In this document: positions 1 through 64,000 of the stretch, piece after piece | How positions within the stretch are numbered: the stretch's first letter is position 1 | Layout: each line of letters begins with the position of its first letter | Assembly (NCBI GenBank): GCA_045863235.1 | Contig: BTUM01000009.1 | Span: 68,015 to 132,014 of the forward strand | DNA: 64,000 nt | Direction of reading: 5' to 3' | Source of the DNA: Candidatus Xenobia bacterium | Lineage (GTDB): Bacteria > Vulcanimicrobiota > Xenobia > Xenobiales > QWHO01 | Program-made: the position numbers and the translations under genes | Notes under the pieces: generated by a model | What the model was told of the DNA's origin: nothing | Database searches by the model: none | The model's input: the letters and a program-made list of their open reading frames with translations, nothing else

Positions 1-834
1 CAGGAGTTCATGCTGGGCGAGGTGGCCCGGTCCTTGCGTCCCCCGGTGCACCGGCTGACGCTCGAGGAACGGGGCCAACACTTCCTGCAGTTGGCCGAGG
101 ACGTGCGCCAGGGGCCGGACGGCAAGACCTGGCTGGCCGACCGCACCGGCCGCGCCCTGAAGCTCTACGACCACCTGGCCAGAGCCGCCCCGCAAGACTT
201 TGGCGCCGCCGTGGCCCAATTGGGCCGAGTGACCCGGGTGGTGGGCGCCGAGCAAGCCCTCCAGGTCAGCAGCTACCTGCTCGACGAGCTCCCCCACAAG
301 AGCTTTTACGCCGAAGCCCGCCAGGAGCGCGAGGACACGCTGCTGGCCCTGCTGGGCCAGAGCCTGCCGGTGGAGGTGGCCGTGCGGCTGACCGAGCGAT
401 TGGCCCTCTGCCCGCTGGGCGAGACCCCCGAGCGGCGGCGCGAGGTCTTCCTGGACCTGGTCAGGCTGCATCCGGCCCAGGCCGAAGTGCACCTGGACAA
501 CATCCTCACCTTCCACCGTCCGGGCGCCGACCTGGGCCAGGGGGCGGCCGCCTACCGGATGCTGCTGGAAGGCCTGGTCACCATGGGGCGGCCTGAGGAG
601 GCTTCCGACGCTTACCGGTTTCTGCAGGAGGGCCTGCGTCTCGGACGTCTGTCCGGTACCCTCGAGGAGTTGATCGCGGGCTACCTCGGCAACCTGCTGG
701 TGAGCGGCGATCCAGCCCAGGCCCGAGCTGCCATGGCCGGCGATGGAGGCCAGGGTATTCCGGTCGTGCGCCAGGAGAACGGGGCGGTGCAGGTTGGAGC
801 CGTCCGGGTGCCGGTTCGCCGCAAGAGCGCCTGA
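1..834 (+). CDS. Hypothetical helical protein, 5'-truncated by the window, with the conserved C-terminal tail motif
   Basis: Frame open from base 1 (CAG GAG TTC ATG); ends ...VVRQENGAVQVGAVRVPVRRKSA. Confidence 0.75.
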   Translation, partial: QEFMLGEVARSLRPPVHRLTLEERGQHFLQLAEDVRQGPDGKTWLADRTGRALKLYDHLARAAPQDFGAAVAQLGRVTRVVGAEQALQVSSYLLDELPHKSFYAEARQEREDTLLALLGQSLPVEVAVRLTERLALCPLGETPERRREVFLDLVRLHPAQAEVHLDNILTFHRPGADLGQGAAAYRMLLEGLVTMGRPEEASDAYRFLQEGLRLGRLSGTLEELIAGYLGNLLVSGDPAQARAAMAGDGGQGIPVVRQENGAVQVGAVRVPVRRKSA

Positions 835-871
835 CTGAGCGACCGCGCACCGGGGTTTGGCGCACCCAACC

Positions 872-1813
872 TCAGGTGGGCGCGTTCGGATCGGTCACCG
901 GGCCCTCGGTCGAAGGCTGAGCGGTTTCCCGGGGGTCGGCCTCAAGAGGCGGCAGCTCGGGAGGGTGGCGCCGGCGCCACCAGCGCAGGCCCAGGGCCAC
1001 CAGTTGGGCCAGCAGCACGGGCGGGAAAACCAGCATGGGCACCAGCAACGCCAGCGAGATGGCCTGTGACATGACCAGCTCGAAGGCAAACCGCTCGACG
1101 TGGGGCTTGAGGTGCACCCGGCAGATGGAGATGGCGATCTCCTCGGAGGTGACCAGACCGTCCCTGTCACTGCTATGCAGGTCCTTGACGACCGGGCGGA
1201 TCACCTTCATCCGCTTGTCCACCGAGCTTCTGGTCCACCACCCGATGGTCCAGCGAATGATGAAACGCGACATACCGGCGGCGCGACCCTGCTTGTCGGC
1301 CCCGATGCGCTGGTTGACCTGATCGCAAGCTTCGCTCTCGAGCCACTCGGGCAATCCCAGGGCCAGCTGCTCCACCTGCTCGAGCTTGACCGGCTGGGCG
1401 TTCTCGAGGTAGGTGCGGGCCTGAACGATCTGCTCGGACTTCTCGGCCGTGGGATGGTGGGAGGCCGAGATGGCCAGGCTCACCACGGTCTGGAAAGCGA
1501 GCTTGCCCGACTGTTCGACCAGCGGTTCCTTGTGCACGAAGGATTTGACCTCGATGGCCAGCCCCGCGGTCAGGCCGGCCAGGGCCATCAGGCAGGGGAT
1601 GCTCACCACCCACACCGATACTACCGTCCAGCGGTAGAAGGGGTCGATGACCAGCCCCATGTCCAGCCAACCTCGACGGAACAAGAGCTTCCAGGCCAGC
1701 AGAGTGAGGAAGACGCCCAGCACCACGCCGGCGCAGGTACCAAGCCCCAGCCAGAGGAAGAGCTCGCCCACGTTGCGGGCCATGCAGTCGATAACCAGCC
1801 GAGCGGTCTGCAC
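872..1813 (-). CDS. Hypothetical membrane protein
   Basis: 313-aa ORF with three hydrophobic segments; start could instead be ATG 1783. Confidence 0.7.
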   Translation of the reverse strand: MQTARLVIDCMARNVGELFLWLGLGTCAGVVLGVFLTLLAWKLLFRRGWLDMGLVIDPFYRWTVVSVWVVSIPCLMALAGLTAGLAIEVKSFVHKEPLVEQSGKLAFQTVVSLAISASHHPTAEKSEQIVQARTYLENAQPVKLEQVEQLALGLPEWLESEACDQVNQRIGADKQGRAAGMSRFIIRWTIGWWTRSSVDKRMKVIRPVVKDLHSSDRDGLVTSEEIAISICRVHLKPHVERFAFELVMSQAISLALLVPMLVFPPVLLAQLVALGLRWWRRRHPPELPPLEADPRETAQPSTEGPVTDPNAPT

Positions 1814-1866
1814 TCCAAGCTTCTTCTCGCTGGCGACAGGAAACCCCTCACCGGTCAGTAAACCTC

Positions 1867-3378
1867 GTGTCCATGTCGGAGGCGGAACGGATCCAGCAGT
1901 TAGAGCGCGAGCTGATGCAGGCCCTGGAGAGCCTGCAGCAGGCCGAGCGCCGCATCACCCAGCTGGAAGAGCGAAGCCATCACGCCGAGGTGGTCGACGA
2001 AGAAACCCACAAGTTAGCCTTCGAAGACCCTCTGACGGGCCTGCCCAACCTGAACATCGTGCGCCAGTACGTGGAAATGAACCTCAAGCAGGTCTTCCGC
2101 TATCACCGTGCGGCCGCGCTGCTGGTGGTCGACCTGGATCGGTTCCGAGTCATCAACGACGCACTCGGGTTTGGCACTGGCGACGAGCTGCTTCGCCAGG
2201 TAGCCGAGCGCCTCAAGACGGCCGTGCGCGACTCGGACATCCTGGGACGCAAGGGAGAGGACGAATTCGTCATCCTGCTCACCCAGATCGACGAGGAGCT
2301 TTCTCAGGAGCCCGAGCTGAAAGACCGTCAGCGCCAGCAGCTAGGTGAGCGGGCTCGTCACGTGGCCGAGCGAGTGGCCGAGGTGCTGGCCCCGCCCTTC
2401 GAGCTTCAGGGCCAGAAAGTGCACCTCTTTGCCAGCGTGGGGGTGAGCCTCTGCCCGGGGGACGCCGAGACCCCGATGCAGCTCTTCGAGCACGCCGACG
2501 TGGCCCTCTCCTACGCCAAGGAGCAGGGAAGGGGCCGTTCGCTGGTCTTCAGTCCCGAACTGCAAGAGCTGCGGATGCAAAAGCTCTTGCTCGAGAACCA
2601 GCTGCGTCTGGCCCACACCGAGAAGCAATTCGTGCTGCACTACCAGCCCATCGTGGAGCTTTCCAGCCGCAACGTGGTGGGGGTCGAGGCTCTGCTGCGC
2701 TGGCAGCACCCCCAGATCGGCATGCTGGGGCCGCGCGACTTTCTGCACGTGCTGGAGGAGACCGGTCTCATCATCCCCCTGGGCGACTGGGTGCTGAAAG
2801 AATCCACCCGCCAACTGCGCGCCTGGGGCGACCAGGGGTTCGATCTCTTCCTGACGGTCAACCTCTCGCCCCGTCAGCTGTTGCAGGCCGACCTGATCCC
2901 CATGTTGCTGGACGTGCTGGGCCAGAACCAGATCGAGCCGAGGCACCTGGTGGTCGAGATCGCAGAGAGTGCGGCCACCACCATGGACCCCGAGCGCATG
3001 AGCCGGGTGCTGACCGACCTGGGAGAAGCCGGGGTGCGGGTGGCTATCGACGATTTCGGCACCGGTCTGACCTCCATGAAGACCCTGCGGCTCGAGCACA
3101 CGCGCCTGCTCAAGCTGGACCGCACCTTCGTGGCCGGCATCCCGGGCGAGCGAGCCAGCATGAGCGTTTGCATGGCCACCATCCGACTGGCCGCCAGCCT
3201 GAACATGAAGTCCCTGGCCGAAGGGGTGGAGACCGAGCGCCAGTGCAACTATCTCACCAAGAACGAATGCGATCTCGGGCAGGGCTTCTTCTTCTCGCCG
3301 CCCCTGGCGGCCGAGGAGATCCCCGACTTGATCCGCCAGGGCAAACCGGGCGCGGAGATCATCGGCATCCGTGGCTGA
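1867..3378 (+). CDS. Coiled-coil + GGDEF + EAL c-di-GMP signalling protein
   Basis: DPLTGLPN, DLDRF..IND.LG, RKGEDEF (variant GGDEF), VEALLRW, IDDFGTG, AEGVET, QGFFFS; alternative start ATG 1873. Confidence 0.92.
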   Translation: MSMSEAERIQQLERELMQALESLQQAERRITQLEERSHHAEVVDEETHKLAFEDPLTGLPNLNIVRQYVEMNLKQVFRYHRAAALLVVDLDRFRVINDALGFGTGDELLRQVAERLKTAVRDSDILGRKGEDEFVILLTQIDEELSQEPELKDRQRQQLGERARHVAERVAEVLAPPFELQGQKVHLFASVGVSLCPGDAETPMQLFEHADVALSYAKEQGRGRSLVFSPELQELRMQKLLLENQLRLAHTEKQFVLHYQPIVELSSRNVVGVEALLRWQHPQIGMLGPRDFLHVLEETGLIIPLGDWVLKESTRQLRAWGDQGFDLFLTVNLSPRQLLQADLIPMLLDVLGQNQIEPRHLVVEIAESAATTMDPERMSRVLTDLGEAGVRVAIDDFGTGLTSMKTLRLEHTRLLKLDRTFVAGIPGERASMSVCMATIRLAASLNMKSLAEGVETERQCNYLTKNECDLGQGFFFSPPLAAEEIPDLIRQGKPGAEIIGIRG

Positions 3379-6300
3379 GCCGCTGGAAGTTCCTCTCTTC
3401 CTGCTCACCTGCACTCTGGACAATGGTCTGACTCTGACCGAAGGAGTGTTTCATCCGGAAGTGTCCCGCTGGGGCAGCAAGAACCGCCCCTCCACGCGCG
3501 CCCTGGCGGAGAGCCTGCGGGTGCGAATCGAGCGAATGAGCCCGCTGGAGCTGGCCCGCCGGCTGCCCCCCGAGCAAGCCCGCCTGGTGCGCTGGACCCT
3601 GAACCTCCCCCCTCCGCGCCGGTCCGTCGCCTGGCAGGGCGATCTGGAACTGCAGTTCCACGCCCTGCTGTATCCCGTGGCCAACCTGTGGGCGGCCTAT
3701 GTGCCAGCTCTGCAGAGCTCGTTCTTCGCTCCTGAAGAGGCCGCTCTGGAAGAGACGGCTCGCTCGGAGCTGCTCCAGGAGCTGCTGCGGCGCCGGCTGA
3801 ACAGCCTGGATGCCCTGACCTTCCTGCAACGAGTGCGCACGCTGGTGGCCAGCGAATACCCGGTCACAGCCCGCCGCCACACGCTGAGGCAACTGGCCTC
3901 CCGCCAGGCCCAAAAGAGACTCCCCGCGGTGTTGCGCCAGGTGGGCACCGACCTGAGCACCGAAAGGCTCACCCCGGTCTATGAGCGTACCCCCCAGCTC
4001 GACCAGTTGGCGGCCCTGCTGACCGGGAAAAATCCCCGCTCGGTCCTGCTGGTGGGCCCCTCGGGGGTGGGCAAGTCGGCCCTCTTCCGCGAGCTGGCCC
4101 GGCGTCGACTCGATTACCAGCTGCAGGCCACCCCCTTCTGGGAGACCAGCGGGGCCCGCCTGATGGCCGGACAGGTAGCCTTCGGCAAGTGGCAGGAGCG
4201 CTGCCGGCGCCTGATTCTTGAGGCAGGACGGACGCGCGCCATCGTGCACCTGGGCAACCTGATGGAGCTTTGCCAGGTGGCCCGGCACGAAACCAACCCC
4301 TTCGGGATGGCAGGCTTCTTGCGCCCGGCTCTGGCTCGAGGAGAGCTCCTGGCAGTGGTGGAGTGCCTGCCCGAGCAGCTCAGCCTGTTGGAGAAGGAGC
4401 AGCCTCACCTGCTGGAGGCTTTCGCCCGGCTGGAGCTGGCCGAGCCGAGCCGCGAGCAGGCCCTCAGCATCCTGCTGCAGAGCGCTTGCGACCTGGGCTT
4501 CAAGGGCCCCACCGAGACCGCTCGCCGGGTCGAGACCTTCCATCGCCGCTTTGCCGCCTACTCGGCTTTTCCCGGCCGAGCCTTGCGATTTCTCCGTGCC
4601 CTGGTGCAACAAAACCGCGAGGCGACCCCGGCCGACGCGGCCCGTGCTTTCCACCTGGAAACCGGACTCCCCCTCTGGCTGCTGGACGAGTCCATCCCCT
4701 TCGACCCGCAATGGGCACGAGGCTGGTTTGCAGGCCAGGTCCTGGGCCAGCCGCGAGCCACCTCCCTGGTGGTGGACCGGCTGGCGCCCTCAAAGCCGGC
4801 CTCACCCGGCCTGATCGCCCCATCGCTTCCTTCCTGCTGATCGGGCCTACCGGGGTGGGTAAGACCGAAACCGCCCGGGCCCTGGCAGAATTTCTGTTCA
4901 GCGACCGCAATCGCCTGGTGCGCTTCGACATGAGCGAGTTCAGCGACCCCTGGGCGGTGGAGCGGCTGATCGGCTCGGAAGGGCTTTTGACCGCCCGGGT
5001 ACGCGAGCACCCCTTCAGCGTGGTCCTCTTCGACGAGTTGGAAAAGGCCCACCCCGACTTCTTCGACCTCTTGCTTCAGGTGCTCGGCGAGGCGCGCCTG
5101 ACCGACGCCTCCGGACGCCTGGCCGACTTCAGCAACAGCGTGGTCTTGATGACCTCCAACCTGGGGGCCCAGGAGTTTCAGAAAGGCTCGCTCGGCCTGC
5201 GCGCCCAGAGCGCCTCGGCCGAGCGCGAGTTCACCGAGGCGGTGCGTGCGGCCCTGCGCCCGGAGCTCTTCAACCGCATCGACCAGGTGCTGGCCTACGA
5301 ACCGCTCTCGCCCGAGACGGTGCTGGCCATCGCCCGCCGCGAGCTGCAGCAGGTCAGTGCCCGGGAAGGGGTGGCCAGCCGCCCGGTGCGACTCGAGCTG
5401 GCCGACCAGGCCGCCAGCCGCCTGGCCGAGTCGGGCTACGATCCCCGCTACGGAGCCCGTCCGCTCAAGCGGACTCTGGAGCGAGAGCTGCTCGCTCCGC
5501 TGGCCGAGGAGCTGAACCGCCATCCCCCCGAGCTCCCTCTGGACATTTCGGTGCAGGGCAATCTTCAGCTCACCACAAGCCTGCGCCCCACCGGTTACGA
5601 TCCGCTCGCCCGGGCGCGCTGGGCGGGCACATCCGTGGACCGGATCAGCAGCACCCGTCGGATGGGCCGTCAGGTGCTATCCGGTCCGCTGGTGACAGCC
5701 GTGCACAACGAAATGCACGCTCAACGCAAGCGACAACCCCGTAAACCGCCGGTCTACCATCCCGCTCAGGGCCTGCTGGACCGCCTTTCCCGATGGCTGA
5801 CCGAGATGGAGCAGTTAGAGGAGACGGCCCTGTTGCAGTTCTCCGAGAGCCGCCGGGGCGGAAGCTTCGACGCCGAGCAGTTGCTGGCCGCCCAGGAGCG
5901 GGCCGCGAGCGAGCTGGAAGCCCTTCTGCTCGACCTCTACGAACGCCAGAAGCCCGGCCGACTGGCTACCGTAGGCATCTTCAGCGAGCGAGCCGAGCTG
6001 GTGATGCTGCTGGCGCGCGCCTACGCCTCGCTGGCCGGCCGCTATGGCTGGAAGCTCAAGCTGGAGAGCGTGCGCATCCGCAAAGGCGATCCGAGCGACC
6101 CCCTGGAGCGGCGAACCGAGCCGGACAGCTTCCTGGCCGGCCACTCCTCGGTCCTGGGCGTGTTGCTGAGCTTCGAGGGGCGGCTGGCGGCCGCCCGCCT
6201 GCTGGGAGAGTCGGGTCCGCAGGCCTTTACCGGGCCCAACCCGACCGAGTTGCTGGGCCTGCTGGTGGCGGTGCAGCCGGTCGCCCTGGAAGGCTATCGC

Positions 6301-6492
6301 CCTCCGGAGGGGGTCCACCGCCGTGGATTCACCAGCCACCAGGGCCGCCAGCGAATCTACGACCGGGAGGCCCGCACGGTCCAGGATCCGGCACTCGGCA
6401 GTCGCGAGTGGACAGACCACCCCGGAGGGGCGCTGGGCAAGCTGATCGACGAGCGGCTGCGCCGCGAGGTCCTGGAGGCAGCTCTCCCCTGA
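3371..6492 (+). CDS. ClpA/B-like double AAA+ ATPase, split by a 1-nt frameshift near 4784-4786 (sequencing error or pseudogene)
   Basis: First part has Walker A GPSGVGKS and FPGRA. Second frame has RPIASFLLIGPTGVGKTE, RFDMSEF, VVLFDELEKAHP, MTSNLG, RPELFNRID, YGARPLKR. The two join as VVDRLA/ALKAGL if one base is restored. Confidence 0.85.
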
Positions 6493-6511
6493 CGGCGAAT
6501 TCTCCAACCAG

Positions 6512-6886
6512 ATGAAGTCCAACCAGCCTCCGGGCATCTCTGACATTCGGCTTCTGAATTTCTGTCTGGCCTTGTCGCTCTGGTTGTCAGTGGCGGGCTG
6601 GCTGGCCCTGTTGCACTTCCTCACCCCCGGGGCAGCCAGTACCCTGCTGGTCGAGAAACGCGAGCCTTCCCTGATCGTGGCTTTCTGGGTCGGTTCTCTG
6701 GAGTACACGAGGGCCTTGATCGGCGTCAGTGTGGCCACGCTGCTGGCCCTGGGCTGGCTGCTGGTGGGCTATCTGCGCAAGGCGTCCCTCCGTCAGGGCT
6801 GGGTGTTGCCGCTGCTGATCGCCCTGATGCATGTCGCGGGCGTGGCTGCCCTGCTTCACCTTCTTGTTCCGGTGCTGCTGCGATGA
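6512..6886 (+). CDS. Small membrane protein
   Basis: Three hydrophobic segments; ATGA overlap with the next gene. Confidence 0.65.
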   Translation: MKSNQPPGISDIRLLNFCLALSLWLSVAGWLALLHFLTPGAASTLLVEKREPSLIVAFWVGSLEYTRALIGVSVATLLALGWLLVGYLRKASLRQGWVLPLLIALMHVAGVAALLHLLVPVLLR

Positions 6887-8466
6887 AAGACGCCCTCAAG
6901 CGTTACCTGATGGGGATGCACACCGGGCTGTGCGCAAGCGCCATCTTGCTGGTAGCATCCTGTCTGGCGGTGAGCTGGCACTACCGCTGGGTCTGGATGT
7001 CCCTCGACCTGGCCAGAAGCCCCCTGGGCTGGGTGCTCGAGCAGCATCCGAGCTGGAAGCTCGGCCTGCTGGCCGGAATCCCGGGCCTGGTCGGCCTGCT
7101 CATCATCTGGGCGGCCCTGGGCTTGCTGGTCGCCGGCCGGCGCAAGATCAAGAGCTCGGATCGCCCCTGGACCGTCGCCTACGGCTCCACCTTCTTCTTC
7201 ATCTTCGTGCAGCTCTGCTGCCTGGGCTGGATGAGCCTCTTCTTGCTCGCCTGGCCCGCGCCCGATCCAGTGCATGACACTCCTCCTCCCACCGCCAGTC
7301 CCTCACCCAGCCCCGAGGCCAGCCCGAGCCCCTCCGCCTCCCCCTCTCCGAGCGCCTCACCCCTGGCTCTCAAGAATCCTTTCGCAGTCGGATCCAGCAG
7401 CCCCAGCCCTTCCGCCTCCCCGGCCACGGCCGACCCCTTCCTGCCCAGCAAGCCCTCCCAGCCCGTGGCGGGAGTGGGCACGGGCCGCTACGTGGAGTTC
7501 TTCGATGGCATGACGCTTACGGTGGAGCGCGAGTTTGACCTCGGTCGCCCCTCCAACCCCCGCCAGTTCACGACCCGCGACGGGACATTGTACTGGTGCG
7601 ACGGAGCCCACCTGACCGCGGTCGACCTGACCCAGGGCGCTTCCACCTGGCGGGTGGAGACCACGGGCGAAGAGGATGTAGTGGCCGCCATCAGCGGCCT
7701 GGTGCTGACCCGCGGCCCTGGTAACAAGACCTTCGCCCACGCGAGCTCAGACGGCGAGCTGCGCTGGCAGCACCAGGGGACCATCCTGGTGGATGGCGAC
7801 CGGCTTTTTCAGGTGGCCGCCGATGAGCAGAGCCTGGGCAAGCCCCTGGAGGGACCCGCCACGGTGCTGGTGCGGCTCGATCCTCAGACGGGCAAACCCA
7901 AGGGTGAGCTGGTACGGCTGAAGTATCCACTGCTCGAGCCCCAGGTCGATGGGGCCGTGGTGGTAGGGCGAGCCACCGAGACCTCCATGCTGCATATCCT
8001 GGACGCGACCACGGGGGGGCTGCTCTGGAGCTCGACCGATGCCGGAGGCTTCCTGGCCCGCAGCGGTCGGCTCTACATCAGCGTCGAGGACGGCACCTAC
8101 GTGCGAGAGCTGCGCACCGGCAAGCCCCTGGCCGCAGGTCGGACATTGGCCGGCTCGGTGGTGGCCTCCTTCGCGGGCAGCGCCGTGCTGCACGACCCCG
8201 TCAAGCAAGAGCTGGTGGCCTACGATCCCACCAATGGCGAGGCCCTGTGGGGCTGGGAGCAGGTGCGGGGCTGGCCCCTGGTGGGTCGCGAGGGGATGCT
8301 GCTCCTGGGCAGCGAGAACGGCGCGCCTTTGCTCATCGCCTACGACGGCAAGGGAGGCCAGCTTTTCAAGGGCCCCCTCGATCCGGCACTGGGACTGCGC
8401 GGAGTGCTGGGCGCGCGCGACAACCTGGTGGTCTTGCTGATCGAGAAACAGGCCGTGGCGCCATGA
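6883..8466 (+). CDS. Membrane-anchored PQQ/BamB-like beta-propeller protein with a Ser/Pro linker
   Basis: Three N-terminal TM segments, (ASPSPS)n linker, repeats AVDLTQGASTW, LDATTGGLLW, AYDPTNGEALW. Confidence 0.75.
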   Translation: MKDALKRYLMGMHTGLCASAILLVASCLAVSWHYRWVWMSLDLARSPLGWVLEQHPSWKLGLLAGIPGLVGLLIIWAALGLLVAGRRKIKSSDRPWTVAYGSTFFFIFVQLCCLGWMSLFLLAWPAPDPVHDTPPPTASPSPSPEASPSPSASPSPSASPLALKNPFAVGSSSPSPSASPATADPFLPSKPSQPVAGVGTGRYVEFFDGMTLTVEREFDLGRPSNPRQFTTRDGTLYWCDGAHLTAVDLTQGASTWRVETTGEEDVVAAISGLVLTRGPGNKTFAHASSDGELRWQHQGTILVDGDRLFQVAADEQSLGKPLEGPATVLVRLDPQTGKPKGELVRLKYPLLEPQVDGAVVVGRATETSMLHILDATTGGLLWSSTDAGGFLARSGRLYISVEDGTYVRELRTGKPLAAGRTLAGSVVASFAGSAVLHDPVKQELVAYDPTNGEALWGWEQVRGWPLVGREGMLLLGSENGAPLLIAYDGKGGQLFKGPLDPALGLRGVLGARDNLVVLLIEKQAVAP

Positions 8467-9572
8467 ATCTCCGAGCCATCGTTCCCACCCTCCTCCAGTC
8501 CGCCACACCACTGCGGGCCTCAGGCATGCCGATCACCACCCAGACCGAGATCGTCGCCCAGCCCGGCGAGTCGGTTCAGCTCTCGTCTGCCCGGCCGCCT
8601 CGCCCGGACAGACCGGGACGACTGGCCATGATCCGCCAGAGCATCGATGCGGCTCTGGAGGCCGCCGGTCAGTTTGCCACCGGACCCCTGGCCCAATGTG
8701 CCTGCAAGGTGCTGCAGGGCAAAATCAAGCCAGCTCCCGCCGTAGTACCCGACAGCGACCTCGGGGAGCTGCCTGCGGCCCGGATGCAACGGCCGGTGAT
8801 GTTCGTGCCCGGCTTCCACACCCCCATCGAGCGCTTCACCCCCCTGGTCGACAAGCTGAAAACCGATAACGGTCCCGTCCACTACATCCGCCAGGGCAGA
8901 TTCTACGCCGATTGCGAGTGCACGCAGCCGGTGGACAAGGTGGATCCGGACTGCAAGATCTTTGTGTCGGTCTTCTCGGCTTACAACCTGGCACCCGACG
9001 GAGGCGGTGCCGACGAGCTGGCGCAAAACCTCGAAGCCCTGCGGCAGGTGGCAGGAACGGGCAAAGTGGATGTGGCCGCCTTTAGCATGGGTGGCCTGAC
9101 CACGCGAGAATATCTAGACCGTGGAGGAGAGGCGGTGGGCAAGCTCCACATGGTGGGCACCCCCAACCACGGCTCGGGCCTGGCCCGCATCACGATGGGC
9201 CTGCTGGAGGGAAAGGCCCGCGGTTACGAGGTCGACCTTCTGCTTGGCCTCAAGCACGTCGAGGCCGACGATGAGCCGGCCCTGAAGTGGCTTGCTCCCA
9301 ACTCGCCGGCGCTGGCCCGCCTGAACGAGCGCTGGCCCGAGCAACGGTCTCGCCTGGAATCTGCCCGCTGTTTCGGCACCGATCTCAAGGCCACCGTGGG
9401 GAATCGCTTCATGCTGCAGCCCACCTGGGGCGATGGCATGGTGGCCGCCTCCAGCCTCGAGCTCCCCGGCATGCCGGTGCAGATGCTGCAGGACAAGAAG
9501 TATGCCCTGCACGGGAACCTGGTGGTCAGCCCCGAGTTCTACCTGGCCTTGCGCGACCACTTCGGCTGGTAG
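8463..9572 (+). CDS. Alpha/beta hydrolase, lipase/PGAP1-like
   Basis: VMFVPGF oxyanion region, AFSMGG nucleophile elbow, GTPNHGS, GDGMV, late His; start ATG 8463 overlaps the upstream stop. Confidence 0.8.
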   Translation: MNLRAIVPTLLQSATPLRASGMPITTQTEIVAQPGESVQLSSARPPRPDRPGRLAMIRQSIDAALEAAGQFATGPLAQCACKVLQGKIKPAPAVVPDSDLGELPAARMQRPVMFVPGFHTPIERFTPLVDKLKTDNGPVHYIRQGRFYADCECTQPVDKVDPDCKIFVSVFSAYNLAPDGGGADELAQNLEALRQVAGTGKVDVAAFSMGGLTTREYLDRGGEAVGKLHMVGTPNHGSGLARITMGLLEGKARGYEVDLLLGLKHVEADDEPALKWLAPNSPALARLNERWPEQRSRLESARCFGTDLKATVGNRFMLQPTWGDGMVAASSLELPGMPVQMLQDKKYALHGNLVVSPEFYLALRDHFGW

Positions 9573-9657
9573 GCGTGTTGGCCGCTCGGTCGGTGTCCGC
9601 GCTACAGCTCAAGACGCTGCAATGCAGTCGGGGCGTCGCGCAGCCGGGGCTCCCCCA

Positions 9658-11331
<1,674 letters not shown>

Positions 11332-11426
11332 AGGCAGGCGCACTTCGAACCCCGGCATTTGCGGCCCTGCAGGTCATAGGGCAAATGCCCCTGGCCAGAG
11401 GGGCAATCTGGGAGTAAACTTCAAGT

Positions 11427-12176
11427 ATGAAGTTGCGCCATCACCTCTTCCATTCCAAGAGGACGCCTGGTCACTGGCTCAAGTGGGTGGAGGCGGGCAG
11501 CGGGCCCACCATCTTTTTCGTGCACGGCTGCTCCGGCAGTTGGACCAACTTCACGCCCCAACTGGCCGACCTCTCCAGCGACCATCACGTGGTGGCTCTG
11601 GACATGCGCGGCCACGGCTCTTCTCCCTGGCCTGGTCCCTCTCAACTGGCCGATTTCGAGACCGACCTGGAGGAGTTCGTCACCGAGGTGCTGCCCGGCC
11701 GGTTCGTGCTGGTCCTGCATTCGTTCGGGGGCTGCGTGGGAGCGAGGCTGGCCGCCTCCATGCCCGACCGTACGGCGGCGGTGGCTTTCCTGAACACGGC
11801 CGGCTCGATTCCCAAGGGGCCCACCTACCGATTTCTGCAACTGATGAGCTCGCGGGCCCACCTCCTGAGCGAATCGATGCCCAACCTGGTCTCCACCAAC
11901 TCGGAGGTCAGCCAGCACATGCTGTATTACACCCTCAAAGAGTGGGACGTCTGGGACCTCTACCCCAAAATCGAGGTGCCCTCGCTGGTGGTGCTGGGGG
12001 CGCTCGACCCGCTGATTCCGATCACCTCGGGTCTGCGGATGGCCCAGCTGTTGCCCGAGCAGAACCTGACCGTCTTCCCACTGGGCGGCCACGTCTCAAT
12101 GTGGGAGCAGCCACGCCGGCTCAATGCCATGCTGCGCGCATTGAGCCGCCGAGTGTTGCTCTCTCGGGTGGCCTGA
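11427..12176 (+). CDS. Alpha/beta fold hydrolase
   Basis: FVHG, ALDMRGHGSS, LHSFGG, GALDPLIP, GGHVSMWEQP. Confidence 0.88.
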   Translation: MKLRHHLFHSKRTPGHWLKWVEAGSGPTIFFVHGCSGSWTNFTPQLADLSSDHHVVALDMRGHGSSPWPGPSQLADFETDLEEFVTEVLPGRFVLVLHSFGGCVGARLAASMPDRTAAVAFLNTAGSIPKGPTYRFLQLMSSRAHLLSESMPNLVSTNSEVSQHMLYYTLKEWDVWDLYPKIEVPSLVVLGALDPLIPITSGLRMAQLLPEQNLTVFPLGGHVSMWEQPRRLNAMLRALSRRVLLSRVA

Positions 12177-12179
12177 AAA

Positions 12180-12214
12180 CGATGATAGCCCGCCACCGGG
12201 ACGGGCTATCATCG
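12180..12214. terminator. Hairpin between convergent genes, likely bidirectional terminator
   Basis: 13-bp perfect stem CGATGATAGCCCG/CGGGCTATCATCG with a 9-nt loop; no U-tract. Confidence 0.55.
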
Positions 12215-12297
12215 CTGGAGTCGTGTTACGACCAGCTTCGCCAGCGTGCGCTCGCCCTTCTGGGAGCACATTCTGACGAGCTGGCGTCCTGCAACTT

Positions 12298-13032
12298 CTA
12301 GAACCGACTCTCCACGTAGTAGGGCAGCATCGAGCGCCAGGTGGGCCAGTCGTGAGGCATGTCGTAGCCCCAGATGTCCAGCTCGTGCGGAATGCCCTTG
12401 GTGTGCAGCAACCAGGACAGGTGGCGGCTGGCGTTGGGATTCTCATAGTCGCCCTGGCCGGTGACGATGTGGATGTGCTCCTTGTGGCGCAGCATGTGCA
12501 GGTAGCCACCGTTCAGGCCAGGGAGATACTCCACGATGTTGTTGAAGAAGATGTTCTCGTCGCCGTAGCCTTCCCCGTGGAAGTATTCACGGATGTCGTA
12601 ACAACCGCTCATGGCGATGGTCCCGGCGAACAGGTCGGGCCGTCGCAGCACCTGGTTCATCGCGTGGAACGCGCCCAGGCTGGCACCGGAGGTGATGACG
12701 CCAACGCGTCCACCGCAGCTGTGCCAGATATAGGGGATCACCTCGTTCTCGAGATAGCTGTTGTACTGGGCCTGACGCACTCCCATCCAGTATGGATGCT
12801 GGTGGCGGTTGAGCCAGGCTTCCTTGTTGATGCTGTTGATCGAGAAGACTTTGACCTTGCCCGAGTTGATCTGGTGCTCGAGGGCGTCGATCAGGAGAAA
12901 GCGCTCGTACTCAAGGAAGTCAGCAGCAGCCGTGGGGAACAACAAGAGCGGAAAACCCCAGTGGCCGTAAGTGACGATGTCCATATAGCTGCCCAGGGAC
13001 GGGCTGTACCAGCCGTCGATGACTCTACGCAT
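12298..13032 (-). CDS. Esterase family protein (alpha/beta hydrolase)
   Basis: YGHWGFPLLLFPT, GASLGA, MSGCYD, HDWPTW. Confidence 0.88.
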   Translation of the reverse strand: MRRVIDGWYSPSLGSYMDIVTYGHWGFPLLLFPTAAADFLEYERFLLIDALEHQINSGKVKVFSINSINKEAWLNRHQHPYWMGVRQAQYNSYLENEVIPYIWHSCGGRVGVITSGASLGAFHAMNQVLRRPDLFAGTIAMSGCYDIREYFHGEGYGDENIFFNNIVEYLPGLNGGYLHMLRHKEHIHIVTGQGDYENPNASRHLSWLLHTKGIPHELDIWGYDMPHDWPTWRSMLPYYVESRF

Positions 13033-13083
13033 AGTGAGATTAACACTCCGATATGGGATGGTTTTCAAACAGGAAACCGCGAG

Positions 13084-13112
13084 ATTATATCCATCAGGGG
13101 CCCGGCCGTCCA
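13084..13112 (-). promoter_or_regulatory. Sigma70-type promoter of the esterase gene
   Basis: TGGACG-N17-TATAAT on the minus strand, 51 nt upstream of ATG 13032. Confidence 0.6.
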
Positions 13113-13246
13113 GACTTTCGACGAACATTTTTTCTCAAAGGCTGCCTCCGGTCCGGTCCAGTCCTCCGGGCGGCAGAGGACATACTGAGCCTTGGGCCAG
13201 GGCCCCGAGTTAGCGCCTCTGTTCACGGTGATCGAGAAGCGGCACC

Positions 13247-13822
13247 TTACCCGAGCAGATCGCGGACCTGGAAGCTTCCGCTCAAGCGGGAAGGGACCAC
13301 CTGCTGGCTCGCCTGGTAGACCCGGCGGGAGCGGTAGGCGTGGCCAAAGGGTGCCTCCGGGTCGGGGCCCGGGTCGAGGTGAACCTCCAGGCACTGCTGG
13401 GCGAGATTCAGAACCCAGTATTCGGGAATGCCCGCCTTGGCGTAGACGCTGGCCTTCTCGGTGCGGTCGTAGCGCAGAGAGGTATCGGCCAGCTCCAGCA
13501 CCAGGTCAGCGTTCTGGGGGTGGCGAGCGGCCTCTTCCACCCAGGCGATCGGCACCACGGCAAAATCGGGCTCGGGCTCGCTGGCCGGGGGAAGGCTGAG
13601 GGGTAGCTGCACGCGTACGTCGTGGGTGTCGCCGTAAGCTCGAACCAGCAGCGTGTTGATCCGTCCCGTTCGGGAAGCGTGAGGCTTGTTCTGGGGGCTC
13701 AACGGGACGATCTCTCCTTCGATCAGCTCGACGCGCTCGCCAGGGGCGAAGATGCCCATGTCAGCCATCCGGTAGTATTCGTCCGGGGTAAACTTTCGGG
13801 TGGCCACGGTGCTCAGGCTCAT
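13247..13822 (-). CDS. Uma2/DUF820 family endonuclease-like protein
   Basis: RKFTPDEYYRM, RVELIEGEI, SEPEPDFAVV, K..VYAKAGIPEYWVLNL. Confidence 0.92.
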   Translation of the reverse strand: MSLSTVATRKFTPDEYYRMADMGIFAPGERVELIEGEIVPLSPQNKPHASRTGRINTLLVRAYGDTHDVRVQLPLSLPPASEPEPDFAVVPIAWVEEAARHPQNADLVLELADTSLRYDRTEKASVYAKAGIPEYWVLNLAQQCLEVHLDPGPDPEAPFGHAYRSRRVYQASQQVVPSRLSGSFQVRDLLG

Positions 13823-13980
13823 ACGCAAAGAATACGACTTTAGCCGGACCGCTGCAAGTTGCGGCCCGGCGGCTCTAATGCAACTCTAACACTTCTCCTA
13901 GCATTCTCTAACGGGCCCTCGGCTAACCTGGCACCGATCCCGTTTACGTTTCTTATTTTATTATGGAGGTTGGAGCTCAC

Positions 13981-14286
13981 ATGGCTACCAAGACCAAACT
14001 GAACCTGCGCCCGCTTGGCGAGCGCGTCATCGTCCAGGCAGTGCCCCAGGAAGAGAAGACCGCCGGGGGCGTGATTCTTCCGGATACCGCCAAGGAAAAG
14101 CCCCAGCAGGGCAAAGTGATCGCCGTCGGCAAGGGCATCACCAACGACAAGGGCGTGGTGACCCCCCTGACCGTGAAAGAGGGCGACCGCGTGCTGTATG
14201 GCAAGTGGACCGGCACCGAGGTCAAGATCGATGGGGAAGACTACCTCATCATCAAGGAGAGCGAGATTTTCGCCATCCTTTCCTGA
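13981..14286 (+). CDS. groES: Co-chaperonin GroES
   Basis: [36 protein letters not shown] upstream. Confidence 0.97.
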
Positions 14287-14293
14287 TCCCTGA

Positions 14294-15943
<1,650 letters not shown>

Positions 15944-15993
15944 TCTCGCGGGCAGAGTGATGCAGAAGTTCTGCGTCACCGTGCCATCAACAG

Positions 15994-16025
15994 AAGGGCC
16001 GGTCCTCGCGGACCGGCCCTTTCTT
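15994..16025 (+). terminator. Intrinsic terminator after groEL
   Basis: 12-bp stem AAGGGCCGGTCC/GGACCGGCCCTT, loop TCGC, followed by TCTT. Confidence 0.75.
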
Positions 16026-16762
16026 CATGGGTGCGCCCGCAACCAGAGGTGCAGCCAGCGCAGGTAGATCCAGCCCGGGTCGGTGCGGCGAGCCTCGGGG
16101 GGATAACCATTGGGCCATTTCTTGTCGGCCAGGTCGAGAAAGTCGGCCACCACCGGCCGTCCCAGCGACACATCGTTGTGACCGTAAACCTGGTGGGCGG
16201 GGATGGAGAACCGGCGCATCAGCCAGCGCACCAGGCAGAACGAGGCGTAGAGTTGGCGGGGGCGACTGAGCAGATCATCCTGGTTGAGGGCCACCATCTC
16301 CACCGAAAGGGCCTTGTGGTTGACCCCATAGGCCCCCGTACAGCGAAAGTCCAGCGGCAAGAGTTGGTAGACCGTGCCGTCCCTGTCCACCATCAGGTGA
16401 ACGCTGGGGTGGCCAAAGCTGACCCCGGTCCCGTTCCACATGCCGCCTCCGCGCACGAACCCGTTATAGACCCCGGTGGCCGAAGAGGTGACCGTGAAGT
16501 GCATGCAGATGGCGCTGGGACGAAAACGGACTCGTGCATCCCCGTAGTGACGCAGGAAATACTCGCTGTATTCGGCCTCCCACTCTTCGTAGGGGAGAAA
16601 CCAGGGCTCCAGGACCGGCGCTCGGTATGGCTTGTTTAGAAGACTCCGGGGGATGGGATGGGCCAGGTCGATGGCCCCGTTCATGGCCATCCGCCGCAGA
16701 GCCAGAACATCGTCGACATCGGGCCGGGAGCTGAGCGCCCAGAGCAAGAGAAGCCAGATCAC
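16025..16762 (-). CDS. N-acetylmuramoyl-L-alanine amidase (Amidase_2 type)
   Basis: ICMHFT, SVHLMV, SVEMV, YGHNDV, TDPG zinc-site pattern; short hydrophobic N-terminus from GTG 16762. Confidence 0.85.
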   Translation of the reverse strand: MIWLLLLWALSSRPDVDDVLALRRMAMNGAIDLAHPIPRSLLNKPYRAPVLEPWFLPYEEWEAEYSEYFLRHYGDARVRFRPSAICMHFTVTSSATGVYNGFVRGGGMWNGTGVSFGHPSVHLMVDRDGTVYQLLPLDFRCTGAYGVNHKALSVEMVALNQDDLLSRPRQLYASFCLVRWLMRRFSIPAHQVYGHNDVSLGRPVVADFLDLADKKWPNGYPPEARRTDPGWIYLRWLHLWLRAHP

Positions 16763-16847
16763 CGGGAGTGATTCGCAGCCCCGCAGGAAAGCCCTTGCCA
16801 CGAGCGAATGCCCCGCCCTACCTGCATTCAATCCGAAGGAGCGAGCT

Positions 16848-17384
16848 GTGTCCAATCCGCACCTGACCGACTACAACGAATCCGAGCGCACCGAGTACAT
16901 GATGGTGGTGGCCTCTATGGCCGGAGCCGATGGCGACGTGACCACCGAGGAGATCTACGCCATTCGGGCCCTCAGCCTGCACTTCGTGCTCGGTCCCGAA
17001 GCGCGCGGACAGGTGATGGCCTCCTGCACCGCCACTCCCGAGGAGATGGAGCAAGTCATCAAGCGCTTCGCCGAGAGCCGCCTCAAGTTCAGCCTGCTGC
17101 TCGACCTGGCCAACATGGCCTGGGCCGATGGCGCCCTGAAGGAGCCGGAGGAGGCCGAAATCCATCGCCTGGGCGGCCTGATGCAGGTCGAGCCCAAACA
17201 GATCAAAGCGGTGCTGAGTTTCGCCGAGACCCTGAGCAAGAACCCCACCCAGGAGCAGGTCGAGCAGGCGCTCAAATCGGTCGAGGCGGCCGGGGTGGAC
17301 CGCAATGCACTGGCCCTCTCGGCCACCCTGTACGCCCAGCAAAGCAAGTACGCAGCCGTAAGCGCTTTGTTCTCGCTCAGTTAA
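16848..17384 (+). CDS. TerB family (tellurite resistance-like) protein
   Basis: MAGADGDVTTEE and MAWADGALKEPE repeats; AAGGA RBS before GTG. Confidence 0.8.
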   Translation: MSNPHLTDYNESERTEYMMVVASMAGADGDVTTEEIYAIRALSLHFVLGPEARGQVMASCTATPEEMEQVIKRFAESRLKFSLLLDLANMAWADGALKEPEEAEIHRLGGLMQVEPKQIKAVLSFAETLSKNPTQEQVEQALKSVEAAGVDRNALALSATLYAQQSKYAAVSALFSLS

Positions 17385-17387
17385 GGC

Positions 17388-18599
<1,212 letters not shown>

Positions 18600-18609
18600 T
18601 CTGCAGCCG

Positions 18610-20139
18610 ATGAGGCTTGTCCTTCGAGCTCTAACCCTCTATCTGCTCATCGGTCTGAGTGCTCTGGCCCTGGCCCAGCCCCCCACTCCCACGCCGCTGG
18701 CCACGCCGGAAGGGGATCCGGTGCCGACCCCGGTCGATGCGGGCTCGCTTCGAGCCGCCAAGGAGGTTCCTCCCCAGTCCGTGGTCAAGCTCGACGGCCT
18801 GCCGGTGCTTACCGTAGGACCCACCGAGAGCCTGGATGCGCCCACCCGTGCCAGAGAGCTGCAGGCCGAGTTGCAGGAGCTGATCGACGCCGATTTTCCT
18901 GGCGAGCCCAGCATCAAGGTCCAGCGCAACGAAGACCTGTCCGAGGTGGTCGTGCAGGGGAAGGTCCGCATCCCGATTCTCGACAGCGACCTGGTGGCCA
19001 ATGGACAGACCCGAGAGCAACTTGGCCAGACCTGGCTGAAGGCCCTCAGGGCCTCCTTTAAGCTGGCGGCCGCCGAACGGGCCGAAGGGCACCTGCTCTG
19101 GCTGCTCCAGTGGCTGGCGGTGGCCGCTCTGCTCGCCGTGGGGTTGGACCTGGCCAGCGTCTGGGCCTTCCGGCGCTTCCTCCGGCTTCCCGGCTGGAGC
19201 CCTCGGTTCGTCATCTGGACTTCCTTCCTGGCTCTGGCCCTGACCAGCTTCCCCAGCACCCGGCCGGCCGGCCTCTGGGTGACGAGCAAGGTGGTCTATC
19301 CCCTCGTGTGGCTTGCCCTGGTCATCTTGCTGACCTACCTCGCGCTGGGCGTGGGGCGCCGGACCCTGCGCTACTACTTCGCGGCCATGGAGCGTTACAA
19401 CGAGAGCAATCCTGCCTCAGGGCCGCGCTGGCGTCAGCAACTGATGATGTATCACCAGTTGGCACGAATTGCCGTGGGGCTCATCGTCATTCTGGCCGCC
19501 GTCTTGATCTATTTCGGGGCGCTGGGGGTGGATCTCTGGGCCATCGTGACCGGGGCAGGTTTCGTCACGGCTGCCATCGGACTGGCCGCCCAGGACATGC
19601 TCAAGGACTGGGTCGCCGGGATCAACATCGTGCTGGAGGACCAGTTTGGAGTCGGGGATCTGATCCGCATCCAGGGGGCCGAGGGCCGGGTGGAGGCCTT
19701 CACGATGCGCGTAACCCGCATCCGCGACGTGGAGGGGAGCCTGATCACGATCCCGAACTCGACCTTGCGGATGGTGAGCAACCTGTCCAACACGTGGTCT
19801 CAGGTGGACCTGAAGATCCCCGTGAGCTACAACGCCGACATCCGCCGAACGCTCGAAGTGGTCGAGCAAGAGGCGCAGAAGCTTCTGGCCGACTGGCCGG
19901 ACAAGGTGGCTGAGCCGCCCGAGGTGCTCGGGCTCGATCAACTGGGCGAGTCGTCCTTGGTGGTGCGAATGATGGTGCGGACCTTTCCGCTGATGCAGTT
20001 CCCGGTTCGTCGCGAGCTGCTCTTGCGGATCAAGGAGCGCTTTGACAGAGAAGGCATAGAGATTCCCTATCCGCAGCGGGTGGTCTGGCTGCGCCAGATG
20101 ACCACCGGAGACGAGGAGTCAGGGGGCGAGGGAGGCTAG
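18610..20139 (+). CDS. MscS family mechanosensitive channel with an N-terminal extension
   Basis: AIGLAAQDMLKD, EDQFGVGD, G.VE..TMR.T.IR, IPNS, GIEIPYPQR. Confidence 0.92.
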   Translation: MRLVLRALTLYLLIGLSALALAQPPTPTPLATPEGDPVPTPVDAGSLRAAKEVPPQSVVKLDGLPVLTVGPTESLDAPTRARELQAELQELIDADFPGEPSIKVQRNEDLSEVVVQGKVRIPILDSDLVANGQTREQLGQTWLKALRASFKLAAAERAEGHLLWLLQWLAVAALLAVGLDLASVWAFRRFLRLPGWSPRFVIWTSFLALALTSFPSTRPAGLWVTSKVVYPLVWLALVILLTYLALGVGRRTLRYYFAAMERYNESNPASGPRWRQQLMMYHQLARIAVGLIVILAAVLIYFGALGVDLWAIVTGAGFVTAAIGLAAQDMLKDWVAGINIVLEDQFGVGDLIRIQGAEGRVEAFTMRVTRIRDVEGSLITIPNSTLRMVSNLSNTWSQVDLKIPVSYNADIRRTLEVVEQEAQKLLADWPDKVAEPPEVLGLDQLGESSLVVRMMVRTFPLMQFPVRRELLLRIKERFDREGIEIPYPQRVVWLRQMTTGDEESGGEGG

Positions 20140-20144
20140 ATAGC

Positions 20145-21746
20145 GTGTTCAAGAAGATCATGGGCATGTTCGGGGGGTCGAAAGGCCCTGCCGTCAGCGA
20201 GGGGGGCGAAGTCTCCAAGTGGGCCTCCTACGGGGAGGCGGAATGGAAAGACCTCTTCGCGGGCCTGGTGCAGGCGGGCGACCTGGAGGAGGTCTACAAG
20301 CACATCCTCCTCTGCCCGCTCCACTGGTCGGTGGGCTTGCTGGGCTTTCTGCAACAGTCCAGCTTCCAGCCAGCCGATCCGGGTGATCAGGCCACCTACT
20401 CCAAGTTGTGCAGTTTGAGCCCGGCTCCCGACTGGCCCTTGATGATCCCCCAGCCGGTCCAGGTGGGCAGCCTTTCCCATCGGGGCAAAGGCGTGAGCCT
20501 GATCTTCTCGACCGACGGGCAGAACCTGGTGACCATCGACGCAGGCGGAGACATCAACGTCTGGCACGCCCCCGACGAGCGCACCCTGCAGCGCATTCAG
20601 CCCACCGCGCCGGTGCCGGTGGAGTCACGCACCGTTTCCCCTGACTTCAAGTTCTGCACGACCAGCTCGCAGGACGCCATCCGCGTCTGGAACCTGCACA
20701 CCGGCGATCTGGTCTCCAAATTCCGCTGGGAGTGGAGCGAAGGCACTTCCCCGGCCATCCTCAGCTCGCCGGCCGACTCGGTGATCGCCTGTTGGTTCTC
20801 GGATGACAAGATCCGGCTGATTGAGCCTTTGTCGGGCGAGATCCGCCACACCCTGACCGGTCATGATGACCTGGTGACCAGTTGTGCCTTCACAGCCGAC
20901 GGCAAGCTCTTGATCTCGGGCGGCAAGGATGCCTCGGTGCGGATCTGGGACGTGGAGACCGGGCAGATGCTGCACTTCCTCGAGCGCCGCACGGGCGGCG
21001 AGGCAGTCACCCACGTCTCCCTCTCGCTGGACGGCAATTTCCTGCTGGTGAAGCGCGAGAACTCCCCCCTGCAGATCTTCGACCCCCCCACCCGTCGCCA
21101 GGTTTGCGAGGTTCGTATGGGCAAGGGCGTGGATATGGCCACCCCGGTCTACTCACCCACCCACGACACGGTTGCACTCGTCCTGCTGAAGGCTCAAGAG
21201 GACAAGGAGTCCCAGATGCGCGTCGCCATCTATGAAATGGCCACCGGACGCCAGATCCGCGACCTGCCTCCGACCTACCTCAATTTCCCCTCCCCGGTCT
21301 ATTCCGCTGACGGGGAGTTCCTGGCCGCCACCGGTGCCGACCATGCTGTCCTCTGGCCAGTCAAAGGAAACGGGCAGGACGCAATCTGTAAGAGAGAGGC
21401 ATGGACCCTGGCCTTTGCCCCCAACGGCCAGATCATGGCTGCGGGAGAGCGGGACAAGCGCATTCGCCTGTTCAGCATGCCCGAGACGCGGGAGGTAGCC
21501 GATCTCGGCTCGTGGCAGCAGTGCCGCTACCTCTCCTTCTCGCCCGACTCGGGCATCCTGGCTGCGGTGGGAGATGACCGCTCGGTCCGGGTTTTCCGGG
21601 TGGCGCTCACCCAGCCGATGGCTCTGATGGGCAAGCGCGAGATCGACCTGGCCAAGAAATACTCCACCACGGTGGAGGGAGAGCCCGGCAAAGCCTGGAG
21701 CTACCTGGGAGAAGTTCTGGCCGCCCGCACCCGCAAGCCAGCCTGA
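20145..21746 (+). CDS. WD40 repeat protein
   Basis: LTGHDDLVTSCAFTADGKLLISGGKDASVRIWD plus further repeats. Confidence 0.9.
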   Translation: MFKKIMGMFGGSKGPAVSEGGEVSKWASYGEAEWKDLFAGLVQAGDLEEVYKHILLCPLHWSVGLLGFLQQSSFQPADPGDQATYSKLCSLSPAPDWPLMIPQPVQVGSLSHRGKGVSLIFSTDGQNLVTIDAGGDINVWHAPDERTLQRIQPTAPVPVESRTVSPDFKFCTTSSQDAIRVWNLHTGDLVSKFRWEWSEGTSPAILSSPADSVIACWFSDDKIRLIEPLSGEIRHTLTGHDDLVTSCAFTADGKLLISGGKDASVRIWDVETGQMLHFLERRTGGEAVTHVSLSLDGNFLLVKRENSPLQIFDPPTRRQVCEVRMGKGVDMATPVYSPTHDTVALVLLKAQEDKESQMRVAIYEMATGRQIRDLPPTYLNFPSPVYSADGEFLAATGADHAVLWPVKGNGQDAICKREAWTLAFAPNGQIMAAGERDKRIRLFSMPETREVADLGSWQQCRYLSFSPDSGILAAVGDDRSVRVFRVALTQPMALMGKREIDLAKKYSTTVEGEPGKAWSYLGEVLAARTRKPA

Positions 21747-21747
21747 G

Positions 21748-22890
21748 TTGATCCCCCGGCATCGCTTCGACCTTCGGGCTGAGGATTTAGGCGAAGCGAT
21801 CCGACTCTCTCTGTCATGGCGCCAGACCGGGGCGCGGGTCGAGAGACAGTGGGCACCGGGAACGATAGCCTGCCTCTCGGTCCGCAGCGGCTTTGACCTG
21901 CTGCTCTCGGCCCTGGCCCTGCCCCGTGGCTCGCAGGTGCTGGTCTCGGCGGTGACCATCCCGGACATGATCGGTCTGCTCGAGAGCCACGGCCTGGTGC
22001 CCATCCCTGTGGACCTCGACCCCGAGACCCTGGAGCTCTGTCCGCGCTCCCTGGCGGCCGCCCGGACCCATGAAACCAGGGCAATCCTCGTGGCCCATCT
22101 CTTTGGCAGCCGCATCTCCCTCGAGCCCGCCCTGTCGCTGGGCCTCCCGGTCTGGGAAGACTGCGCTCAGGCCTTCTGTGGTCCGAGCTTCACGGGTCAT
22201 CCCGCCGCTCAGGTCAGCATGTTCAGCTTTGGCCTGATCAAGACCTCGACCGCGCTGGGCGGGGCCCTGATGGTGGTGCGGGATGACAGGCTCGAGGCAG
22301 GCATGCGAGCGATCGAATCGCGCTGGCCAGCCCAGCCCGATCGGGAGTTGGGGCGGCGGGCCTTGAAGGTCCTGGCCCTGCAGCTCCTGGGCCAACCCGT
22401 TTGCCTGGATGGTTTCGTCGCCCTGTGCAGGCTCCTGGGCCTGGACTATGACCGGGTGCTGCGCCAGAGTACCCGCAGCTTTCCCGCCAACCGCCTGCTC
22501 GAGTCCATCCGTCGCCGCCCCAGCCCGGCCCTGCTCGAGTTCCTGGCCCGTCGACTGGCCGCCTACGACCCCACCCGACTCGAGTCCCGACGCCGCTTCC
22601 GAGCCGCCTTTCTGGCGAGCCTGCCGCCCAGAGTCTGCTGGCCAGGGCGGGGGGCGAACGTGCACCATCACTGGGTGGTGCCGGTTCTGGCCCGCGAGCG
22701 GCTCACGACCCTTCGCCAGGCAGGCTTTGACGCCACGCAGGGCAGCAGTCTCGTGGTCGTCCCCTCGCGCGAAGGCGCCCAACCGGCCCACCAGGCCCAT
22801 CGGATGCTGGCCGAGACCATCTACCTTCCCCTGCATCCCGACCTCAGCCCCACCCAGCTCAGCCGCCTGCGCCAGTCCCTGCTCGCGTAG
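21748..22890 (+). CDS. DegT/DnrJ/EryC1/StrS family PLP-dependent aminotransferase
   Basis: SVRSGFDLLL, PVDLD, AHLFG, EDCAQAF, FSFGLIKT (PLP lysine). Confidence 0.85.
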   Translation: MIPRHRFDLRAEDLGEAIRLSLSWRQTGARVERQWAPGTIACLSVRSGFDLLLSALALPRGSQVLVSAVTIPDMIGLLESHGLVPIPVDLDPETLELCPRSLAAARTHETRAILVAHLFGSRISLEPALSLGLPVWEDCAQAFCGPSFTGHPAAQVSMFSFGLIKTSTALGGALMVVRDDRLEAGMRAIESRWPAQPDRELGRRALKVLALQLLGQPVCLDGFVALCRLLGLDYDRVLRQSTRSFPANRLLESIRRRPSPALLEFLARRLAAYDPTRLESRRRFRAAFLASLPPRVCWPGRGANVHHHWVVPVLARERLTTLRQAGFDATQGSSLVVVPSREGAQPAHQAHRMLAETIYLPLHPDLSPTQLSRLRQSLLA

Positions 22891-22936
22891 GCAAGGGAGC
22901 CGTTGGGACGCTTTGAGACGCTGGTCTGCGGCCGTT

Positions 22937-23569
22937 TCAACGCTCCTCAAAGCGCGCCCGAAACGCGTCCTCGAGACGCTGCTCCACTTCCTCCATCGGA
23001 GGAGTGCGGGCCAGTTCCCTGGCCAGCGAGGTGACGCCAGCGTTGCGAATCCCGCAGGGAACGATCAGCTCGAAGCCGGAAAGCTCCGGACCGACGTTCA
23101 GGGCCAGGCCGTGCGAGGTGACCCAGCGGCTGACCCGCACGCCCAGGGCACAGATCTTCTGGCCCCGCACCCAGATGCCGGTGCGGCCGCTTACCCGCTC
23201 GCCGGTCAGCTCGTAGGTGGCCAGGAGGTCGAGCACGACTTGCTCGAGGTCGCGCAGGTAGCGATGCAAGTCGGCCCGGTCCCCGGCGGCCAGGTCGAAG
23301 ATGGCGTAGCCGACCAGTTGCTGCGGACCGTGATAGGTCAGCTGGCCACCCCGGTTGGTGACATGCAGCTCCACTCCCCGGCGATCGAGCTCCTCACGGG
23401 ACACGAGCAAGTCCTCGAGTTGCCCCTGGGAGCCTACCGTAATGGTGGGCGTATGGCGCAACAAGAGCAGGGTGTCGCAAATCAGGCCCTGCTTACGTTG
23501 CTCGACCAGTTGCGACTGCAACTGCTGACCGGCCTCATAGCCGATCAGCCCGAGACGACGGACGGTCAC
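22937..23569 (-). CDS. lipB: Lipoyl(octanoyl) transferase LipB
   Basis: NRGGQLTYHGPQQLVGY, KICALG, SHGLALNV, IVPCGI. Confidence 0.93.
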   Translation of the reverse strand: MTVRRLGLIGYEAGQQLQSQLVEQRKQGLICDTLLLLRHTPTITVGSQGQLEDLLVSREELDRRGVELHVTNRGGQLTYHGPQQLVGYAIFDLAAGDRADLHRYLRDLEQVVLDLLATYELTGERVSGRTGIWVRGQKICALGVRVSRWVTSHGLALNVGPELSGFELIVPCGIRNAGVTSLARELARTPPMEEVEQRLEDAFRARFEER

Positions 23570-24849
23570 ATCGCTGACTCGGGGAACTCCTGAAGCGTGG
23601 CCTTGACCCGGCCCATGAAGCGGTCGGCCGTGGCTCCGTCGATGATTCTATGGTCGAAGCTGAGCGCCATGTACACCATATGGCGGATGGCGATGGCGTC
23701 CTCCTCGGTGACCACGGGCCGCTTCGTGATCGCCCCCATGCCCAGAATCGCCACCTGAGGCTGGTTGATGACAGGGGTTCCCACCAGGCTCCCGTAGATG
23801 CCCGGGTTGGTGATGGTGAAGGTTCCCCCCTGCACCTCCTCGGGAGCCAGCTTCTTGGTGCGAGCCCGCTCAGCCAGGTCAGCCAGGGAGCGGGTCAAAC
23901 CGAGCAAAGACTTCTCCTCGGCCCGGTGCACCACCGGCACGATCAGCCCCCAATCCAGCGCCACAGCCATACCCAGGTTGACGTTGGAGTGGTAGTAGAC
24001 CTTCTTGTCCACCACCGAGCTGTTCAGGATGGGGAACTCGTTGAGGGCCTCCACCACGGCCTTCATGACGAAGGGCGTGTAGGTCAGTTTGACCCCCTTG
24101 CTCTCGTAAGCCGTCTTGTGCTTGGAGCGCAGCCGTGCCACCCGGGTCATATCCACTTCGAAGAAGGTACACACGTGAGCTGAGATCGCCTGGCTCATCA
24201 CCATGTGCTCGGCGATCTTCTCGCGCATGGGCGAGAACGGCTCCGAGCGCTGGCCCGGCAGGGGGGTGTGCAGGAAGCGGGCGGGCACCGCCTGGACGGC
24301 GGCCGCCGCCGCGGGGGCAACCTCGGGCTTGCTCTCGAGGAAGGCCAGGATGTCCTGCTTGGTGACCCGTCCCGAGACTCCGCTGCCCGGCCCCACCCGG
24401 GCCAGATCGACCCCGTGCTCAGCGGCGATCTTGCGCACCAGCGGCGAGGAGCGCACGCGACGCAGCTCCTCGACCGATGGAATCCCCGAGTTGCCGCCCG
24501 ACCTTGCGCCCACCAGCTCGCGAACGGGAGCTGGAGCGACGGGGGCGGCGGCCACCACCGTCGCGACGGGAGCCGCCACCACCGCGGCCGGGGGCGTCGC
24601 GACTGGAGCCGCTCCGGTCGCGCCGATGCGCCCCACCGTCTTGCCGACCTCCACCGTGACCCCGGGGCCCGCCAGGATCTCGAGCAGCACGCCCTCGGCC
24701 GGAGACGGGATCTCCGCGTCCACTTTGTCGGTGGACATCTCGAAGAGGGGCTCGTCCTTCTTCACGAGCTGGCCCACCTCTTTGAACCACTTGACGATGG
24801 TTCCCTCAGCGATGCTTTCGCCCATCTGGGGCATGATGACGTCGGTCAT
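23566..24849 (-). CDS. 2-oxoacid dehydrogenase E2 dihydrolipoamide acyltransferase
   Basis: Lipoyl domain MPQMGESI...STDKVD, E3-binding SPLVRKIA, catalytic FDHRIIDG. Confidence 0.95.
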   Translation of the reverse strand: MTDVIMPQMGESIAEGTIVKWFKEVGQLVKKDEPLFEMSTDKVDAEIPSPAEGVLLEILAGPGVTVEVGKTVGRIGATGAAPVATPPAAVVAAPVATVVAAAPVAPAPVRELVGARSGGNSGIPSVEELRRVRSSPLVRKIAAEHGVDLARVGPGSGVSGRVTKQDILAFLESKPEVAPAAAAAVQAVPARFLHTPLPGQRSEPFSPMREKIAEHMVMSQAISAHVCTFFEVDMTRVARLRSKHKTAYESKGVKLTYTPFVMKAVVEALNEFPILNSSVVDKKVYYHSNVNLGMAVALDWGLIVPVVHRAEEKSLLGLTRSLADLAERARTKKLAPEEVQGGTFTITNPGIYGSLVGTPVINQPQVAILGMGAITKRPVVTEEDAIAIRHMVYMALSFDHRIIDGATADRFMGRVKATLQEFPESAM

Positions 24850-24861
24850 AGAGCGTTCCTT

Positions 24862-25887
24862 TCAATATTGAAGAAGGTCCCGGGCGGCCCCGAGCAACTG
24901 CTCGACACCGGGCAACCAGGCCTTCTCCAGGGGTGGGCTGTAGGGCGTGGGAGAGTCGGGCGCGGCCACCCGCACGATCGGTCCGTCGAGGTACTCGAAG
25001 GCTTTCTCGGCGATGCGGGCCGAGAGCTCGGCGCCCGGTCCCAGGTTCTTGCACGTCTCGTGCAGCACGATCACTTTGTTGTTGCGGCGGACGCTGTCGA
25101 GCATGGTGTCCTCGTCTAACGGCACCAGCGTGCGCAGATCCACCACCTCGACCGAATGGCCATCTGCGCTCAAAGCTTCAGCCACCTCCAGGGCGGTGTG
25201 CACAGTTGCCCCGTAGGTGATGATGGTCAGATCGGTCCCGCGCCGGCGGACGGCGGCCTGGCCCAGGGGCACCAGGCCGTCCCCCGTGGGCATCTCGCCC
25301 CGAATCCGGCGATACAGGAACTTGTGCTCCAGGAACAACACGGGATCGGGATCGCGGATGGCAGCCTTGAGCAGGCCCCGAGCGTCCTCGGCGGTGGCCG
25401 GGAAGGCGATCTTGAGGCCCGGAGTAGGCATGAAATGGGCTTCCGGGCACTGCGAGTGGAAGGCGCTGCCGCTCACTCCGGCTCCGCACGGCCCGCGCAC
25501 TACGATGCTCACCCCCTGACCCCAGCGATAGCGACAAAGGGCTGCGAAGTTGACCAGCTGGTTGTAGCCGCAGGCAATGAAGTCGATGAACTGCATCTCC
25601 ACCACCACTTTGAGGCCCAGCATGGATGCCCCGATGGCAGCCCCGATCATCCCCGACTCGGAGATGGGGGTGTCCTTCACGCGATTCTCCCCGAAATGCT
25701 CTTGCAGGCCCTGGGTGACCTTGAAGGCGCCGCCGAAGTGGCCGATATCCTGGCCGATCAGGTAGACGGTGGGGTCCTGCTGCATCTCTTCGAGCAAGGC
25801 CTGGCGGATGGCCTCGAGATACGTGGTGCCTCTGCCGGAGGCAGCCTCGGCCTGCCCCAGGTGGGGCTTCTCGGTGGTCAGGCTCAC
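24862..25887 (-). CDS. 2-oxoacid dehydrogenase E1 beta subunit
   Basis: DTPISESG, EMQFIDF, HSQCPEA, DPVLFLEHK, VVDLRTL. Confidence 0.95.
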   Translation of the reverse strand: MSLTTEKPHLGQAEAASGRGTTYLEAIRQALLEEMQQDPTVYLIGQDIGHFGGAFKVTQGLQEHFGENRVKDTPISESGMIGAAIGASMLGLKVVVEMQFIDFIACGYNQLVNFAALCRYRWGQGVSIVVRGPCGAGVSGSAFHSQCPEAHFMPTPGLKIAFPATAEDARGLLKAAIRDPDPVLFLEHKFLYRRIRGEMPTGDGLVPLGQAAVRRRGTDLTIITYGATVHTALEVAEALSADGHSVEVVDLRTLVPLDEDTMLDSVRRNNKVIVLHETCKNLGPGAELSARIAEKAFEYLDGPIVRVAAPDSPTPYSPPLEKAWLPGVEQLLGAARDLLQY

Positions 25888-26816
25888 GCGAAGACACCCC
25901 CGAAAGCAAAGCTGGGATCGGGCATGGGGCTCTCATCCGCCAGACGCGCCTCGGCCTCGACTTCGCGCTCGACCTCCTGGTCGATGGTCTCCAGTTGGGC
26001 CCGCTGATCGGCCAGGCGCTTGCGAAGACGGTCGAGCGGATCTTTGGCGCGCCACTCCTCAAACAGCGCCGGGGGCACGTAGCGGGCGTCGTCATGCTCG
26101 GCATGGCCGCGCATGCGCATGGTCTTGCACTCGAGAAAGAACGGCCCCTGGCCGCTGCGGGCGTGCTGCACGGCGCGGCGAGCGGCTTGGAATACCACCA
26201 GCACGTCGTTGCCATCCACGGTCTCGGCCGGAATGCCGTAGGCTCTGGCCCGGTCCGCGAGGTCGGTGATGGCCATCTGCTGGCTGGTCGGAGTGGAGTA
26301 GGCATACTGGTTGTGCTCGCCGACCACCACCAGGGGAAGCTTCCAGACCGCGGCGAGGTTCATGCCTTCGTGGAAGTCACCCGTCGAGGTGCCTCCGTCG
26401 CCGATGTAGGTCATCGCCACCAGGTTCTTGCCCTGCTCGCGGCCGGCCCAGGCGATACCGGCGCAGACCGGGATCATGGCTCCCAGCATCGAGATGGGGG
26501 CGATCACGCCCTTGCTCACGTCCCCGAAGTGAGTATTGCAATCACGCCCTCCCGTGGGGGAACCGGCTTTGGCCATGTACTGCATGAACAGGTCGCGCGG
26601 GCGATAGCCGCGCATCAGGAAGACTCCCGCATTGCGGATCAAAGGAGCCACTATGTCTTGCGCCTCGAGAGCCGCGGCCGTGCCCACCGATATCGCCTCC
26701 TGGCCCAGGCTGCGGTAGACTCCGCCCACCACCTTGTTCTGGCGGTAGAAGCTCACGAGCCGCTCCTCCACGGCCCGATTGAGCGCCATCCAGCGGTACA
26801 GCTCGAGCTCGGTCAC
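25884..26816 (-). CDS. 2-oxoacid dehydrogenase E1 alpha subunit (TPP-binding)
   Basis: GQEAI, GDGGTSTGDFHEGMN...HNQYAYST, RMRGHAEHD; GTG start overlaps the lpdA stop. Confidence 0.93.
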   Translation of the reverse strand: MTELELYRWMALNRAVEERLVSFYRQNKVVGGVYRSLGQEAISVGTAAALEAQDIVAPLIRNAGVFLMRGYRPRDLFMQYMAKAGSPTGGRDCNTHFGDVSKGVIAPISMLGAMIPVCAGIAWAGREQGKNLVAMTYIGDGGTSTGDFHEGMNLAAVWKLPLVVVGEHNQYAYSTPTSQQMAITDLADRARAYGIPAETVDGNDVLVVFQAARRAVQHARSGQGPFFLECKTMRMRGHAEHDDARYVPPALFEEWRAKDPLDRLRKRLADQRAQLETIDQEVEREVEAEARLADESPMPDPSFAFGGVFA

Positions 26817-28219
26817 GCCGGCACGGGCTCCTTCTTGCGCACGGGCGGCGGAATGTAGTGGATGGGCGTGCCGAAGACGCCGTGAGCGGCCTCCATGATC
26901 GCCTCTGGCAGGGTGGGGTGGGCGTGGATGGTACGGTAGAGCTCCTCCACCGTGGCCTCGCACTGCAGGGCCACGCAGGCCTCGGCGATCAGGTCGGTGG
27001 CCGAGGGGCCTATGATGTGCACCCCGAGCAACTCGCCATATTTGCCCTCGGCCACGATCTTGACCAGCCCTTCCGTCTCGCCGATGATGGCCGCCTTGCC
27101 CAGGGCCGCCCAGGGGAATCGGCCGACCTTGACGTCGTAACCCTTCTCGCGGGCCTCGCGCTCGGTCAGGCCCACGCTGGCCACCTCGGGATGGGTATAG
27201 GTGGCTCCCGGAATCTTGCCGTAGTCGATGGGACGCACGGCATGTCCGGCGGCGTGCTCCACCGCCAGAATCCCCTCGGCCGAGGCCACGTGGGCCAGCT
27301 GAGGGCCGGGAGTGAGGTCGCCGATGGCATAGACACCGGGCAGGTTGGTGCGCCCGAACTCGTCTACCTTGACCCGACGCCCGTCGAGCTCGATGCCCAC
27401 CTCGGTCAGGCCGGCTGTATTGGGGAATCGGCCCACCGACAGCAGCAAGGTCTCGGCCTCGAGCGTCTCCTTGCTGTCCAGCGTGAGCTTCACTCCCCCG
27501 GCGGTGGTGGCGATCGTCTCCACTTTCGTGGAGGTACGGATGGGAATGCCCTGTTTGGCGAACGACCTGGTCAGTTCGGCCGAGATCTCCTCATCTTCTG
27601 CCGGCAAGGCTCGAGGCAGCATCTCGATGACCTTCACCTTCGTCCCAAAGCGATTGTAGATGGAGGCGAACTCGAGGCCCACGGCTCCGGCCCCGATCAC
27701 CAGCATGGAGGCCGGCACCCGGTCGAGCTTGAGGATCTCGTCGGAGGTGAACACCTTCACGCCATCCACCGTCACGCCAGGCAACACGATGGGAGAAGAG
27801 CCGGTGGCCAGCACGATGGTGGTGGCCTCGAGCGGGGTCCCGTCGACTTCCAGCAGGCCGGGCTTGATGAGCCGGCCGGTGCCGGTCAGGGAGCGGATGC
27901 GACTTTTCTTGATCAGACCGTCGATGCCGCGGGCCAGCCTGGATACGGCGTCGTTCTTCTTTGCCTGCATCTTGCCAACGTCCAGGCGCAGGTTGTCGAC
28001 CAGCACCCCGTACTCGGCGGAGCGCTTCATCTCGCCGTACATGTGGGCGTAGTGGAGCAGGGCCTTGGTGGGAATGCAGCCGCGGTGCAGGCAGGTACCT
28101 CCCAGAAAAGGATCCTTCTCCACCAGGGCCACCGTCATCCCCAGCTGGGCGGCCCGAATCGCCGCCACATAGCCCCCGGGGCCACCGCCTATGATTGCCA
28201 GATCGACCTTATCGCTCAC
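26813..28219 (-). CDS. lpdA: Dihydrolipoyl dehydrogenase E3
   Basis: GGGPGGY, GGTCLHRGCIPTK, GAGAVGLE, HAHPTLPE; AGGAGG RBS before GTG. Confidence 0.96.
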   Translation of the reverse strand: MSDKVDLAIIGGGPGGYVAAIRAAQLGMTVALVEKDPFLGGTCLHRGCIPTKALLHYAHMYGEMKRSAEYGVLVDNLRLDVGKMQAKKNDAVSRLARGIDGLIKKSRIRSLTGTGRLIKPGLLEVDGTPLEATTIVLATGSSPIVLPGVTVDGVKVFTSDEILKLDRVPASMLVIGAGAVGLEFASIYNRFGTKVKVIEMLPRALPAEDEEISAELTRSFAKQGIPIRTSTKVETIATTAGGVKLTLDSKETLEAETLLLSVGRFPNTAGLTEVGIELDGRRVKVDEFGRTNLPGVYAIGDLTPGPQLAHVASAEGILAVEHAAGHAVRPIDYGKIPGATYTHPEVASVGLTEREAREKGYDVKVGRFPWAALGKAAIIGETEGLVKIVAEGKYGELLGVHIIGPSATDLIAEACVALQCEATVEELYRTIHAHPTLPEAIMEAAHGVFGTPIHYIPPPVRKKEPVPA

Positions 28220-28295
28220 GTGAACCTCCTGGAAACTCGACCAGAACCGGCCGGAGGCTTTTCCAAGCGCGGCTTTTCTCCTTCGTTGCAGGCGT

Positions 28296-29174
28296 TCAGC
28301 CAGCAGCGCCGGCCAGACGTTTGCTGGCCGCCAGGGGGGTCTCTTTGCCATACATGACACTGAGAAAGCCCGGCAGCCAGTGGTCCAGGGCCGTCAAACT
28401 GACCTCGAGCAGCGGACCCAGCACCGACTCAGGCAGCAACCCGGTCGGGCCGGCGTCAAAGGCGGCGCGATAGCGTATCTCCGAGCGTTCGAGCTGGAAG
28501 TTCCCCAGACTGAGGCTGGAGTTGGTGCGCGTCAGGAACTCCAGCACCGGGGTCTGGGAGCGTGGGGGGATGGTGACCGGGGCCCGGCTGAGAAATCGGC
28601 AGATGCTGCCGTGCATGGCCACTTCGCAGCGCCAGCGGGCTCGCTCGCCCACCACGTGCAATATCAGCTTCTCCTCGCGCCGGGTGGGACTCTGGCCGGC
28701 TGCCCGTAGAAAGGCCGTCAACTGCTCCTGGGCGGGCGACTTGCGGCGGGTGGGCTCGGGCAGGGGAAACTGGGGCAACTCCGTCGACCCGCCTTCGGAG
28801 ACCCGGATCAGGGCCGGCAGGGCCAGGTCCAAAATGCGCGGCGGAGTGAGCAGTAAGGGGCGAAGAAGCTCGGTCGAGGGCTCGGCCTGACCGAGCTCGA
28901 GGCAGGTGCGCAGCCGGATGTCGCCGTGAAGATAGTCCAGCTCGAAGCAGCCCAGATCGAGGCGCACATTGATCCGGTTCAAAAAACCTGCCATATCGGG
29001 CCTGCGACGGGCTTGTACCGGACAGAGGGCCACACTGCTCAACCGGGTCGGGCCGCACTGCGAAATGACCAGGGTCCACTTGAGGTCCTTGCTCTGCAGG
29101 GGGACGCTCAAACCCTCCTCGCTGACCCCGAAATCCCAGCGATCGGCTCGCAGCAGCTCGGCGATCGGCTGCAA
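28296..29174 (-). CDS. Tandem two-domain YbjN-like (type III chaperone-fold) protein
   Basis: Two copies of the pattern FL.R.N..L.LG.F.L....I..R. Confidence 0.72.
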   Translation of the reverse strand: MQPIAELLRADRWDFGVSEEGLSVPLQSKDLKWTLVISQCGPTRLSSVALCPVQARRRPDMAGFLNRINVRLDLGCFELDYLHGDIRLRTCLELGQAEPSTELLRPLLLTPPRILDLALPALIRVSEGGSTELPQFPLPEPTRRKSPAQEQLTAFLRAAGQSPTRREEKLILHVVGERARWRCEVAMHGSICRFLSRAPVTIPPRSQTPVLEFLTRTNSSLSLGNFQLERSEIRYRAAFDAGPTGLLPESVLGPLLEVSLTALDHWLPGFLSVMYGKETPLAASKRLAGAAG

Positions 29175-29182
29175 CAGATCGA

Positions 29183-29653
29183 TCAGAGGGTGCCTCCAGC
29201 AGCCAGGATCTCCATCGCCTCCCGGGGGGTCGTGTGGCCGTACAGAACGGCCAGAAGGCCCGGGAGAAAGAAGTCCATGCGGTGAATGTTGGTGTAGAGC
29301 AGGGGACGAAAGAGATTGTCGCTCAGCTCCCCGTCGAACACGTCCAGGCTGGTGCGGTAGCGAATCTCCCCGCGCTCGGAGATCAACTCGAACTGGCCCA
29401 GCGAGACCGAAAAGTTGGCCCGACCCAGGAACTCGACAGCCACCAGGCGGCGCTCGGGAGGGATGTTGACGGGACAGAAACTGTCGATGACCACCTGGTA
29501 ACCGCGTCGCTCCTCCAGTCGCTCCTCGACCGAGACGGAATAGTAGCCGTGCTTGCCCGAGTAGCGCAGCCGCAGCACGCCCTCCTCCAGCTCATAGGGC
29601 CAGCCGTCTCGTTCCAGGAACTGCCCCACGAAGGTCAGGATCTTGCCCATCAC
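29183..29653 (-). CDS. YbjN-like domain protein
   Basis: [24 protein letters not shown]...GEIRYRTS. Confidence 0.8.
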
Positions 29654-30069
29654 TCACCGATGATCTTGACCAGCACCCGTTTTCTTCGTCGGCCGTCGAA
29701 CTCGGCGTAGAAGATCTGCTCCCAGGGGCCGAAGTCGAGCCGTCCGGCGGTCACCGCCACCACCACCTCGCGACCCATGACCTGGCGCTTGAGGTGGGCG
29801 TCCGCATTGTCTTCTCCGGTTCGGTTGTGACGATACTTGGAAGTGGGGGCGTGGGGCGCAAGTTGCTCGAGCCAGTCATCGTAGTCTTGAATCAGTCCCG
29901 GCTCGTCGTCGTTGATGTAGACGCTGGCCGTGATGTGCATGGCGTTGACCAGGCAGAGCCCCTCCTGGATGCCGCTCTCCTCCAGAATCTCCTGCACTTG
30001 AGAGGTGATGTTGAGGTAATTGCGCCGCTCGGGAGTCTCGAACCAGAGATGGCGTGTGATCGACTTCAA
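29650..30069 (-). CDS. yjbQ: YjbQ/UPF0047 family protein
   Basis: [34 protein letters not shown] start overlaps the upstream stop. Confidence 0.9.
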
Positions 30070-30650
30070 GAGCGGGCTCCTGTCTTGTGGAGAAGCCAGA
30101 AGGACGCGTAATTGTTGCAGATGTGGATCACCACCGCCAGGGCCAGGTTGCCGGTCAGCAACACCAGCCCTCCCATCAGCAAGCCGGTCAGGAAGGCCCA
30201 GCCGGCCATCCAGACCATGCGGCGGTCGCCCAGGTGGAGGAGGGCAAAAAGCAGGCTGGAAGGCACCAGCCCCAACTCGGTCAACAGGATGCCCCGAAAC
30301 AAGACCTCCTCGCCGAAACCGGAAGCCAGTGCCACCATCAGCTTGCCGCCGGGCGAGAGCACCCGGGCGATGGGACCCATGCACTCCTCGCGCAGCCAGC
30401 GCACCGACTCAAATTGCCGGGAGAGGCCCTCGAAGAGCCTGTGGCTGATGAAGGCCAACCCGAGCCCCAGGGCGGCCCCGCCCACCAACCCGAGATTCCA
30501 GTGCAGGGCCTTCCACCAGGAGATCCCCCGCAAGAAACCCCAGACCAGTGCAAGAAAGACGTAGGCAAGCTGCATCTTGAGCAGAAGCAGGAGCACGCTG
30601 TGGCGGGAGGGCTTCAGGGCCGCAGGAGGCTCGGCTGAGGGCGGTGGCAC
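30066..30650 (-). CDS. CPBP (Abi/CAAX) intramembrane metalloprotease
   Basis: [18 protein letters not shown] motifs in a multi-TM protein. Confidence 0.9.
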
Positions 30651-30684
30651 GACCGGGGTTTCGGCCGCGCGAAGACGCCCTCCT

Positions 30685-31749
30685 TCAGAAAAGAAGCGAG
30701 CGGTCCACCGCGGCCAGGTCGCGGCAGCCGCACAGGGCCAGCGCCTGATCCAGCTCGTTGCGTAGAAGGCCCAGCAGGCTGCGCACTCCCTTCTCCCCGT
30801 CCACGGCCAGTCCCCACAGGATGGGACGGCCTAACAGCACCGCCCGGGCCCCCAGGGCCAGAGCCTTGACGATGTCGGTGCCGCGCCGCACCCCTCCGTC
30901 CACCAGCAGTTCGCCTCGACCGGCCATGGCCTCGGCCACCCGCGGCAGAGCCCGAATGCTGGCCACGGCCGTGTCCAGCTGTCGTCCCCCGTGATTGGAG
31001 ACGACCACGCCGGCGGCCCCGTGCTCGAGCGAGCGCACTGCGTCGTCGGGGCGCACCACACCCTTCACCAGCACCGGCAGTCCGGTCAGGCCGCACAACC
31101 ATTCCAGGTCCTTCCAGCCCAGGTCAGGATCGAGGTGCTGCAGGGCGTAGGCCGCCAGGCCCGAGTCCTGCTTCACCCCGGGGATGGCCGGAGCCGCGGG
31201 CATATTCTTGACCTCCAGCCCGGGTGGCAGGCGGAATTCGTTGCGCACGTCCCGCTCGCGACGGCCGAGCACGGGGGCGTCCACGGTCAGAACCAGGGCC
31301 TTGCATCCGGCGTCGCGGGCTCGCTCCACCAGGGCCTTTGTTCCGCCCCGGTCCTTGTAGATGTAAACCTGGAAGAAGACCGGTCCGCTGGCCGCCTTCA
31401 CCACCTCTTCCAGGGCCACGTTGGAGAGAGTCGAGAGACAGAAGATGCTGCCTTCTCCCGTAACCGCCCGCACGCTGGCCAGCTCGGCCTCGGGGGTGGC
31501 CAGCCCGTGAAAGGCCGTCGGCGCGGCCAGAACCGGAAGCGAGACGGGGTGCCCCAGGATGCTGGTGGAAAGATCGCGCCGCTCGCCGACCGAGGCCAGG
31601 ACCCGATAGGCCAGCGCCAACTCGCGGTAGGCCTTCCGGTTGGCGTCCAGAGTGAGCTCGTCATCCGCTCCGGCGGCGTAGTAGCCGTAAGCCATGGGGT
31701 CGAGCAGCTGGCGGGCCTGCTGCTCGTAGTCGTCCAGATTCAAGAGCAT
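30685..31749 (-). CDS. FMN-dependent alpha-hydroxy acid oxidase/dehydrogenase
   Basis: LTVDAPVLGRRERD, VLVKGV, VSNHGGRQLD, DGGVRRGTD. Confidence 0.95.
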   Translation of the reverse strand: MLLNLDDYEQQARQLLDPMAYGYYAAGADDELTLDANRKAYRELALAYRVLASVGERRDLSTSILGHPVSLPVLAAPTAFHGLATPEAELASVRAVTGEGSIFCLSTLSNVALEEVVKAASGPVFFQVYIYKDRGGTKALVERARDAGCKALVLTVDAPVLGRRERDVRNEFRLPPGLEVKNMPAAPAIPGVKQDSGLAAYALQHLDPDLGWKDLEWLCGLTGLPVLVKGVVRPDDAVRSLEHGAAGVVVSNHGGRQLDTAVASIRALPRVAEAMAGRGELLVDGGVRRGTDIVKALALGARAVLLGRPILWGLAVDGEKGVRSLLGLLRNELDQALALCGCRDLAAVDRSLLF

Positions 31750-31809
31750 GGCCAGCCGATTCCCTTTTCCAGGAAGGGCTCCTGTCTTTGCATGCAAAAT
31801 GGCAACTCC

Positions 31810-32772
31810 ATGGCAGCCGCTCCCCTGATCGAGGAGTCCCGAGGAAACTGGTTCCTGCTCCTGTCGAAAGCTTACAAGTTCCCACCCGGAATGGCCCTGA
31901 GCCTGGTGGTGCTGGGGGCCTACGCATCAGTCCTGTGCCTGGGCGACTTCCACTTCAACTGGTGGGACATCGAGCTTCCCCTGACCCTGCACAGTCTGCT
32001 CGGCTTCGTGGTCAGCTTGCTGCTGGTCTTTCGCACCAACTCGGCCTATGAGCGCTGGTGGGAAGCCCGCAAGCTGCTGGGTAACCTGAATGACAGCGGA
32101 CGTTACGTAGCCCTCAAGCTGCGCTCGCTGGCCAAACTGGGCCTGGACGAGCGGCACCGCCTGGCCGAGTGGCTCTGCGCCTACGTGTGGAGCATCAAAG
32201 AGCACTTGCGCGACCGTAATCATGAGTACAGCTCCACCCTGGTGCCGCCCGACTATCGGGTGGCTTACCTGCACTCGCCTCACAAGCCGATCTTCTTGAT
32301 GTATCGACTGGCCGAGCTGGCCAAGGGTCTGCACGAGTCAGGGCGCCTGGACGGCCACGAGCTGCAGGTGGTGGAGACGGGGCTCAAGCCAGTGGGCGAT
32401 CTGGTGGGGGGGCTCGAGCGCATCAAGAACACGCCCATTCCTCTGGCCTACACGCTGCACTTGCGGCGCATCATCCTGCTCTACGTGGTCACTCTGCCGC
32501 TCGGCCTTGTGCACGACTACCACTGGTGGACGGTCCCGATCGTGATGATCACCTTTTACATCATGGCCGGCATCGAGTTCATTGGAGAAGAGATCGAAGA
32601 GCCCTTCGGCAAGGACGAGAACGACCTGCCCGTTTCGCAGATCTCGGTGCGCATCTGCCAGAGCATTTCCGCCGCCCTGGAGGTGGAGAATCCCTGCCAG
32701 CCGACCTTGATGAAGGCCTCGGTCAGCCTCAAGCCCTCCGATTATCTTCCCCAGCCGACCGGGCCCAACTGA
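31810..32772 (+). CDS. Bacterial bestrophin family channel
   Basis: LLVFRTNSAYERWWEARK, ERIKNTPIP, EIEEPFGKDENDLP; alternative start 31792. Confidence 0.92.
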   Translation: MAAAPLIEESRGNWFLLLSKAYKFPPGMALSLVVLGAYASVLCLGDFHFNWWDIELPLTLHSLLGFVVSLLLVFRTNSAYERWWEARKLLGNLNDSGRYVALKLRSLAKLGLDERHRLAEWLCAYVWSIKEHLRDRNHEYSSTLVPPDYRVAYLHSPHKPIFLMYRLAELAKGLHESGRLDGHELQVVETGLKPVGDLVGGLERIKNTPIPLAYTLHLRRIILLYVVTLPLGLVHDYHWWTVPIVMITFYIMAGIEFIGEEIEEPFGKDENDLPVSQISVRICQSISAALEVENPCQPTLMKASVSLKPSDYLPQPTGPN

Positions 32773-32808
32773 AGGGCGGCTGGCTCGAGCGCTCGACTCA
32801 GGCGGACC

Positions 32809-35136
32809 TCAGGGCGCGGTCGCCCTCTTGAGCACCTGGCCGAGCAAGGCCTCCAGGTTGACCTCGCCGGTCTCTGAACAGAGGTCGAGATCCAGGGGCT
32901 TCTCGCAGTCGACTTCCGTTCGCTCGCCCGGCTCGCCGGCGGGAGGCAACACCCAGCGGCTCGCTGGAATCGTGTCCGGTCGGGACTGAACCCCGGCCGC
33001 GTGCACCAGGCGATGGGGAACCTCGGACAGAGAGCTGATGATTCGATTGTCGGAGAAACTCAGGTTGGTGGGGTACTTCACCCCGCCAGCGGTGTAGGGG
33101 CAAGGGTTGCAGAACCTCGAGCTGCTCCAGAAGTTGCCCACGTAACTGATGTCCCCGTAAGTCACGCAGCCCCCGATTTCCGCACCGTACTTGGCGCAAT
33201 TGATCAGGTAGTAGGGAGGATAGGGCAACGGATCCCCCTGCCGGGGAGCCGGCCCGAACCAGGCAACTCCCACCGGGTTGTCGGCTGAGACGTTGTTCTT
33301 CAGCACGATATAGCGACTACCGCCATCGGTGTAGTAGACGTTGCTTCCGGCCGAAGGTCGCTTGTTGGTGGCCACGTTTCCCTCGATGATCAGGGGGTCG
33401 TTCTCCGAAGTGCCCTGCTGCCCGGTGGTGTAGACCGCCCCCGTATCCCAGAGCACATTCCCCCAGGCGTAGAAGCGGTTCCTGAGAATCTTGTTGCCGC
33501 TGTTGGCGGTAGGCGTGTTGTAGGTGCCCCACTCCCCGCTCACCGAGCCGGGATTGCCCGGGAACATCCCCTTGTCGAGCAGGCCCCAGCCCCACCCGAT
33601 GGCGACACCTGACCAGGGCACCTCGGCGATGGTGTTGTTGGCGATGGTGGTGCGGGCGGTGAATCCGACGAAGATGCCGGCTGCGTCCGTATAGTCGATG
33701 GCCACGTTGCGCACCAGGTTGCCGGTGATGGTGTTGTCGATGGTGGCCTGACGGGCTTCGACTGGACGAGCATCCTCGGGAGCCACTCCGCCCAGGACGA
33801 TGGCGGAGGAGGAGATGTTCACGAAAAGGTTCTGGTCGATCAGATTGCGCTGGCTGCCGGTGTCCAGGTCGAGCCCCACCGAGCCCAGGTTCTCGAAGAT
33901 GTTGCCCCGGAACGTCAGGTCGGTGGAGAACCGAAACCGCACGTTGCCCGGGGTGCGCACCACGAACTGATCATGGCCCCAGATGTTGGGCTTGTGGTTC
34001 TGGCCCACGATGTGAAAGGCGCTCTGGTCGCTGACATAGCCATTGGGGCCGCTGGGCTCGAGCCAGGTGGCACCGGTAAAAGTCAGGCCTTCGAAACGAA
34101 TGTGATGGGCCGAATCACCCTCAATCAAGGTCTCCAGGACAGGGAGCTCGACCTCGGCCGTGGCCATGTCCTCCCCCGCCCGGGGCTTATAGTAGAGCAC
34201 GCCGGTGGCGCTGTTGAGATACCACTCGCCCGGCTCGTCGAGAAACTCCAGGGCGTTCTCGAACCGGGTCACCTGCCAGAAGCTCCAGGGCCCCGGCTGC
34301 AGGAGCTCTTTGATCAGGAACTCATTGGCATTGGTCCAGGCAGGCTCTTTCATCTTGATCAGGCCGGTCTTCACCGGTTGAGGCAGGGGCAAGAGCAAAG
34401 TGCCGGGCTGAAGCAAAGGGTCGATGGTGAACTCAGGATAGGGCGTGACCGAGGCCACCGGCACGCTCATCTGCTTCCACTGGGTCACGATCACCGCCTC
34501 GACCTGGTCGGGATACTGCCAGGTTGCCGGGTCTCGCCAGGCGGCGGGGTTGAGATTGGTGGGGATGAACTCGATGCCCAGTTGAATCGGAATGCCCAGA
34601 ATCCAGACGAAGGCGGGCAAGAAACCGGATGGATAGTTCTCGGTGCGGGCCCGAATGGCCGGACGCCCATTGACGTAAAGTTGCCGCGTCTGGCGCTGCC
34701 CCACGACGGTACTGAAGATGTTGCGAGCCGGATCAGACAGCTGCCAGCCGGTTACCGGGATGGCACCGGAGAGAACCGCCCTTTCCCCTACCGCCGAGCG
34801 GATCACCAGGTAATGACCGTTCTGTCCCGAGTGCTCCGGCCCGATTTTGATGGGCTGAGTGAGTCGGTGGATTCCACCGTCAAGCACGATGGTGACATCC
34901 CCGGTCCAGTCTTCGTTGTCTTTCGCCGCCACATGATCCAGCGCGTGCTGTGGCGATTGAAACGGCGCGCCTGGCGTGCCGTCGCCCGGACCCGTTGCCT
35001 GCGAGGAGACGTGGACGGTCTGGCCTTGAGGCGGAGGAACGAGGATGGGCTGGTTGTTCCCGGTGACAGTTTGTCCGCCACTGGAGCAGGCGGAGGCCAG
35101 GACGGTCAGAAGCAGGAGGCCGGCGAGGATTCTCAT
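32809..35136 (-). CDS. Lipoprotein with a right-handed beta-helix (pectin-lyase-like, possible glycoside hydrolase)
   Basis: Lipobox LASA-C; GDGT...PF, LSGA.PVTGW, ENALEFLDEPGEWY, Asn-ladder repeats, D.GAVYT. Confidence 0.82.
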   Translation of the reverse strand: MRILAGLLLLTVLASACSSGGQTVTGNNQPILVPPPQGQTVHVSSQATGPGDGTPGAPFQSPQHALDHVAAKDNEDWTGDVTIVLDGGIHRLTQPIKIGPEHSGQNGHYLVIRSAVGERAVLSGAIPVTGWQLSDPARNIFSTVVGQRQTRQLYVNGRPAIRARTENYPSGFLPAFVWILGIPIQLGIEFIPTNLNPAAWRDPATWQYPDQVEAVIVTQWKQMSVPVASVTPYPEFTIDPLLQPGTLLLPLPQPVKTGLIKMKEPAWTNANEFLIKELLQPGPWSFWQVTRFENALEFLDEPGEWYLNSATGVLYYKPRAGEDMATAEVELPVLETLIEGDSAHHIRFEGLTFTGATWLEPSGPNGYVSDQSAFHIVGQNHKPNIWGHDQFVVRTPGNVRFRFSTDLTFRGNIFENLGSVGLDLDTGSQRNLIDQNLFVNISSSAIVLGGVAPEDARPVEARQATIDNTITGNLVRNVAIDYTDAAGIFVGFTARTTIANNTIAEVPWSGVAIGWGWGLLDKGMFPGNPGSVSGEWGTYNTPTANSGNKILRNRFYAWGNVLWDTGAVYTTGQQGTSENDPLIIEGNVATNKRPSAGSNVYYTDGGSRYIVLKNNVSADNPVGVAWFGPAPRQGDPLPYPPYYLINCAKYGAEIGGCVTYGDISYVGNFWSSSRFCNPCPYTAGGVKYPTNLSFSDNRIISSLSEVPHRLVHAAGVQSRPDTIPASRWVLPPAGEPGERTEVDCEKPLDLDLCSETGEVNLEALLGQVLKRATAP

Positions 35137-35334
35137 CGGACGCGCTTCGAGGCAAGACTGAGAGCAACCTCTGCGCAACCGGCGTGACACGTCGCCCGAA
35201 GGATTGAAGTGCGAAGGCCTTGCGAAGACGACTTGATAAGCTGGAGAGTTGTCTCTAAGGTTTAACTCAGGGCCCCGGCGCCTCTGTCAACGGATCCTGA
35301 TGTGCAAAACCAAAGCCCATCCAACGCTCAATGC

Positions 35335-36495
35335 TCAACCGGCCAGCGCCAACCCGGCCTGGGCGCCGGCGCTTGCCCCCAGGCGGTTGCCCAGAACCCC
35401 GCCCACCACCAGGCCGACCGCGCCGCCGATAGGACCGGCCACCTGGTAACCCAGCATGGTCAGGCCCAGCGGGGCCGCGATGCCGCCCACCATGCCCCCC
35501 ACCGCTCCGCCCGCCAGGGCAGCGTAAGAAGCTCCGTCGCGAGCCCCCTTCTTCTGGGCGATCTCCAGGCCCCGGTGGGCGCCCAGAGCTCCCATTGCGA
35601 CAAACCCCAGCACCGGGTGCTTGTAGGAAAACATCAGGCTGGCCCCGGCCGCAAGCTGGGTGCCGCCGCTGACGGCGCGCATGGTGTCCTTGTTGGACAC
35701 GCCGCTGATCACTTCGCCCACCCCGTTGGCCGCCAGGCTGTAGGCCGCCACCTGGGTCAGCAGGCCCAGGCCCCAGCGCAGGTAAGGCACCTCCAGGCCG
35801 CGCGCGATGAGTTTGCCGGTCTCGCGAAACTCCTCGCGGTCCACAAAGGCCTGCATGAAGTTGGGCCGGTCGAGCCGCTCCATGGCGTCCATCTTCTCCT
35901 GGCTCACGTGGCGCAGGCGCTCGGGGTTGAGGCGATACTCAGCGTAGGTCTCGGCGAAGTCCTCCTGCTTGAGGGTTCCGGCGTAGCGCGAAACGTAGGG
36001 CGGGGCGCCGAACGGCTCGCTGGAGGAGTGCCCTCCGGTGATCACGCTGACCACCCCGCCCTCGTAGTCCCGGGTGTGACCGATCTCGTGCACGAGGGTG
36101 TAACGGAAGTTCTCGGGGTTGGTCATGCCGATGCCGGTGCGATTGATCTCGATGGAGTTGATGGCCGGGCGGGTGACCCCCAGCAGGTTGCTCGATCCCA
36201 GGCTCTCGCGCACCGAGATCGAGATCGGCCGGACGGCGTCGTACATCGGAAGCGAGTCCAGCGTCTGCCAGATCTGAGCCTTCTCAGCCGCGGTGCCGAA
36301 CACGCTGGGATAGATGAAGTTGGGCAGCGCTTTGTGGGTGTAAGCCAGCGCGTTGAGTCCGTCGCCCACCGCAGAGGAGAAGCGGTCCTTCAGGCTGGGA
36401 GGAGCCGGGGGCTCTTCCTCCTGGCTCGCGGGCGGCGGCTGGGGCGTTGCCAGTTGGCGCGGAAGGATGGGGGCGGGGGCGGCGGCGACGTGCAT
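35335..36495 (-). CDS. Zinc metallopeptidase (HExxH) with a C-terminal glycine-zipper region
   Basis: TLVHEIGH, YVSRYAG...EDFAETYAEY, GGAVGGMVGG...GGAVGLVVGGVLG. Confidence 0.78.
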   Translation of the reverse strand: MHVAAAPAPILPRQLATPQPPPASQEEEPPAPPSLKDRFSSAVGDGLNALAYTHKALPNFIYPSVFGTAAEKAQIWQTLDSLPMYDAVRPISISVRESLGSSNLLGVTRPAINSIEINRTGIGMTNPENFRYTLVHEIGHTRDYEGGVVSVITGGHSSSEPFGAPPYVSRYAGTLKQEDFAETYAEYRLNPERLRHVSQEKMDAMERLDRPNFMQAFVDREEFRETGKLIARGLEVPYLRWGLGLLTQVAAYSLAANGVGEVISGVSNKDTMRAVSGGTQLAAGASLMFSYKHPVLGFVAMGALGAHRGLEIAQKKGARDGASYAALAGGAVGGMVGGIAAPLGLTMLGYQVAGPIGGAVGLVVGGVLGNRLGASAGAQAGLALAG

Positions 36496-36538
36496 TGCGA
36501 TTGTGGCTCCAGACGGCAGGTGTCGCGGCTACCCTACC

Positions 36539-36567
36539 CTGAAAGAAAGCTGAAAGCGTTTCTGACA
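36539..36567 (-). promoter_or_regulatory. TTTCAG direct-repeat operator upstream of the metallopeptidase
   Basis: Minus strand TGTCAG-N6-TTTCAG-N5-TTTCAG. Confidence 0.55.
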
Positions 36568-36676
36568 TGTAACAGTCCCTCCGGCGTGGCCCGAATTCTG
36601 GTCGGTCAAACGACCTCTCCGTTGCCTCGAGCTGGGTGCTGGCCGGGGTTCTCGGCAATGGGAGCCGAGGGTGGGC

Positions 36677-38074
36677 TCAGTCGCGAACCGGAACGCGGAC
36701 TCCGTTGACCACCACGTAGCCGTCACGGGTCTCGACCCGGCCGGCCGGCAGGGGCTCGCTGGCAGGCAGGCGGGCGGTGTATTCCAGATGCCGATCGGTG
36801 AGTCGCACGAAACCCCGCTCGTCATAGCCATAGAGCTCTCGTCGCTGGCGGTCCTCGAAGAGAAGACGCCCATCGGCAGTCTCGCCGCGCAACTCGTACT
36901 CGTTGGCCGGCAACTCGATGCGCCGGGGGGGATCGTCCAGGCGGGTGACGGCCCGGTCGTGCCGCACCAGTCGCCCCTGCACGCTGGCCTTGGGACCGAA
37001 CTCGAGCACCTCGCGGCCCTCGGCGTTGAGACGCAAGATCTTGCCGCCCCCCATGTTCCAGAAGACCGTCCCTTTCGGGGTCACGTGGACATTGGGGCTC
37101 TCCCCCAGGCTCTCGCTCTCCCAGAGCTTGGAGCCATCGCTCGCGAGGCGTTGCAGGCATGACCTGCTGACGTACTGGGGAGCGAAGTGGTCCGGGTCCA
37201 TGCCGGGCCCAAAGCCCATGCCGCCACGAAATCGAAAGGCGTGGGGACCACGGATCTCGATGTTGGTGACCTCCTCGACCAGCACCTCACCCCTCTCCAG
37301 GGGCCAGAAACGACCGTGATAGTAGGAGGCCTTGCCTTCGGCCGGGCGAGCCTCCAGCTTGAGCCGGCCGCTCTCCTGGCCCCCCGGCCCGATCCGCACC
37401 AGCTCGTTGCCGGCCCGGAGCATCACCCCACCTTCCGGGGTGGCCACGGGGGGTTGTGCCCGCTCGGGGGAACCCTGCACCAGCGGCTTGCCGGACTTGT
37501 CGTAGGCCTCGAGCTTGCCTTCGGCCACCAGGTAGAGGCGCCCGGAGCTATCCTGGCAGGCTTCCGAGTAGACCTTTTTGGGGAAAGCGAGTTGGGAGCG
37601 CACCTGACCGTCGCTGCCAAAGCAAACCAGGCCGTCCTGGTTCTTGACGAGCAGGCTGTCCCCATCGGGGCTGACCGTCAGGCTGGAGATGGAGGCGAAG
37701 GGGGTGGGCGACTCCCAGGCGATGGAGCCATCCGGCTCCACCCGGGACAGGTAGGTGGCCTGGCGCGACTGGTAGGCCACGTAAATCTCCCCGCGAGGGC
37801 CCGACTTGAAGGCGACCGGGCGGTAGTCCTGCTGGTCCTTCTTGAGGTCGGCGGTGTGCACCAGCAAGCGGGTGGCCGAGCCCAGCTCCACGCCCTCGGA
37901 GCCGTTTAGGCGCCGCGCGTTGACATCTTCAGGAATTGGCGCGGCGCCGTTCAACAGATTGTCTGCAGTCCCGCCCGTTCTAATTCTGCACAGTTCAACG
38001 GGCGGGACTGTAGCGCTGGCCCTCACCAGGCGCTGGCGCCAGTAGTTGCCGTTGCTGCTCAGGGGCGAGATCAT
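36677..38074 (-). CDS. Beta-propeller-like hypothetical protein with the conserved C-terminal tail motif
   Basis: Repeats PDGSIAW, SDGSKLW; ends RVETRDGYVVVNGVRVPVRD; start ATG 38074 chosen from the upstream motif. Confidence 0.72.
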   Translation of the reverse strand: MISPLSSNGNYWRQRLVRASATVPPVELCRIRTGGTADNLLNGAAPIPEDVNARRLNGSEGVELGSATRLLVHTADLKKDQQDYRPVAFKSGPRGEIYVAYQSRQATYLSRVEPDGSIAWESPTPFASISSLTVSPDGDSLLVKNQDGLVCFGSDGQVRSQLAFPKKVYSEACQDSSGRLYLVAEGKLEAYDKSGKPLVQGSPERAQPPVATPEGGVMLRAGNELVRIGPGGQESGRLKLEARPAEGKASYYHGRFWPLERGEVLVEEVTNIEIRGPHAFRFRGGMGFGPGMDPDHFAPQYVSRSCLQRLASDGSKLWESESLGESPNVHVTPKGTVFWNMGGGKILRLNAEGREVLEFGPKASVQGRLVRHDRAVTRLDDPPRRIELPANEYELRGETADGRLLFEDRQRRELYGYDERGFVRLTDRHLEYTARLPASEPLPAGRVETRDGYVVVNGVRVPVRD

Positions 38075-38082
38075 GCGGCGAC

Positions 38083-38115
38083 ATCCTGCTCCGACTGGCT
38101 GAAAAAAACCTGAAA
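38083..38115 (-). promoter_or_regulatory. TTTCAG-N5-TTTCAG box plus -10-like hexamer
   Basis: TTTCAG-GTTTT-TTTCAG-N10-CAGGAT-N8-ATG. Confidence 0.62.
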
Positions 38116-38140
38116 AAGGGGACGGGTCGAAAGACGCTGA

Positions 38141-40057
38141 GTGCGACAGCTCGCCTTGCTGACCGACCGCAAGTTCTGGCCCCTGTTCTGGACTCAATTC
38201 CTGGGTGCTTTCAACGACAGCTTCCTCAAGAACGCGCTGGTCATCTGGATCACCTACCGCTCGGTCAGCGTGCTCGGCCTCGACCACCAGATGATGGCCG
38301 TGCTGTCGAGCGGGATCTTCATCCTGCCCTACTTCCTCTTCTCAGCCACCGCCGGCCAGCTGGCCGACAAGTATGACAAGGCCTTCCTGGTGCGCTGGAT
38401 CAAGACCATCGAGATCGGCCTGATGGGCCTGGCCACGGCCGGGTTCCTGCTGGCCGGCCACGGCAACCACGCTGGCATCGTGCTGTTGTTGGTGACCATC
38501 TTCCTGATGGGCACCCACTCCACGTTCTTCGGGCCCATCAAATACAGCATCCTGCCCCAGCTCGTAGGCCACGAGGCGCGGCTGGTGGGCGCCAACGCGC
38601 TGGTCGAGATGGGCACCAACCTGGCCATCCTGACCGGCACCCTGCTGGGCGGGGTGCTGATCGCCCTGGCCCAGGGCCCGGTGGTGGTCAGCCTGGCGCT
38701 GCTGGGGGTGGCCCTGCTCGGGCGGCTGGCCAGTCACTTCCTGGGCGCCACCGTGCCGGCCGTGCCCGACCTGAAAGTGGAGCTGAACCCCGCCCCGCCC
38801 ACCGTGCGCATCCTGGCCTTCGTCTATCCCCAGCGGGCTGTCTGGCTCTCCATCCTGGGCAACAGCTGGTTCTGGCTCTACGGCTCGGCCTTCCTGGCCC
38901 TCTTCCCCAGCTACGGCAGGGACACGCTCCACGCCGAGGAGCACGTGGTGACGCTCTTTCTCACCATCTTCTCGGTCGGTGTGGGGATCGGCTCGATCCT
39001 GTGCGAGAAGGTCAGCTTCGACCGGCTCGAGCTGGGTCTGGTGCCCTTCGGCTCCATCGGCATGACCGTCTTCGGCGTGGACCTGTTCTTTGCCGGGGCC
39101 CCCACCGCCGGCCTGGCGGGCCCCGACCAGCTGGTCAGCCTGGAGCAGTTCCTGGCCCTGCCGGCTTGCTGGCGCATCATGGTGGACTTGCTCGGTCTGT
39201 CTCTCTTCTCGGGCCTCTTTATCGTGCCGCTCTACACCCTGATGCAGCAACGCTCGGCCGACAGCCATCGCTCCCGGGTCATCGCGGCCAACAACATCGT
39301 CAACGCCGCTTTCATGGTGACCCAGACCCTGGTGGTGATGGCTCTGCTCCACCTCCAGTTCACCATTCCCCAGATCTTCTTGCTGCTGGGCATCCTCAAC
39401 GCCGTGGTGGCGGCTTACATCTACACCCTCTTGCCGGAGTTCTTCCTGCGCTTTTGCGTCTATCTGCTGGCCCACCTGATCTACCGGCTCAAGAGCTACG
39501 GGGTGGAGAAGATCCCCGAGGGCCCGGCCGTGCTGGTCTGCAACCACGTCACCTTCATCGACTGGTTCTTGATCGCCGCCGACGTGCGCCGCCCGGTGCG
39601 ATTCGTGATGGACCTGAGCTACGCCCGCATGCCCTTTCTGCAGGCCATCTTTCGGGACGCCAAGGTCATCCCCATCGCCTCCGCCAAACGGAGCCCGGAG
39701 GTGCTCGAGCGCGCCTTTGAGCGCATCAGCGAAGAGCTGGAGGCGGGCGAGCTGGTGTGCATCTTCCCGGAAGGCCGGCTGACCGACGATGGCCAGCTGA
39801 GCGAATTCCGACCCGGCGTCGAGCGCATCATTCAGAAAAACCCCGTCCCGGTGGTGCCTATGGCCCTGGGAGGCCTCTGGGGCAGCTTCTTCAGCCGCAA
39901 GGGGGGCCGCGCCCTGAGCCGCTTCCGCGGCCTGTGGAGCCGGGTCACCCTGGTGGTTGGCGACCCGGTGCCCCCCGAGGAGGTCTCGGCCGGCTCGCTC
40001 CAGGTCGTGGTGCAGGAGCTGGTGCACCAGGCCGAGGACAAGCTTCGACCCGGATAG
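38141..40057 (+). CDS. MFS transporter fused to a PlsC-type acyltransferase (LplT/Aas-like)
   Basis: TQFLGAFND, AGQLADK, FFGPIKYSILP; C-terminal NHVTFID and IFPEG. Confidence 0.92.
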   Translation: MRQLALLTDRKFWPLFWTQFLGAFNDSFLKNALVIWITYRSVSVLGLDHQMMAVLSSGIFILPYFLFSATAGQLADKYDKAFLVRWIKTIEIGLMGLATAGFLLAGHGNHAGIVLLLVTIFLMGTHSTFFGPIKYSILPQLVGHEARLVGANALVEMGTNLAILTGTLLGGVLIALAQGPVVVSLALLGVALLGRLASHFLGATVPAVPDLKVELNPAPPTVRILAFVYPQRAVWLSILGNSWFWLYGSAFLALFPSYGRDTLHAEEHVVTLFLTIFSVGVGIGSILCEKVSFDRLELGLVPFGSIGMTVFGVDLFFAGAPTAGLAGPDQLVSLEQFLALPACWRIMVDLLGLSLFSGLFIVPLYTLMQQRSADSHRSRVIAANNIVNAAFMVTQTLVVMALLHLQFTIPQIFLLLGILNAVVAAYIYTLLPEFFLRFCVYLLAHLIYRLKSYGVEKIPEGPAVLVCNHVTFIDWFLIAADVRRPVRFVMDLSYARMPFLQAIFRDAKVIPIASAKRSPEVLERAFERISEELEAGELVCIFPEGRLTDDGQLSEFRPGVERIIQKNPVPVVPMALGGLWGSFFSRKGGRALSRFRGLWSRVTLVVGDPVPPEEVSAGSLQVVVQELVHQAEDKLRPG

Positions 40058-40070
40058 AATCCTGGCCGCC

Positions 40071-40721
40071 ATGCGACGTTTTCTGATTGCCCTGCTGCTG
40101 CTGCTTCTGGCGCCCGTCCTGGCCCAGGCGCCCAGCCAGCTCATCCCCAACCTCACCCTGGCCAAGGAGCAGATCGAGCACTGGGTCAGCTCGGGCGAGT
40201 ACGCCCGCGAATGCGAGGCCGTCAACGCCCGGGCCCGGGCCTACCTGGAGGCCAACCTGACCGGGGTGAGACGGCCGGCCCTGGTGCTGGACATCGACGA
40301 GACCTCGCTGTCCAACTACCCGCTGATGCTCTCGGAGGACTTCGGCTTCGAGCAGGCCAGCTTCGACGCCTGGGTGGAGGCCGCCCAGACGCCGCCCATC
40401 CCCTCCACCCTGGAGCTCTTCCGCTATGCCGAAAGCCGCCAGGTGGCCTGCTTCTTCATCACTGGCCGAGGCGAGGCGCTGCGCGCCTCCACCGAGAAAG
40501 ACCTGCGCCACGGCGGCTACTCCGACTGGGAGGGGCTGTTTCTCAAACCCGCCGACTACCGCGAGAAGTCCATCGTGGGCTTCAAATCCGGAGTGCGCCG
40601 GCAGCTCACCGAGCAGGGCTACGAGATCCTGGTGAACGTGGGCGACCAGATGAGCGACCTCGAGGGCGGCTACGCCGAGAGCTTCTACAAGCTGCCCAAT
40701 CCCATGTACTACATTCCCTGA
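40071..40721 (+). CDS. Secreted HAD-superfamily acid phosphatase
   Basis: Signal peptide, LDIDETSL, FITGR, VGDQMSDL, KLPNPMY. Confidence 0.9.
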   Translation: MRRFLIALLLLLLAPVLAQAPSQLIPNLTLAKEQIEHWVSSGEYARECEAVNARARAYLEANLTGVRRPALVLDIDETSLSNYPLMLSEDFGFEQASFDAWVEAAQTPPIPSTLELFRYAESRQVACFFITGRGEALRASTEKDLRHGGYSDWEGLFLKPADYREKSIVGFKSGVRRQLTEQGYEILVNVGDQMSDLEGGYAESFYKLPNPMYYIP

Positions 40722-40725
40722 AGGC

Positions 40726-40758
40726 TTTCAGCCGCCTTTCAGGCGCTCGAGCGAGAAT
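40726..40758 (+). promoter_or_regulatory. TTTCAG-N5-TTTCAG box plus -10-like hexamer
   Basis: TTTCAG-CCGCC-TTTCAG-N10-GAGAAT-N6-ATG. Confidence 0.62.
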
Positions 40759-40764
40759 GGGGCG

Positions 40765-41403
40765 ATGATAAAGACTGATCGTCAGGCCCTGCTCACACGC
40801 CTGGCCGCTCTCGAGCGCCAGGGGATCTTCTGGGACTGCGACGTCTCCGCGGCCCGCAGCGACCTGGAGCTGTTCGAGCGCCACACCCCGCCCGAGGAGC
40901 CCCTGGAGCGCACCGCCGACCTCTACGAGACCCTGTTCCGGGATGAGAAAGAGCGCCATCGCGCGGTGGACCCCACCGGCCCGGCCCGCCGGGCGCTGGA
41001 GACGATTCACAGCTGCCTCGAGCCGGGCGAAGACCGGACCCGGGCGCTGGAGGCCTATCGCAAGCTCTGGAGCCACTCGCTCGAGCACGGACTCTACGAA
41101 ACCCCCGGCGAACCGGTGGATCTGACCGCTCGCAAACGCTTTCAGCTCATCGACGAGCACATGCTGGAGGGAGACGACCGCGTTCACTGCGTCCAGCAAT
41201 TTCTGGCCGACCCGCCCAACTTTGCCCAGCTCAAGCAGCAAGAAAGAGAGCGGCGCCAGCAGGAAGAGAGCGAGATGGCCGGGCGCTGGGAGCGCCTTCA
41301 GAAGCCCGAGGGGTGTACCTCTCTGGGCCGGCAGGAGGATTACCTCATCGTGGGCGGAAGCCGGGTGCCCTGCAAGCCCCATGGATCCTCTGAATCTTCT
41401 TGA
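40765..41403 (+). CDS. Hypothetical helical protein with the conserved C-terminal tail motif
   Basis: 212-aa ORF ending SLGRQEDYLIVGGSRVPCKPHGSSESS. Confidence 0.7.
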   Translation: MIKTDRQALLTRLAALERQGIFWDCDVSAARSDLELFERHTPPEEPLERTADLYETLFRDEKERHRAVDPTGPARRALETIHSCLEPGEDRTRALEAYRKLWSHSLEHGLYETPGEPVDLTARKRFQLIDEHMLEGDDRVHCVQQFLADPPNFAQLKQQERERRQQEESEMAGRWERLQKPEGCTSLGRQEDYLIVGGSRVPCKPHGSSESS

Positions 41404-41689
41404 AGTCAATGCGGCCGAGCTGGACGGGCTGGAAGCCGGTCCGGACGAGCTGATCGTAGTGGCTGCCACCTGGGGCCGCGGCTGCTCGCCCGAGTTGCTG
41501 CGCCGCCTGGAGCCCTTCCGCCGCCGCTCGGGCTATAACGGCACCCTGGTGGCTGTCGTGCCGCGCTCGCACGCAGGCGAGGTCCTGGGCCAGGATGCCC
41601 CCGAGCACCGCCCCGGGCAGGTCCCCATCTTGTCGCTGGCGTTCGGGCGCCGTCACCTGGACTGGCGTCCGGGCCTGCCTCCAGGCTGA
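41381..41689 (+). CDS. Small protein, possible degenerate thioredoxin fold
   Basis: LIVVAATWGRGC resembles VxFxATWCxxC; overlaps the upstream gene by 23 nt; followed by a terminator. Confidence 0.5.
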   Translation: MDPLNLLEVNAAELDGLEAGPDELIVVAATWGRGCSPELLRRLEPFRRRSGYNGTLVAVVPRSHAGEVLGQDAPEHRPGQVPILSLAFGRRHLDWRPGLPPG

Positions 41690-41700
41690 CGGTCCTATCC

Positions 41701-41742
41701 AGAGAAAGAGGAGCCCGGCTCCCACCGGGCTCCCTTTTTCTC
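41701..41742. terminator. Bidirectional intrinsic terminator
   Basis: Stem GGAGCCCGG/CCGGGCTCC flanked by AGAGAAAGA and CTTTTTCTC, between convergent genes. Confidence 0.78.
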
Positions 41743-41755
41743 GACCTGGCCCCAC

Positions 41756-42355
41756 TCAGGGAATGTAGAAGTACCAGGTGTTATCGATGGACTTGCCGCT
41801 CTCGGCACTGGCCGTCACCCTCGCGCTGTGCTGGCCAGACTTCATGTCGGCCCCAGGCTGACAGCTCACCTGGGAGTTGCTGACCTTGCACATTCCCGTC
41901 ACATCCTGTCCGTCCACGTAGAGACGCACCGTGGTGGTCTTGACCGGATCGTAGAAGGTGGCCCCGATGACCGGGCGACGCGAGCTGGCGGTCGCTCCAT
42001 TGGCCGGGGTGGGATTGAAACTTTGCCCCGTGAAAGAGAAAGACCAGTTCAGGTCGAAAGTCGTCGCCCCGGAAGCTGCCCTGGCAGTCACCCGGACCTT
42101 GTGCTTCCCAGGCGTCAGCTGCTGGGGAATGAAGCGCACTTGAGAGTCGGTGCAAGTCGCCCGGCTGGTAATGTCGGCCCCGTTCAAGTAGATGCGAGAG
42201 GCGCTGGGAATGACCGGCACGAGAAAGGTCACACCGATCTCGGCCTGGGGATTGTCCACCGTGGTTCCGTCGGTAGGGGTCACGTTGGCCCCCTGGGCCA
42301 GGGCGAACCCGGAAAGGCAAGCCAGCAGGAACAGCGTGGGGAAGAGACGTCGCAA
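41756..42355 (-). CDS. Secreted protein with two Ig-like beta-sandwich repeats
   Basis: AAGGAGG RBS, TTG start, signal peptide ending ALA; two repeats P.DG.T....I...F...V.....R.Y.NG.DIT...G.H..RVTA...W.F. Confidence 0.75.
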   Translation of the reverse strand: MRRLFPTLFLLACLSGFALAQGANVTPTDGTTVDNPQAEIGVTFLVPVIPSASRIYLNGADITSRATCTDSQVRFIPQQLTPGKHKVRVTARAASGATTFDLNWSFSFTGQSFNPTPANGATASSRRPVIGATFYDPVKTTTVRLYVDGQDVTGMCKVSNSQVSCQPGADMKSGQHSARVTASAESGKSIDNTWYFYIP

Positions 42356-42490
42356 GAGTGAGGTCCTCCTTGGAATGTGTCCAGCGACGTTCGTGTCAAG
42401 CAGCCCCGTCCCTCTGAGGCAGGTCAAGGGGCCTGGCCCGGGAGCAAAAGTCGGGTCTTCTGTTTCAAGCCCGCTGTATGCTATACTTTG

Positions 42491-42937
42491 ATGGCGGTCA
42501 AGTTCTCGCAACCGAACCTTCTCCAGGAGCCTGCCAGCTTGAGCTACTCTCCCCGTGTCAAGCAAAATGCCATCCGTGGCGCCAAAATCGGAGCCATCAG
42601 CACCGGCTGCGCTGCTTTCTTGACCGGGACGATGCTCTGTATCGTGCACCGCCTCCCCATTCCACCCCTGGCAATTACCGAGTTCGGGATCCTCTTCGGG
42701 GGACTGCTGGGTGCCGGAGCCGGCATTCTCTGCAGCGAGCCCCGGGGACGATTGTCGCTCCTGGGCATCGTGGGCGGCCTGCTGGCTGGAGCGGTCGTAG
42801 CCCTTCCCCTGGAAGGTCCAGGTGATCCGCTGGGCGTGCTGCGCATCGCCCTGCTGGGCTCGCTGATCGGTTGGCGCCTTGCGCTCAATGCGGCCCGAGC
42901 CCGCCTCAACACCCCCGCCTGGACCCCGATGAGCTAG
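42491..42937 (+). CDS. Small four-TM membrane protein
   Basis: Gly-rich hydrophobic helices; TGcTATACT extended -10 just upstream. Confidence 0.6.
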   Translation: MAVKFSQPNLLQEPASLSYSPRVKQNAIRGAKIGAISTGCAAFLTGTMLCIVHRLPIPPLAITEFGILFGGLLGAGAGILCSEPRGRLSLLGIVGGLLAGAVVALPLEGPGDPLGVLRIALLGSLIGWRLALNAARARLNTPAWTPMS

Positions 42938-43172
42938 AAGTCCGGCCGCAAACCCCCATGTGGTGTCGGAGGGAACCTCCGCCACCACAAGATGTTGTAG
43001 GCGGCCGGACTTCTAGCACAATATGTTGGGCGTCGCGCAGCCGGAAAACTGTGTCAAGGGGGTTTCCGGCTGCGCTCCTAGCCTAGGAGCCCGGCCGCAA
43101 CCCCCCTCGTGGACGCGGAGGGGAACCTCCACGTCCACAATATTGTGCAGGCGGCCGGGATCCTGGCACAAT
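42933..43172 (+). repeat. Tandem pair of ~85-nt long hairpins (149-nt period) flanking a third hairpin; candidate structured RNA or DNA element
   Basis: Unit 1 42933-43017 and unit 2 43083-43166 share an architecture with compensatory changes; middle 13-bp stem 43035-43075. Confidence 0.75.
42985..43031. promoter_or_regulatory. Tandem NrdR-box-like sites
   Basis: ccaCAAgATgTTGtag (42985-43000) and gcaCAAtATgTTGggc (43016-43031) fit acaCwAtATaTwGtgt, 31 bp apart. Confidence 0.5.
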
Positions 43173-43271
43173 CAACACGATCGAGCACGGCCTTCCGCCC
43201 GCGTCTCTAAAAACGCTCTCTGTTCCCACCCGGGAGGAGGAGTCCTGCCTTGCTTGAGGAATTTTCTTCCT

Positions 43272-43285
43272 CGAACACATATTCG
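43272..43285. promoter_or_regulatory. LexA (Gram-positive-type SOS) box-like site
   Basis: CGAAC-ACAT-ATTCG, one mismatch to CGAAC-N4-GTTCG. Confidence 0.45.
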
Positions 43286-43359
43286 TGCTCAACCGGGCGG
43301 CGCACGACTCCGACTCGCAACCTGTCGGTTTCGCGCGCGACGAGGGATGGGGAGGAACG

Positions 43360-44316
43360 ATGCGGATCGGTCTGGACCTGGGCACTTCTACCGTGCGGCT
43401 GGTGGAAGGTCGTAAGCTGGCGGTGCTGTGCCAGCCGAACCTGCTGTTGCAGGATCAGCACTTTCCCGAAGTTCTGGCGGGAGGCGAAACGGCCCGCAAG
43501 ATGGTGGGCCGCACCGCCCAGCACTGGAGCGCCTGTCGACCCGTGGTGCGCAGCCGGCTGGGGTCTCCCCAGGCAGCCCGCCTGCTGATCAAGCCCATGA
43601 TGGAGCAGGCCGGGGGCTGGCGGCGCTTCGGACGGCCCCGCGTGATGGTGGCCACCCCCCTCTCCTCCAGTCCCACCGAGCGTCAGGCGGTGGCCGACCT
43701 GCTGCGCCAGATGGGCATCAAGGAAGTGGAAGGGGTGGCCACCCCGCTGGCCGCCGCCCTGGGCGCGGTGCCGACCGGTCACGAGCCGCCCCCGCTGGTA
43801 CTGGTGATGGGAGCCAGCGTCACCGAAGTGGCCCTGGTTTCGCGCGGCCTGGTGGTCTCAGACTTCCTGCAGCTGGGTGGCCAGACGCTGGACCAGGCGA
43901 TGGTGGCGCACCTGCGCCGCCAACACGGCCTGGAGGTGAGCCTGGAGGCGGCCGAAGAGGTGAAGCGCTCGGTGGGCTCGGCCGACCCGGCCCACGACCA
44001 GCTGACCTGCCGCGTCTACGGGCGCGAGCTGGAGAGCCGGCTGCCCCACTCGGTCGTGCTCACCGGCGAAGAGGTGCGCTCCGTGCTGGCCCCGCCGCTG
44101 AGCGAGGTTCTGCGCCTGGTGCGAGAGGTGCTCGACCGCACTCCGCCGGCGATGAGCAGCGACGTGCTCCAACGCGGACTGACCCTGACCGGCGGGGGAG
44201 CCCACCTCATCGGGCTGGACAGCTACCTGGCCCGCGAGACGGGCCTGCCCGTGCAACTGGCCGAGGAGCCGGAAAATGCGGTGGTGCGAGGCACTCTGGG
44301 AGAATTTGCAGCATGA
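43360..44316 (+). CDS. mreB: Divergent MreB/Mbl-like actin homologue
   Basis: GGAGG RBS; IGLDLGTS, A.KMVGRT, TERQAV, PLAAALG, LGGQTLD, AEEVK, TPPAMSSD, LTGGGA. Confidence 0.85.
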   Translation: MRIGLDLGTSTVRLVEGRKLAVLCQPNLLLQDQHFPEVLAGGETARKMVGRTAQHWSACRPVVRSRLGSPQAARLLIKPMMEQAGGWRRFGRPRVMVATPLSSSPTERQAVADLLRQMGIKEVEGVATPLAAALGAVPTGHEPPPLVLVMGASVTEVALVSRGLVVSDFLQLGGQTLDQAMVAHLRRQHGLEVSLEAAEEVKRSVGSADPAHDQLTCRVYGRELESRLPHSVVLTGEEVRSVLAPPLSEVLRLVREVLDRTPPAMSSDVLQRGLTLTGGGAHLIGLDSYLARETGLPVQLAEEPENAVVRGTLGEFAA

Positions 44317-46172
44317 TCGCCTCTGAGAGCATTGAGCTTCCCCTGGCCCGAGCGGCCACGGCCTGCCAGGCCAGCTGGCTGGAATCGGTCAGCCATCACT
44401 ATGGCGCCGTGAAGGTGGACGCCGGAATCTTGCTGGGCAGCACCCGGGTGCACATCGAGACGCGTGGCAAGGCGGTGGTGCAACCCAGCCGGGTGGCGGT
44501 GGATCCGCGCGGCAAGGTGCTGGCCGTGGGCGAGGTGGCCGAGCGCATGGAAGGCCGCGAGCCCACCGAGGTGCGGGTGCTGCACCCGGTGCGCGAAGGA
44601 GCCGTGGTGGAGCCCGAGCTGGCCCGCCAGCTGGTTTCCCGCCTGCTCAGTCCGGGGGCCCACCTGGCCGCCGCCATCCCGGGCGATCTCTCGGCCGTGG
44701 AGCGAGCCGCCCTGCAGAGCGTGCTCCAGTCGGCCGGGGCCCGCCAGGTCTACCTGGTGGATCAGGCCATCCTGGCCTCGGTAGGTGCCGGCCAGCGCTT
44801 GCTGCAGCCGGAGGCCTGCCTGGTGGTGCACCTGGGCTGCGAGACAGCCGAGATGGCCGTGTTCGCGCTGGGCAGCCGCCTGTGGGGAACCACCTTGCGC
44901 TGGGGTACCAGCCATATGGACCGCGCCCTCATCGAGGAGGTGCGCCGCAACCACCAGATCGTGCTGGACACCCGGGTGGCCGAGCGGCTGCGCCTGGAAC
45001 TGGGGCACGCCCTGGAGGCCGAGGGCTCGCTGGAGGTCAGCGGCCAGGGCCTGGAGGACGGTCAGCCCGCCCCGCTCACCCTGCAGGCCGAAGAGGTCTG
45101 CTCGGTGCTGCGCCCCTTCCTCGAGCAGTTGTCCGAGCAACTGTGCCAGGTGCTGGCCCAGGTCAGCCCGGAAGCGCTGGGCGACCTGATCGCCGGCGGC
45201 GGCGCGCTGACCGGCCCGGGAGCTCGCCTCAAAGGACTGGGCGTCTTTCTCAGCCAGCGCTCGCGCCTGCGACTGGTGCCGGCCGACAGTCCGGGCGAAG
45301 CGGTGGCGCGCGGCCTGGGTGAGCTGATCCGCCAGAAAGCCCTGCGCCAGGTGCTGTTGGCCCGGCGCGAGGCCCGGCCCACCGTGAAGGCGCCCCGCTC
45401 GGGCTGGCTGGTGGCCGGCCTGGCCCTGGCCACCTCGGCCCTGTTGACGGTGGGCTACCTGGGTGAGCTGCGAGCCGGCCAGGCCAATCCGGTCGAGAAG
45501 GCGCTGGGCCAGGTGCTCGATCCGGCCGTCGCCCGGGCCAGCGATCTGGTGGAGCCGGCCAGCCTGGAGCAAGACCGCACGGCCGCCGTGCTGAGCGAGA
45601 AGGACCGTCAGATTCGCGAGCTGGCCTCCCAGAACCAGCGCCTGGAAGGGCTGCTCAAGGCTCGCAACGAGCTGTCCACGGCCCGGCCGGTCGCGGCCCG
45701 GGTGGTGGCTCGCGATCCGGGAGGCTGGATGTCGTTCTGCACCCTGGACGTGGGCTCGCGCGAAGGGATCCGGGTGGGCAACCCGGTCACCACCGCCGAA
45801 GGGCTGGTGGGCCAGGTCACCGAGGTGCGCCCGGATACCTGCCGGGTACGCCTGCTGACCGATTCGCGCGCGGTGGCCGCGGGCCGAGTGAGCCAGCGCA
45901 AGGCCTCGGGCGTGTTGCAGGGGGTGGGGGCCAGCAATCTCGAGCTGCGCTACCTTGACCCCGACGCCCGCGTGAAAAGCGGAGACCTGGTGGTCACCAG
46001 CGGCCAGGACGGGCAGTTCCCGGAAGGGCTCAAGGTGGGCCGGGTGCAGTCGGTGCGGCTGGTGGCCGAAGCCAACTATCAGGCGGCCGTGGTGGCGCCG
46101 CTGGCTCCCCTGGACAGCATGCGCACCGTGCTGGTGCTCCAAACCGGAAGTCGCGCCGTCAGCCTGCGATGA
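44313..46172 (+). CDS. mreC: MreB-like domain fused via a TM helix and coiled coil to MreC
   Basis: N-half has QPSRVAVD, MEGREP, HPVREG, VERAAL, AERLR, LTGPGARL. C-half has ARVVARDP, LDVGSREGI, GLVGQV, VVTSGQDGQFPEGLKVG. One uninterrupted frame. Confidence 0.85.
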   Translation: MIASESIELPLARAATACQASWLESVSHHYGAVKVDAGILLGSTRVHIETRGKAVVQPSRVAVDPRGKVLAVGEVAERMEGREPTEVRVLHPVREGAVVEPELARQLVSRLLSPGAHLAAAIPGDLSAVERAALQSVLQSAGARQVYLVDQAILASVGAGQRLLQPEACLVVHLGCETAEMAVFALGSRLWGTTLRWGTSHMDRALIEEVRRNHQIVLDTRVAERLRLELGHALEAEGSLEVSGQGLEDGQPAPLTLQAEEVCSVLRPFLEQLSEQLCQVLAQVSPEALGDLIAGGGALTGPGARLKGLGVFLSQRSRLRLVPADSPGEAVARGLGELIRQKALRQVLLARREARPTVKAPRSGWLVAGLALATSALLTVGYLGELRAGQANPVEKALGQVLDPAVARASDLVEPASLEQDRTAAVLSEKDRQIRELASQNQRLEGLLKARNELSTARPVAARVVARDPGGWMSFCTLDVGSREGIRVGNPVTTAEGLVGQVTEVRPDTCRVRLLTDSRAVAAGRVSQRKASGVLQGVGASNLELRYLDPDARVKSGDLVVTSGQDGQFPEGLKVGRVQSVRLVAEANYQAAVVAPLAPLDSMRTVLVLQTGSRAVSLR

Positions 46173-46588
46173 AGTGGTGGCTCGCCCCTGCCCTGGTGGC
46201 CGCCGCCCTGATTCAGGGCGGCTGGGGCGTGCCGCTGGACCTGGTCTTGCTGCTCACGATCGCGGCCGCCCGGCGCCGGCTGGTGCCGGGCGGAACCCTG
46301 GTGGGCCTGCTCGGTGGACTCTTGCTGGGGGCGGTGCGGGGGATTGGCTCGGGCCCGCTCTCGGCTCTCTACGTGGCCTGTGGCTGGCTGGCGGGAGCCT
46401 GGTTCGAGCGCGGCCTGGGCACCGGTGCCCGGGCCATGCTGCTGGGAGCCGGCCTCTTCAGCCTGGTGGTGGCCGGGGACACGGTGCTGCGCCTCACCCT
46501 GGGCCAGCCTCTGGAGCTCAGTCAGTTTGCCAGCGCCTGGCGCATCCTTCTCGTGCACGCCGCCCTGACCTGGTGGGTGGCCCGGTGA
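46169..46588 (+). CDS. mreD: Rod shape-determining protein MreD (divergent)
   Basis: Small multi-TM protein with DLVLL and GLLGGLL, between mreC and pbp2. Confidence 0.7.
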   Translation: MKWWLAPALVAAALIQGGWGVPLDLVLLLTIAAARRRLVPGGTLVGLLGGLLLGAVRGIGSGPLSALYVACGWLAGAWFERGLGTGARAMLLGAGLFSLVVAGDTVLRLTLGQPLELSQFASAWRILLVHAALTWWVAR

Positions 46589-46589
46589 C

Positions 46590-48368
46590 GTGACCTCGCG
46601 CCTTCGTCTGGCCCTGCTGGCGGTCCTCGCACTGACGGTACTGGCCGCCCTGGCAACCCGGATGGTGGACATGCAATGGCGCCACGGCTCGGAGTATGCC
46701 GCCGCGGCCCGACGCTCGAGCGTGGTCATCGAGCCGGTGCCGGCGCCGCGCGGGCGACTGCTCGACCGCCGGGGACGTTTGCTGGTATCCAACGAGCCCT
46801 GCTTTCAGCTCACAGTCTTCCCCGCCGAGATGCGCGACCGCAAACTGACCGCCCGGCGTCTGGCCGAGGCCCTGGAGGTCAAGCCCGAGCACCTTTCCGC
46901 CCGCCTCCAGAAGGCTCTCCAACAGGCCCCGCTGGAGAAGCTGGTGCTGCGCCGCTCGCTCACCCCCGGCCAGATCAGTCGCCTCCTGCTGGTGACCCCC
47001 GAGCTGCCCGGCACGGCCGTCGAGGTAGGAGCCCGCCGGCGCTACCTGGCCGGTCGCCTGGCGGCCCACGTGCTGGGGACCATGGGCGAAATCGACGCCC
47101 ACGAGCTGCCCACCCGGCGCAAGCTGGGCTATGCGGCCGGCGATCCGATGGGGCGCAGCGGGCTCGAGCGCCAGTATGACTTCCTGCTGCGGGGAAAGAA
47201 GGGCCAGCGCCACCTGGCCGTGGATGTGCTCGGTCGCACCGTGCGCGTGCTCGAGGTGGTGGATCCGGTGCCCGGCGCCGATCTCCACCTGACGCTGGAC
47301 CGCAAGATTCAGGAGACCGCCCAACGAGCCCTGGCCCAGACCCTGGCCGAGCTGCGGGTGCTCAACCAGGAGGACTCCTCCGGCGCGGTGGTGGTGATGG
47401 AGGCCTCCACGGGACGCATCCGGGCCCTGGTCAGCCTGCCCGACTTCGACCCCGCCCTGTTTGCCCGCGGCATCAAGCCGCGTGATCTGGACGCGCTCTA
47501 CAGCGATCCGCGCCACCCGCTGCTGAGCCGCGCCTATCAGAGCTCGTTCTCGCCCGGCTCGACCTTCAAGCTGATCACCGGCAGCGCGGCTCTGCAAGAG
47601 AAGCTGTGCACCTCGGGCAGCGTGTTCGTCTGCGGCGGCAGCTATATGGGAGCGAGCTGCTTCGTGACCTCGGGTCACGGCGGCATCGGCTTCGTGGACT
47701 CGCTGGCCCACTCGTGCGACGTGGTTTACTACCGACTGGGCGATCAGCTGGGCATCGACCGGCTGAGCCGCTACTGCGCCGCCTTCTCCCTGGGTAAGCC
47801 GACCGGGCTGGACGTGCCGGCCGAGACCGGAGGCCTGCTGCCCACCGCCGCCTGGAAGGAGCGCGAGCTCGGGGAGGAGTGGTATCCGGGCGACACCGTC
47901 AACATGTCCATCGGGCAGGGATTCTTGCTGGTCAGCCCGCTCCAGATGGCGGTCGCCACCGCGGCCGTGGCCAACGGGGGACAGGTGCCCCGCCCCTACC
48001 TGGTAGAAAGAGCCGTTGGGCCCAACGGACGCATCCTGCATCGGGGCCGTCCCAAGCTGCGCAAGCTGCCGGTCAGCAAGCACCACCTTGCAGCCGTGCG
48101 CCAGGGAATGCGCGGAGCGGTGGAGTACGGCACCGGCGTGGCAGCCGACGCCCCCCAGGTGGCGGTGGCCGGCAAGACCGGCACGGTGGAATCCTTCGCC
48201 AACGTGAACAATCCCCACGGTCGCAACCACGTCTGGTTCGTCTCGTATGCCCCGGCCGACAAACCCGAGCTGGTGGTGGTGGTGTTCCTGGAGAAGTCGG
48301 GCGGCTACGGAGGCTCCCTGGCCGCCCCCATCGCTCGCAAAGTCTACGATTTCGTGTATCCGCCATGA
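46590..48368 (+). CDS. mrdA: Penicillin-binding protein 2 (class B transpeptidase)
   Basis: APRGRLLDRRG, GRSGLE, PGSTFK (SxxK), SCD, KTGT. Confidence 0.95.
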   Translation: MTSRLRLALLAVLALTVLAALATRMVDMQWRHGSEYAAAARRSSVVIEPVPAPRGRLLDRRGRLLVSNEPCFQLTVFPAEMRDRKLTARRLAEALEVKPEHLSARLQKALQQAPLEKLVLRRSLTPGQISRLLLVTPELPGTAVEVGARRRYLAGRLAAHVLGTMGEIDAHELPTRRKLGYAAGDPMGRSGLERQYDFLLRGKKGQRHLAVDVLGRTVRVLEVVDPVPGADLHLTLDRKIQETAQRALAQTLAELRVLNQEDSSGAVVVMEASTGRIRALVSLPDFDPALFARGIKPRDLDALYSDPRHPLLSRAYQSSFSPGSTFKLITGSAALQEKLCTSGSVFVCGGSYMGASCFVTSGHGGIGFVDSLAHSCDVVYYRLGDQLGIDRLSRYCAAFSLGKPTGLDVPAETGGLLPTAAWKERELGEEWYPGDTVNMSIGQGFLLVSPLQMAVATAAVANGGQVPRPYLVERAVGPNGRILHRGRPKLRKLPVSKHHLAAVRQGMRGAVEYGTGVAADAPQVAVAGKTGTVESFANVNNPHGRNHVWFVSYAPADKPELVVVVFLEKSGGYGGSLAAPIARKVYDFVYPP

Positions 48369-49468
48369 AGACGCGTACCCTGCTGATATCCTCCAGCCTG
48401 GCCCTGTGGCTGCTCGGCTGCCTGGTGCTCTTCTCGGCCACCCGCTGGCAGGGGAGCGCCGGATTGCTCTTGCGCCAGCTGGCCGCGGGAGCGGTGGGGC
48501 TGAGCCTGGGATTGGCGCTGGCACGGCTGGAGCTGAGCCGGTTGCGCCAGCTGACCTGGCCCCTGTACGGGGCCGGACTGGTCAGCCTGGCGGTCGTGCT
48601 GGCGGCCGGCACCTCGGCCAAGGGGGCCCAGCGCTGGCTCTCTTTAGGCCCGCTGGGCACCATCCAGCCCTCCGAGCCGATGAAGCTTCTCCTGGTGCTG
48701 GCCCTGGCCCACCTCCTTACGCGCCTCCCGGCCCGTCGAGCGGGGGGCTTTCTGCTGGCCTGGGTGCTGACCGGAGTGGCCTTCTTGATGGTGGCCGCCC
48801 AGCCCGACCTGGGCACCGGACTGGTGCTGGTGGCCGTCGCCTTCGGGATGCTGTGGGTGGCGGGCGCCTCGCCCGTCTACCTGGCGGGTGTGGCCGTGGG
48901 AGGTCTGGGAGCGTTGACCTTCGTGCTCAAGGAGTACCAGCGCGACCGCATCATGGTCTTCTTGCACCCGGATCTCGATCCCATGGGCCAGGGCTACAGC
49001 CTCATGCAGTCCCTGACGGCCATCGGCTCGGGCCAAGTGTTCGGCCGGGGGCTCTTCGCCGGCCACCTGACCCAGCAGGGCTTCGTGCCCGAGAACTGGA
49101 CCGACTTTGCCTTTACCGTGGTGGGCGAGGAGCTGGGCCTGGCCGGCAGTCTGGGCCTGCTGCTACTGTGTGCCCTGCAACTGGGCAGCCTGCTGGTCAT
49201 CGCCTGGCGCAGCCAGGACTATCCTCGCCTGCTGGCCACGGGTGTGGCCGTCATGCTGGGCTTCCAGCTCTCGGTCAACCTGGCCATGACCATGGGCATG
49301 GCCCCCGTGGTCGGGATCCCCCTGCCCCTGGTCAGCTACGGGGGCAGCGCACTGATCACCAACCTGGCCGCCCTGGGCCTGGTCGCGGGTCTGGCCCGCC
49401 GAAGTCCACCCCGTCAGGCCACCGTGCACCCCCTGCCCGTGCGCCAGCGACTGCCCCTGGCCGGATGA
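48365..49468 (+). CDS. rodA: SEDS glycosyltransferase RodA
   Basis: GAQRWL, IQPSEPMK, QPDLGT, YQRDRI, PENWTDF, GEELG, GIPLPLVSYGGS. Confidence 0.94.
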   Translation: MKTRTLLISSSLALWLLGCLVLFSATRWQGSAGLLLRQLAAGAVGLSLGLALARLELSRLRQLTWPLYGAGLVSLAVVLAAGTSAKGAQRWLSLGPLGTIQPSEPMKLLLVLALAHLLTRLPARRAGGFLLAWVLTGVAFLMVAAQPDLGTGLVLVAVAFGMLWVAGASPVYLAGVAVGGLGALTFVLKEYQRDRIMVFLHPDLDPMGQGYSLMQSLTAIGSGQVFGRGLFAGHLTQQGFVPENWTDFAFTVVGEELGLAGSLGLLLLCALQLGSLLVIAWRSQDYPRLLATGVAVMLGFQLSVNLAMTMGMAPVVGIPLPLVSYGGSALITNLAALGLVAGLARRSPPRQATVHPLPVRQRLPLAG

Positions 49469-49490
49469 GCCGTTCCAAGATTCCCACTGG

Positions 49491-49523
49491 CTTTAGGTTT
49501 GTTTCAGCTCTCTGAAATAGGCT
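49491..49523 (+). promoter_or_regulatory. TTTCAG repeat box plus -10-like hexamer
   Basis: CTTTAG-GTTTG-TTTCAG-N10-TAGGCT-N9-ATG. Confidence 0.55.
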
Positions 49524-49532
49524 GGAGAAGCC

Positions 49533-50879
49533 ATGAGAATTGCCGAAATCGCCCAGCCGGGTTTCTTCCAGTATCGTCCCAACGCGGCCAGCAGTTCGTC
49601 CGAGGGCGACCGGTTCGAGCCGAGCGGCCCCCAGGAGCCCGTCCGGCTGACCCAGGCGATGCTCGGCGAACTGATGCGCACCAACGTGGGGACCGACCAC
49701 CTGGTGGCCTGGAAGCTGCAACTGCCCGGGGGCCTGGTGCGCGACAATCCCACCTTCGGCCCCGACGGCACGGTCTACGTGCCCCAGTCGGGCGGAACCA
49801 CCCTGATCAACAGCAATGAAGGTCGCATCATCGACCACCACAAATTCGAGCAGCCCTGCGAGGCGGCCGCGGCCATGGCCCCCAACGGCGACCTGCTGCT
49901 GCCCCACAAGGGGCTGACCCGCTATCGTCCCGACATGTCGGAGGTCTGGAATCAAGACAAGGTTCCCTACGGCAACCAGCCACCACTGCTCGGACCCGAC
50001 CAGAGCACCTACGTAGCGGGCTACAGTCCCAAAGGGACGGTCACCCGGGTGACCCCGGACGGGCAGATCGCCTGGTCGACGGAGGTTCGTCGCGGCACAG
50101 GCGACCACATGGATACCCCGATGTCGCTCAGCCCCGATGGAAAGCGCCTCTACGCTGGCGGAGAAGGGATCCTGTTTGCCCTCGACCCGGCCTCGGGCAA
50201 GGTGCTGTGGGGTAAGGGGAAGGCCCATTCCACCGTGCAGGTGGGCTGCCGCCCCCTGGTGACCCCGCGCGACCAGGTGGTGGTCTCTGGGATGAGCAAC
50301 CAGGTGACCTGTTTTGACAGCGACGGCAAGGAGGTCTGGAAATGGTCGGCCCGCTTCGAGAAGCGCAGCGACGAGCTGACCCGCAAAGAGCGCGAGGAGG
50401 CTTTCGGTTGGGGCAACGGGCTGATCGAGTCGAGCCCCACGCTCACCAGGGATGGGCAAACCATCCTGGTGGCTGGTGACGAAAAGTTGCTGGCCCTGGA
50501 TCTCGATGGCAACCTGCGCTGGAAGAAGGAGCTGCCGGGAGCGAGCCTGCTTCGCGACGAGGCCATCCAGGTCGGGCCGGACGGGAGCATCTACGTCAAG
50601 TCAGACCACAATACCCAGGTCTGGGCCTTCAACGAGCAGGGAGAGCAGATCTGGCATTATGCCAACCACAGCCCTAGCGGCTCGGCCTTCATGGCCGTCA
50701 ATCAGGACACGGTGGTCTTCGTCACCCGCGAGGGAAGTGCCGTGGCCCTGCGCCAGGACGCGCTGCGCAAGCGTATCGAAGAGGTGGCTGCCCGCCCGGA
50801 CGATTCGCCCAGCCAGATCCAGGTGGGCAACGGCGTGGTCACCGTGGGCGGAGTGCGCGTCAAGACGCGTGCCCGCTGA
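49533..50879 (+). CDS. PQQ-like beta-propeller protein with the conserved C-terminal tail motif
   Basis: Repeats GPDGTVYV, ALDPASGKVLW, ALDLDGNLRW; ends QIQVGNGVVTVGGVRVKTRAR. Confidence 0.82.
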   Translation: MRIAEIAQPGFFQYRPNAASSSSEGDRFEPSGPQEPVRLTQAMLGELMRTNVGTDHLVAWKLQLPGGLVRDNPTFGPDGTVYVPQSGGTTLINSNEGRIIDHHKFEQPCEAAAAMAPNGDLLLPHKGLTRYRPDMSEVWNQDKVPYGNQPPLLGPDQSTYVAGYSPKGTVTRVTPDGQIAWSTEVRRGTGDHMDTPMSLSPDGKRLYAGGEGILFALDPASGKVLWGKGKAHSTVQVGCRPLVTPRDQVVVSGMSNQVTCFDSDGKEVWKWSARFEKRSDELTRKEREEAFGWGNGLIESSPTLTRDGQTILVAGDEKLLALDLDGNLRWKKELPGASLLRDEAIQVGPDGSIYVKSDHNTQVWAFNEQGEQIWHYANHSPSGSAFMAVNQDTVVFVTREGSAVALRQDALRKRIEEVAARPDDSPSQIQVGNGVVTVGGVRVKTRAR

Positions 50880-50898
50880 TCAGATCGACCGCTGCGAG

Positions 50899-51501
50899 TT
50901 ATCCTCCGCCCTGCTCCTGCTTGCGCCAATGAAGGGCGACTTCTTTGGCCGCGTAGGCCCCGCCGGCCACGAGATGGAGAGCTGGAGCCAGATTGGGCAG
51001 GCAGGCCGCGCCTGTCAGGGCCAGGCCCTGGGTAATCGCAAAGGCACCCACGAGGTAGCGCTGGGGAGGCCCTTCCTGAGGAGCCCGGGTCAGCTCGCTG
51101 ATGCCCACGCCCACGGTGGCCAGGCCATGGACGGCCTTCAGCGGTCCCATCACCAGGTCGGAGGTCTGAGCTCCCCCCAGCACCGACCAGGCCTCCAGGG
51201 CCGAGTGAGCGGAGGCGGCCAGGAGGCCCACCCCGTCGATCTTGTCGGGCAGGGCATCCGAGCGCAGGCGGGCCACGCCCAGGCCCAGAGCTCCCACGGC
51301 CGTCACGCCGGCCATCACGCCACCTGCCGTTGAGCCGACCCCGTCCTTGAGGTTGTCGAGCCAGATGTGGCGGGCCGTATAGAGCCCATCCACCGCCTGG
51401 GCCAGGATCGGATTCTCGGCCTGCAGGGCCTCACGCGGCTCCTGGCCGGCGATCTCCTTACGAGGCTTGAAGGTCAATGGGTTGCTGGTCAATACTTGCA
51501 T
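50899..51501 (-). CDS. Hypothetical Gly/Ala-rich hydrophobic protein
   Basis: ORF with several Gly/Ala-rich helices; TATAGT 7 nt before ATG. Confidence 0.65.
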   Translation of the reverse strand: MQVLTSNPLTFKPRKEIAGQEPREALQAENPILAQAVDGLYTARHIWLDNLKDGVGSTAGGVMAGVTAVGALGLGVARLRSDALPDKIDGVGLLAASAHSALEAWSVLGGAQTSDLVMGPLKAVHGLATVGVGISELTRAPQEGPPQRYLVGAFAITQGLALTGAACLPNLAPALHLVAGGAYAAKEVALHWRKQEQGGG

Positions 51502-51508
51502 GCTCGGC

Positions 51509-51552
51509 ACTATAGCCCCCGATCCCCGGCTGCGTTGTGAACACATTGTTAA
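51509..51552 (-). promoter_or_regulatory. Leaderless promoter with an upstream TTAACA-N5-TTCACA direct repeat
   Basis: Minus strand TTAACA-ATGTG-TTCACA-N21-TATAGT-N7-ATG. Confidence 0.45.
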
Positions 51553-51612
51553 CCCGGGGGAAAGCCGAGCGCTTCACGCGAAAACTCTCCACTTCATGAG
51601 GCTCTTCGCGCC

Positions 51613-52656
51613 GTGATCCTCCAGAGCAAGGTCCCCAGGCGCAGGCTGGCCACCAGTCTTGGCCATCTGGCCCTGCTCATGCGCTCGAGCATTCCCATCA
51701 CCACCTCGCTCCAGACCCTGTCGGTCCAGGAGGAGTGCTTGCCACTGCGCAAAGCCTGGGAGGACGTGCTCACCATGGTCGAGACCGGTCACAAGCTCTC
51801 GGGCGCGATGACGCGGCACCCGGCCGTCTTTCCCTCCACCGTGGTCTTGATGGTGCGCGCCGGCGAGGAATCGGGCATGCTCGACGATCGGCTCCAGCGC
51901 GCGGCCGACATGGTACAGCGCCAGGCGGGCTATGAGGAGAAGCTGCGTCAGGCCATGTCAGGACCCATGGTCACGCTCGGTTTCAGCGTGCTGGTGTTAT
52001 TCATGCTCTGCCGCTTTGTGATGCCCCGCTTTACCGAGATGTACAGCTCCATGAACGTGAAGCTCCCCTGGATCACCGCCGTCGCTGTGGGCGCGGTCAA
52101 CTTTCTCAACGACCCGGTCTTTCCAGCCTTTCTGTTGCTGGGAGTGGCCGGAGTCCTGTCTTCCCGCGACCGCCTCAAAAGCTGGCTGTTCCGGGTTGCA
52201 CTGGAGATTCCATTCACCCGGCCCCTGGTAGCCAGCCTTCTGTGCGCCCAGTTCTGCGACACCATCGGCAGCCTCTACTCCAACGGCATCCCCATCCCCC
52301 GGGCCGTACGCCTGCTGGCCGCCAGCACCTGGGAGACGAGCTACTCCGAGCGGCTCGAGCGGGTGGCCTCGCGTACCGAGCTCGACGGCGACCTGAGCCT
52401 GGCCGTGGAGGAGGAGATCGAGTTCTTTCCGGTTTGCCTCGGGGCCATGCTGGTCGTGGGAGCCGAAACGGGGGCCCTCGAGTCGGTGCTGCACTCAGTG
52501 CAGCGACTGATGGACATGGAAGCCGAGTCGCGGCTGGAGGTCTGCCTGGCCATGACCGAGCCCTTGATGGTGGGCGGGCTGGGGCTCTTTCTGGCCGGCT
52601 TCTTCGTGGCCATGCTGCTGCCGATGTACCAGCTGGTCAGCCAACTGAGCCCTTGA
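51613..52656 (+). CDS. Type II secretion system F / PilC family inner-membrane platform protein
   Basis: VETGHKLSGAM..HP.VF, MVRAGEESGMLD, VGAETGAL, EPLM, AMLLPMY. Confidence 0.88.
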   Translation: MILQSKVPRRRLATSLGHLALLMRSSIPITTSLQTLSVQEECLPLRKAWEDVLTMVETGHKLSGAMTRHPAVFPSTVVLMVRAGEESGMLDDRLQRAADMVQRQAGYEEKLRQAMSGPMVTLGFSVLVLFMLCRFVMPRFTEMYSSMNVKLPWITAVAVGAVNFLNDPVFPAFLLLGVAGVLSSRDRLKSWLFRVALEIPFTRPLVASLLCAQFCDTIGSLYSNGIPIPRAVRLLAASTWETSYSERLERVASRTELDGDLSLAVEEEIEFFPVCLGAMLVVGAETGALESVLHSVQRLMDMEAESRLEVCLAMTEPLMVGGLGLFLAGFFVAMLLPMYQLVSQLSP

Positions 52657-52673
52657 GTGCTACAATCAACCAT

Positions 52674-53066
52674 GTGGACCCGAGAAAGCCGTCCCGGGGG
52701 CTCTCTTTGCTGGAGGTGGTGTTCGCCCTGGGGCTGTTCTTCATGGTGTTCTCCTTCGTCTTCGGGGTGTTTCCTGCCGCCTACCGGGCCTCGGCCCACG
52801 GACGGCACCAGGTGACCGCGGTCAACCTGGCTCGCGAATACATGGCCGTGGAGAAGTCCAAGTCTTACGACGCGGTGGTGAGCTCGGGGCCGGTGACCGT
52901 GCCGATCTCGAGCCAGCTCAACGGCGTGACCGTGGTCCACAACTACCAGGTCAACGTGGATGTCAACGAGGTCGAACCGGACAAACAGAAGACGCTGCTG
53001 GTAACCGTCCGGTGGGGGACCAGCGGCAGCAAGGTGGAGCTTGAGACCCTCGTCTGCAAGTGGTAG
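52674..53066 (+). CDS. Type IV pilin-like protein (PilV-like)
   Basis: Prepilin site RG|LSLLEV followed by a hydrophobic helix; TGcTACAAT 7 nt before GTG. Confidence 0.8.
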   Translation: MDPRKPSRGLSLLEVVFALGLFFMVFSFVFGVFPAAYRASAHGRHQVTAVNLAREYMAVEKSKSYDAVVSSGPVTVPISSQLNGVTVVHNYQVNVDVNEVEPDKQKTLLVTVRWGTSGSKVELETLVCKW

Positions 53067-53646
53067 AAGCGGAGCGACCCTGGTCGAGCTCATGGTCAGC
53101 TCGGGCGTGCTCATGCTGCTCATGACCGCGATGTACGCCCTGCTCACCTTCGGAATGCGCTACTACCAGACGGCCCAGGCGGCCGAAACCGTGCACCAGC
53201 AGGCCATGCTGGGGGTGCGCCGGCTGGCCACCGAGCTGCGACTGAGCAACGCCACCACGATCTCCTACCCCAGCCCCCCCACTTCCATCATTTTTCTCTC
53301 GGCCGACCAGGCCAGCGCGACTCCGGGACCGTGGAGCCACACCTCCACCGGCCAGCTGGAGTGGCACAAGTGGGTCTGCTACTACCTCGACGGCACCAAC
53401 CTGATCCGGAGCGAGCAGGCCCTGGGCGCTCCGGTCACCCTGCCCCCGGTGCCGGCTCCGCCCGCCCTGGCCAGCTTCCAGGCTCTGCCCGACAACCGCG
53501 TGGTGGCTCGCGAGCTCAGCGCCCTGAGCATCGGCGCCGGCAGCGCTCCCGGGTTGGTGGAGTTGACCATCACCGCCCGAGCCGCGACCACGACGACCAA
53601 ACTTACCGAGTTCAGCCTGCGCACTCAGACGCGAATGGAGAACTGA
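53041..53646 (+). CDS. Type IV pilin-like protein (PilW-like)
   Basis: SG|ATLVELMV prepilin motif; RRLATELR. Confidence 0.8.
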   Translation: MRPSSASGRSGATLVELMVSSGVLMLLMTAMYALLTFGMRYYQTAQAAETVHQQAMLGVRRLATELRLSNATTISYPSPPTSIIFLSADQASATPGPWSHTSTGQLEWHKWVCYYLDGTNLIRSEQALGAPVTLPPVPAPPALASFQALPDNRVVARELSALSIGAGSAPGLVELTITARAATTTTKLTEFSLRTQTRMEN

Positions 53647-53650
53647 TAGC

Positions 53651-54838
53651 ATGCCCTTGCGACGTCGGGGAATCGCTCTGGTCGTGGTGCTGATCAGCAT
53701 CGGGCTGCTGGGGGTCATCGCCTGGGGGATGGCCGCCATGGGCACCCACACGCTGGACATCTCCCGAAACGCCGTGCAGAACGACCAGGCCCTGCTGGCA
53801 GCCGACGGCGGCGCCTGGCGGGCGGTGGCCGAACTGGCTCGCAACGGGGGCTTTACCGGGTGGAGCACGGCTCAGACCCTGCCCACCACCGGGGCAAGCT
53901 ACACCGTGAGCATCACCAACGCCGGCGATACCGCGCCCGATGGCCAGGTGGTGCCGGCCGACATGGTCTACGTGCTCTCAGCAGGCATCCATCGCGGTGA
54001 GACGCGCCAGGTGGGACTGATGCTGCGAGCCAGTCAGAGCCAGTTTCCGGCGGCCGTGTTCGCGGCCGAAAGAGTCATGCTGGAGGATAACTCGCGGGTG
54101 GACAGCTGGGACTCGACAATTGGCTTCTACCCGGCCGGAGCCCAACCGATCAAAGCCCATGTGGGCACCAACCGGCAAAACAGCAATTCCATCGTGGTGG
54201 AAGATGGCTCTTACGTGGACGGAAACCTGCTCGTGCCTCCCGGCGCCGCCCCGGGAGCCACCCAGATCGACGCCTCCACCGTCACCGGGACAACGATCAC
54301 CATGGCCCAAACCCAGACACTCGATGATGTCGTCCTTCCGGCCGCTCCGACTGGAGCGGACATGGACTACGAATCAGACGCCACCCTGGCGCCCGGGGCC
54401 TACGGCAACCTCGAAATCGAAAATGGGGCCATGGTGACGCTGAGCCCGGGCACCTACGTCTTCAACACGATCCGCATGCGCGAAGGGGGGACCATCGCTA
54501 TCCCCGACGACGCCTCCGCCCCGGTCGAGATTTACGTGGCCGGCGAGGTCGAGATCGAGGACGGCAGCGTCGTGAACACTTCTCGCAAGCCCTCCATGCT
54601 CAAATTCTATGTGCGCGACGGTCCTGTGGAGCTCGATGACGACTCGGGCTCAGCTTACTTCGTCTGCTATGCCCCTCAGGCCAACGTTCGCTTTGACGAC
54701 GCCTCCCGTATGTACGGCTCTCTGGTGGGAAAGGACATCGAGATCGACGAGGACTCGGGGGTCACGTACGACCTCGCGCTCGGCAGCGCTACGGGGGGCC
54801 CGACGACGGTGGAGGTGGTGAGCCGTCAGGAACGTTAG
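53651..54838 (+). CDS. PilX-like minor pilin with a large C-terminal beta-rich domain
   Basis: RRRG|IALVVVL without Glu5; QALLAADGG. Confidence 0.78.
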   Translation: MPLRRRGIALVVVLISIGLLGVIAWGMAAMGTHTLDISRNAVQNDQALLAADGGAWRAVAELARNGGFTGWSTAQTLPTTGASYTVSITNAGDTAPDGQVVPADMVYVLSAGIHRGETRQVGLMLRASQSQFPAAVFAAERVMLEDNSRVDSWDSTIGFYPAGAQPIKAHVGTNRQNSNSIVVEDGSYVDGNLLVPPGAAPGATQIDASTVTGTTITMAQTQTLDDVVLPAAPTGADMDYESDATLAPGAYGNLEIENGAMVTLSPGTYVFNTIRMREGGTIAIPDDASAPVEIYVAGEVEIEDGSVVNTSRKPSMLKFYVRDGPVELDDDSGSAYFVCYAPQANVRFDDASRMYGSLVGKDIEIDEDSGVTYDLALGSATGGPTTVEVVSRQER

Positions 54839-55658
54839 CCGGCCCGCCCTCGAGGCGGTCGAGCCGCCAATGACCCCCCTCGCGAATCAAGGTCCATCTC
54901 CAAGGCTCCGAGCCTTTGGGACCGACCACCAGAACCTCCCCCTCTGACGGCTGCGGCTCAGCCCGGCGGTACTGCAGGTCCCAACGCCGACCGGCGTCCT
55001 CCAGATAAGCCATCTGAGCGGCATGAAAGGACTGCGGCGCGAGATGCGCGCGTGCCCGGCTGCTTAACAGGTCGCGCGCCGGGGTGAACTGCTTGAGCCG
55101 CACCAGAGCGATAAACTCATTTGCCGTCTGGCTGGCCGAGGGAGGCGCGGTAGGAGAGGCCGCCGGAGCCGGCGCCGGTCCGGCCGGACGGAAGATCAGG
55201 CCCACCAGCAGCCACACCCCCGCCAATCCAGCCAGAGCACGAATGATGCGGGGATTGACGGGCGCGCGAGAGGGCCGGCCCCGCGGCTTTGGAGCAGCCG
55301 GAGCTTCCTCCGCCCAGCTTTGCACATGGCTTTCGATCTGGTCGGCTCCCTGCGGGTCGAACATCCCCGGGCGCTCGCCGTCGAGATAGAGAACCCGCTT
55401 GCCGCCCGGCAGCGGCAGGCAGAGCACTGAGCGAAAAGCCAGGCCCGAATGGTGCCCGAGCTGTCGGTCCAGGACCGTATCCAGAATCAGCACACGCTCC
55501 TGCGTGGCGTGGCACCGCTTGACTGCGGTGGCTGAGGCGGGAGTGAGCTCCTCCTCAGGCCCCTGGCCGACGAGGACGGTCAGGGAGGGCACCATGACCA
55601 CGAAAGCCTGGCGCACGCCGGGACATCCCGCCAGCAGCTTGGCCAGCCGCTCGTTCAC
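54789..55658 (-). CDS. GAF-like domain + single TM + small extracellular domain protein
   Basis: RSVLCLPL...VLYLD GAF-like signature, Pro-rich linkers, one TM, W..IREGGHWRL. Confidence 0.6.
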   Translation of the reverse strand: MNERLAKLLAGCPGVRQAFVVMVPSLTVLVGQGPEEELTPASATAVKRCHATQERVLILDTVLDRQLGHHSGLAFRSVLCLPLPGGKRVLYLDGERPGMFDPQGADQIESHVQSWAEEAPAAPKPRGRPSRAPVNPRIIRALAGLAGVWLLVGLIFRPAGPAPAPAASPTAPPSASQTANEFIALVRLKQFTPARDLLSSRARAHLAPQSFHAAQMAYLEDAGRRWDLQYRRAEPQPSEGEVLVVGPKGSEPWRWTLIREGGHWRLDRLEGGPANVPDGSPPPPSSGPP

Positions 55659-56119
55659 GCGCCCAGCGAGATCGAGCGCCGGGGCGGCGGCGGGGAGCTT
55701 CGCGCCCCGGGAGTGCCTGCTGGGATGCGCTCTTGCAGCACGGTCATCAGGTCCCAGGGGGTGATGATCCCCACCAGTCGCTCGCCATCGGTGACGATCA
55801 GGCGCTGAACCCGGTGCTTGTCGAACAGCTCAACCGCATGGGCCACGTTGGAGTCGTGGCCAATCGTGAGGGCGGGGCTGGTCATGATGTCCTTGACCAG
55901 CAGCTCCTCGCGATCGGGCAAGACCTCCCCGGGGCGAGGAAAGAGCTGCTTGACGGCGATATCGGTAAAGGAGACCACCCCCACGACCTTGCCCTGACCG
56001 TCCAGAACTGGACAGCCAGCGACCTGGCGCTCTACGAGCTCGCGGGTCAGCTCCTTGACGGTGGTCTCGGGCGTCACAAAGTAGGGGTCGTGATGGATGA
56101 TGTCTTTGAAGCGGCGCAC
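55655..56119 (-). CDS. CBS domain pair protein
   Basis: PVLDGQGKVVGVVSFTD, VKDIMT, LVGIITPWDL. Confidence 0.9.
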   Translation of the reverse strand: MRRFKDIIHHDPYFVTPETTVKELTRELVERQVAGCPVLDGQGKVVGVVSFTDIAVKQLFPRPGEVLPDREELLVKDIMTSPALTIGHDSNVAHAVELFDKHRVQRLIVTDGERLVGIITPWDLMTVLQERIPAGTPGARSSPPPPRRSISLGA

Positions 56120-56177
56120 GAACCAACAAGGTTCCCCTGAAGCGCTCTTGCTTCCTGCGCTCTCCCAAACCAGCACA

Positions 56178-58235
56178 TCACTGACCCAACTCGTCAGCCA
56201 GCGCCGCAGCGTCGTAAACTTTGCGCAAGGCCTCGGTGATGGCCCGCGAGTCGACCGAAGTGGCCCGGGCCTGCACCTCCGAGTAGGCGTAGTCGAGCAC
56301 CAGCGACTGGATGTTGCCGTCGAAGATCAAGCCTACCACCTGACCCTCCCGGTTGACCGTCGGGCTGCCCGAATTGCCGCCGATGATGTCGGCCGTGCTC
56401 ACGAAGTTGAAGGGGGTGCTCAAGTCGAGTCGGGATTTACGCTCGACCCAGCGCCTGGGGAGTCGGAATGGAACCTCGTTGCCGTGCTCGGCCGAGCGAC
56501 GGTAGAGCCCGGCGAAGTCGGTAAAGGCGGGAACCGCACGGCCATCCTCCCGGTAACCCTTGACCACCCCGAAGGAGAGCCGCAGGGTGAAGGTGGCGTC
56601 GGGAGCAAGCTCGGTTCCGTACTTCGCAAAGCGAGCCTGGGCGATGGCCGAGTAAGCCTGCCGCAATGGCTCGGAGACTTGCTCGTCATAGGCTTTGCGA
56701 ACTTTGCGCGCAGTGGGATCGACCAGCAGCGCCAGATCGATCATCGGGTCCTTCGAGTCGGCCGCTCCGGTCTCAGCCAGGCGCTTGCGCTCGGCCACGT
56801 CCAGAAGGCGGGTGCCATTGACCAGCTCGACAGCCCGCTCGCGGGGCGACTTGCCAGCCAGGATCCGCCTGACCAGAGGGTCCTCAGGCCCTCGCAGCTC
56901 GAGCAGCATGGCCAGCGAGTCGGCCAGCTTGACGCGCTCGAACTCGGGGTAGATCGGGGCAGGGGAGAACAACTCTTGTTGCAGTGACTCCAGGTTCGAG
57001 TCGCGATACTCGCGCAGTCGATCGGTATTGGGCTTGGACACCTCGGTCCGATACCGGGCGAGGCTCTGAGCCAGCTCGAACAGCCGACTGTTGAAGGCGT
57101 AGTGACGCTCATAGAGGTATAGATCGTCGAGAATCTGGCCATACAGACGGATGGCCTGCTCCACCTGAGTGAAAGCCGCGCTCCACTCCGGACTGCCGGC
57201 CACCGCCTGACGCAGCTCGTCTTCCAGCTTCTGCTTGGCAGCCATGAAAGCCGGATCCTGCAAGCCACCCAGACGACCGAGCAGGGCCTTGCGCGAGTTT
57301 TGCACCCCGAAGAGATCGTCCTTGGACTGGCGCTTGTTCTCCTGGGTGCGCTCGCCATAGGTGGCGTAGAGCACTTCCAGACGACGCAGCAGGTTGAGCA
57401 CCAGCGGAAGGCGTCGGTCGCGCTGGAAAGCCAGGTCAGCCATGGTGTTCAAACGCTGGGTGTTGCCCGGATGACCGGACACAAAGACCAGCTCGCCGTC
57501 CCTGGGGCCGGTCGGGCTCCACTTGAGGAAATGCTCGATCCGGGCCGGCTGCCCGTTCTCGTAGGCTCGAAAGAAGGTGACATCCAGATCGTAACGGGGG
57601 AACTCGAAGTTGTCCGTATCCCCTCCGAAAAACGCGATGTCTTGCTCGGGCGCGAAGACCAGCCGCACATCGGTGTATTTCTTGTAGCGGTAGAGGTGGT
57701 AGCGCCCGCCCTGATACAGGGTCACCACGTCGCTGCGCAAACCTGTCTTGTCGGTGGACTCCTTCTCGATGGTGTTCATCTCGGCTCGTCGGGCCTTCTC
57801 GGCCGCCGCCGCGTCCATCCCCGACTTGACCGAGCCCTGCACCCTGCCGGTCACGTCCTCGACCGTCATCAGCACATTCAGCTCCAGGTCCGGACACTTC
57901 AGCTCCTGGGCCTGCGAAGTCGCCAGGTAGCCGGTGTCGAGCAGGTCTTTGCCGGGGGAGCTGAGCTTGGCGATCTGCTCGGCGCCCACGTGATGATTGG
58001 TCATCACCAGTCCTCGAGAGGAGACGAACGAGCCCGAGCCCCCGCTGTTGAAGCGCACGCTGGACTTCTGCAAATGCTCCAGCCAGGCGGACCCGGGCTC
58101 GAAGCCGTAGCGTTCCTTCAAGATCTTCACCGGGGGATCGGAGTACAGCCACATGCCTTCATCGGCTTGGGACGGGGCGGAGGCAGTCAACAGCAAGCCT
58201 CCGGCCAGGACAGCAGCAAGAAAACGGCGATTCAT
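56178..58235 (-). CDS. S46 family dipeptidyl peptidase
   Basis: Signal peptide then ADEGMW; GSGSFVS, TNHHV, FFGGDTDNF, DIIGGNSGSP, GLIFDGN. Confidence 0.94.
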   Translation of the reverse strand: MNRRFLAAVLAGGLLLTASAPSQADEGMWLYSDPPVKILKERYGFEPGSAWLEHLQKSSVRFNSGGSGSFVSSRGLVMTNHHVGAEQIAKLSSPGKDLLDTGYLATSQAQELKCPDLELNVLMTVEDVTGRVQGSVKSGMDAAAAEKARRAEMNTIEKESTDKTGLRSDVVTLYQGGRYHLYRYKKYTDVRLVFAPEQDIAFFGGDTDNFEFPRYDLDVTFFRAYENGQPARIEHFLKWSPTGPRDGELVFVSGHPGNTQRLNTMADLAFQRDRRLPLVLNLLRRLEVLYATYGERTQENKRQSKDDLFGVQNSRKALLGRLGGLQDPAFMAAKQKLEDELRQAVAGSPEWSAAFTQVEQAIRLYGQILDDLYLYERHYAFNSRLFELAQSLARYRTEVSKPNTDRLREYRDSNLESLQQELFSPAPIYPEFERVKLADSLAMLLELRGPEDPLVRRILAGKSPRERAVELVNGTRLLDVAERKRLAETGAADSKDPMIDLALLVDPTARKVRKAYDEQVSEPLRQAYSAIAQARFAKYGTELAPDATFTLRLSFGVVKGYREDGRAVPAFTDFAGLYRRSAEHGNEVPFRLPRRWVERKSRLDLSTPFNFVSTADIIGGNSGSPTVNREGQVVGLIFDGNIQSLVLDYAYSEVQARATSVDSRAITEALRKVYDAAALADELGQ

Positions 58236-58304
58236 CCGGGCCCGTTCCCCTCGGCAAAGGTCGTTCCTGCAGGGCCGGCGCCGAGTTTGGAGAACCCCTG
58301 GCCC

Positions 58305-59444
58305 GTGAGCATCGACAGCGACTCCAGCTTGAGCCCCCCTCGCGGCCTCGTATCTGACGAGACTCCGCTGCGCCCGGTGGTGATCGTGGGGGCCGGCCCG
58401 GCCGGCCTGGCGCTGGCTTATCAGCTGAAACTGCGCCAGATCCCGTGCCTGTTGCTGGAGAAGGGGCCCAACGTGGCCAGCTCGTTCCATGGGATGTACA
58501 AAAGTATCTTTTTCGGCCCCTGGCTCAATAACACTCTACCCGGCGGACCTGTGCCCTGGCACCAGATCTTCTCGCGCACCCGGCGCAAGGAGTGGCTCGA
58601 GTATCTCGACAGCTTCGCCAGTCGAAACGCCCTGGACGTGCGCTGCGGTATCAAGGTCGAGGGCATCGAGCGCAATGGCAGCTTCCGACTCCAGACCAAC
58701 CAGGGGCCCATCGTGGCCGATCTGGTGGTCAATGCCACGGGCTACTTCGGCAACCCGTTCACCCCCGAGTATCCGGGAAGCCAGAGCACGCGTATCGCCC
58801 AGATGCACGCTCACGACTACCTCGAACCCGCCACCGTGGCCGAGAAAATCGGCGCACCCCGCGGCCGCATCCTGATGGTCGGAAAGCGCATCTCGGCCGG
58901 CGAGCTGATGGTGGAATTGCACCAGGCCGGCTACCAGGTCTCCCTATCGTGTCGTCGCAAGCTGCGGTTCGGCTCATCCTACCTGCAACAAGCCCTGTTT
59001 GCCCCCTTCGTGATGCTCTTCGAGACCATCGGCGCCTGGTTGGGCATCAAGCTTTCCGACACCAATCCCCGCATGGTGGGCGGGACCAGCCAGCAGCTGG
59101 TGCGCTCGGGGCAGGTCGAGGTCTTCCCTGACATCCAGGAGATCGGCGACACCACGGTGCGTTTCGTGGACGGGCGCGAGGCCGCCTTCGACCTGATCAT
59201 CTACTCCACAGGCTACCGCCCGGTGCTGTCGCATCTCCAGAGCCTGGTGAGCCTCGACCCCAAGACCGGTCAGCCTCCACTGGTCAACATGGAAGCTCGC
59301 GACGTACCCGGCCTCTTCTTCATGGGCCTGGACAACCAGCGCAGCTTCCGCAGCCGCTACCTGCGCGGCATTCGCGAGGACGCGGTAGCCCTGGCCGAGC
59401 GCATCGCGACTCGAGTGGGCACCCTGACCCGGCCAGCGGGGTAG
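58305..59444 (+). CDS. Flavin-containing monooxygenase-like FAD-dependent oxidoreductase
   Basis: IVGAGPAGL, NATGYF, HAHDY, STGYRP; start position uncertain. Confidence 0.85.
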   Translation: MSIDSDSSLSPPRGLVSDETPLRPVVIVGAGPAGLALAYQLKLRQIPCLLLEKGPNVASSFHGMYKSIFFGPWLNNTLPGGPVPWHQIFSRTRRKEWLEYLDSFASRNALDVRCGIKVEGIERNGSFRLQTNQGPIVADLVVNATGYFGNPFTPEYPGSQSTRIAQMHAHDYLEPATVAEKIGAPRGRILMVGKRISAGELMVELHQAGYQVSLSCRRKLRFGSSYLQQALFAPFVMLFETIGAWLGIKLSDTNPRMVGGTSQQLVRSGQVEVFPDIQEIGDTTVRFVDGREAAFDLIIYSTGYRPVLSHLQSLVSLDPKTGQPPLVNMEARDVPGLFFMGLDNQRSFRSRYLRGIREDAVALAERIATRVGTLTRPAG

Positions 59445-59538
59445 ACCATACCCTTCCGCCGTTTCTTCCCAGAGAGCAGGGCGAGGAGGGCGGACGACAG
59501 AACTGTGCACATTCAGTTTCAGAAAGGTTCCCACGCCC

Positions 59539-62193
59539 ATGAAAGGCGCCGAAATCCGCCAGTCCTTCCTCGACTTCTTCAAAGAGCGCGCTCATGACAT
59601 TGTTCCCAGCGCCCCCGTCGTGCCGCACGACGATCCCACGCTGCTCTTCACCAATGCCGGCATGAACCAGTTCAAGCCTTTCTTCCTGGGGCAGGCAACA
59701 CCGGCCAACCGGCGCATCGCCGACACCCAGAAGTGCATCCGGGTCTCGGGCAAGCACAACGACCTCGAGGAAGTGGGCCACGACACCTACCACCACACCT
59801 TCTTCGAAATGCTGGGCAACTGGTCCATCGGCGACTACTACAAAAGCGAAGCGATCTCATGGGCCTGGGAGCTGTTGACGAAAGTCTGGAAAATCCCAAA
59901 GCAACGGCTTCACGCCACCGTTTTTGGAGGAGATGAGCAAGTTCCGGCCGACGAAGAGGCGGTTTCGCTCTGGCAAGACGTCACCGACATCGACCATGGC
60001 CACATCCATCGCTTCGGGCGCAAAGACAACTTCTGGATGATGGGCGAGACGGGCCCCTGCGGGCCCTGCTCGGAGATCCACATCGACCTGACCCCCGATT
60101 GCTCGGGCAGCACGCTGGTCAACGCCGGCTCGCCGCTGGTCATGGAGCTCTGGAACCTGGTGTTCATCCAGTTCAACGCCGAGGAAGGCGGGGGGCTGCG
60201 CGAGTTGCCCGCCAAGCACGTCGATACCGGCATGGGTCTCGAACGCGTCGCGGCAGTCATGGAGTGCACCGATGGCTGCAAAGACTTCCAGCGTCCCATC
60301 TCCAACTATGATACCGAGATCTTCCAGCCCATCGTCCGCGAGCTGGTCTCGATGTCGGGCTGCCAGTATGCTCCCGGTCAGTCCGAAGACGAGCACTCCA
60401 TCGCGATGCGGGTTTGTGCCGACCACATCCGCATGGTCAGCTTCAGCATCGCTGACGGGGCCCTCCCCTCCAACGATGGTCGTGGCTACGTGGTGCGGCG
60501 CCTCTTGCGCCGAGCCGCCCGCTACGGACGCAAACTGGGCTTCAAAGAGCCCTTCCTGTGGAAGCTGGTCAGCGTGCTCGACCGCACCATGGGCGACGCA
60601 TTCCCCGAGGTCCGCCGCGAGCGCGAGAAGCTCGAGCGCATCCTCAAGGCCGAGGAGGAGTCGTTCAACCAGACTCTGGACCGGGGGTTGTCGCTCTTCC
60701 AGGAAGAGGCCGAAAAAGTCGAAGGCAAGAGCTTTCCCGGACACGTGGCCTTCAAGCTTTACGACACCTTCGGCTTTCCGCGCGACCTGACCGAGGTGCT
60801 CGCCCGCGAGCGCGGGTTGGACGTGGACACAGCCGCTTTCGAGGCCCTCATGGCCGAGCAGAAGCTGCGTGCCCGCTCGGCCAAGGTCAAAACCGTGGTC
60901 AGCGCGGCCACCGAGGAGCTCAACCTCGAGCCCACTCCCTTCACGGGCTTCACCCGACTCGAGGAGTCCACCCGCGTGCTCCAACGCCTGGGCGACGACG
61001 TCGTTCTGGAACGAACCCCTTTCTACGGCGAAATGGGCGGCCAGGTAGGCGACACCGGAAGTCTACGCGCCATCGCGGGCGATTTTCGGGTCACCGAAAC
61101 GCGCAAGAAGGAAGGGGTGGTGCTGCACCACGTCGAGGGCTCCGGGCTGCAGATCGGAGACGAGGTGCGAGCGGTGGTGGACCGCGACCGGCGCCTGGCG
61201 GTGGAGCGGCACCACACCGCCACCCACATTCTGCACAACGTCCTGCGCCAGGTGCTCGGTAGCACCGTGCGTCAACAGGGCTCCCTGGTCGCCCCCGACC
61301 GTCTGCGCTTCGACTTCACGCACTACGAAGCGGTGCGTCCCGGCGAACTGCGCGCCATCGAGCGCCTCATCAACGAGCACATCCTGGCCAACGAGGGTGT
61401 CTCCTGGTTCGAGATCCCCTACGACCAGAAGCCCGACAGCGTCATCGCCTTCTTCGGGGACAAGTACGGCAACCGTGTGCGGGTGGTGAAGATAGGGGGC
61501 CAGGGAGTGGGCGAGCTGCCCGAGCCGGCCTTCGACGGCTACTCGATGGAGCTTTGCGGCGGCACGCACACCCTGCGCACCGGCCAGCTCGGTCCATTCC
61601 GCTTTGTGCACGAGAGCGCCATCGCGGCCGGAGTCCGCCGCGTCGAAGCAGTCTGCGGCCTGGCGGCCGTGGAGGCCTACGAGCGCGACCGCGAGATTCT
61701 CGAGAACCTTTGCCGGCGGCTGACCTCACCTCCGGCCGAGCTCGAGAAACGACTGGAGCAGCTGCTCGAGAGCCAGAAAAAGCTGGAGAAAGAGCTGGAG
61801 ACTCTCAAGCTGGCCGCGGCCGGCTCGCAGGTGGGAGACCTTCTGAGCCGCCAGCAAGAGGTGGAGGGTGTGCCGGTTCTTGCCGTTTCAGCCGGCGACG
61901 GGGATGCTGAGTACCTGCGCAAACTGGCTGACGCGCTGCGCCCCAAGTTCCATGGCGTGGCCGTGCTCGGTGCCACCTCGGGGGGCAAGGTCTCCCTGCT
62001 GGCCCTGGTGGACAAGGAACTGACCAAAAAGGGCCTCCACGCCGGGAACCTCATTCGCGAGGTGGCCCGCCAGGTGGGTGGGGGGGGCGGCGGTCGTCCC
62101 GATCTGGCCGAGGCCGGGGGAAAGGACCCCTCGCGCCTGGAAGCGGCCCTGGCCAGCGTCGGCGAGCTGGTGAAAGGACAGAAGAATGCGTAA
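59539..62193 (+). CDS. alaS: Alanine--tRNA ligase
   Basis: DPTLLFTNAGMNQFK, HHTFFEMLGNWS, GPCGPCSE, DTGMGLER, HTATH, ELCGGTH, GGGRPDLA. Confidence 0.98.
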   Translation: MKGAEIRQSFLDFFKERAHDIVPSAPVVPHDDPTLLFTNAGMNQFKPFFLGQATPANRRIADTQKCIRVSGKHNDLEEVGHDTYHHTFFEMLGNWSIGDYYKSEAISWAWELLTKVWKIPKQRLHATVFGGDEQVPADEEAVSLWQDVTDIDHGHIHRFGRKDNFWMMGETGPCGPCSEIHIDLTPDCSGSTLVNAGSPLVMELWNLVFIQFNAEEGGGLRELPAKHVDTGMGLERVAAVMECTDGCKDFQRPISNYDTEIFQPIVRELVSMSGCQYAPGQSEDEHSIAMRVCADHIRMVSFSIADGALPSNDGRGYVVRRLLRRAARYGRKLGFKEPFLWKLVSVLDRTMGDAFPEVRREREKLERILKAEEESFNQTLDRGLSLFQEEAEKVEGKSFPGHVAFKLYDTFGFPRDLTEVLARERGLDVDTAAFEALMAEQKLRARSAKVKTVVSAATEELNLEPTPFTGFTRLEESTRVLQRLGDDVVLERTPFYGEMGGQVGDTGSLRAIAGDFRVTETRKKEGVVLHHVEGSGLQIGDEVRAVVDRDRRLAVERHHTATHILHNVLRQVLGSTVRQQGSLVAPDRLRFDFTHYEAVRPGELRAIERLINEHILANEGVSWFEIPYDQKPDSVIAFFGDKYGNRVRVVKIGGQGVGELPEPAFDGYSMELCGGTHTLRTGQLGPFRFVHESAIAAGVRRVEAVCGLAAVEAYERDREILENLCRRLTSPPAELEKRLEQLLESQKKLEKELETLKLAAAGSQVGDLLSRQQEVEGVPVLAVSAGDGDAEYLRKLADALRPKFHGVAVLGATSGGKVSLLALVDKELTKKGLHAGNLIREVARQVGGGGGGRPDLAEAGGKDPSRLEAALASVGELVKGQKNA

Positions 62194-62878
62194 ACTCACG
62201 TTGTTGCTGGTGTTGGCCCTGGCCGGTGTAGCCCTGGCTCGAATCCAGGTCACCAGCCCCAAGATCAGCGAGACCAGACCCCGCTACTCGATCGAGATCG
62301 TCTATCCCCGGGTGTCCATCCCGGGTAACCACAAGGTTACTCGCAGGATCAACCAGATCCTGGACCAGGAGGCTCACGCTCAGGCGGCCAGTTTCCGCAA
62401 GGACTTCAACGAGAACGGGAAAGACATGCCGGCGGAGACTCCGCCCTGGACTTTGACCTCGTCTTATGCCGAGGAATACCAGACCGAACGCTTCCTGGTC
62501 TTCCTGCAGTCCGGCTATCTCTATACCGGCGGCGCCCACGGCATGCCGCTGCTGGATGCCTTCATCTTCGATCTGACCAGCGGCAAGAGATTGACCATGG
62601 CCGACCTGTACCAGCCTGGCTATCTGGACGTGCTGAGCCGCTATACGCGTCAGAAGCTGCAGGCAGACAAAGATCTGATCGGCGAGGCGGATTGGGTCAT
62701 CACCGGCACCGAACCCAAGCCAGAGAACTTCACGGTGGTCTTTCCAACCCCGCAGGGCATCCAGGTGGTCTTCCCCCCCTACCAGGTGGCGGCCTACGCC
62801 TCTGGAATGCCCAGAGTCCTGGTGCCTTACTCCGAACTGGCCAGCCTGGCCCGGCCCGGCACGCCTACCAGGCCCTGA
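62186..62878 (+). CDS. Secreted DUF3298/DUF4163 (RsiV/PdaC-like) protein
   Basis: Signal peptide; YTGGAHG, FDLTSGKRL, FPPYQVAAYASG. Confidence 0.85.
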   Translation: MRKLTLLLVLALAGVALARIQVTSPKISETRPRYSIEIVYPRVSIPGNHKVTRRINQILDQEAHAQAASFRKDFNENGKDMPAETPPWTLTSSYAEEYQTERFLVFLQSGYLYTGGAHGMPLLDAFIFDLTSGKRLTMADLYQPGYLDVLSRYTRQKLQADKDLIGEADWVITGTEPKPENFTVVFPTPQGIQVVFPPYQVAAYASGMPRVLVPYSELASLARPGTPTRP

Positions 62879-63247
62879 TCAGGTCTGGTTCCAGGGGGTC
62901 CGGAAGCTGGGGTCGCCCATCCAGCCCTCCTTGTTCTGGCTGGCCTTGTGGCCAGAGGTGAATTTCTCGAGATCGGAGTCCACGTAGTAGGAGCCCACGA
63001 ACTCGAGCTTGAGACGCTTCTGACCGCACTTGGTGCAGGCGACCTGGTGCAGGCGAGTGGGATCGTTGATCAGCCCGTCCGCGCGGGTCACATGGCCTCC
63101 ACAGCGGTCACAGTTGTTCTTGCCTTCACTGGTCTGAATGCTCTGACAGTAGGGACAGTAGATGGTGGCCGCCTGGCCGACCCCTTCTCCGAATCGCGTG
63201 ACACAGTGACCGCAGGCTTCGCATGTCACCTCGCAAAGTCGCCCCAT
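62879..63247 (-). CDS. Small zinc-ribbon protein
   Basis: Four CxxC pairs: CEAC, CPYC, CDRC, CTKC. Confidence 0.72.
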   Translation of the reverse strand: MGRLCEVTCEACGHCVTRFGEGVGQAATIYCPYCQSIQTSEGKNNCDRCGGHVTRADGLINDPTRLHQVACTKCGQKRLKLEFVGSYYVDSDLEKFTSGHKASQNKEGWMGDPSFRTPWNQT

Positions 63248-63379
63248 GAAGAAACCTCCCTGGTCCCCTGGGAGGAGTCCTCTCCCGGGGAAGAATGTTA
63301 CCAACTGCCCGGGCGCTTGTCCCAGGTAAATCTAGAGGCCTCGCGGCTCGAAAGAAAGCGACGCCCAACGGGGGCCCCG

Positions 63380-63694
63380 ATGAAGAGACCTTCCAAACCC
63401 GACCCCAACATGGAGCAGTGGATCGACGCGCGCCAGAAGCACCGGTTGACCAACGAGCAGGTACAGATGGCTCGCGAATTGGGGCTGAACCCGCGCCGAT
63501 TGGATCAGGTGTCGGGGGACAAACCGCTGGCCGAGTACCTGGCTGCCCTCTACCAGGAACGATTCGGGCGCGACTGCCCGGAGGAAGTCGTCTCCATCGA
63601 GCAGATGGCTCGCAACCTGGAACTAGAGAAGGTGCGCCGCCAGGAGCAAAGGCGACGGGCCCGCGCGGCCAACGCAGACAACCCACCGCAGTGA
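63380..63694 (+). CDS. Small conserved hypothetical protein
   Basis: WIDARQKHRL...QMARELGLNP...LYQERFG pattern, which I recall from a widespread uncharacterised family. Confidence 0.65.
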   Translation: MKRPSKPDPNMEQWIDARQKHRLTNEQVQMARELGLNPRRLDQVSGDKPLAEYLAALYQERFGRDCPEEVVSIEQMARNLELEKVRRQEQRRRARAANADNPPQ

Positions 63695-63923
63695 CGAGCG
63701 GCCTGGCTCCAAAGATGAGCCAGCCACCCGGAAGGAACAGCAGCGTCGAACAGGAGAGCCGTTGTAAAGTGCGAGGCCTTTCGTCTTGCACTTTACAACG
63801 CGCTGGAATGTAGGATTTTCAGAGGGGCCGAAACCGCTGTTCAGGAGTTTCCCAACCGAATCCTTTCAGGTTCGGCGGCCGCTCCTTAATTCCCGTTTTT
63901 CTGGCGCCTCACCTCAGCCGGTC

Positions 63924-64000
63924 TCAGTTCCCGCTGTTGCCGCCACCGCTGTTGCCGCCGCCGCTGTTGCCACCGCCGCTGTTGCCGCCGCCGCTGTTGC
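63924..64000 (-). CDS. 3' end of a gene continuing beyond the window, ending in (NSGGG)n
   Basis: Minus strand reads (AAC AGC GGY GGY GGC)x4 AAC AGC GGG AAC TGA; variation only at third codon positions. Confidence 0.65.
   Translation of the reverse strand, partial: NSGGGNSGGGNSGGGNSGGGNSGN
63931..64000. repeat. 15-bp tandem repeat, at least 4.5 copies, truncated by the window end
   Basis: Unit CCGCTGTTGCCRCCR. Confidence 0.9.

What the first reader, a model, noticed from the sequence alone, without database searches (positions are those of the whole stretch)
763..50879. Shared C-terminal tail on four unrelated proteins: candidate undescribed export/sorting signal
Seen in sequence: four dispersed genes end in a gaplessly alignable 19-aa motif at or near the C-terminus. 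These are VVRQENGAVQVGAVRVPVR (763-834), RVETRDGYVVVNGVRVPVR (36677-36739, minus), SLGRQEDYLIVGGSRVPCK (41320-41403) and QIQVGNGVVTVGGVRVKTR (50814-50879). The consensus is [VIL]xxx[NDE][GD]x[VL]xV[GN][GA][VS]RV[PK]x[RK], preceded by a Pro/Gly/Ser linker. The protein bodies differ (two helical, two propeller-like), and the three complete ones have no hydrophobic signal peptide. Established knowledge: portable C-terminal tags route cargo in T9SS (CTD), T4SS (basic tails), sortase and exosortase systems; this motif has no TM helix and matches none of those as I know them. Inference: a small beta-hairpin tag recognised by a secretion machine, chaperone or scaffold. Four copies in 64 kb would imply a large genome-wide family.
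Basis: partly seen in the sequence, partly recalled or inferred. Interest (0 to 1): 0.9.

Follow-up and report, generated by a model that had tools for sequence, protein, structure and literature searches.

The report
C-terminal tag marks flagellum-derived secretion cargo
About 180 unrelated proteins of an uncultured bacterium end in the same short, undescribed tail and mostly share one promoter-like DNA motif with a gene of a motor-less, flagellum-derived secretion cluster, so the tail is likely a docking tag on proteins that this machine would export.

Summary
The four tails are real. A position-blind HMM finds 178 copies in 177 ORFs of this Ca. Eremiobacterota genome: 172 lie within 30 aa of the stop, and reversed ORFs give 3. 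The bodies fall into 96 unrelated clusters, 2 of 169 have a signal-peptide-like start, and no Pfam, NCBIfam or PDB family covers the tail. It is C-terminal in six families of the phylum.

New here: 112 of 173 tail genes (2% of other genes) carry one promoter-like motif, TTCAG-N6-TTTCAG-N10-TANNNT. It also precedes an 80-aa helical gene beside flhA in a conserved flagellum-derived export cluster; this genome has no flagellin, FlgK or MotB. Tail proteins have N-termini like type III substrates. VirB4, VirD4 and T6SS were not found.

Best reading (0.45): export through this machine by an N-terminal signal, with the tail a three-strand docking tag for a conserved machine part. Partner and export are untested. 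Many genomes with the machine lack the tail, so it is not the essential signal. No earlier scan note on this tail was found.

The parts
763..819 (+). Tail core 1 (19 aa), followed by 4 residues and the stop at 832-834
1..834 (+). 3' part of tagged orphan protein 1 (483 aa; starts 617 nt before the window; no Pfam family above cut-off; promoter motif not found)
36683..36739 (-). Tail core 2
36677..38074 (-). Tagged protein 2, PQQ_2-type beta-propeller, 465 aa from the likely ATG at 38074
38082..38115 (-). Promoter-like motif (11-bp direct repeat plus -10-like hexamer), score 29.9, placed for a leaderless start at 38074
40726..40759 (+). Promoter-like motif, score 27.5, placed for a leaderless start at 40765
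40765..41403 (+). Tagged orphan protein 3, 212 aa, no Pfam or NCBIfam family
41320..41376 (+). Tail core 3, followed by 8 residues
49491..49524 (+). Promoter-like motif, score 28.8, placed for a leaderless start at 49533
49533..50879 (+). Tagged protein 4, PQQ_2-type beta-propeller, 448 aa, with a Ser/Pro-rich type III-like N-terminus
50814..50870 (+). Tail core 4; 68-100% identical in four orthologues, against 24-64% for the N-terminal 50 aa and 66-91% for the body
35335..36495 (-). Tail-less gene with a type III-like N-terminus and a weak copy of the promoter motif (36522-36555, score 14); probable member of the same gene set

Best explanation
The tail is a portable ~22-residue module on about 180 signal-peptide-less proteins, predicted to fold as a three-stranded sheet with one hydrophobic face, and it likely docks these proteins on a conserved part of a flagellum-derived type III secretion machine that would export them. 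SHOWN: family size, C-terminal position, unrelated bodies, lack of signal peptides, a shared promoter-like motif with the 80-aa gene next to flhA, and a conserved export cluster in a genome without flagellin, FlgK or MotB. PREDICTED: the three-strand fold. INFERRED: (1) the motif is an activator-dependent, mostly leaderless promoter that co-regulates 300-400 genes; (2) their Ser/Pro-rich N-termini are the export signal; (3) the 80-aa helix is the filament subunit that replaces hook and flagellin; (4) the tail's aliphatic face and basic end bind a conserved machine part (FlhA cytoplasmic domain, FliH/I/J, the 80-aa protein or one of three conserved accessory proteins). It would then be a built-in second address that sorts a mostly non-catalytic cargo class (propellers, MAM/CUB lectin-like and orphan proteins) from the untagged hydrolases, much as flagellar late substrates pair an N-terminal signal with a C-terminal chaperone site (recalled). 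My odds: about 0.7 that the tagged proteins are cargo of this machine, about 0.6 given that for a machine-side receptor.
For: Position: 172 of 178 hits within 30 aa of the stop; 34 of 34 and 27 of 30 in relatives; 18 of 22 best stretches within 9 aa of the C-terminus in the 1.84-billion-protein library. Portability: 169 bodies form 96 BLAST clusters, and some families hold both tagged and untagged paralogues. No Sec route: hydrophobic N-terminal stretch in 2 of 169 against 1432 of 5356 other proteins. Shared motif: cross-validated score >=12 before 112 of 173 tail genes against 150 of 6985 others; score 27.7 before the third 80-aa gene, and 24.9-27.2 at the same place in G104, G046 and G054. 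N-termini: a classifier trained on 215 tail-less motif genes separates 104 tail genes from background with AUC 0.91 and puts the FlgJ-like, FliK, FliE and 80-aa proteins at the 93rd-97th percentile. Machine: flgBC-fliEFGHIJ-slt-fliK-flgE/G-fliMNOPQR-flhBA cluster, same gene order in the stretches read from 12 relatives. No flagellin, MotB or FlgK in this 97.6%-complete genome. Four flagellin-bearing relatives hold two full FlhA genes. All 14 of 301 genomes with 3 or more tail hits have the 80-aa gene. Other routes not found: VirB4 0 of 5, VirD4 0 of 11, VipB 0 of 5, phage sheath 0 of 1, type I HlyD above cut-off 0 of 11. Fold: pLDDT 75.6, three strands; five conserved aliphatic positions, strand 1 net -1.4, strand 3 plus end +2.9.
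Against: No export, binding or transcription start was measured. 39 of the 53 genomes with the 80-aa gene had no tail hit, and the broader model added only weak C-terminal hits in 3 of the 32 of them re-searched. The cluster has no gene specific to tail-bearing genomes. Apart from one 80-aa gene, no machine gene carries the motif. The motif set also holds transporters and housekeeping-type enzymes, so it is not purely a secretion regulon. Only 6 of 36 tail genes in other genomes scored >=10 with this matrix. Co-occurrence is clade-level, not independent. The classifier left the rod proteins FlgC and FlgE/G near the median and scored non-secreted FliM at the 89th percentile, and tail-gene starts were chosen by the motif. 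Two chaperone-fold candidates and the FlhA-C-only paralogues do not follow the tail's distribution. The 80-aa model is one long helix, not a needle hairpin (single sequence). No secretin or L/P-ring gene lies in the cluster, so how cargo would cross an outer membrane is open.
Confidence: 0.45

Rival explanations
1. The proteins leave by the same machine, but the tail acts after delivery: it anchors or aims them at a membrane or a conserved protein of the prey or host cell.
For: The tail is optional across machine-bearing genomes and no receptor gene tracks it. Tagged proteins are mostly non-catalytic: 28 propellers, 6 MAM-domain proteins, 5 other hits and 138 with no family among 177, against 27 enzyme families among 87 untagged motif genes. 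It is an amphipathic sheet with a basic end. Untagged motif genes include SLT, NlpC/P60 and LysM proteins, which fits a bacterial target.
Against: The tail sequence is held across six families with very different genome sizes, which an own, conserved receptor explains more simply than a shared prey target. The first strand is acidic, unlike a plain membrane anchor.
Confidence: 0.2
2. The tail is a self-association module, like a foldon or a donor strand, that oligomerises each protein or strings different tagged proteins into a surface lattice or fibre tip.
For: It has an exposed hydrophobic face and oppositely charged edge strands, with a weak coupling between positions -7 and +7 (z 4.1). Some proteins have two copies (P0005, P0006). 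Cargo is rich in binding-type folds.
Against: Near-identical tails on about 180 proteins would cross-assemble in the cytoplasm (inference). The coupling may be within one chain or reflect subfamilies.
Confidence: 0.1
3. The tail is the true C-terminal export signal of another transporter (an ABC/HlyD type I-like exporter or an undescribed one), and the type III link is only co-regulation.
For: A C-terminal position and no signal peptide fit type I and type IV logic. HlyD-like proteins below cut-off are many (22 matches in this genome).
Against: No HlyD above the type I cut-off in 11 genomes, no RTX families on the cargo, no VirB4 or VirD4. Six copies sit 171-297 aa from the end. Tagged and untagged motif genes share type III-like N-termini. 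Tail genes have no recurring transporter neighbour.
Confidence: 0.1
4. The tail is a degradation tag (ClpX-, Lon- or Tsp-type) that clears these proteins when they are not exported.
For: Basic C-terminal ends resemble some ClpX signals (recalled). One quality-control tag could be shared by unrelated proteins.
Against: The last residue varies over 17 amino acids and the GG turn lies 8-37 aa from the end; six copies are internal; a folded three-strand core is more than a degron needs.
Confidence: 0.08

Closest known systems
Flagellar type III export of late substrates (N-terminal signal plus C-terminal site for FlgN, FliT or FliS; recalled)
   Same: FlhA/FlhB/FliPQR/FliHIJ/FliGMN apparatus with rod genes and FliK; two-ended cargo layout.
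   Different: No flagellin, FlgK or MotB in this genome. About 180 unrelated cargo share one beta-strand tail, where flagellar chaperone sites are helical and cargo-specific (recalled).
Non-flagellar type III injectisome and the effector chaperone-binding domain (PMC10025392, passages read)
   Same: Motor-less type III apparatus, a small helical candidate filament subunit, a large co-regulated set of signal-peptide-less proteins with Ser/Pro-rich N-termini.
   Different: Keeps flgB, flgC, fliE and fliG/M/N/O and has no secretin in the cluster. Its FlhA groups with Bacillota/Actinomycetota/Armatimonadota FlhA, away from the Myxococcota/Chlamydiota/Achromobacter group. The review places the chaperone-binding domain just after the N-terminal signal; this tail is at the C-terminus. 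No CesT hit in this genome.
T9SS C-terminal domain (Bacteroidota; recalled)
   Same: Portable beta-rich C-terminal module on many unrelated exported proteins.
   Different: About 22 aa instead of about 80; cargo lack the Sec signal peptide that T9SS cargo need; no Pfam or NCBIfam CTD match.
T4SS C-terminal translocation signals (VirF, RalF, Legionella E-block; PMC10025392, passages read)
   Same: Short C-terminal signal on signal-peptide-less cargo; basic end.
   Different: No VirB4 (0 of 5) or VirD4 (0 of 11); a conserved hydrophobic beta core rather than a loose charge pattern.
SARP/OmpR-type activator promoters (afs box; PMC10936776, passages read)
   Same: Two direct repeats 11 bp apart over the -35 region, just upstream of a -10 hexamer; this genome has 20 BTAD proteins.
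   Different: Different repeat sequence; 10 nt from the conserved hexamer to the -10 box against the paper's 8 bp from the repeat; activator not identified.

Membership tests
Any described Pfam, NCBIfam or PDB domain | Tail matches a curated model or solved chain | tested here: not met
   60 tails: no family matched more than 1 member, best E 0.023; PDB profile best E 0.076; no fold at Z>=2 (weak for 32 aa); Atlas no usable hit
T9SS CTD | Cargo carry an N-terminal Sec signal peptide | tested here: not met
   2 of 169 by a crude hydrophobicity rule; SignalP not available
T9SS CTD | Por/Spr/Gld machinery in the genome | not tested
   no search made
T4SS C-terminal signal | VirB4 and a VirD4 coupling protein present | tested here: not met
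   PF03135 0 of 5 genomes; PF02534 0 of 11; Dot/Icm-specific families not searched
Type I secretion signal | Type I HlyD/ABC exporter and RTX-type cargo | tested here: inconclusive
   TIGR01843 above cut-off in 0 of 11, but many weaker HlyD-like matches; no RTX families on 177 cargo
Sortase or exosortase sorting signal | Motif followed by a transmembrane helix and basic residues | tested here: not met
   The 239-tail profile has no transmembrane stretch
Canonical non-flagellar T3SS | Core export genes (SctRSTUV, N, J, Q equivalents) in one cluster | tested here: met
Canonical non-flagellar T3SS | Secretin in the locus and loss of flgB, flgC, fliE (criterion recalled) | tested here: not met
   flgB, flgC, fliE present; the three secretin hits lie on other contigs
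Canonical non-flagellar T3SS | Export gate groups with SctV | tested here: not met
   FastTree of 93 rows: the 14 cluster copies form one branch (SH 100) among Terrabacteria FlhA; midpoint root, SctV group identified from recall
Canonical non-flagellar T3SS | SctF-type helix-turn-helix needle subunit | tested here: inconclusive
   80-aa protein has no Pfam family and models as one helix from a single sequence
Motile flagellum | Flagellin, hook-filament junction and stator | tested here: not met
   Flagellin 0; MotB and FlgK 0 in G000, G046, G035 and present in G054, G007
Type III substrate | Export depends on the N-terminal segment and the apparatus | not testable with these tools
   only compositional support
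Class I chaperone-binding beta motif | A CesT/YbjN-fold chaperone co-occurs with and binds the motif | tested here: inconclusive
   CesT absent in G000; two YbjN-fold candidates do not track the tail; binding not modelled
C-terminal degron or PDZ-type ligand | Fixed terminal residues with a free carboxylate | tested here: not met
   17 different last residues, 8-37 aa from GG to the end, 6 internal copies
SARP/OmpR-type activated promoter | 11-bp direct repeats over -35, shortly upstream of -10 | tested here: met
   position profile compared with PMC10936776; binding and transcription start not shown

The most novel reading that the evidence does not exclude
This lineage turned a duplicate flagellar basal body into an injectisome-like device independently of the known type III systems. 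It uses an 80-aa helical protein as filament, exports 300 or more co-regulated proteins, probably into bacterial prey, and sorts them with a two-ended code: an N-terminal export signal plus a universal C-terminal beta tag that docks directly on the machine in place of dedicated chaperones.
Probability: 0.3. Interest if true: 0.95.

Novelty: new variant of a known kind. Interest (0 to 1): 0.85.

Why it matters
Type III cargo are recognised by fuzzy N-terminal signals, and the review passages I read describe no shared C-terminal tag for them. Here one 22-residue motif marks about 2.5% of a proteome, so a cargo class can be listed by sequence alone. The tail also exposes a second, apparently independent conversion of a flagellum into a motor-less export machine, a natural comparison for the long-standing question of how injectisomes arose. 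It gives a concrete mechanism to test for the predatory lifestyle proposed for related Eremiobacterota (PMC9259500, passages read), and 138 orphan proteins become candidate interbacterial effectors or adhesins. A short portable tag with a few candidate receptors can be tested without culturing the organism.

Tried and rejected
Chance or frame artefact: rejected (reversed-ORF control; 173 of 177 ORFs called as genes by an independent codon model; matched control windows gave 0 hits at >=10 bits against 165 in C-terminal windows).
Sigma-28 promoter upstream of tail genes: my first idea; not enriched, and another motif appeared instead.
Cognate chaperone or immunity neighbours: no recurring small neighbour family among 326 neighbours; 11 adjacent tail-tail pairs against a random mean of 4.4.
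FlhA-C-only paralogues as tail receptors: present with or without tails.
YbjN-fold proteins as receptors: the window's copy is missing from tail-bearing g8, g9, f4 and f19 and present in tail-less g2; the acidic C2 copy is in all 10 f3 genomes and missing from f2 and f19.
The 80-aa gene as a marker of the machine: imperfect; genomes such as G050 and G016 have the cluster without a hit.
Single hits in G231, G298 and G090 are internal, 81-500 aa from the stop, and were dropped as noise; P0013 is a repeat-rich sequence without the GG core.
Structure searches of the 32-aa model gave nothing, which says little at this length.
A scan of viral contigs could not be built from the tail alignment.
RNA data: only low-depth contigs. 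Four runs cover parts of 49000-51200; one contig starts at 49517 and three end at 50914-50917, but another spans the promoter. DNA carry-over is not excluded and no silent stretch was laid, so this is no evidence.
Literature: searches found no paper on this tail or this cluster; (Eremiobacterota + flagellar + type III secretion system) gave 0 papers.
Full report
OBSERVATION. The window (66% GC) lies in an 8.36-Mb, 97.6%-complete genome. Homologous tail proteins are named 'Candidatus Eremiobacterota bacterium' and 'bacterium CPR1'. The class name Xenobia comes from an earlier scan note and was not tested. All four motifs are present as reported. Two bodies are PQQ_2-type propellers; nothing covers the tail in Pfam or NCBIfam.

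FAMILY. An HMM from the four tails gave 62 hits in 108,809 six-frame ORFs, 51 under 15 aa from the stop. Position-blind iteration gave 142 hits at E<1e-3 (reversed ORFs 0) and 178 at E<1 (reversed 3). These lie in 177 ORFs on 83 contigs: 159 end within 10 aa of the stop, 172 within 30, and six are 171-297 aa inside. The model was trained on these same ORFs, so the independent tests matter. In relatives 34 of 34 hits and 27 of 30 loci are C-terminal; the three exceptions are single weak internal hits. In the 1.84-billion library 18 of 22 best stretches end within 9 aa of the C-terminus. A census on C-terminal windows of called genes gives 165 at >=10 bits (control windows 0) and 190 at >=6 bits (control 5). 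No Pfam, NCBIfam, PDB-sequence, Atlas or fold match was found.

ANATOMY. Over 239 tails the pattern is a Gly/Ser/Pro linker, [VI]-x-[EV]-x-x-[DG]-x-V-x-[VI]-G-G-V-R-[LV]-[RKP]-[RK]-R, then a variable end. AlphaFold gives three strands at pLDDT 75.6, pTM 0.37. The five conserved aliphatic positions alternate so as to fall on one face (my inference from the register). Strand 1 is acidic (-1.4) and strand 3 with the end is basic (+2.9). The last residue varies over 17 amino acids and the GG turn lies 8-37 aa from the end, so a free carboxylate is not what is read. In four orthologues of the window's fourth protein the tail is as conserved as the body and far more than the N-terminus.

CARGO. 173 of 177 ORFs are called as genes by an independent codon model. 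The 169 bodies of 150 aa or more form 96 BLAST clusters. Pfam on all 177: 28 propellers, 6 InhA-like MAM proteins, 5 other hits, 138 with no family at E<=1e-4. A hydrophobic N-terminal stretch occurs in 2 of 169 against 1432 of 5356 other proteins (crude rule). Tail genes are rarely operon-internal (12 of 166 against 2070 of 6829) and have no recurring partner gene. Some families hold tagged and untagged paralogues.

THE MACHINE. The genome has one full FlhA and six partial FHIPEP matches. The full copy ends a cluster flgB, flgC, fliE, fliF, fliG (2), fliH, fliI, fliJ, slt, fliK, flgE/G, fliM, fliN (2), fliO, fliP, fliQ (2), fliR, flhB, flhA, followed after two metabolic genes and a 104-aa gene by three near-identical 81-codon genes. 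A second small cluster holds FlgJ-like, FlhB-C-like, FliK-like and, by BLAST, rod genes. Flagellin, MotB and FlgK are not found. Four relatives with flagellin have two full FlhA genes; in G054 one lies near motB and the other beside the 80-aa genes. The same gene order holds in the stretches read from 12 relatives, tail-bearing or not, with three further conserved unknown genes. In a FastTree of 93 export-gate proteins the 14 cluster copies form one branch (SH 100) among Bacillota, Actinomycetota, Chloroflexota and Armatimonadota FlhA, apart from an 8-row group that I read from recall as SctV (midpoint root, no topology test, the lineage's own flagellar copies not included). The 80-aa protein models as a single helix; its role as filament subunit is a guess from size, copy number and position. 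VirB4, VirD4, VipB, phage sheath and type I HlyD above cut-off were not found.

DISTRIBUTION. Of 301 genomes of the phylum, 16 had a tail hit and 14 had three or more; all 14 have the 80-aa gene, found in 53. That search scored at most 26 candidates per genome. A broader model on 53 chosen genomes added weak C-terminal hits in G084, G060 and G088 and left most others empty. So the tail is nested inside the machine's range: massive in this genus (136-278 candidates), a few to about 20 copies in four other families, not found in many. Kin are not independent, so this is weak support. Three unpublished genomes (G263, G212, G247) enter only the tallies.

THE LINK. Looking for a sigma-28 promoter, I found instead TTTCAG upstream of 66 of 173 tail genes against 343 of 6985 others. 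The profile is TTCAG-N6-TTTCAG-N10-TANNNT, with the start codon 5-8 nt later, which implies leaderless mRNA (inferred). Cross-validated, 112 of 173 tail genes score >=12 against 150 of 6985 others. Genome-wide there are 443 sites at >=14 against 64 in reversed sequence. Three of the window's four genes have it. The layout matches SARP-type promoters (PMC10936776, passages), and the genome has 20 BTAD proteins. The third 80-aa gene carries the same motif (score 27.7, with a leader and ribosome-binding site), as do its counterparts in G104, G046 and G054. Other machine genes do not. Only 6 of 36 tail genes in other genomes score >=10, so the link is shown mainly for this genus. A classifier trained on the N-termini of 215 tail-less motif genes recognises 104 tail genes (AUC 0.91) and ranks FlgJ-like, FliK, FliE and the 80-aa protein at the 93rd-97th percentile, but not FlgC or FlgE/G. 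Of 87 tail-less motif genes scanned (of 246), 27 hit enzyme families, among them SLT, NlpC/P60, endonuclease I, GDPD, amylase, four acyltransferases and several peptidases; some are transporters or housekeeping-type enzymes. Tagged proteins have at most 3 enzyme-type hits in 177.

MECHANISM. Most likely an activator switches on 300-400 genes whose products carry N-terminal type III signals, and the tail is a second address on the mostly non-catalytic subset that binds a conserved part of the machine (0.45). The tail's conservation across distant families fits a receptor as conserved as FlhA (67-86% identity) or FliI (71-83%). Against this, the tail is dispensable in many lineages and no candidate receptor tracks it. 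Rivals: targeting after delivery (0.2), self-association (0.1), signal for another exporter (0.1), degron (0.08).

WHAT IS KNOWN. Searches (listings and abstract starts) found no description of the tail or the cluster. PMC9259500 (passages and supplement search) and its preprint 10.1101/2021.03.24.436479 (passages) report 'diverse secretion systems' and predicted predation in Ca. Eudoremicrobiaceae; one supplement row lists a putative T3SS as 'no_decision'. PMC11484240 (passages) does not mention secretion. PMC10025392 (passages) gives the standard N-terminal signal plus chaperone-domain model. Most subscription papers, one scanned supplement and all preprint supplements were out of reach, so a prior mention cannot be excluded. 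The scan's own notes hold nothing on this tail.

VERDICT. Observation confirmed and much larger than the window showed. The tail is an undescribed motif family tied by a shared promoter-like motif to an apparently undescribed flagellum-derived export cluster. It works like a secretion sorting tag but is not a member of the T9SS, T4SS, sortase or degron families. New variant of a known kind; interest 0.85.

Noticed in passing
window 28296-29174 (-) and 29183-29650 (-): Two adjacent YbjN-family proteins (type III chaperone-like fold, recalled), one a tandem double domain; six YbjN matches in the genome. Their distribution does not follow the tail.
   Followed up: yes
G000 C80:28012-29436, C3:26973-28121, C1:377631-378713, C106:14866-16857, C107:13658-15829: Stand-alone FlhA cytoplasmic-domain proteins, two fused to FliG-N. 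Relatives hold up to 15 FHIPEP matches, and the C80-type copy seems to be kept in nearly all genomes with the cluster. Function unknown; worth its own study.
   Followed up: partly
L005:10987-12052 (G000 C27) and paralogues on C69, C78, C3, C74: Nine matches to the 80-aa helical protein in this genome, 99-100% identical within the genus and found in 53 of 301 genomes; candidate filament subunit with variants.
   Followed up: partly
genome-wide (G000): A promoter-like motif at about 330-440 sites, mostly placed for leaderless starts; 106 of 114 motif-bearing tail genes are leaderless-type against 149 of 280 others.
   Followed up: partly
L228:3013-6285 (G000 C11:109012-112284): Clostripain-like 1090-aa protein with the promoter motif and a tail-like sequence near its N-terminus instead of its end.
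   Followed up: no
G000 C10:924-2966; P0005; P0006; C3:76119, C3:123379, C32:68044, C135:61: Proteins with two tail copies, and a four-member family in which a related ~170-215-aa domain follows the tail.
   Followed up: partly
G000 C14:118649, C1:90583, C29:46849, C41:51055, C5:160017-180501 and others: About a dozen 620-780-aa MAM-domain paralogues with type III-like N-termini but neither tail nor promoter motif; they look like subtilisin-type proteases (recalled, not scanned).
   Followed up: no
G000 C5:112024, C7:90747, C147:4197: YidD-like segments on promoter-motif genes, one fused to a clostripain domain.
   Followed up: no
L005:12484-15702: A methyltransferase/MTHFR fusion and a class III aminotransferase sit between flhA and the 80-aa genes; one or both stay near flhA in G070, G052, G050 and G108.
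   Followed up: no
window 3371-6492 (+): Two consecutive AAA+ ORFs, the second with ClpB-type D2 domains; possibly a split or atypical Clp ATPase.
   Followed up: no
window 16025-16690 (-), 16848-17384 (+), 20145-21746 (+): An Amidase_2 protein, a TerB protein and a WD40 propeller without the tail.
   Followed up: no
window 41381-41689 (+): A 102-aa orphan ORF overlaps the stop of tagged protein 3; no Pfam family.
   Followed up: no
G035 C44:233200-235152: A divergent near-full-length FHIPEP gene (376 bits) in a flagellin-less genome, besides the cluster copy.
   Followed up: no

Follow-up and report, generated by a model that had tools for sequence, protein, structure and literature searches.

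A paired TTTCAG box before some 380 genes of a Candidatus Xenobia bacterium: a probable activator site that may mark export cargo

Three genes for proteins with a C-terminal tail motif, in a 64,000-nucleotide stretch of contig BTUM01000009.1 (hereafter the window), are each preceded by a direct repeat of the form TTTCAG-N5-TTTCAG, and a fourth copy lies before a putative metallopeptidase gene. Does this box mark the tail genes as a regulon, what kind of protein would read it, and what would that protein switch on? The lineage is uncultured and has been proposed to be predatory or host-associated. The four sites named by an earlier sequence-only reading are all present, and the relevant features of the window are as follows.

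1..834, plus: 3' portion of a tail gene (483 aa in full) whose start lies 617 nt upstream of the window
35335..36495, minus: gene with a box but no tail; product of 386 aa with an HExxH motif
36539..36555, minus: fourth box, exact; at N10 a conserved CCGCGA replaces the -10 hexamer
36562..36567, minus: TGTCAG, 12 bp upstream of the fourth box, off the 11-bp phase
36677..38074, minus: tail gene encoding 465 aa, with a weak PQQ-like beta-propeller and lacking a hydrophobic signal peptide
36680..36742, minus: C-terminal tail of the 465-aa protein
38083..38088, minus: predicted -10 CAGGAT, 10 nt after the box, 8 nt before ATG 38074 (predicted leaderless start)
38099..38115, minus: box, exact, matrix score 33; kept in 3/3 same-genus orthologues
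40726..40742, plus: box, exact, score 25; complete in 2/3 orthologues, first half-site lost in one
40753..40758, plus: predicted -10 GAGAAT, N10 after the box, 6 nt before ATG 40765
40765..41403, plus: tail gene encoding 212 aa, without a family in Pfam or NCBIfam
49491..49507, plus: box, first half-site CTTTAG (two mismatches), score 26; kept in 3/3 orthologues
49518..49523, plus: predicted -10 TAGGCT, N10 after the box, 9 nt before ATG 49533
49533..50879, plus: tail gene encoding a 448-aa PQQ-like beta-propeller that lacks a signal peptide

The box in the window and in the genome

Three of the four window boxes are exact, and 8 of the 9 same-genus orthologue promoters of the three tail genes score 21 to 33, the remaining one lacking the first half-site. 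The window by itself carries no significant excess: four matches at up to two mismatches compare with a shuffle mean of 2.12, and four were reached in 19 of 100 shuffles. Genome-wide, the signal is far above chance and much larger than the sequence-only reading had assumed. There are 56 exact pairs at the N5 spacing and 0 to 3 at any one of the 19 remaining spacers between 0 and 19; a weight matrix finds 413 sites in the whole genome, and its intergenic sites number 348 versus 7 to 12 in five Markov nulls. A same-strand start lies within 250 nt of 384 of the 413 sites. About 380 genes are preceded by the box at a fixed distance. The sites are not duplicates of each other, as only 2 of 413 have a flank more than 70% identical to that of another site, and they are not housekeeping promoters, as the box stands before a single tRNA gene of 62.

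The proposed PhoB/OmpR-type geometry is likewise supported. The repeats are tandem and direct with an 11-bp period, as in OmpR/PhoB-type class II sites, and in most boxes genome-wide, though not in the fourth window copy, the second repeat takes the place of the -35 element, its end lying 10 bp from a -10 of primary-sigma type. The hexamer nAnnnT occurs at exactly N10 in 33/56 exact and 87/122 one-mismatch boxes (at most 8 at other offsets); among 308 strong boxes, 249 have a good -10 there and 52 have none. The -10 consensus of the boxed promoters is TAnnnT, of the primary-sigma type. An ATG follows the hexamer by 6–10 nt at 219/413 sites, compared with at most 6 sites at any other offset, and transcripts of the boxed genes are predicted to be mostly leaderless.

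The fourth copy is a perfect and conserved box, but CCGCGA stands at N10 here and in 3/3 relatives, which leaves it without a -10. The adjoining TGTCAG had been taken for a third half-site; it is 12 bp off and out of phase, third half-sites at -11 are found at 6/413 sites with no peak genome-wide, and the motif is probably not part of the box. The 386-aa product of the gene downstream has a Gly/Ala-rich hydrophobic C-terminal half and a Pro/Ala-rich N-terminus, and matches nothing in Pfam or NCBIfam; "toxin-like" is a candidate label for it.

Tails, leaders and the range of target genes

The box precedes 122 of the 187 tail genes and 253 of the 6937 other genes (odds ratio about 50), a strong and independent DNA-level enrichment, as had been anticipated. 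Restricted to genes whose free upstream DNA spans 60 nt or more, the proportions are 90/140 and 211/3834, and 65 of the 91 tail-protein families have at least one boxed member. The box does not, however, mark tail genes as such: two thirds of the boxed genes (255/379) lack a tail, and a third of the tail genes (63/187) have no box directly upstream. The 483-aa gene that runs into the window is one such counter-example, its upstream region being box-less. Among the 63, 17 carry instead a sigma-H-like promoter (AGG, 18 nt, CGAA), an alternative-sigma class of this genome. In a sister family the box occurs in 16/16 genomes, yet the tail profile gave no true match there. The box precedes most tail genes but is not specific to them, and a single activator would be its likely reader.

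What else do the boxed genes encode? For the most part they are orphans and beta-propellers that lack signal peptides; no Pfam match was found for 51 of 67 tail proteins, nor for 58 of the 96 boxed non-tail proteins scanned, the other 38 having one. The boxed non-tail genes include acyltransferases, MGDG synthases, a thioredoxin-reductase-like protein, an AdoMet decarboxylase, an MFS transporter, a HrpB-type helicase and a PilZ protein; a glycerophosphodiesterase, a histidine phosphatase, a nuclease and a phosphodiester glycosidase are also among the boxed targets. Some boxed genes encode signal peptides, or proteins that appear to be cytoplasmic or membrane-bound.

By a crude hydrophobicity rule, which describes a statistical property and is not proof for single genes, a hydrophobic signal-like stretch begins 1% of the boxed tail proteins and 7–11% of the boxed non-tail proteins, versus 26–29% of controls. 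Ile or Val occupies position 3 in 62%, 51% and 34% of the boxed groups versus 19% and 14% of controls, and a classifier of N-termini separates boxed proteins from unboxed leaderless-type controls with a cross-validated AUC of 0.79, versus 0.60 for mid-protein sequence. The boxed N-termini are non-hydrophobic, acid-poor, rich in Ser, Pro and Thr and without a Sec signal, and statistically they resemble type III substrates; the depletion of signal peptides and the leader pattern are seen in tailed and untailed targets alike. Many unboxed paralogues carry a similar leader, which therefore extends beyond the regulon. With the longest possible start taken for the unboxed partner, the boxed N-terminus is longer in 21 and shorter in 33 of 72 paralogue pairs, and several cytoplasmic-type enzymes have extra N-terminal residues relative to their unboxed copy (for example +62, +75, +39 and +33).

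A flagellum-type exporter without flagellin

The genome has an export locus with FlgB, FlgC, FliE, FliF, two FliG, FliH, FliI, FliJ, FliK and a rod/hook-type protein, followed in the inventory by FliM, two FliN, FliO, FliP, two FliQ, FliR, FlhB and FlhA; several stand-alone paralogues of the FlhA cytoplasmic domain are encoded as well. No flagellin or MotA stator was found in the genome, which is 97.6% complete, so the locus does not describe a motile flagellum. It also falls outside the Abby and Rocha definition of a non-flagellar T3SS, as it keeps FlgB, FlgC and FliE and has no secretin; three secretin matches lie on other contigs, two of them in type II/type IV pilus-like contexts. Myxococcales systems, as covered in part of PMC3459982, lack FlgB, FlgC, FliE and FliG, whereas all four are retained here. 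The flagellar basal body of Buchnera, kept with its gate but without filament or motor, offers a likeness and has been proposed to export non-flagellar proteins (PMC13468123), and the exaptation of flagella into NF-T3SS may be likened to the filament- and motor-less gate here (again from part of PMC3459982). Unlike these cases, the present one combines a large genome, hundreds of predicted cargo genes, a multi-copy 81-aa gene and the FlhA-domain paralogues.

Does the regulon include this apparatus, as had been suggested? For the most part it does not. Apparatus promoters reach a box matrix score of at most 11.8, and the apparatus operons carry a different 11-bp repeat, GTTMAY-N5-GTTMAY. The one exception is a filament-like subunit: the box precedes the third of the tandem 81-aa genes adjoining the export locus, here and in three same-genus genomes, and no other copy of this multi-copy gene is boxed. 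The 81-aa protein has no Pfam or NCBIfam match; it is modelled as a single helix from a 16-sequence alignment, and Foldseek finds no PDB match to it. It may be a needle or filament-like subunit of the SctF/HrpA kind, for which a helical hairpin would be expected.

The comparison covered 40 relatives, and for the box 21 box-positive and 19 box-poor genomes. The box with its -10 is present in 4/4, 16/16 and 1/1 genomes of three families, and in two sister-family genomes 8 of the 18 boxed genes with a match here best matched a boxed gene (expected, 379/7170). A fourth family has 0–1 box matches per genome, yet FliP in 17/19 and the 81-aa gene in 19/19; since it keeps both while almost box-less, the exporter does not need the box. 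FliP occurs in 38/40 relatives and flagellin in 8/40, seven of these eight having a second FliP. The 81-aa gene was not found in 6/6 genomes of one box-rich genus.

What may read the box

Salmonella SPI-1 has, in its HilA box, a pair of TTTCAT-like hexamers separated by 5 nt, to which an OmpR/ToxR-type type III regulator binds; the HilA box differs from the box here in lying upstream of a -35 and driving apparatus operons. The E. coli pho box shares the N10 geometry, with 11-bp-period direct repeats, an A/T-rich linker and a TAN3T -10 located 10 bp downstream (excerpted from PMC1906773). The KdpE site consists of a pair of 6-bp repeats that begin with TTT and are separated by 5 A/T-rich bp (from part of PMC3264566). 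SARP repeats are 11 bp apart, the 5' repeat over the -35, and end 8 bp before the -10 rather than 10 bp from the hexamer end as here, a difference that depends on how repeat boundaries are defined (sections of PMC4393881).

The tts box of TtsI, the rhizobial type III regulator, also has the N10 geometry; its half-sites end in AG one helical turn apart, and the TA of the -10 follows after 10 nt (consensus in an excerpt of PMC3009519), and it marks type III cargo genes, a role that is predicted for the box here (same excerpt, with locus context in part of PMC3973906). The tts half-site is GTCAG, whereas here it is TTTCAG with both halves well conserved; tts targets number tens as against about 380, mostly predicted leaderless; and tts boxes precede the rhc operons (PMC3973906), while the apparatus operons here are unboxed (scores at most 11.8) and the exporter is flagellum-type. 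In half-site and in the unboxed apparatus operons the box departs from the tts type.

We regard the box as very probably the site of a winged-helix activator of OmpR/PhoB or SARP type, judging from its layout; if it is, its targets are probably export cargo. Following the pho, tts and SARP precedents, the promoter would have a -10 only, and primary-sigma RNA polymerase would be brought to it by two activator protomers sitting head to tail where a -35 would otherwise lie. The targets may then leave through the flagellum-type gate by means of the N-terminal leader, with the tail, which varies by lineage, serving about one third of them as an additional tag, and a two-tier cascade could place GTTMAY-N5-GTTMAY on apparatus operons and the TTTCAG box on cargo. 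To the whole reading, one winged-helix activator that switches on the cargo of a flagellum-type exporter, we assign a probability of about 0.6.

The most serious rival, which we hold to be unlikely, is that the box is a real activator site for a lifestyle programme, such as an attack or host-contact phase, comprising exported and non-exported proteins, with export set separately by leader and tail. The enzymes, MFS transporter, HrpB-type helicase and PilZ protein among the boxed non-tail genes fit it, as do the leaders of unboxed paralogues, the loss of the box in the fourth family that kept the exporter, and the proposal, in part of PMC9259500, that related marine Eremiobacterota are predators with distinct expression states. 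Against it stand the signal-peptide depletion and leader pattern shared by tailed and untailed targets, the N-terminal additions of cytoplasmic-type enzymes relative to unboxed copies, and the boxed filament-like gene beside the export locus.

That the repeat is read by an alternative sigma factor, or by some protein other than a winged-helix one, is quite improbable: 20 sigma-70 region 2 matches occur in the genome and none of the winged-helix candidates has exactly the distribution of the box, but the -10 is of primary-sigma type, the half-sites lie one helical turn apart and 10 nt before it in the pho/tts layout, and the alternative-sigma class of this genome looks different. A phosphate-starvation regulon with a lineage-specific pho box would account for the geometry and for the glycerophosphodiesterase, histidine phosphatase, nuclease, MGDG synthases and phosphodiester glycosidase; it is highly improbable given another half-site, some 380 targets that are mostly orphans and beta-propellers and no phosphate-uptake set, PhoU not found in this genome and PstS in 0/9 genomes searched. 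A dispersed repeat element or compositional artefact, for which the chance-level window count and other short repeat families in the genome might speak, is refuted by spacer specificity, Markov nulls, unrelated flanks, fixed orientation and distance to starts, and conservation in orthologue promoters and across families.

Which activator could it be, on the preferred reading of a winged-helix site before export cargo? No candidate fully matches the box distribution among the 21 box-positive and 19 box-poor genomes. Among the regulators of this genome are a conserved KdpE-like one and some 20 winged-helix proteins of SARP type. Three OmpR-type candidates occur in 13, 16 and 17 of the 21 box-positive genomes, and a SARP subclade in 17/21; all are absent from the 19 box-poor genomes, but these are reduced and miss many genes. 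Two conserved regulators occur in box-poor genomes too, and the KdpE-like one is kept in genomes without the box, its recognition helix nearly unchanged.

As a tentative extension, somewhat doubtful, a flagellum may have been turned, in this bacterial class and by a route separate from that of the classical injectisome, into a non-motile machine for injection, with a two-tier cascade of 11-bp repeats and an arsenal of about 380 mostly leaderless cargo genes, a third of them tail-addressed. The cargo regulator would then possibly be the conserved SARP subclade, which is found under the box of the first tier and within a boxed operon, and the TTTCAG box would be a DNA barcode of one of the largest bacterial effector repertoires known. 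Short of that, it links the N-terminal leader, the C-terminal tail and a filament-like protein beside a flagellin-less exporter, it allows a co-regulated and probably exported set to be listed from sequence alone across three families, and it makes attack on or manipulation of other cells by these bacteria testable without culture. For about 250 genes, the box further shows which start codon is the true one.

Sequence and setting of the TTTCAG repeat

The four positions at which the sequence-only reading had placed a TTTCAG-N5-TTTCAG box in the window all carry it as described. Three lie ahead of tail genes, whose proteins share a C-terminal motif (36677..38074, minus strand; 40765..41403 and 49533..50879, plus strand), and the fourth (36539..36555, minus strand) ahead of a gene of 386 aa. 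For the window alone, finding four matches with two or fewer mismatches is within chance (19 of 100 shuffles), so a genome-wide test was required. Across the 8.36-Mb assembly (66% GC, 97.6% complete), whose contig 9 holds the window, the exact repeat occurs 56 times, against 0-3 times at every other spacer from 0 to 19. An nAnnnT hexamer follows at exactly 10 nt in 33 of the 56 exact boxes, in 87 of 122 with one mismatch and in 136 of 380 with two, compared with at most 8, 8 and 21, respectively, at any other offset. A matrix spanning box and -10 finds 413 sites, and its intergenic sites number 348 versus 7-12 in five third-order Markov nulls, which we used in place of a shifted-spacer control that is weak because strong boxes alone score high. 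An ATG stands 6-10 nt past the hexamer at 219 of the 413 sites and at no more than six for any other offset; by prediction, 251 sites are leaderless, 151 leadered, 8 within genes and 3 without a gene. The flanks of the sites are unrelated to one another, and only 1 of 62 tRNA genes has a box. In the fourth window copy, both half-sites are perfect and conserved in three relatives, yet the place of the -10 is taken by a conserved CCGCGA; the TGTCAG read as its third half-site is out of phase with the repeat. No box at the matrix threshold was found for 13963-15943, which we take to be groES-groEL, or for 43360-49468, presumably an mreB-mreC-mreD-pbp2-rodA-like operon, both named from translated starts.

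The proposal that the box marks the tail genes as a regulon stands as a strong enrichment, but not as an exclusive one. A custom hexamer model called 7170 genes, with approximate start positions, and a profile built on the C-terminal motif then selected 187 of their proteins and 0 of 6394 internal controls. The box is upstream of 122 of these 187 versus 253 of the 6937 others, an odds ratio of about 50; where at least 60 nt of upstream DNA are free, it is upstream of 90 of 140 versus 211 of 3834. Yet 255 of 379 boxed genes lack the tail. Because a boxed member occurs in 65 of the 91 families of tail proteins and the box also precedes 44 of the 68 singletons, the link is real rather than an effect of paralogy. 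Of the tail genes, 63 have no box immediately upstream. Eleven of them come after a boxed gene in the same orientation, and 17 show a CGAA at 6-12 nt from the start codon together with an AGG conserved 21 nt upstream, a promoter that we take to be sigma-H-like and whose type also serves many unrelated genes. The truncated tail gene at window positions 1-834, singled out earlier for its upstream region, has no box there. The sigma-H-like leaderless class (AGG, 18 nt, CGAAT, 8-12 nt, start codon) covers about a hundred genes, for example window genes 6512-6886 and 16025-16855; a SigH-like gene is on contig 103.

The targets and a flagellum-type exporter

Most of the scanned targets match no Pfam family. 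Among 67 of the 187 tail proteins, 51 had no Pfam match, 15 were beta-propellers and one had an InhA-like domain; among 96 of the 255 boxed non-tail proteins, 58 had no match, and matches to the others include acyltransferases, MGDG synthases, a lipid desaturase, peptidases, a lytic transglycosylase, amylases, a nuclease, a haem peroxidase and an AdoMet decarboxylase. One boxed gene, predicted to be leaderless, encodes an 825-aa YidD-clostripain fusion (L085:1367-3844). Four others encode domains common in eukaryotes, namely UVB_sens_prot (L079:9826-11382), lipid desaturase (L065:9629-10609), animal haem peroxidase (L067:14660-17116) and WD40 (L056:11423-12616), a hint of a eukaryotic target.

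Tailed and untailed boxed proteins have similar N-termini, with Ile/Val at position 3 and few acidic residues. A hydrophobic, signal-like stretch is found in 1% of boxed tail proteins, 7-11% of boxed non-tail proteins and 26-29% of controls, and boxed genes can be told from unboxed leaderless-type ones by a classifier with an AUC of 0.79 on the N-terminus, against 0.60 on mid-protein sequence. Boxed genes have no overall N-terminal extension relative to unboxed paralogues (21 longer and 33 shorter in 72 pairs).

A flagellum-type locus, running from FlgB to FlhA, lies on contig 27, and contig 74 adds two rod-type genes and a fragment of a sigma factor. Searches of this genome gave no flagellin, MotA or VipB, and its secretin matches are outside the locus. 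FliP is present in 38 of 40 related genomes, flagellin in 8, and a second FliP in 7 of these 8, which indicates that the widespread system is not the same as the true flagellum, whose occurrence is patchy. Three tandem genes of 81 aa lie four genes past flhA, with relatives in 34 of the 40 genomes and in none of six from one genus; the third copy is boxed here and in three same-genus genomes. Since the model of the 81-aa protein is a single helix and a fold search gave no PDB match, we infer, rather than conclude, that it may be a filament subunit. The suggestion that the regulon may include the secretion apparatus largely did not hold, as its promoters are without a box (best score 11.8). Five proteins (L002, L003, L004, L005 and L006) stand alone as the cytoplasmic part of FlhA, which in two of them is joined to FliG-N domains and in another to an FlhB-like segment; one of their genes comes after a boxed gene. 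They are possibly cargo-sorting adaptors.

We favor, at a probability of roughly 0.6, the reading that a winged-helix activator at the box drives the cargo of the flagellum-type exporter. It starts from what is directly observed, namely the sequence and spacing of the box, its enrichment and conservation, the composition of its targets and the content of the locus. A winged-helix dimer over the -35 position would recruit polymerase with the primary sigma factor, and transcripts would start mostly at the start codon. The products might then exit through the flagellum-type gate by means of the leader, their shared non-hydrophobic N-terminus, with the tail as an additional tag on some of them; a separate, upstream regulator would govern the apparatus itself. 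Many unboxed paralogues, however, have a leader like that of the boxed genes, which, together with the missing N-terminal extension, counts against this reading; the main rival, in which the box governs a lifestyle regulon and export is decided separately, is in our judgment rather unlikely. As routes, type VI secretion was rejected for want of VipB, and type II secretion, although its locus exists, because the targets are without signal peptides.

Candidate activators and a second repeat

The leading candidate for the activator is a SARP subclade whose members share their recognition helix, with two proteins in this genome (contigs 101 and 31); it is present in 17 of 21 box-positive and 0 of 19 other genomes and not found in three to four box-rich genomes of one genus. 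One of its genes is 14 bp downstream of a boxed gene, an order kept in two relatives. The genome has 26 Trans_reg_C matches, and no autoregulatory box was seen at canonical OmpR genes. OmpR-type candidates lie on contigs 22, 15, 8, 58 and 6; three such candidates occur in 13, 16 and 17 of the 21 box-positive genomes and 0 of the 19 others, in a search limited to about 70 scored candidates per genome, such that misses in large genomes may be false. YycF-like and KdpE-like regulators are not favored, being present in all nine relatives sampled, five of them box-poor. A response regulator between two boxed genes on contig 28 was rejected as class-wide activator since its orthologues occur in only three same-genus genomes. 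The Pho regulon was dismissed, as PhoU and PstS were not found and a pattern search for PstB was also empty. The search for PstS was negative in 9 of 9 genomes (this one and eight relatives) and that for PhoU in this one, which is unusual for bacteria of 6-9 Mb and compatible with feeding on other cells.

A second repeat, GTTMAY-N5-GTTMAY, has the same 11-bp period, with 46 copies genome-wide at spacer 5 and 0-15 at other spacers. As GTTAAC-N5-GTTAAC, it is found on promoters of the export locus:

Contig 27, 79436-79452: second repeat, upstream of flgB
Contig 27, 69615-69631: second repeat, upstream of a rod/hook-type gene

It also lies upstream of a SARP-type regulator, another member of the subclade, and of many orphan genes, with one copy before window gene 50899-51477. 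Candidates for this repeat are the YycF-like response regulator (L007, contig 4; 78-97% identical across the class) and the KdpE-like regulator with its PAS histidine kinase (L012/L343, contig 14), kept even in 2.4-Mb genomes.

Known systems and related genomes

The box is a regulatory site of a known kind, unusual in its size and in the features tied together. The pho box (PMC1906773) and the tts box of TtsI (PMC3009519) have the same layout, and KdpE (PMC3264566) and SARP sites (PMC4393881) resemble it. The TtsI system works alike, but here the half-site is another one and the apparatus promoters carry no box, so the box is not a member of that system. The exporter, known from its genes, is neither a non-flagellar T3SS as defined in PMC3459982 nor a motile flagellum; the Buchnera basal body is closest in kind (PMC13468123). 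Related marine bacteria have been proposed as predators (PMC9259500). The literature searched holds no description of the box or exporter for this lineage, though subscription papers could contain one.

Among the 40 relatives, which are kin rather than independent, such that distributions are patterns and not tests, copies of box plus -10 number 27-68 in four of four same-genus genomes, 5-49 in 16 of 16 sister-family genomes and 6 in one class-level relative. A fourth, mostly reduced family (19 genomes) has one copy in five and none in 14; controls in this comparison gave 0-2. A diverged box showed no excess in 787 kb of that family (400 kb from a single genome plus 387 kb from two more). In same-genus genomes the tail profile matches at least 110-150 places; it matches 17 in the class-level relative, where one of four complete boxed genes has the usual tail, and 3-4 in five fourth-family genomes. 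It has no true match in the sister family; total absence of the tail there is softened by an acidic variant ending, judged by eye, on 3 of 18 complete boxed genes of one genome (0 of 13 in another). By these distributions, the box is older and steadier than the present form of the tail.

The window also holds two other short repeats. One of roughly 106 bp (37907-38013; 72 BLAST hits in the genome) interrupts the tail gene of the 465-aa protein close to its start, where it adds a net 35 codons in frame; it is missing from two same-genus genomes and from the contigs of the four RNA runs compared. Seven RNA runs in all include part of the window, each as assembled contigs that show neither starts nor strand nor level. 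The other repeat (42930-43210) is one of a family that same-genus genomes carry in dozens of copies.

Follow-up and report, generated by a model that had tools for sequence, protein, structure and literature searches.

In model bacteria, RodZ and non-covalent contacts couple MreC and the peptidoglycan synthase to the MreB filament. The Bacillus subtilis paralogs MreB, Mbl and MreBH are catalytically intact, and eukaryotes possess soluble actin-related proteins (Arp2/3, Arp11) which cap or seed filaments. The B. subtilis paralogs are said to copolymerise, and an end-binding model has been proposed for this organism (PMC11208587). Here we describe a Rod locus from Candidatus Xenobia (phylum Vulcanimicrobiota) in which MreB and MreC are a single polypeptide. 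The window analysed, 64,000 nucleotides of contig BTUM01000009.1, holds one open-reading frame of 619 aa without internal stop (44313–46172) that encodes, in order, an MreB domain, a membrane helix of marginal strength, a coiled coil and the barrel of MreC.

This gene lies within the order mreB'-[mreB-mreC]-mreD-pbp2-rodA, all on the forward strand. Directly upstream is a soluble MreB of 318 aa (43360–44316; Pfam MreB_Mbl, E 7e-72), which its tree position assigns to an mbl-like ('solo') paralog clade and which has the phosphate-1 Asp but no catalytic Glu. Downstream, mreD (46169–46588) is divergent, has no family match of its own, Pfam MreD included, and shares 44% identity with the syntenic gene in genome G013, which passes TIGR03426 (shape_MreD). 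It is followed by pbp2/mrdA (46590–48368; TIGR03423, 573 bits, above cut-off) and rodA (48368–49468; PF01098, E 2e-78; TIGR02210, 322 bits, just below cut-off). An earlier note on this DNA, made from the letters alone, had the fusion coupled to both neighbours by ATGA overlaps. Both are present, at 44313–44316 with the upstream mreB and at 46169–46172 with mreD, but the former coupling holds for the window's genus, whilst most relatives' fusions have their own ribosome-binding site. A scan for promoters and terminators gave nothing above chance. A soluble mreB is found directly 5' of all 22 fusions, and pbp2 downstream in 18 of the 19 loci examined, the 19th stopping at a contig end. Such an operon would encode all of a Rod (elongasome) system, with its connection to the cytoskeleton rewired. 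Elsewhere in the window, three unrelated open-reading frames (36677–38287, 40765–41403 and 49533–50879, the last a BamB/PQQ-like propeller) have a similar tail, roughly V-x-V-G-G-V-R-V, at or near their ends, as do frames on contigs C2 and C8; this tail may serve for export or sorting in a way specific to the lineage. The region 51613–54838 contains a type II secretion F gene, then frames which appear pilin-like by eye.

Within the fusion, alignment delimits an N-terminal extension of ~35 aa (44313–44417), which is predicted to be disordered with a short helix (pLDDT <50), includes a weakly amphipathic stretch and begins MIASESIE in the window's gene and MLY[TS]ES[MI]E in most relatives. The MreB domain follows (residues 36–352; 44418–45368), matched by Pfam MreB_Mbl (PF06723) over residues 36–341 (E 8e-56, model positions 3–321 of 327); the protein passes this MreB/Mbl family profile with 190 bits against a cut-off of 27, whilst its 188 bits against the NCBIfam MreB models fall below their cut-off of 293. 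A basic linker (45369–45404) leads to a predicted single membrane helix (residues 365–383; 45405–45461), the MreC coiled-coil helix (residues 417–453; 45561–45671), with a conserved L..EN.RL motif, and the MreC beta-barrel core (residues 459–610; 45687–46142). Pfam MreC (PF04085) covers residues 464–610 with its whole model (E 5e-40), and TIGR00219 scores 110 bits, above its cut-off of 93. A model built by AlphaFold on 24 aligned rows (mean pLDDT 79, <50 at residues 1–29 and 353–419) places an actin fold at 37–352, a low-confidence helix at 365–387, a long helix at 417–453 and a barrel at 459–610; profiles and model agree on the coiled coil and succeeding barrel expected of MreC. Foldseek matched the model to solved MreB (4czj, TM 0.92 by target, E 1e-32) and solved MreC (6zlv, 0.91), with 2j5u also matched by the barrel. 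The continuous MreB–helix–coiled coil–MreC frame noticed earlier is therefore borne out by translation, Pfam, AlphaFold and Foldseek. Its "full-length MreB-like domain" stands as regards fold and profile, but the nucleotide site is degenerate and the membrane-insertion loop is deleted in the window's genus; likewise, a hydrophobic segment does lie where a helix had been placed (about 45400–45465), although it is only marginally hydrophobic.

Two independent contigs cross the junction without stop or indel: X1, from a DNA run and possibly from the window's own source sample, covers 45085–45672 and is gap-free over the junction, and X2, from an RNA library of a separate study, covers 45306–46087, again with no gap, though such bridging contigs show neither transcription nor its level. 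The MreB–MreC fusion is confirmed as a real gene.

All 44 genomes of the class were searched with a fusion profile, which recovered 23 stop-free fusion genes in 21 genomes, three of them incomplete (G029 and G041 run off their contigs, G005 has a run of Ns in the barrel). They occur in four of five genomes of the window's family (the single miss is a genome 65% complete), in all 16 of the sister family f2 and in the one genome of f5, which belongs to another order, and are found in none of 19 genomes in f3 or three in f4. An intact, full-length fused MreB domain is retained across two orders at 33–41% identity. Separate genes in relatives had been raised in advance as a sign against the fusion; the fused form is conserved in 21 class genomes, whilst the f3 relatives are indeed unfused. 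No stop-free fusion was present among 357 sampled genomes from other classes of the phylum, where three candidates were scored per genome; in three of these genomes mreB and mreC are in frame with a stop between them. Of the 150 proteins listed when 1.84 billion cluster representatives were searched by profile, 26 have both domains. Named database relatives are labelled Vulcanimicrobiota, Ca. Eremiobacteraeota or Ca. Xenobia, with a few under other labels, and are annotated as plain MreB or plain MreC. The phylum's cultured member grows as Gram-negative rods (PMC9758169). A literature search that covered few subscription papers found no account of an MreB–MreC fusion, though some genome survey may have mentioned it before; nor does one figure in a paper on natural bPBP–SEDS chimeras, in 12 of the 16 places where it mentions MreB, MreC or 'fused to' (PMC12516126). 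Within the literature searched, the fusion is a real and undescribed variant of the Rod complex. In two genomes, G031 and G035, the entire fusion operon occurs a second time as a distant copy (L069, L070), and in a 1010-aa protein (P0030) two MreB-family stretches come after a protein-kinase domain.

The window's genome also possesses an unfused mreBC operon on contig C2 (G000:C2:69481-71301, reverse strand, L001) and a stand-alone mreB adjoining atpC-murA. With these two further MreBs, a free MreC and the soluble MreB upstream of every fusion, the proposal that the fusion fixes overall MreB:MreC stoichiometry is not supported. In the C2 operon mreC is in frame three bases after the mreB TAG, and this layout, with mreC in frame directly behind the mreB stop, recurs in 7 of 31 unfused operons, C2 included, so that one stop loss through a single substitution could create a fusion. 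Readthrough of the TAG in the C2 operon would also give an MreB–MreC fusion. The fusion is the only MreC found in five genomes that are 95–98% complete (G015, G017, G025, G027, G041) and in the incomplete G003 and G029. Elsewhere an unfused operon is moderately diverged (g4 and G013) or barely recognisable (G005, G009, G011, G033), and G021 has a second mreC; given the diverged genes of the latter four genomes and this second mreC, it would be too sweeping to regard the fusion operon as the sole mre system of most f2 genomes. Where an unfused operon persists, as in the window's genome, the fusion need not be the main elongasome. The simplest reading of the history of the two systems is an old duplication with differential loss. 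Four g2 genomes carry extremely diverged yet open unfused mreB-mreC genes upstream of pbp2 (L146–L149), whose MreB-like product is missed by Pfam. In f4 no MreB or MreC was found in G040, G042 and G043, the first 100% complete, nor PBP2 above cut-off in the two genomes tested, and f4 is possibly a coccoid lineage.

The phylum has two old MreB paralogs, one of the mreBCD-operon type and one that stands alone. In a careful mixture-model tree of 47 chosen rows, excluding P0035, P0036 and P0040, 16 fused domains form one clade (support 99/94) inside the operon-type paralogs, and seven of the upstream genes form one clade (100/99) within the stand-alone (solo, mbl-type) paralogs. A quick mixture-model tree of 112 rows also puts the fusion inside the operon type; in a FastTree of 169 rows it is not, and P0026/P0029, P0035 and P0036 fall outside the main fusion clade. 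Fused domains have long branches. What the mixture-model trees show is an operon-type mreB that fused to mreC once and early in the class, a placement that FastTree, with more rows, did not recover. The deepest fused pair, P0026 and P0029, keeps the phosphate-2 Asp and a TPPEL motif, and P0026 the phosphate-1 Asp too, suggesting that fusion preceded decay of the nucleotide site. A search for the genomic context of P0026 returned nothing.

This decay is far advanced in the window's gene, in which Leu40, Gln151 and His173 replace the Asp, Glu and Asp of MreB and only the Thr is kept. In Spiroplasma ScMreB5, the Mg sphere is held by residues D12, D156 and E134, mutation of which reduces ATPase activity (PMC9195046), and the matching residues E140 and T167 of Caulobacter MreB are needed for full ATPase (PMC4051119). 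The phosphate-1 Asp is found in 0/22 fused domains, against Asp or Glu in 90/90 other MreB-family rows, the phosphate-2 Asp in 1/22 (His in 19) and the catalytic Glu in 6/22; no fusion has all four Mg/ATP-site residues together. Loss of the phosphate-2 Asp is not universal, given that 9 of 27 sequences in the wider cluster set retain it. The fused actin is thus a predicted pseudo-ATPase that has lost the residues for splitting ATP. The upstream partner keeps the phosphate-1 Asp in 22/22 yet has the catalytic Glu in 0/22, and operon-type MreBs from other classes have Gln at this position in 10/10 rows (L038, L041–L043, L096, L099, L100, L105, L108, L111), which makes loss of the hydrolysis residue a wider trend and only the Asp losses specific to the fusion. 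The stand-alone paralog mostly retains the Glu. Across the 20 fusion-bearing genomes aligned, not one of the MreB-family proteins recovered has all four catalytic residues.

The faces by which MreB protomers meet are in part preserved, as judged by a few interface residues, published ones among them. The dimerisation helix is still there in the fused domain, as are EGREP and G-x5-G-x-P, motifs of the IB/IIB contact. At the CcV118 position of the antiparallel interface helix, Val129 in the window's protein, V or L is found in 19/22 fusions with an adjacent E/D in 22/22 (a comparison of residues alone), and the published longitudinal contacts are K/R at ScK57 and Asp at ScD276 in all 22. Conversely, the TPP motif beside the longitudinal interface is lost, with T in 0/43 and the second P in 30% of fusions, against 80% and 88% of single MreBs (n = 98). 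The upstream partner keeps TPP but has the V118 valine in 0/22, and this loss of complementary contact motifs by fusion and partner suggests heterotypic assembly. With a partner devoid of both the catalytic Glu and the V118 valine, the presumed main filament is itself, by its residues, not canonical. A proline at position 268 is invariant and specific to fusions. The CcS283 position varies in all groups, so that the S283D-like residue seen in one genus does not prove that the fusion acts as a cap.

The membrane helix of the fusion is weaker than that of unfused MreC, with a mean near +1.2 kcal/mol for the former and −0.1 for the latter on the hydrophobicity scale used. It is the single, internal hydrophobic segment, and net charge is higher before than after it in 20/22 fusions (a positive-inside bias), in keeping with the covalent tether across the membrane, and its topology, that had been read from the sequence. 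Both termini of MreB face the membrane side of the filament (PMC9195046), and with 23–32 residues between actin domain and helix a C-terminal anchor is geometrically allowed. The membrane-insertion loop is present in 18 fusions and deleted in four, all from the window's genus, as if the tether had replaced it there. None of the 44 class genomes, the 19 unfused ones of f3 among them, gave a RodZ_C match, as against 2 of 17 from other classes; the control for this search recovered RodZ_C in 5 of 14 reference genomes and missed Caulobacter, so its sensitivity is limited. The window's genome gave no RodZ_C match, no RodZ-like HTH_25 protein and no tblastn match with a RodZ from the same phylum. 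The correlation of fusion with rodZ loss that the earlier note anticipated does not appear, since unfused f3 relatives have no detected RodZ either; an earlier absence of RodZ may have favoured the fusion.

These features probably describe a tethered adaptor, in which an actin protomer, itself inert, is built into filaments of the upstream MreB with MreC, and hence PBP2–RodA, covalently attached to it. The fusion would be a single-pass inner-membrane protein with its actin domain inside and MreC outside. Its actin would no longer cycle ATP yet would keep filament contacts, and would enter filaments made mainly of upstream MreB, so that MreC and, via MreC, the PBP2–RodA synthase would be held covalently on the filament. 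For such an adaptor, a minority or end subunit is, on the contact residues, slightly to be preferred over a full strand. Loss of the TPP motif by the longitudinal interface supports an end position, whilst the retained K57 and D276 positions and the variable CcS283 position weaken the reading as an end cap. Nucleation of filaments by the fusion, proposed from the sequence at the outset, is possible. A bolder version, in which the class runs a hydrolysis-free, two-paralog Rod cytoskeleton whose fused pseudo-actin caps or seeds the ends of partner filaments much as actin-related proteins do, we regard as doubtful.

Other readings of the same residues are less probable than the adaptor. The fused domain might not polymerise at all, and serve as a cytoplasmic regulatory or partner-binding handle, or as a folding anchor, controlling the activation of PBP2–RodA by MreC; loss of both nucleotide-site aspartates and of TPP, the invariant Pro268, the long branches and a conserved N-terminal peptide all fit this, but the retained dimerisation helix, EGREP and G-x5-G-x-P, and a soluble MreB co-encoded at 22/22 loci, make it unlikely. 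Distinctly unlikely, in our judgement, is a processed precursor: signal peptidase would cleave behind the helix, or translation would start internally, freeing MreC and leaving a membrane-anchored pseudo-actin, and the two halves would function separately. The helix is short and Ala/Ser-rich, and ends AxA-like in many f2 sequences as judged by eye, yet this ending is missing in the window's genus and in G013/G025, and marginal hydrophobicity fits a helix packed against partners equally well. The in-frame GTG at 45384 (Val358), in the basic linker of the window's gene, from which the earlier note would have derived free MreC, is not conserved: of three congeners examined, two (G001, G004) have GTC instead, and no start or ribosome-binding site ahead of the helix is shared among the 22 fusions.

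Neutral loss of a stop codon, with the fusion merely tolerated, its actin domain decaying baggage and the upstream gene doing all MreB work, would be easy to arrive at, given the 7/31 unfused operons from which a single substitution suffices. Against this, dN/dS of the fused actin domain is 0.05–0.06 versus two congeners (0.35 versus the third, at which synonymous sites are near saturation), which indicates purifying selection rather than decay, and the domain is full-length across both orders and has conserved residues of its own, leaving neutral loss very improbable. The chance of an assembly or sequencing artefact is negligible: nothing at the window locus points to one, although the outside sequence P0035, which passes from MreB straight to the barrel without a helix, may be such a case, and 23 stop-free genes in 21 genomes, the 26 two-domain proteins among the 150 clusters listed and the contigs bridging the junction all speak against it.

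The tethered adaptor touches on how MreB filaments are coupled to the synthase, where on the filament the synthase sits and whether MreB must hydrolyse ATP. An ancient natural MreB–MreC fusion shows that a covalent trans-membrane link is tolerated and selected, and it offers a ready-made construct for structures of the filament-to-synthase joint. The distribution of catalytic residues suggests that whole lineages keep a Rod system without a catalytically complete MreB. A fused protomer located at the ends of filaments would be a natural instance of the end-binding model put forward for B. subtilis (PMC11208587), and the fusion allows that model to be tested directly.

Compared with described systems, the locus is closest to the Rod complex (mreB-mreC-mreD-mrdA-rodA with RodZ), whose gene set and order it shares except for RodZ, with MreB and MreC folds that match solved structures; it differs in that MreB and MreC are one polypeptide, two mreB paralogs are in tandem, the fused actin has lost catalytic residues and no RodZ was found. 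As with MreB, Mbl and MreBH of B. subtilis there are several paralogs, here operon-type and stand-alone, but those of B. subtilis are soluble and none is fused to MreC. RodZ, the bitopic MreB-binding linker of the MreB–RodZ structure 2WUS, would be similar in outline as a single-pass protein joining cytoplasmic MreB to periplasmic machinery, although the two are unrelated in sequence and the link in the fusion is an actin protomer, where that of RodZ is a helix-turn-helix domain. Natural bPBP–SEDS chimeras likewise fuse two Rod or divisome parts, but join two enzymes (PMC12516126). Arp2/3 and Arp11 provide no more than an analogy, as divergent actin paralogs to compare with one that may sit at the end of a filament with a partner attached; they are soluble and unrelated in context.
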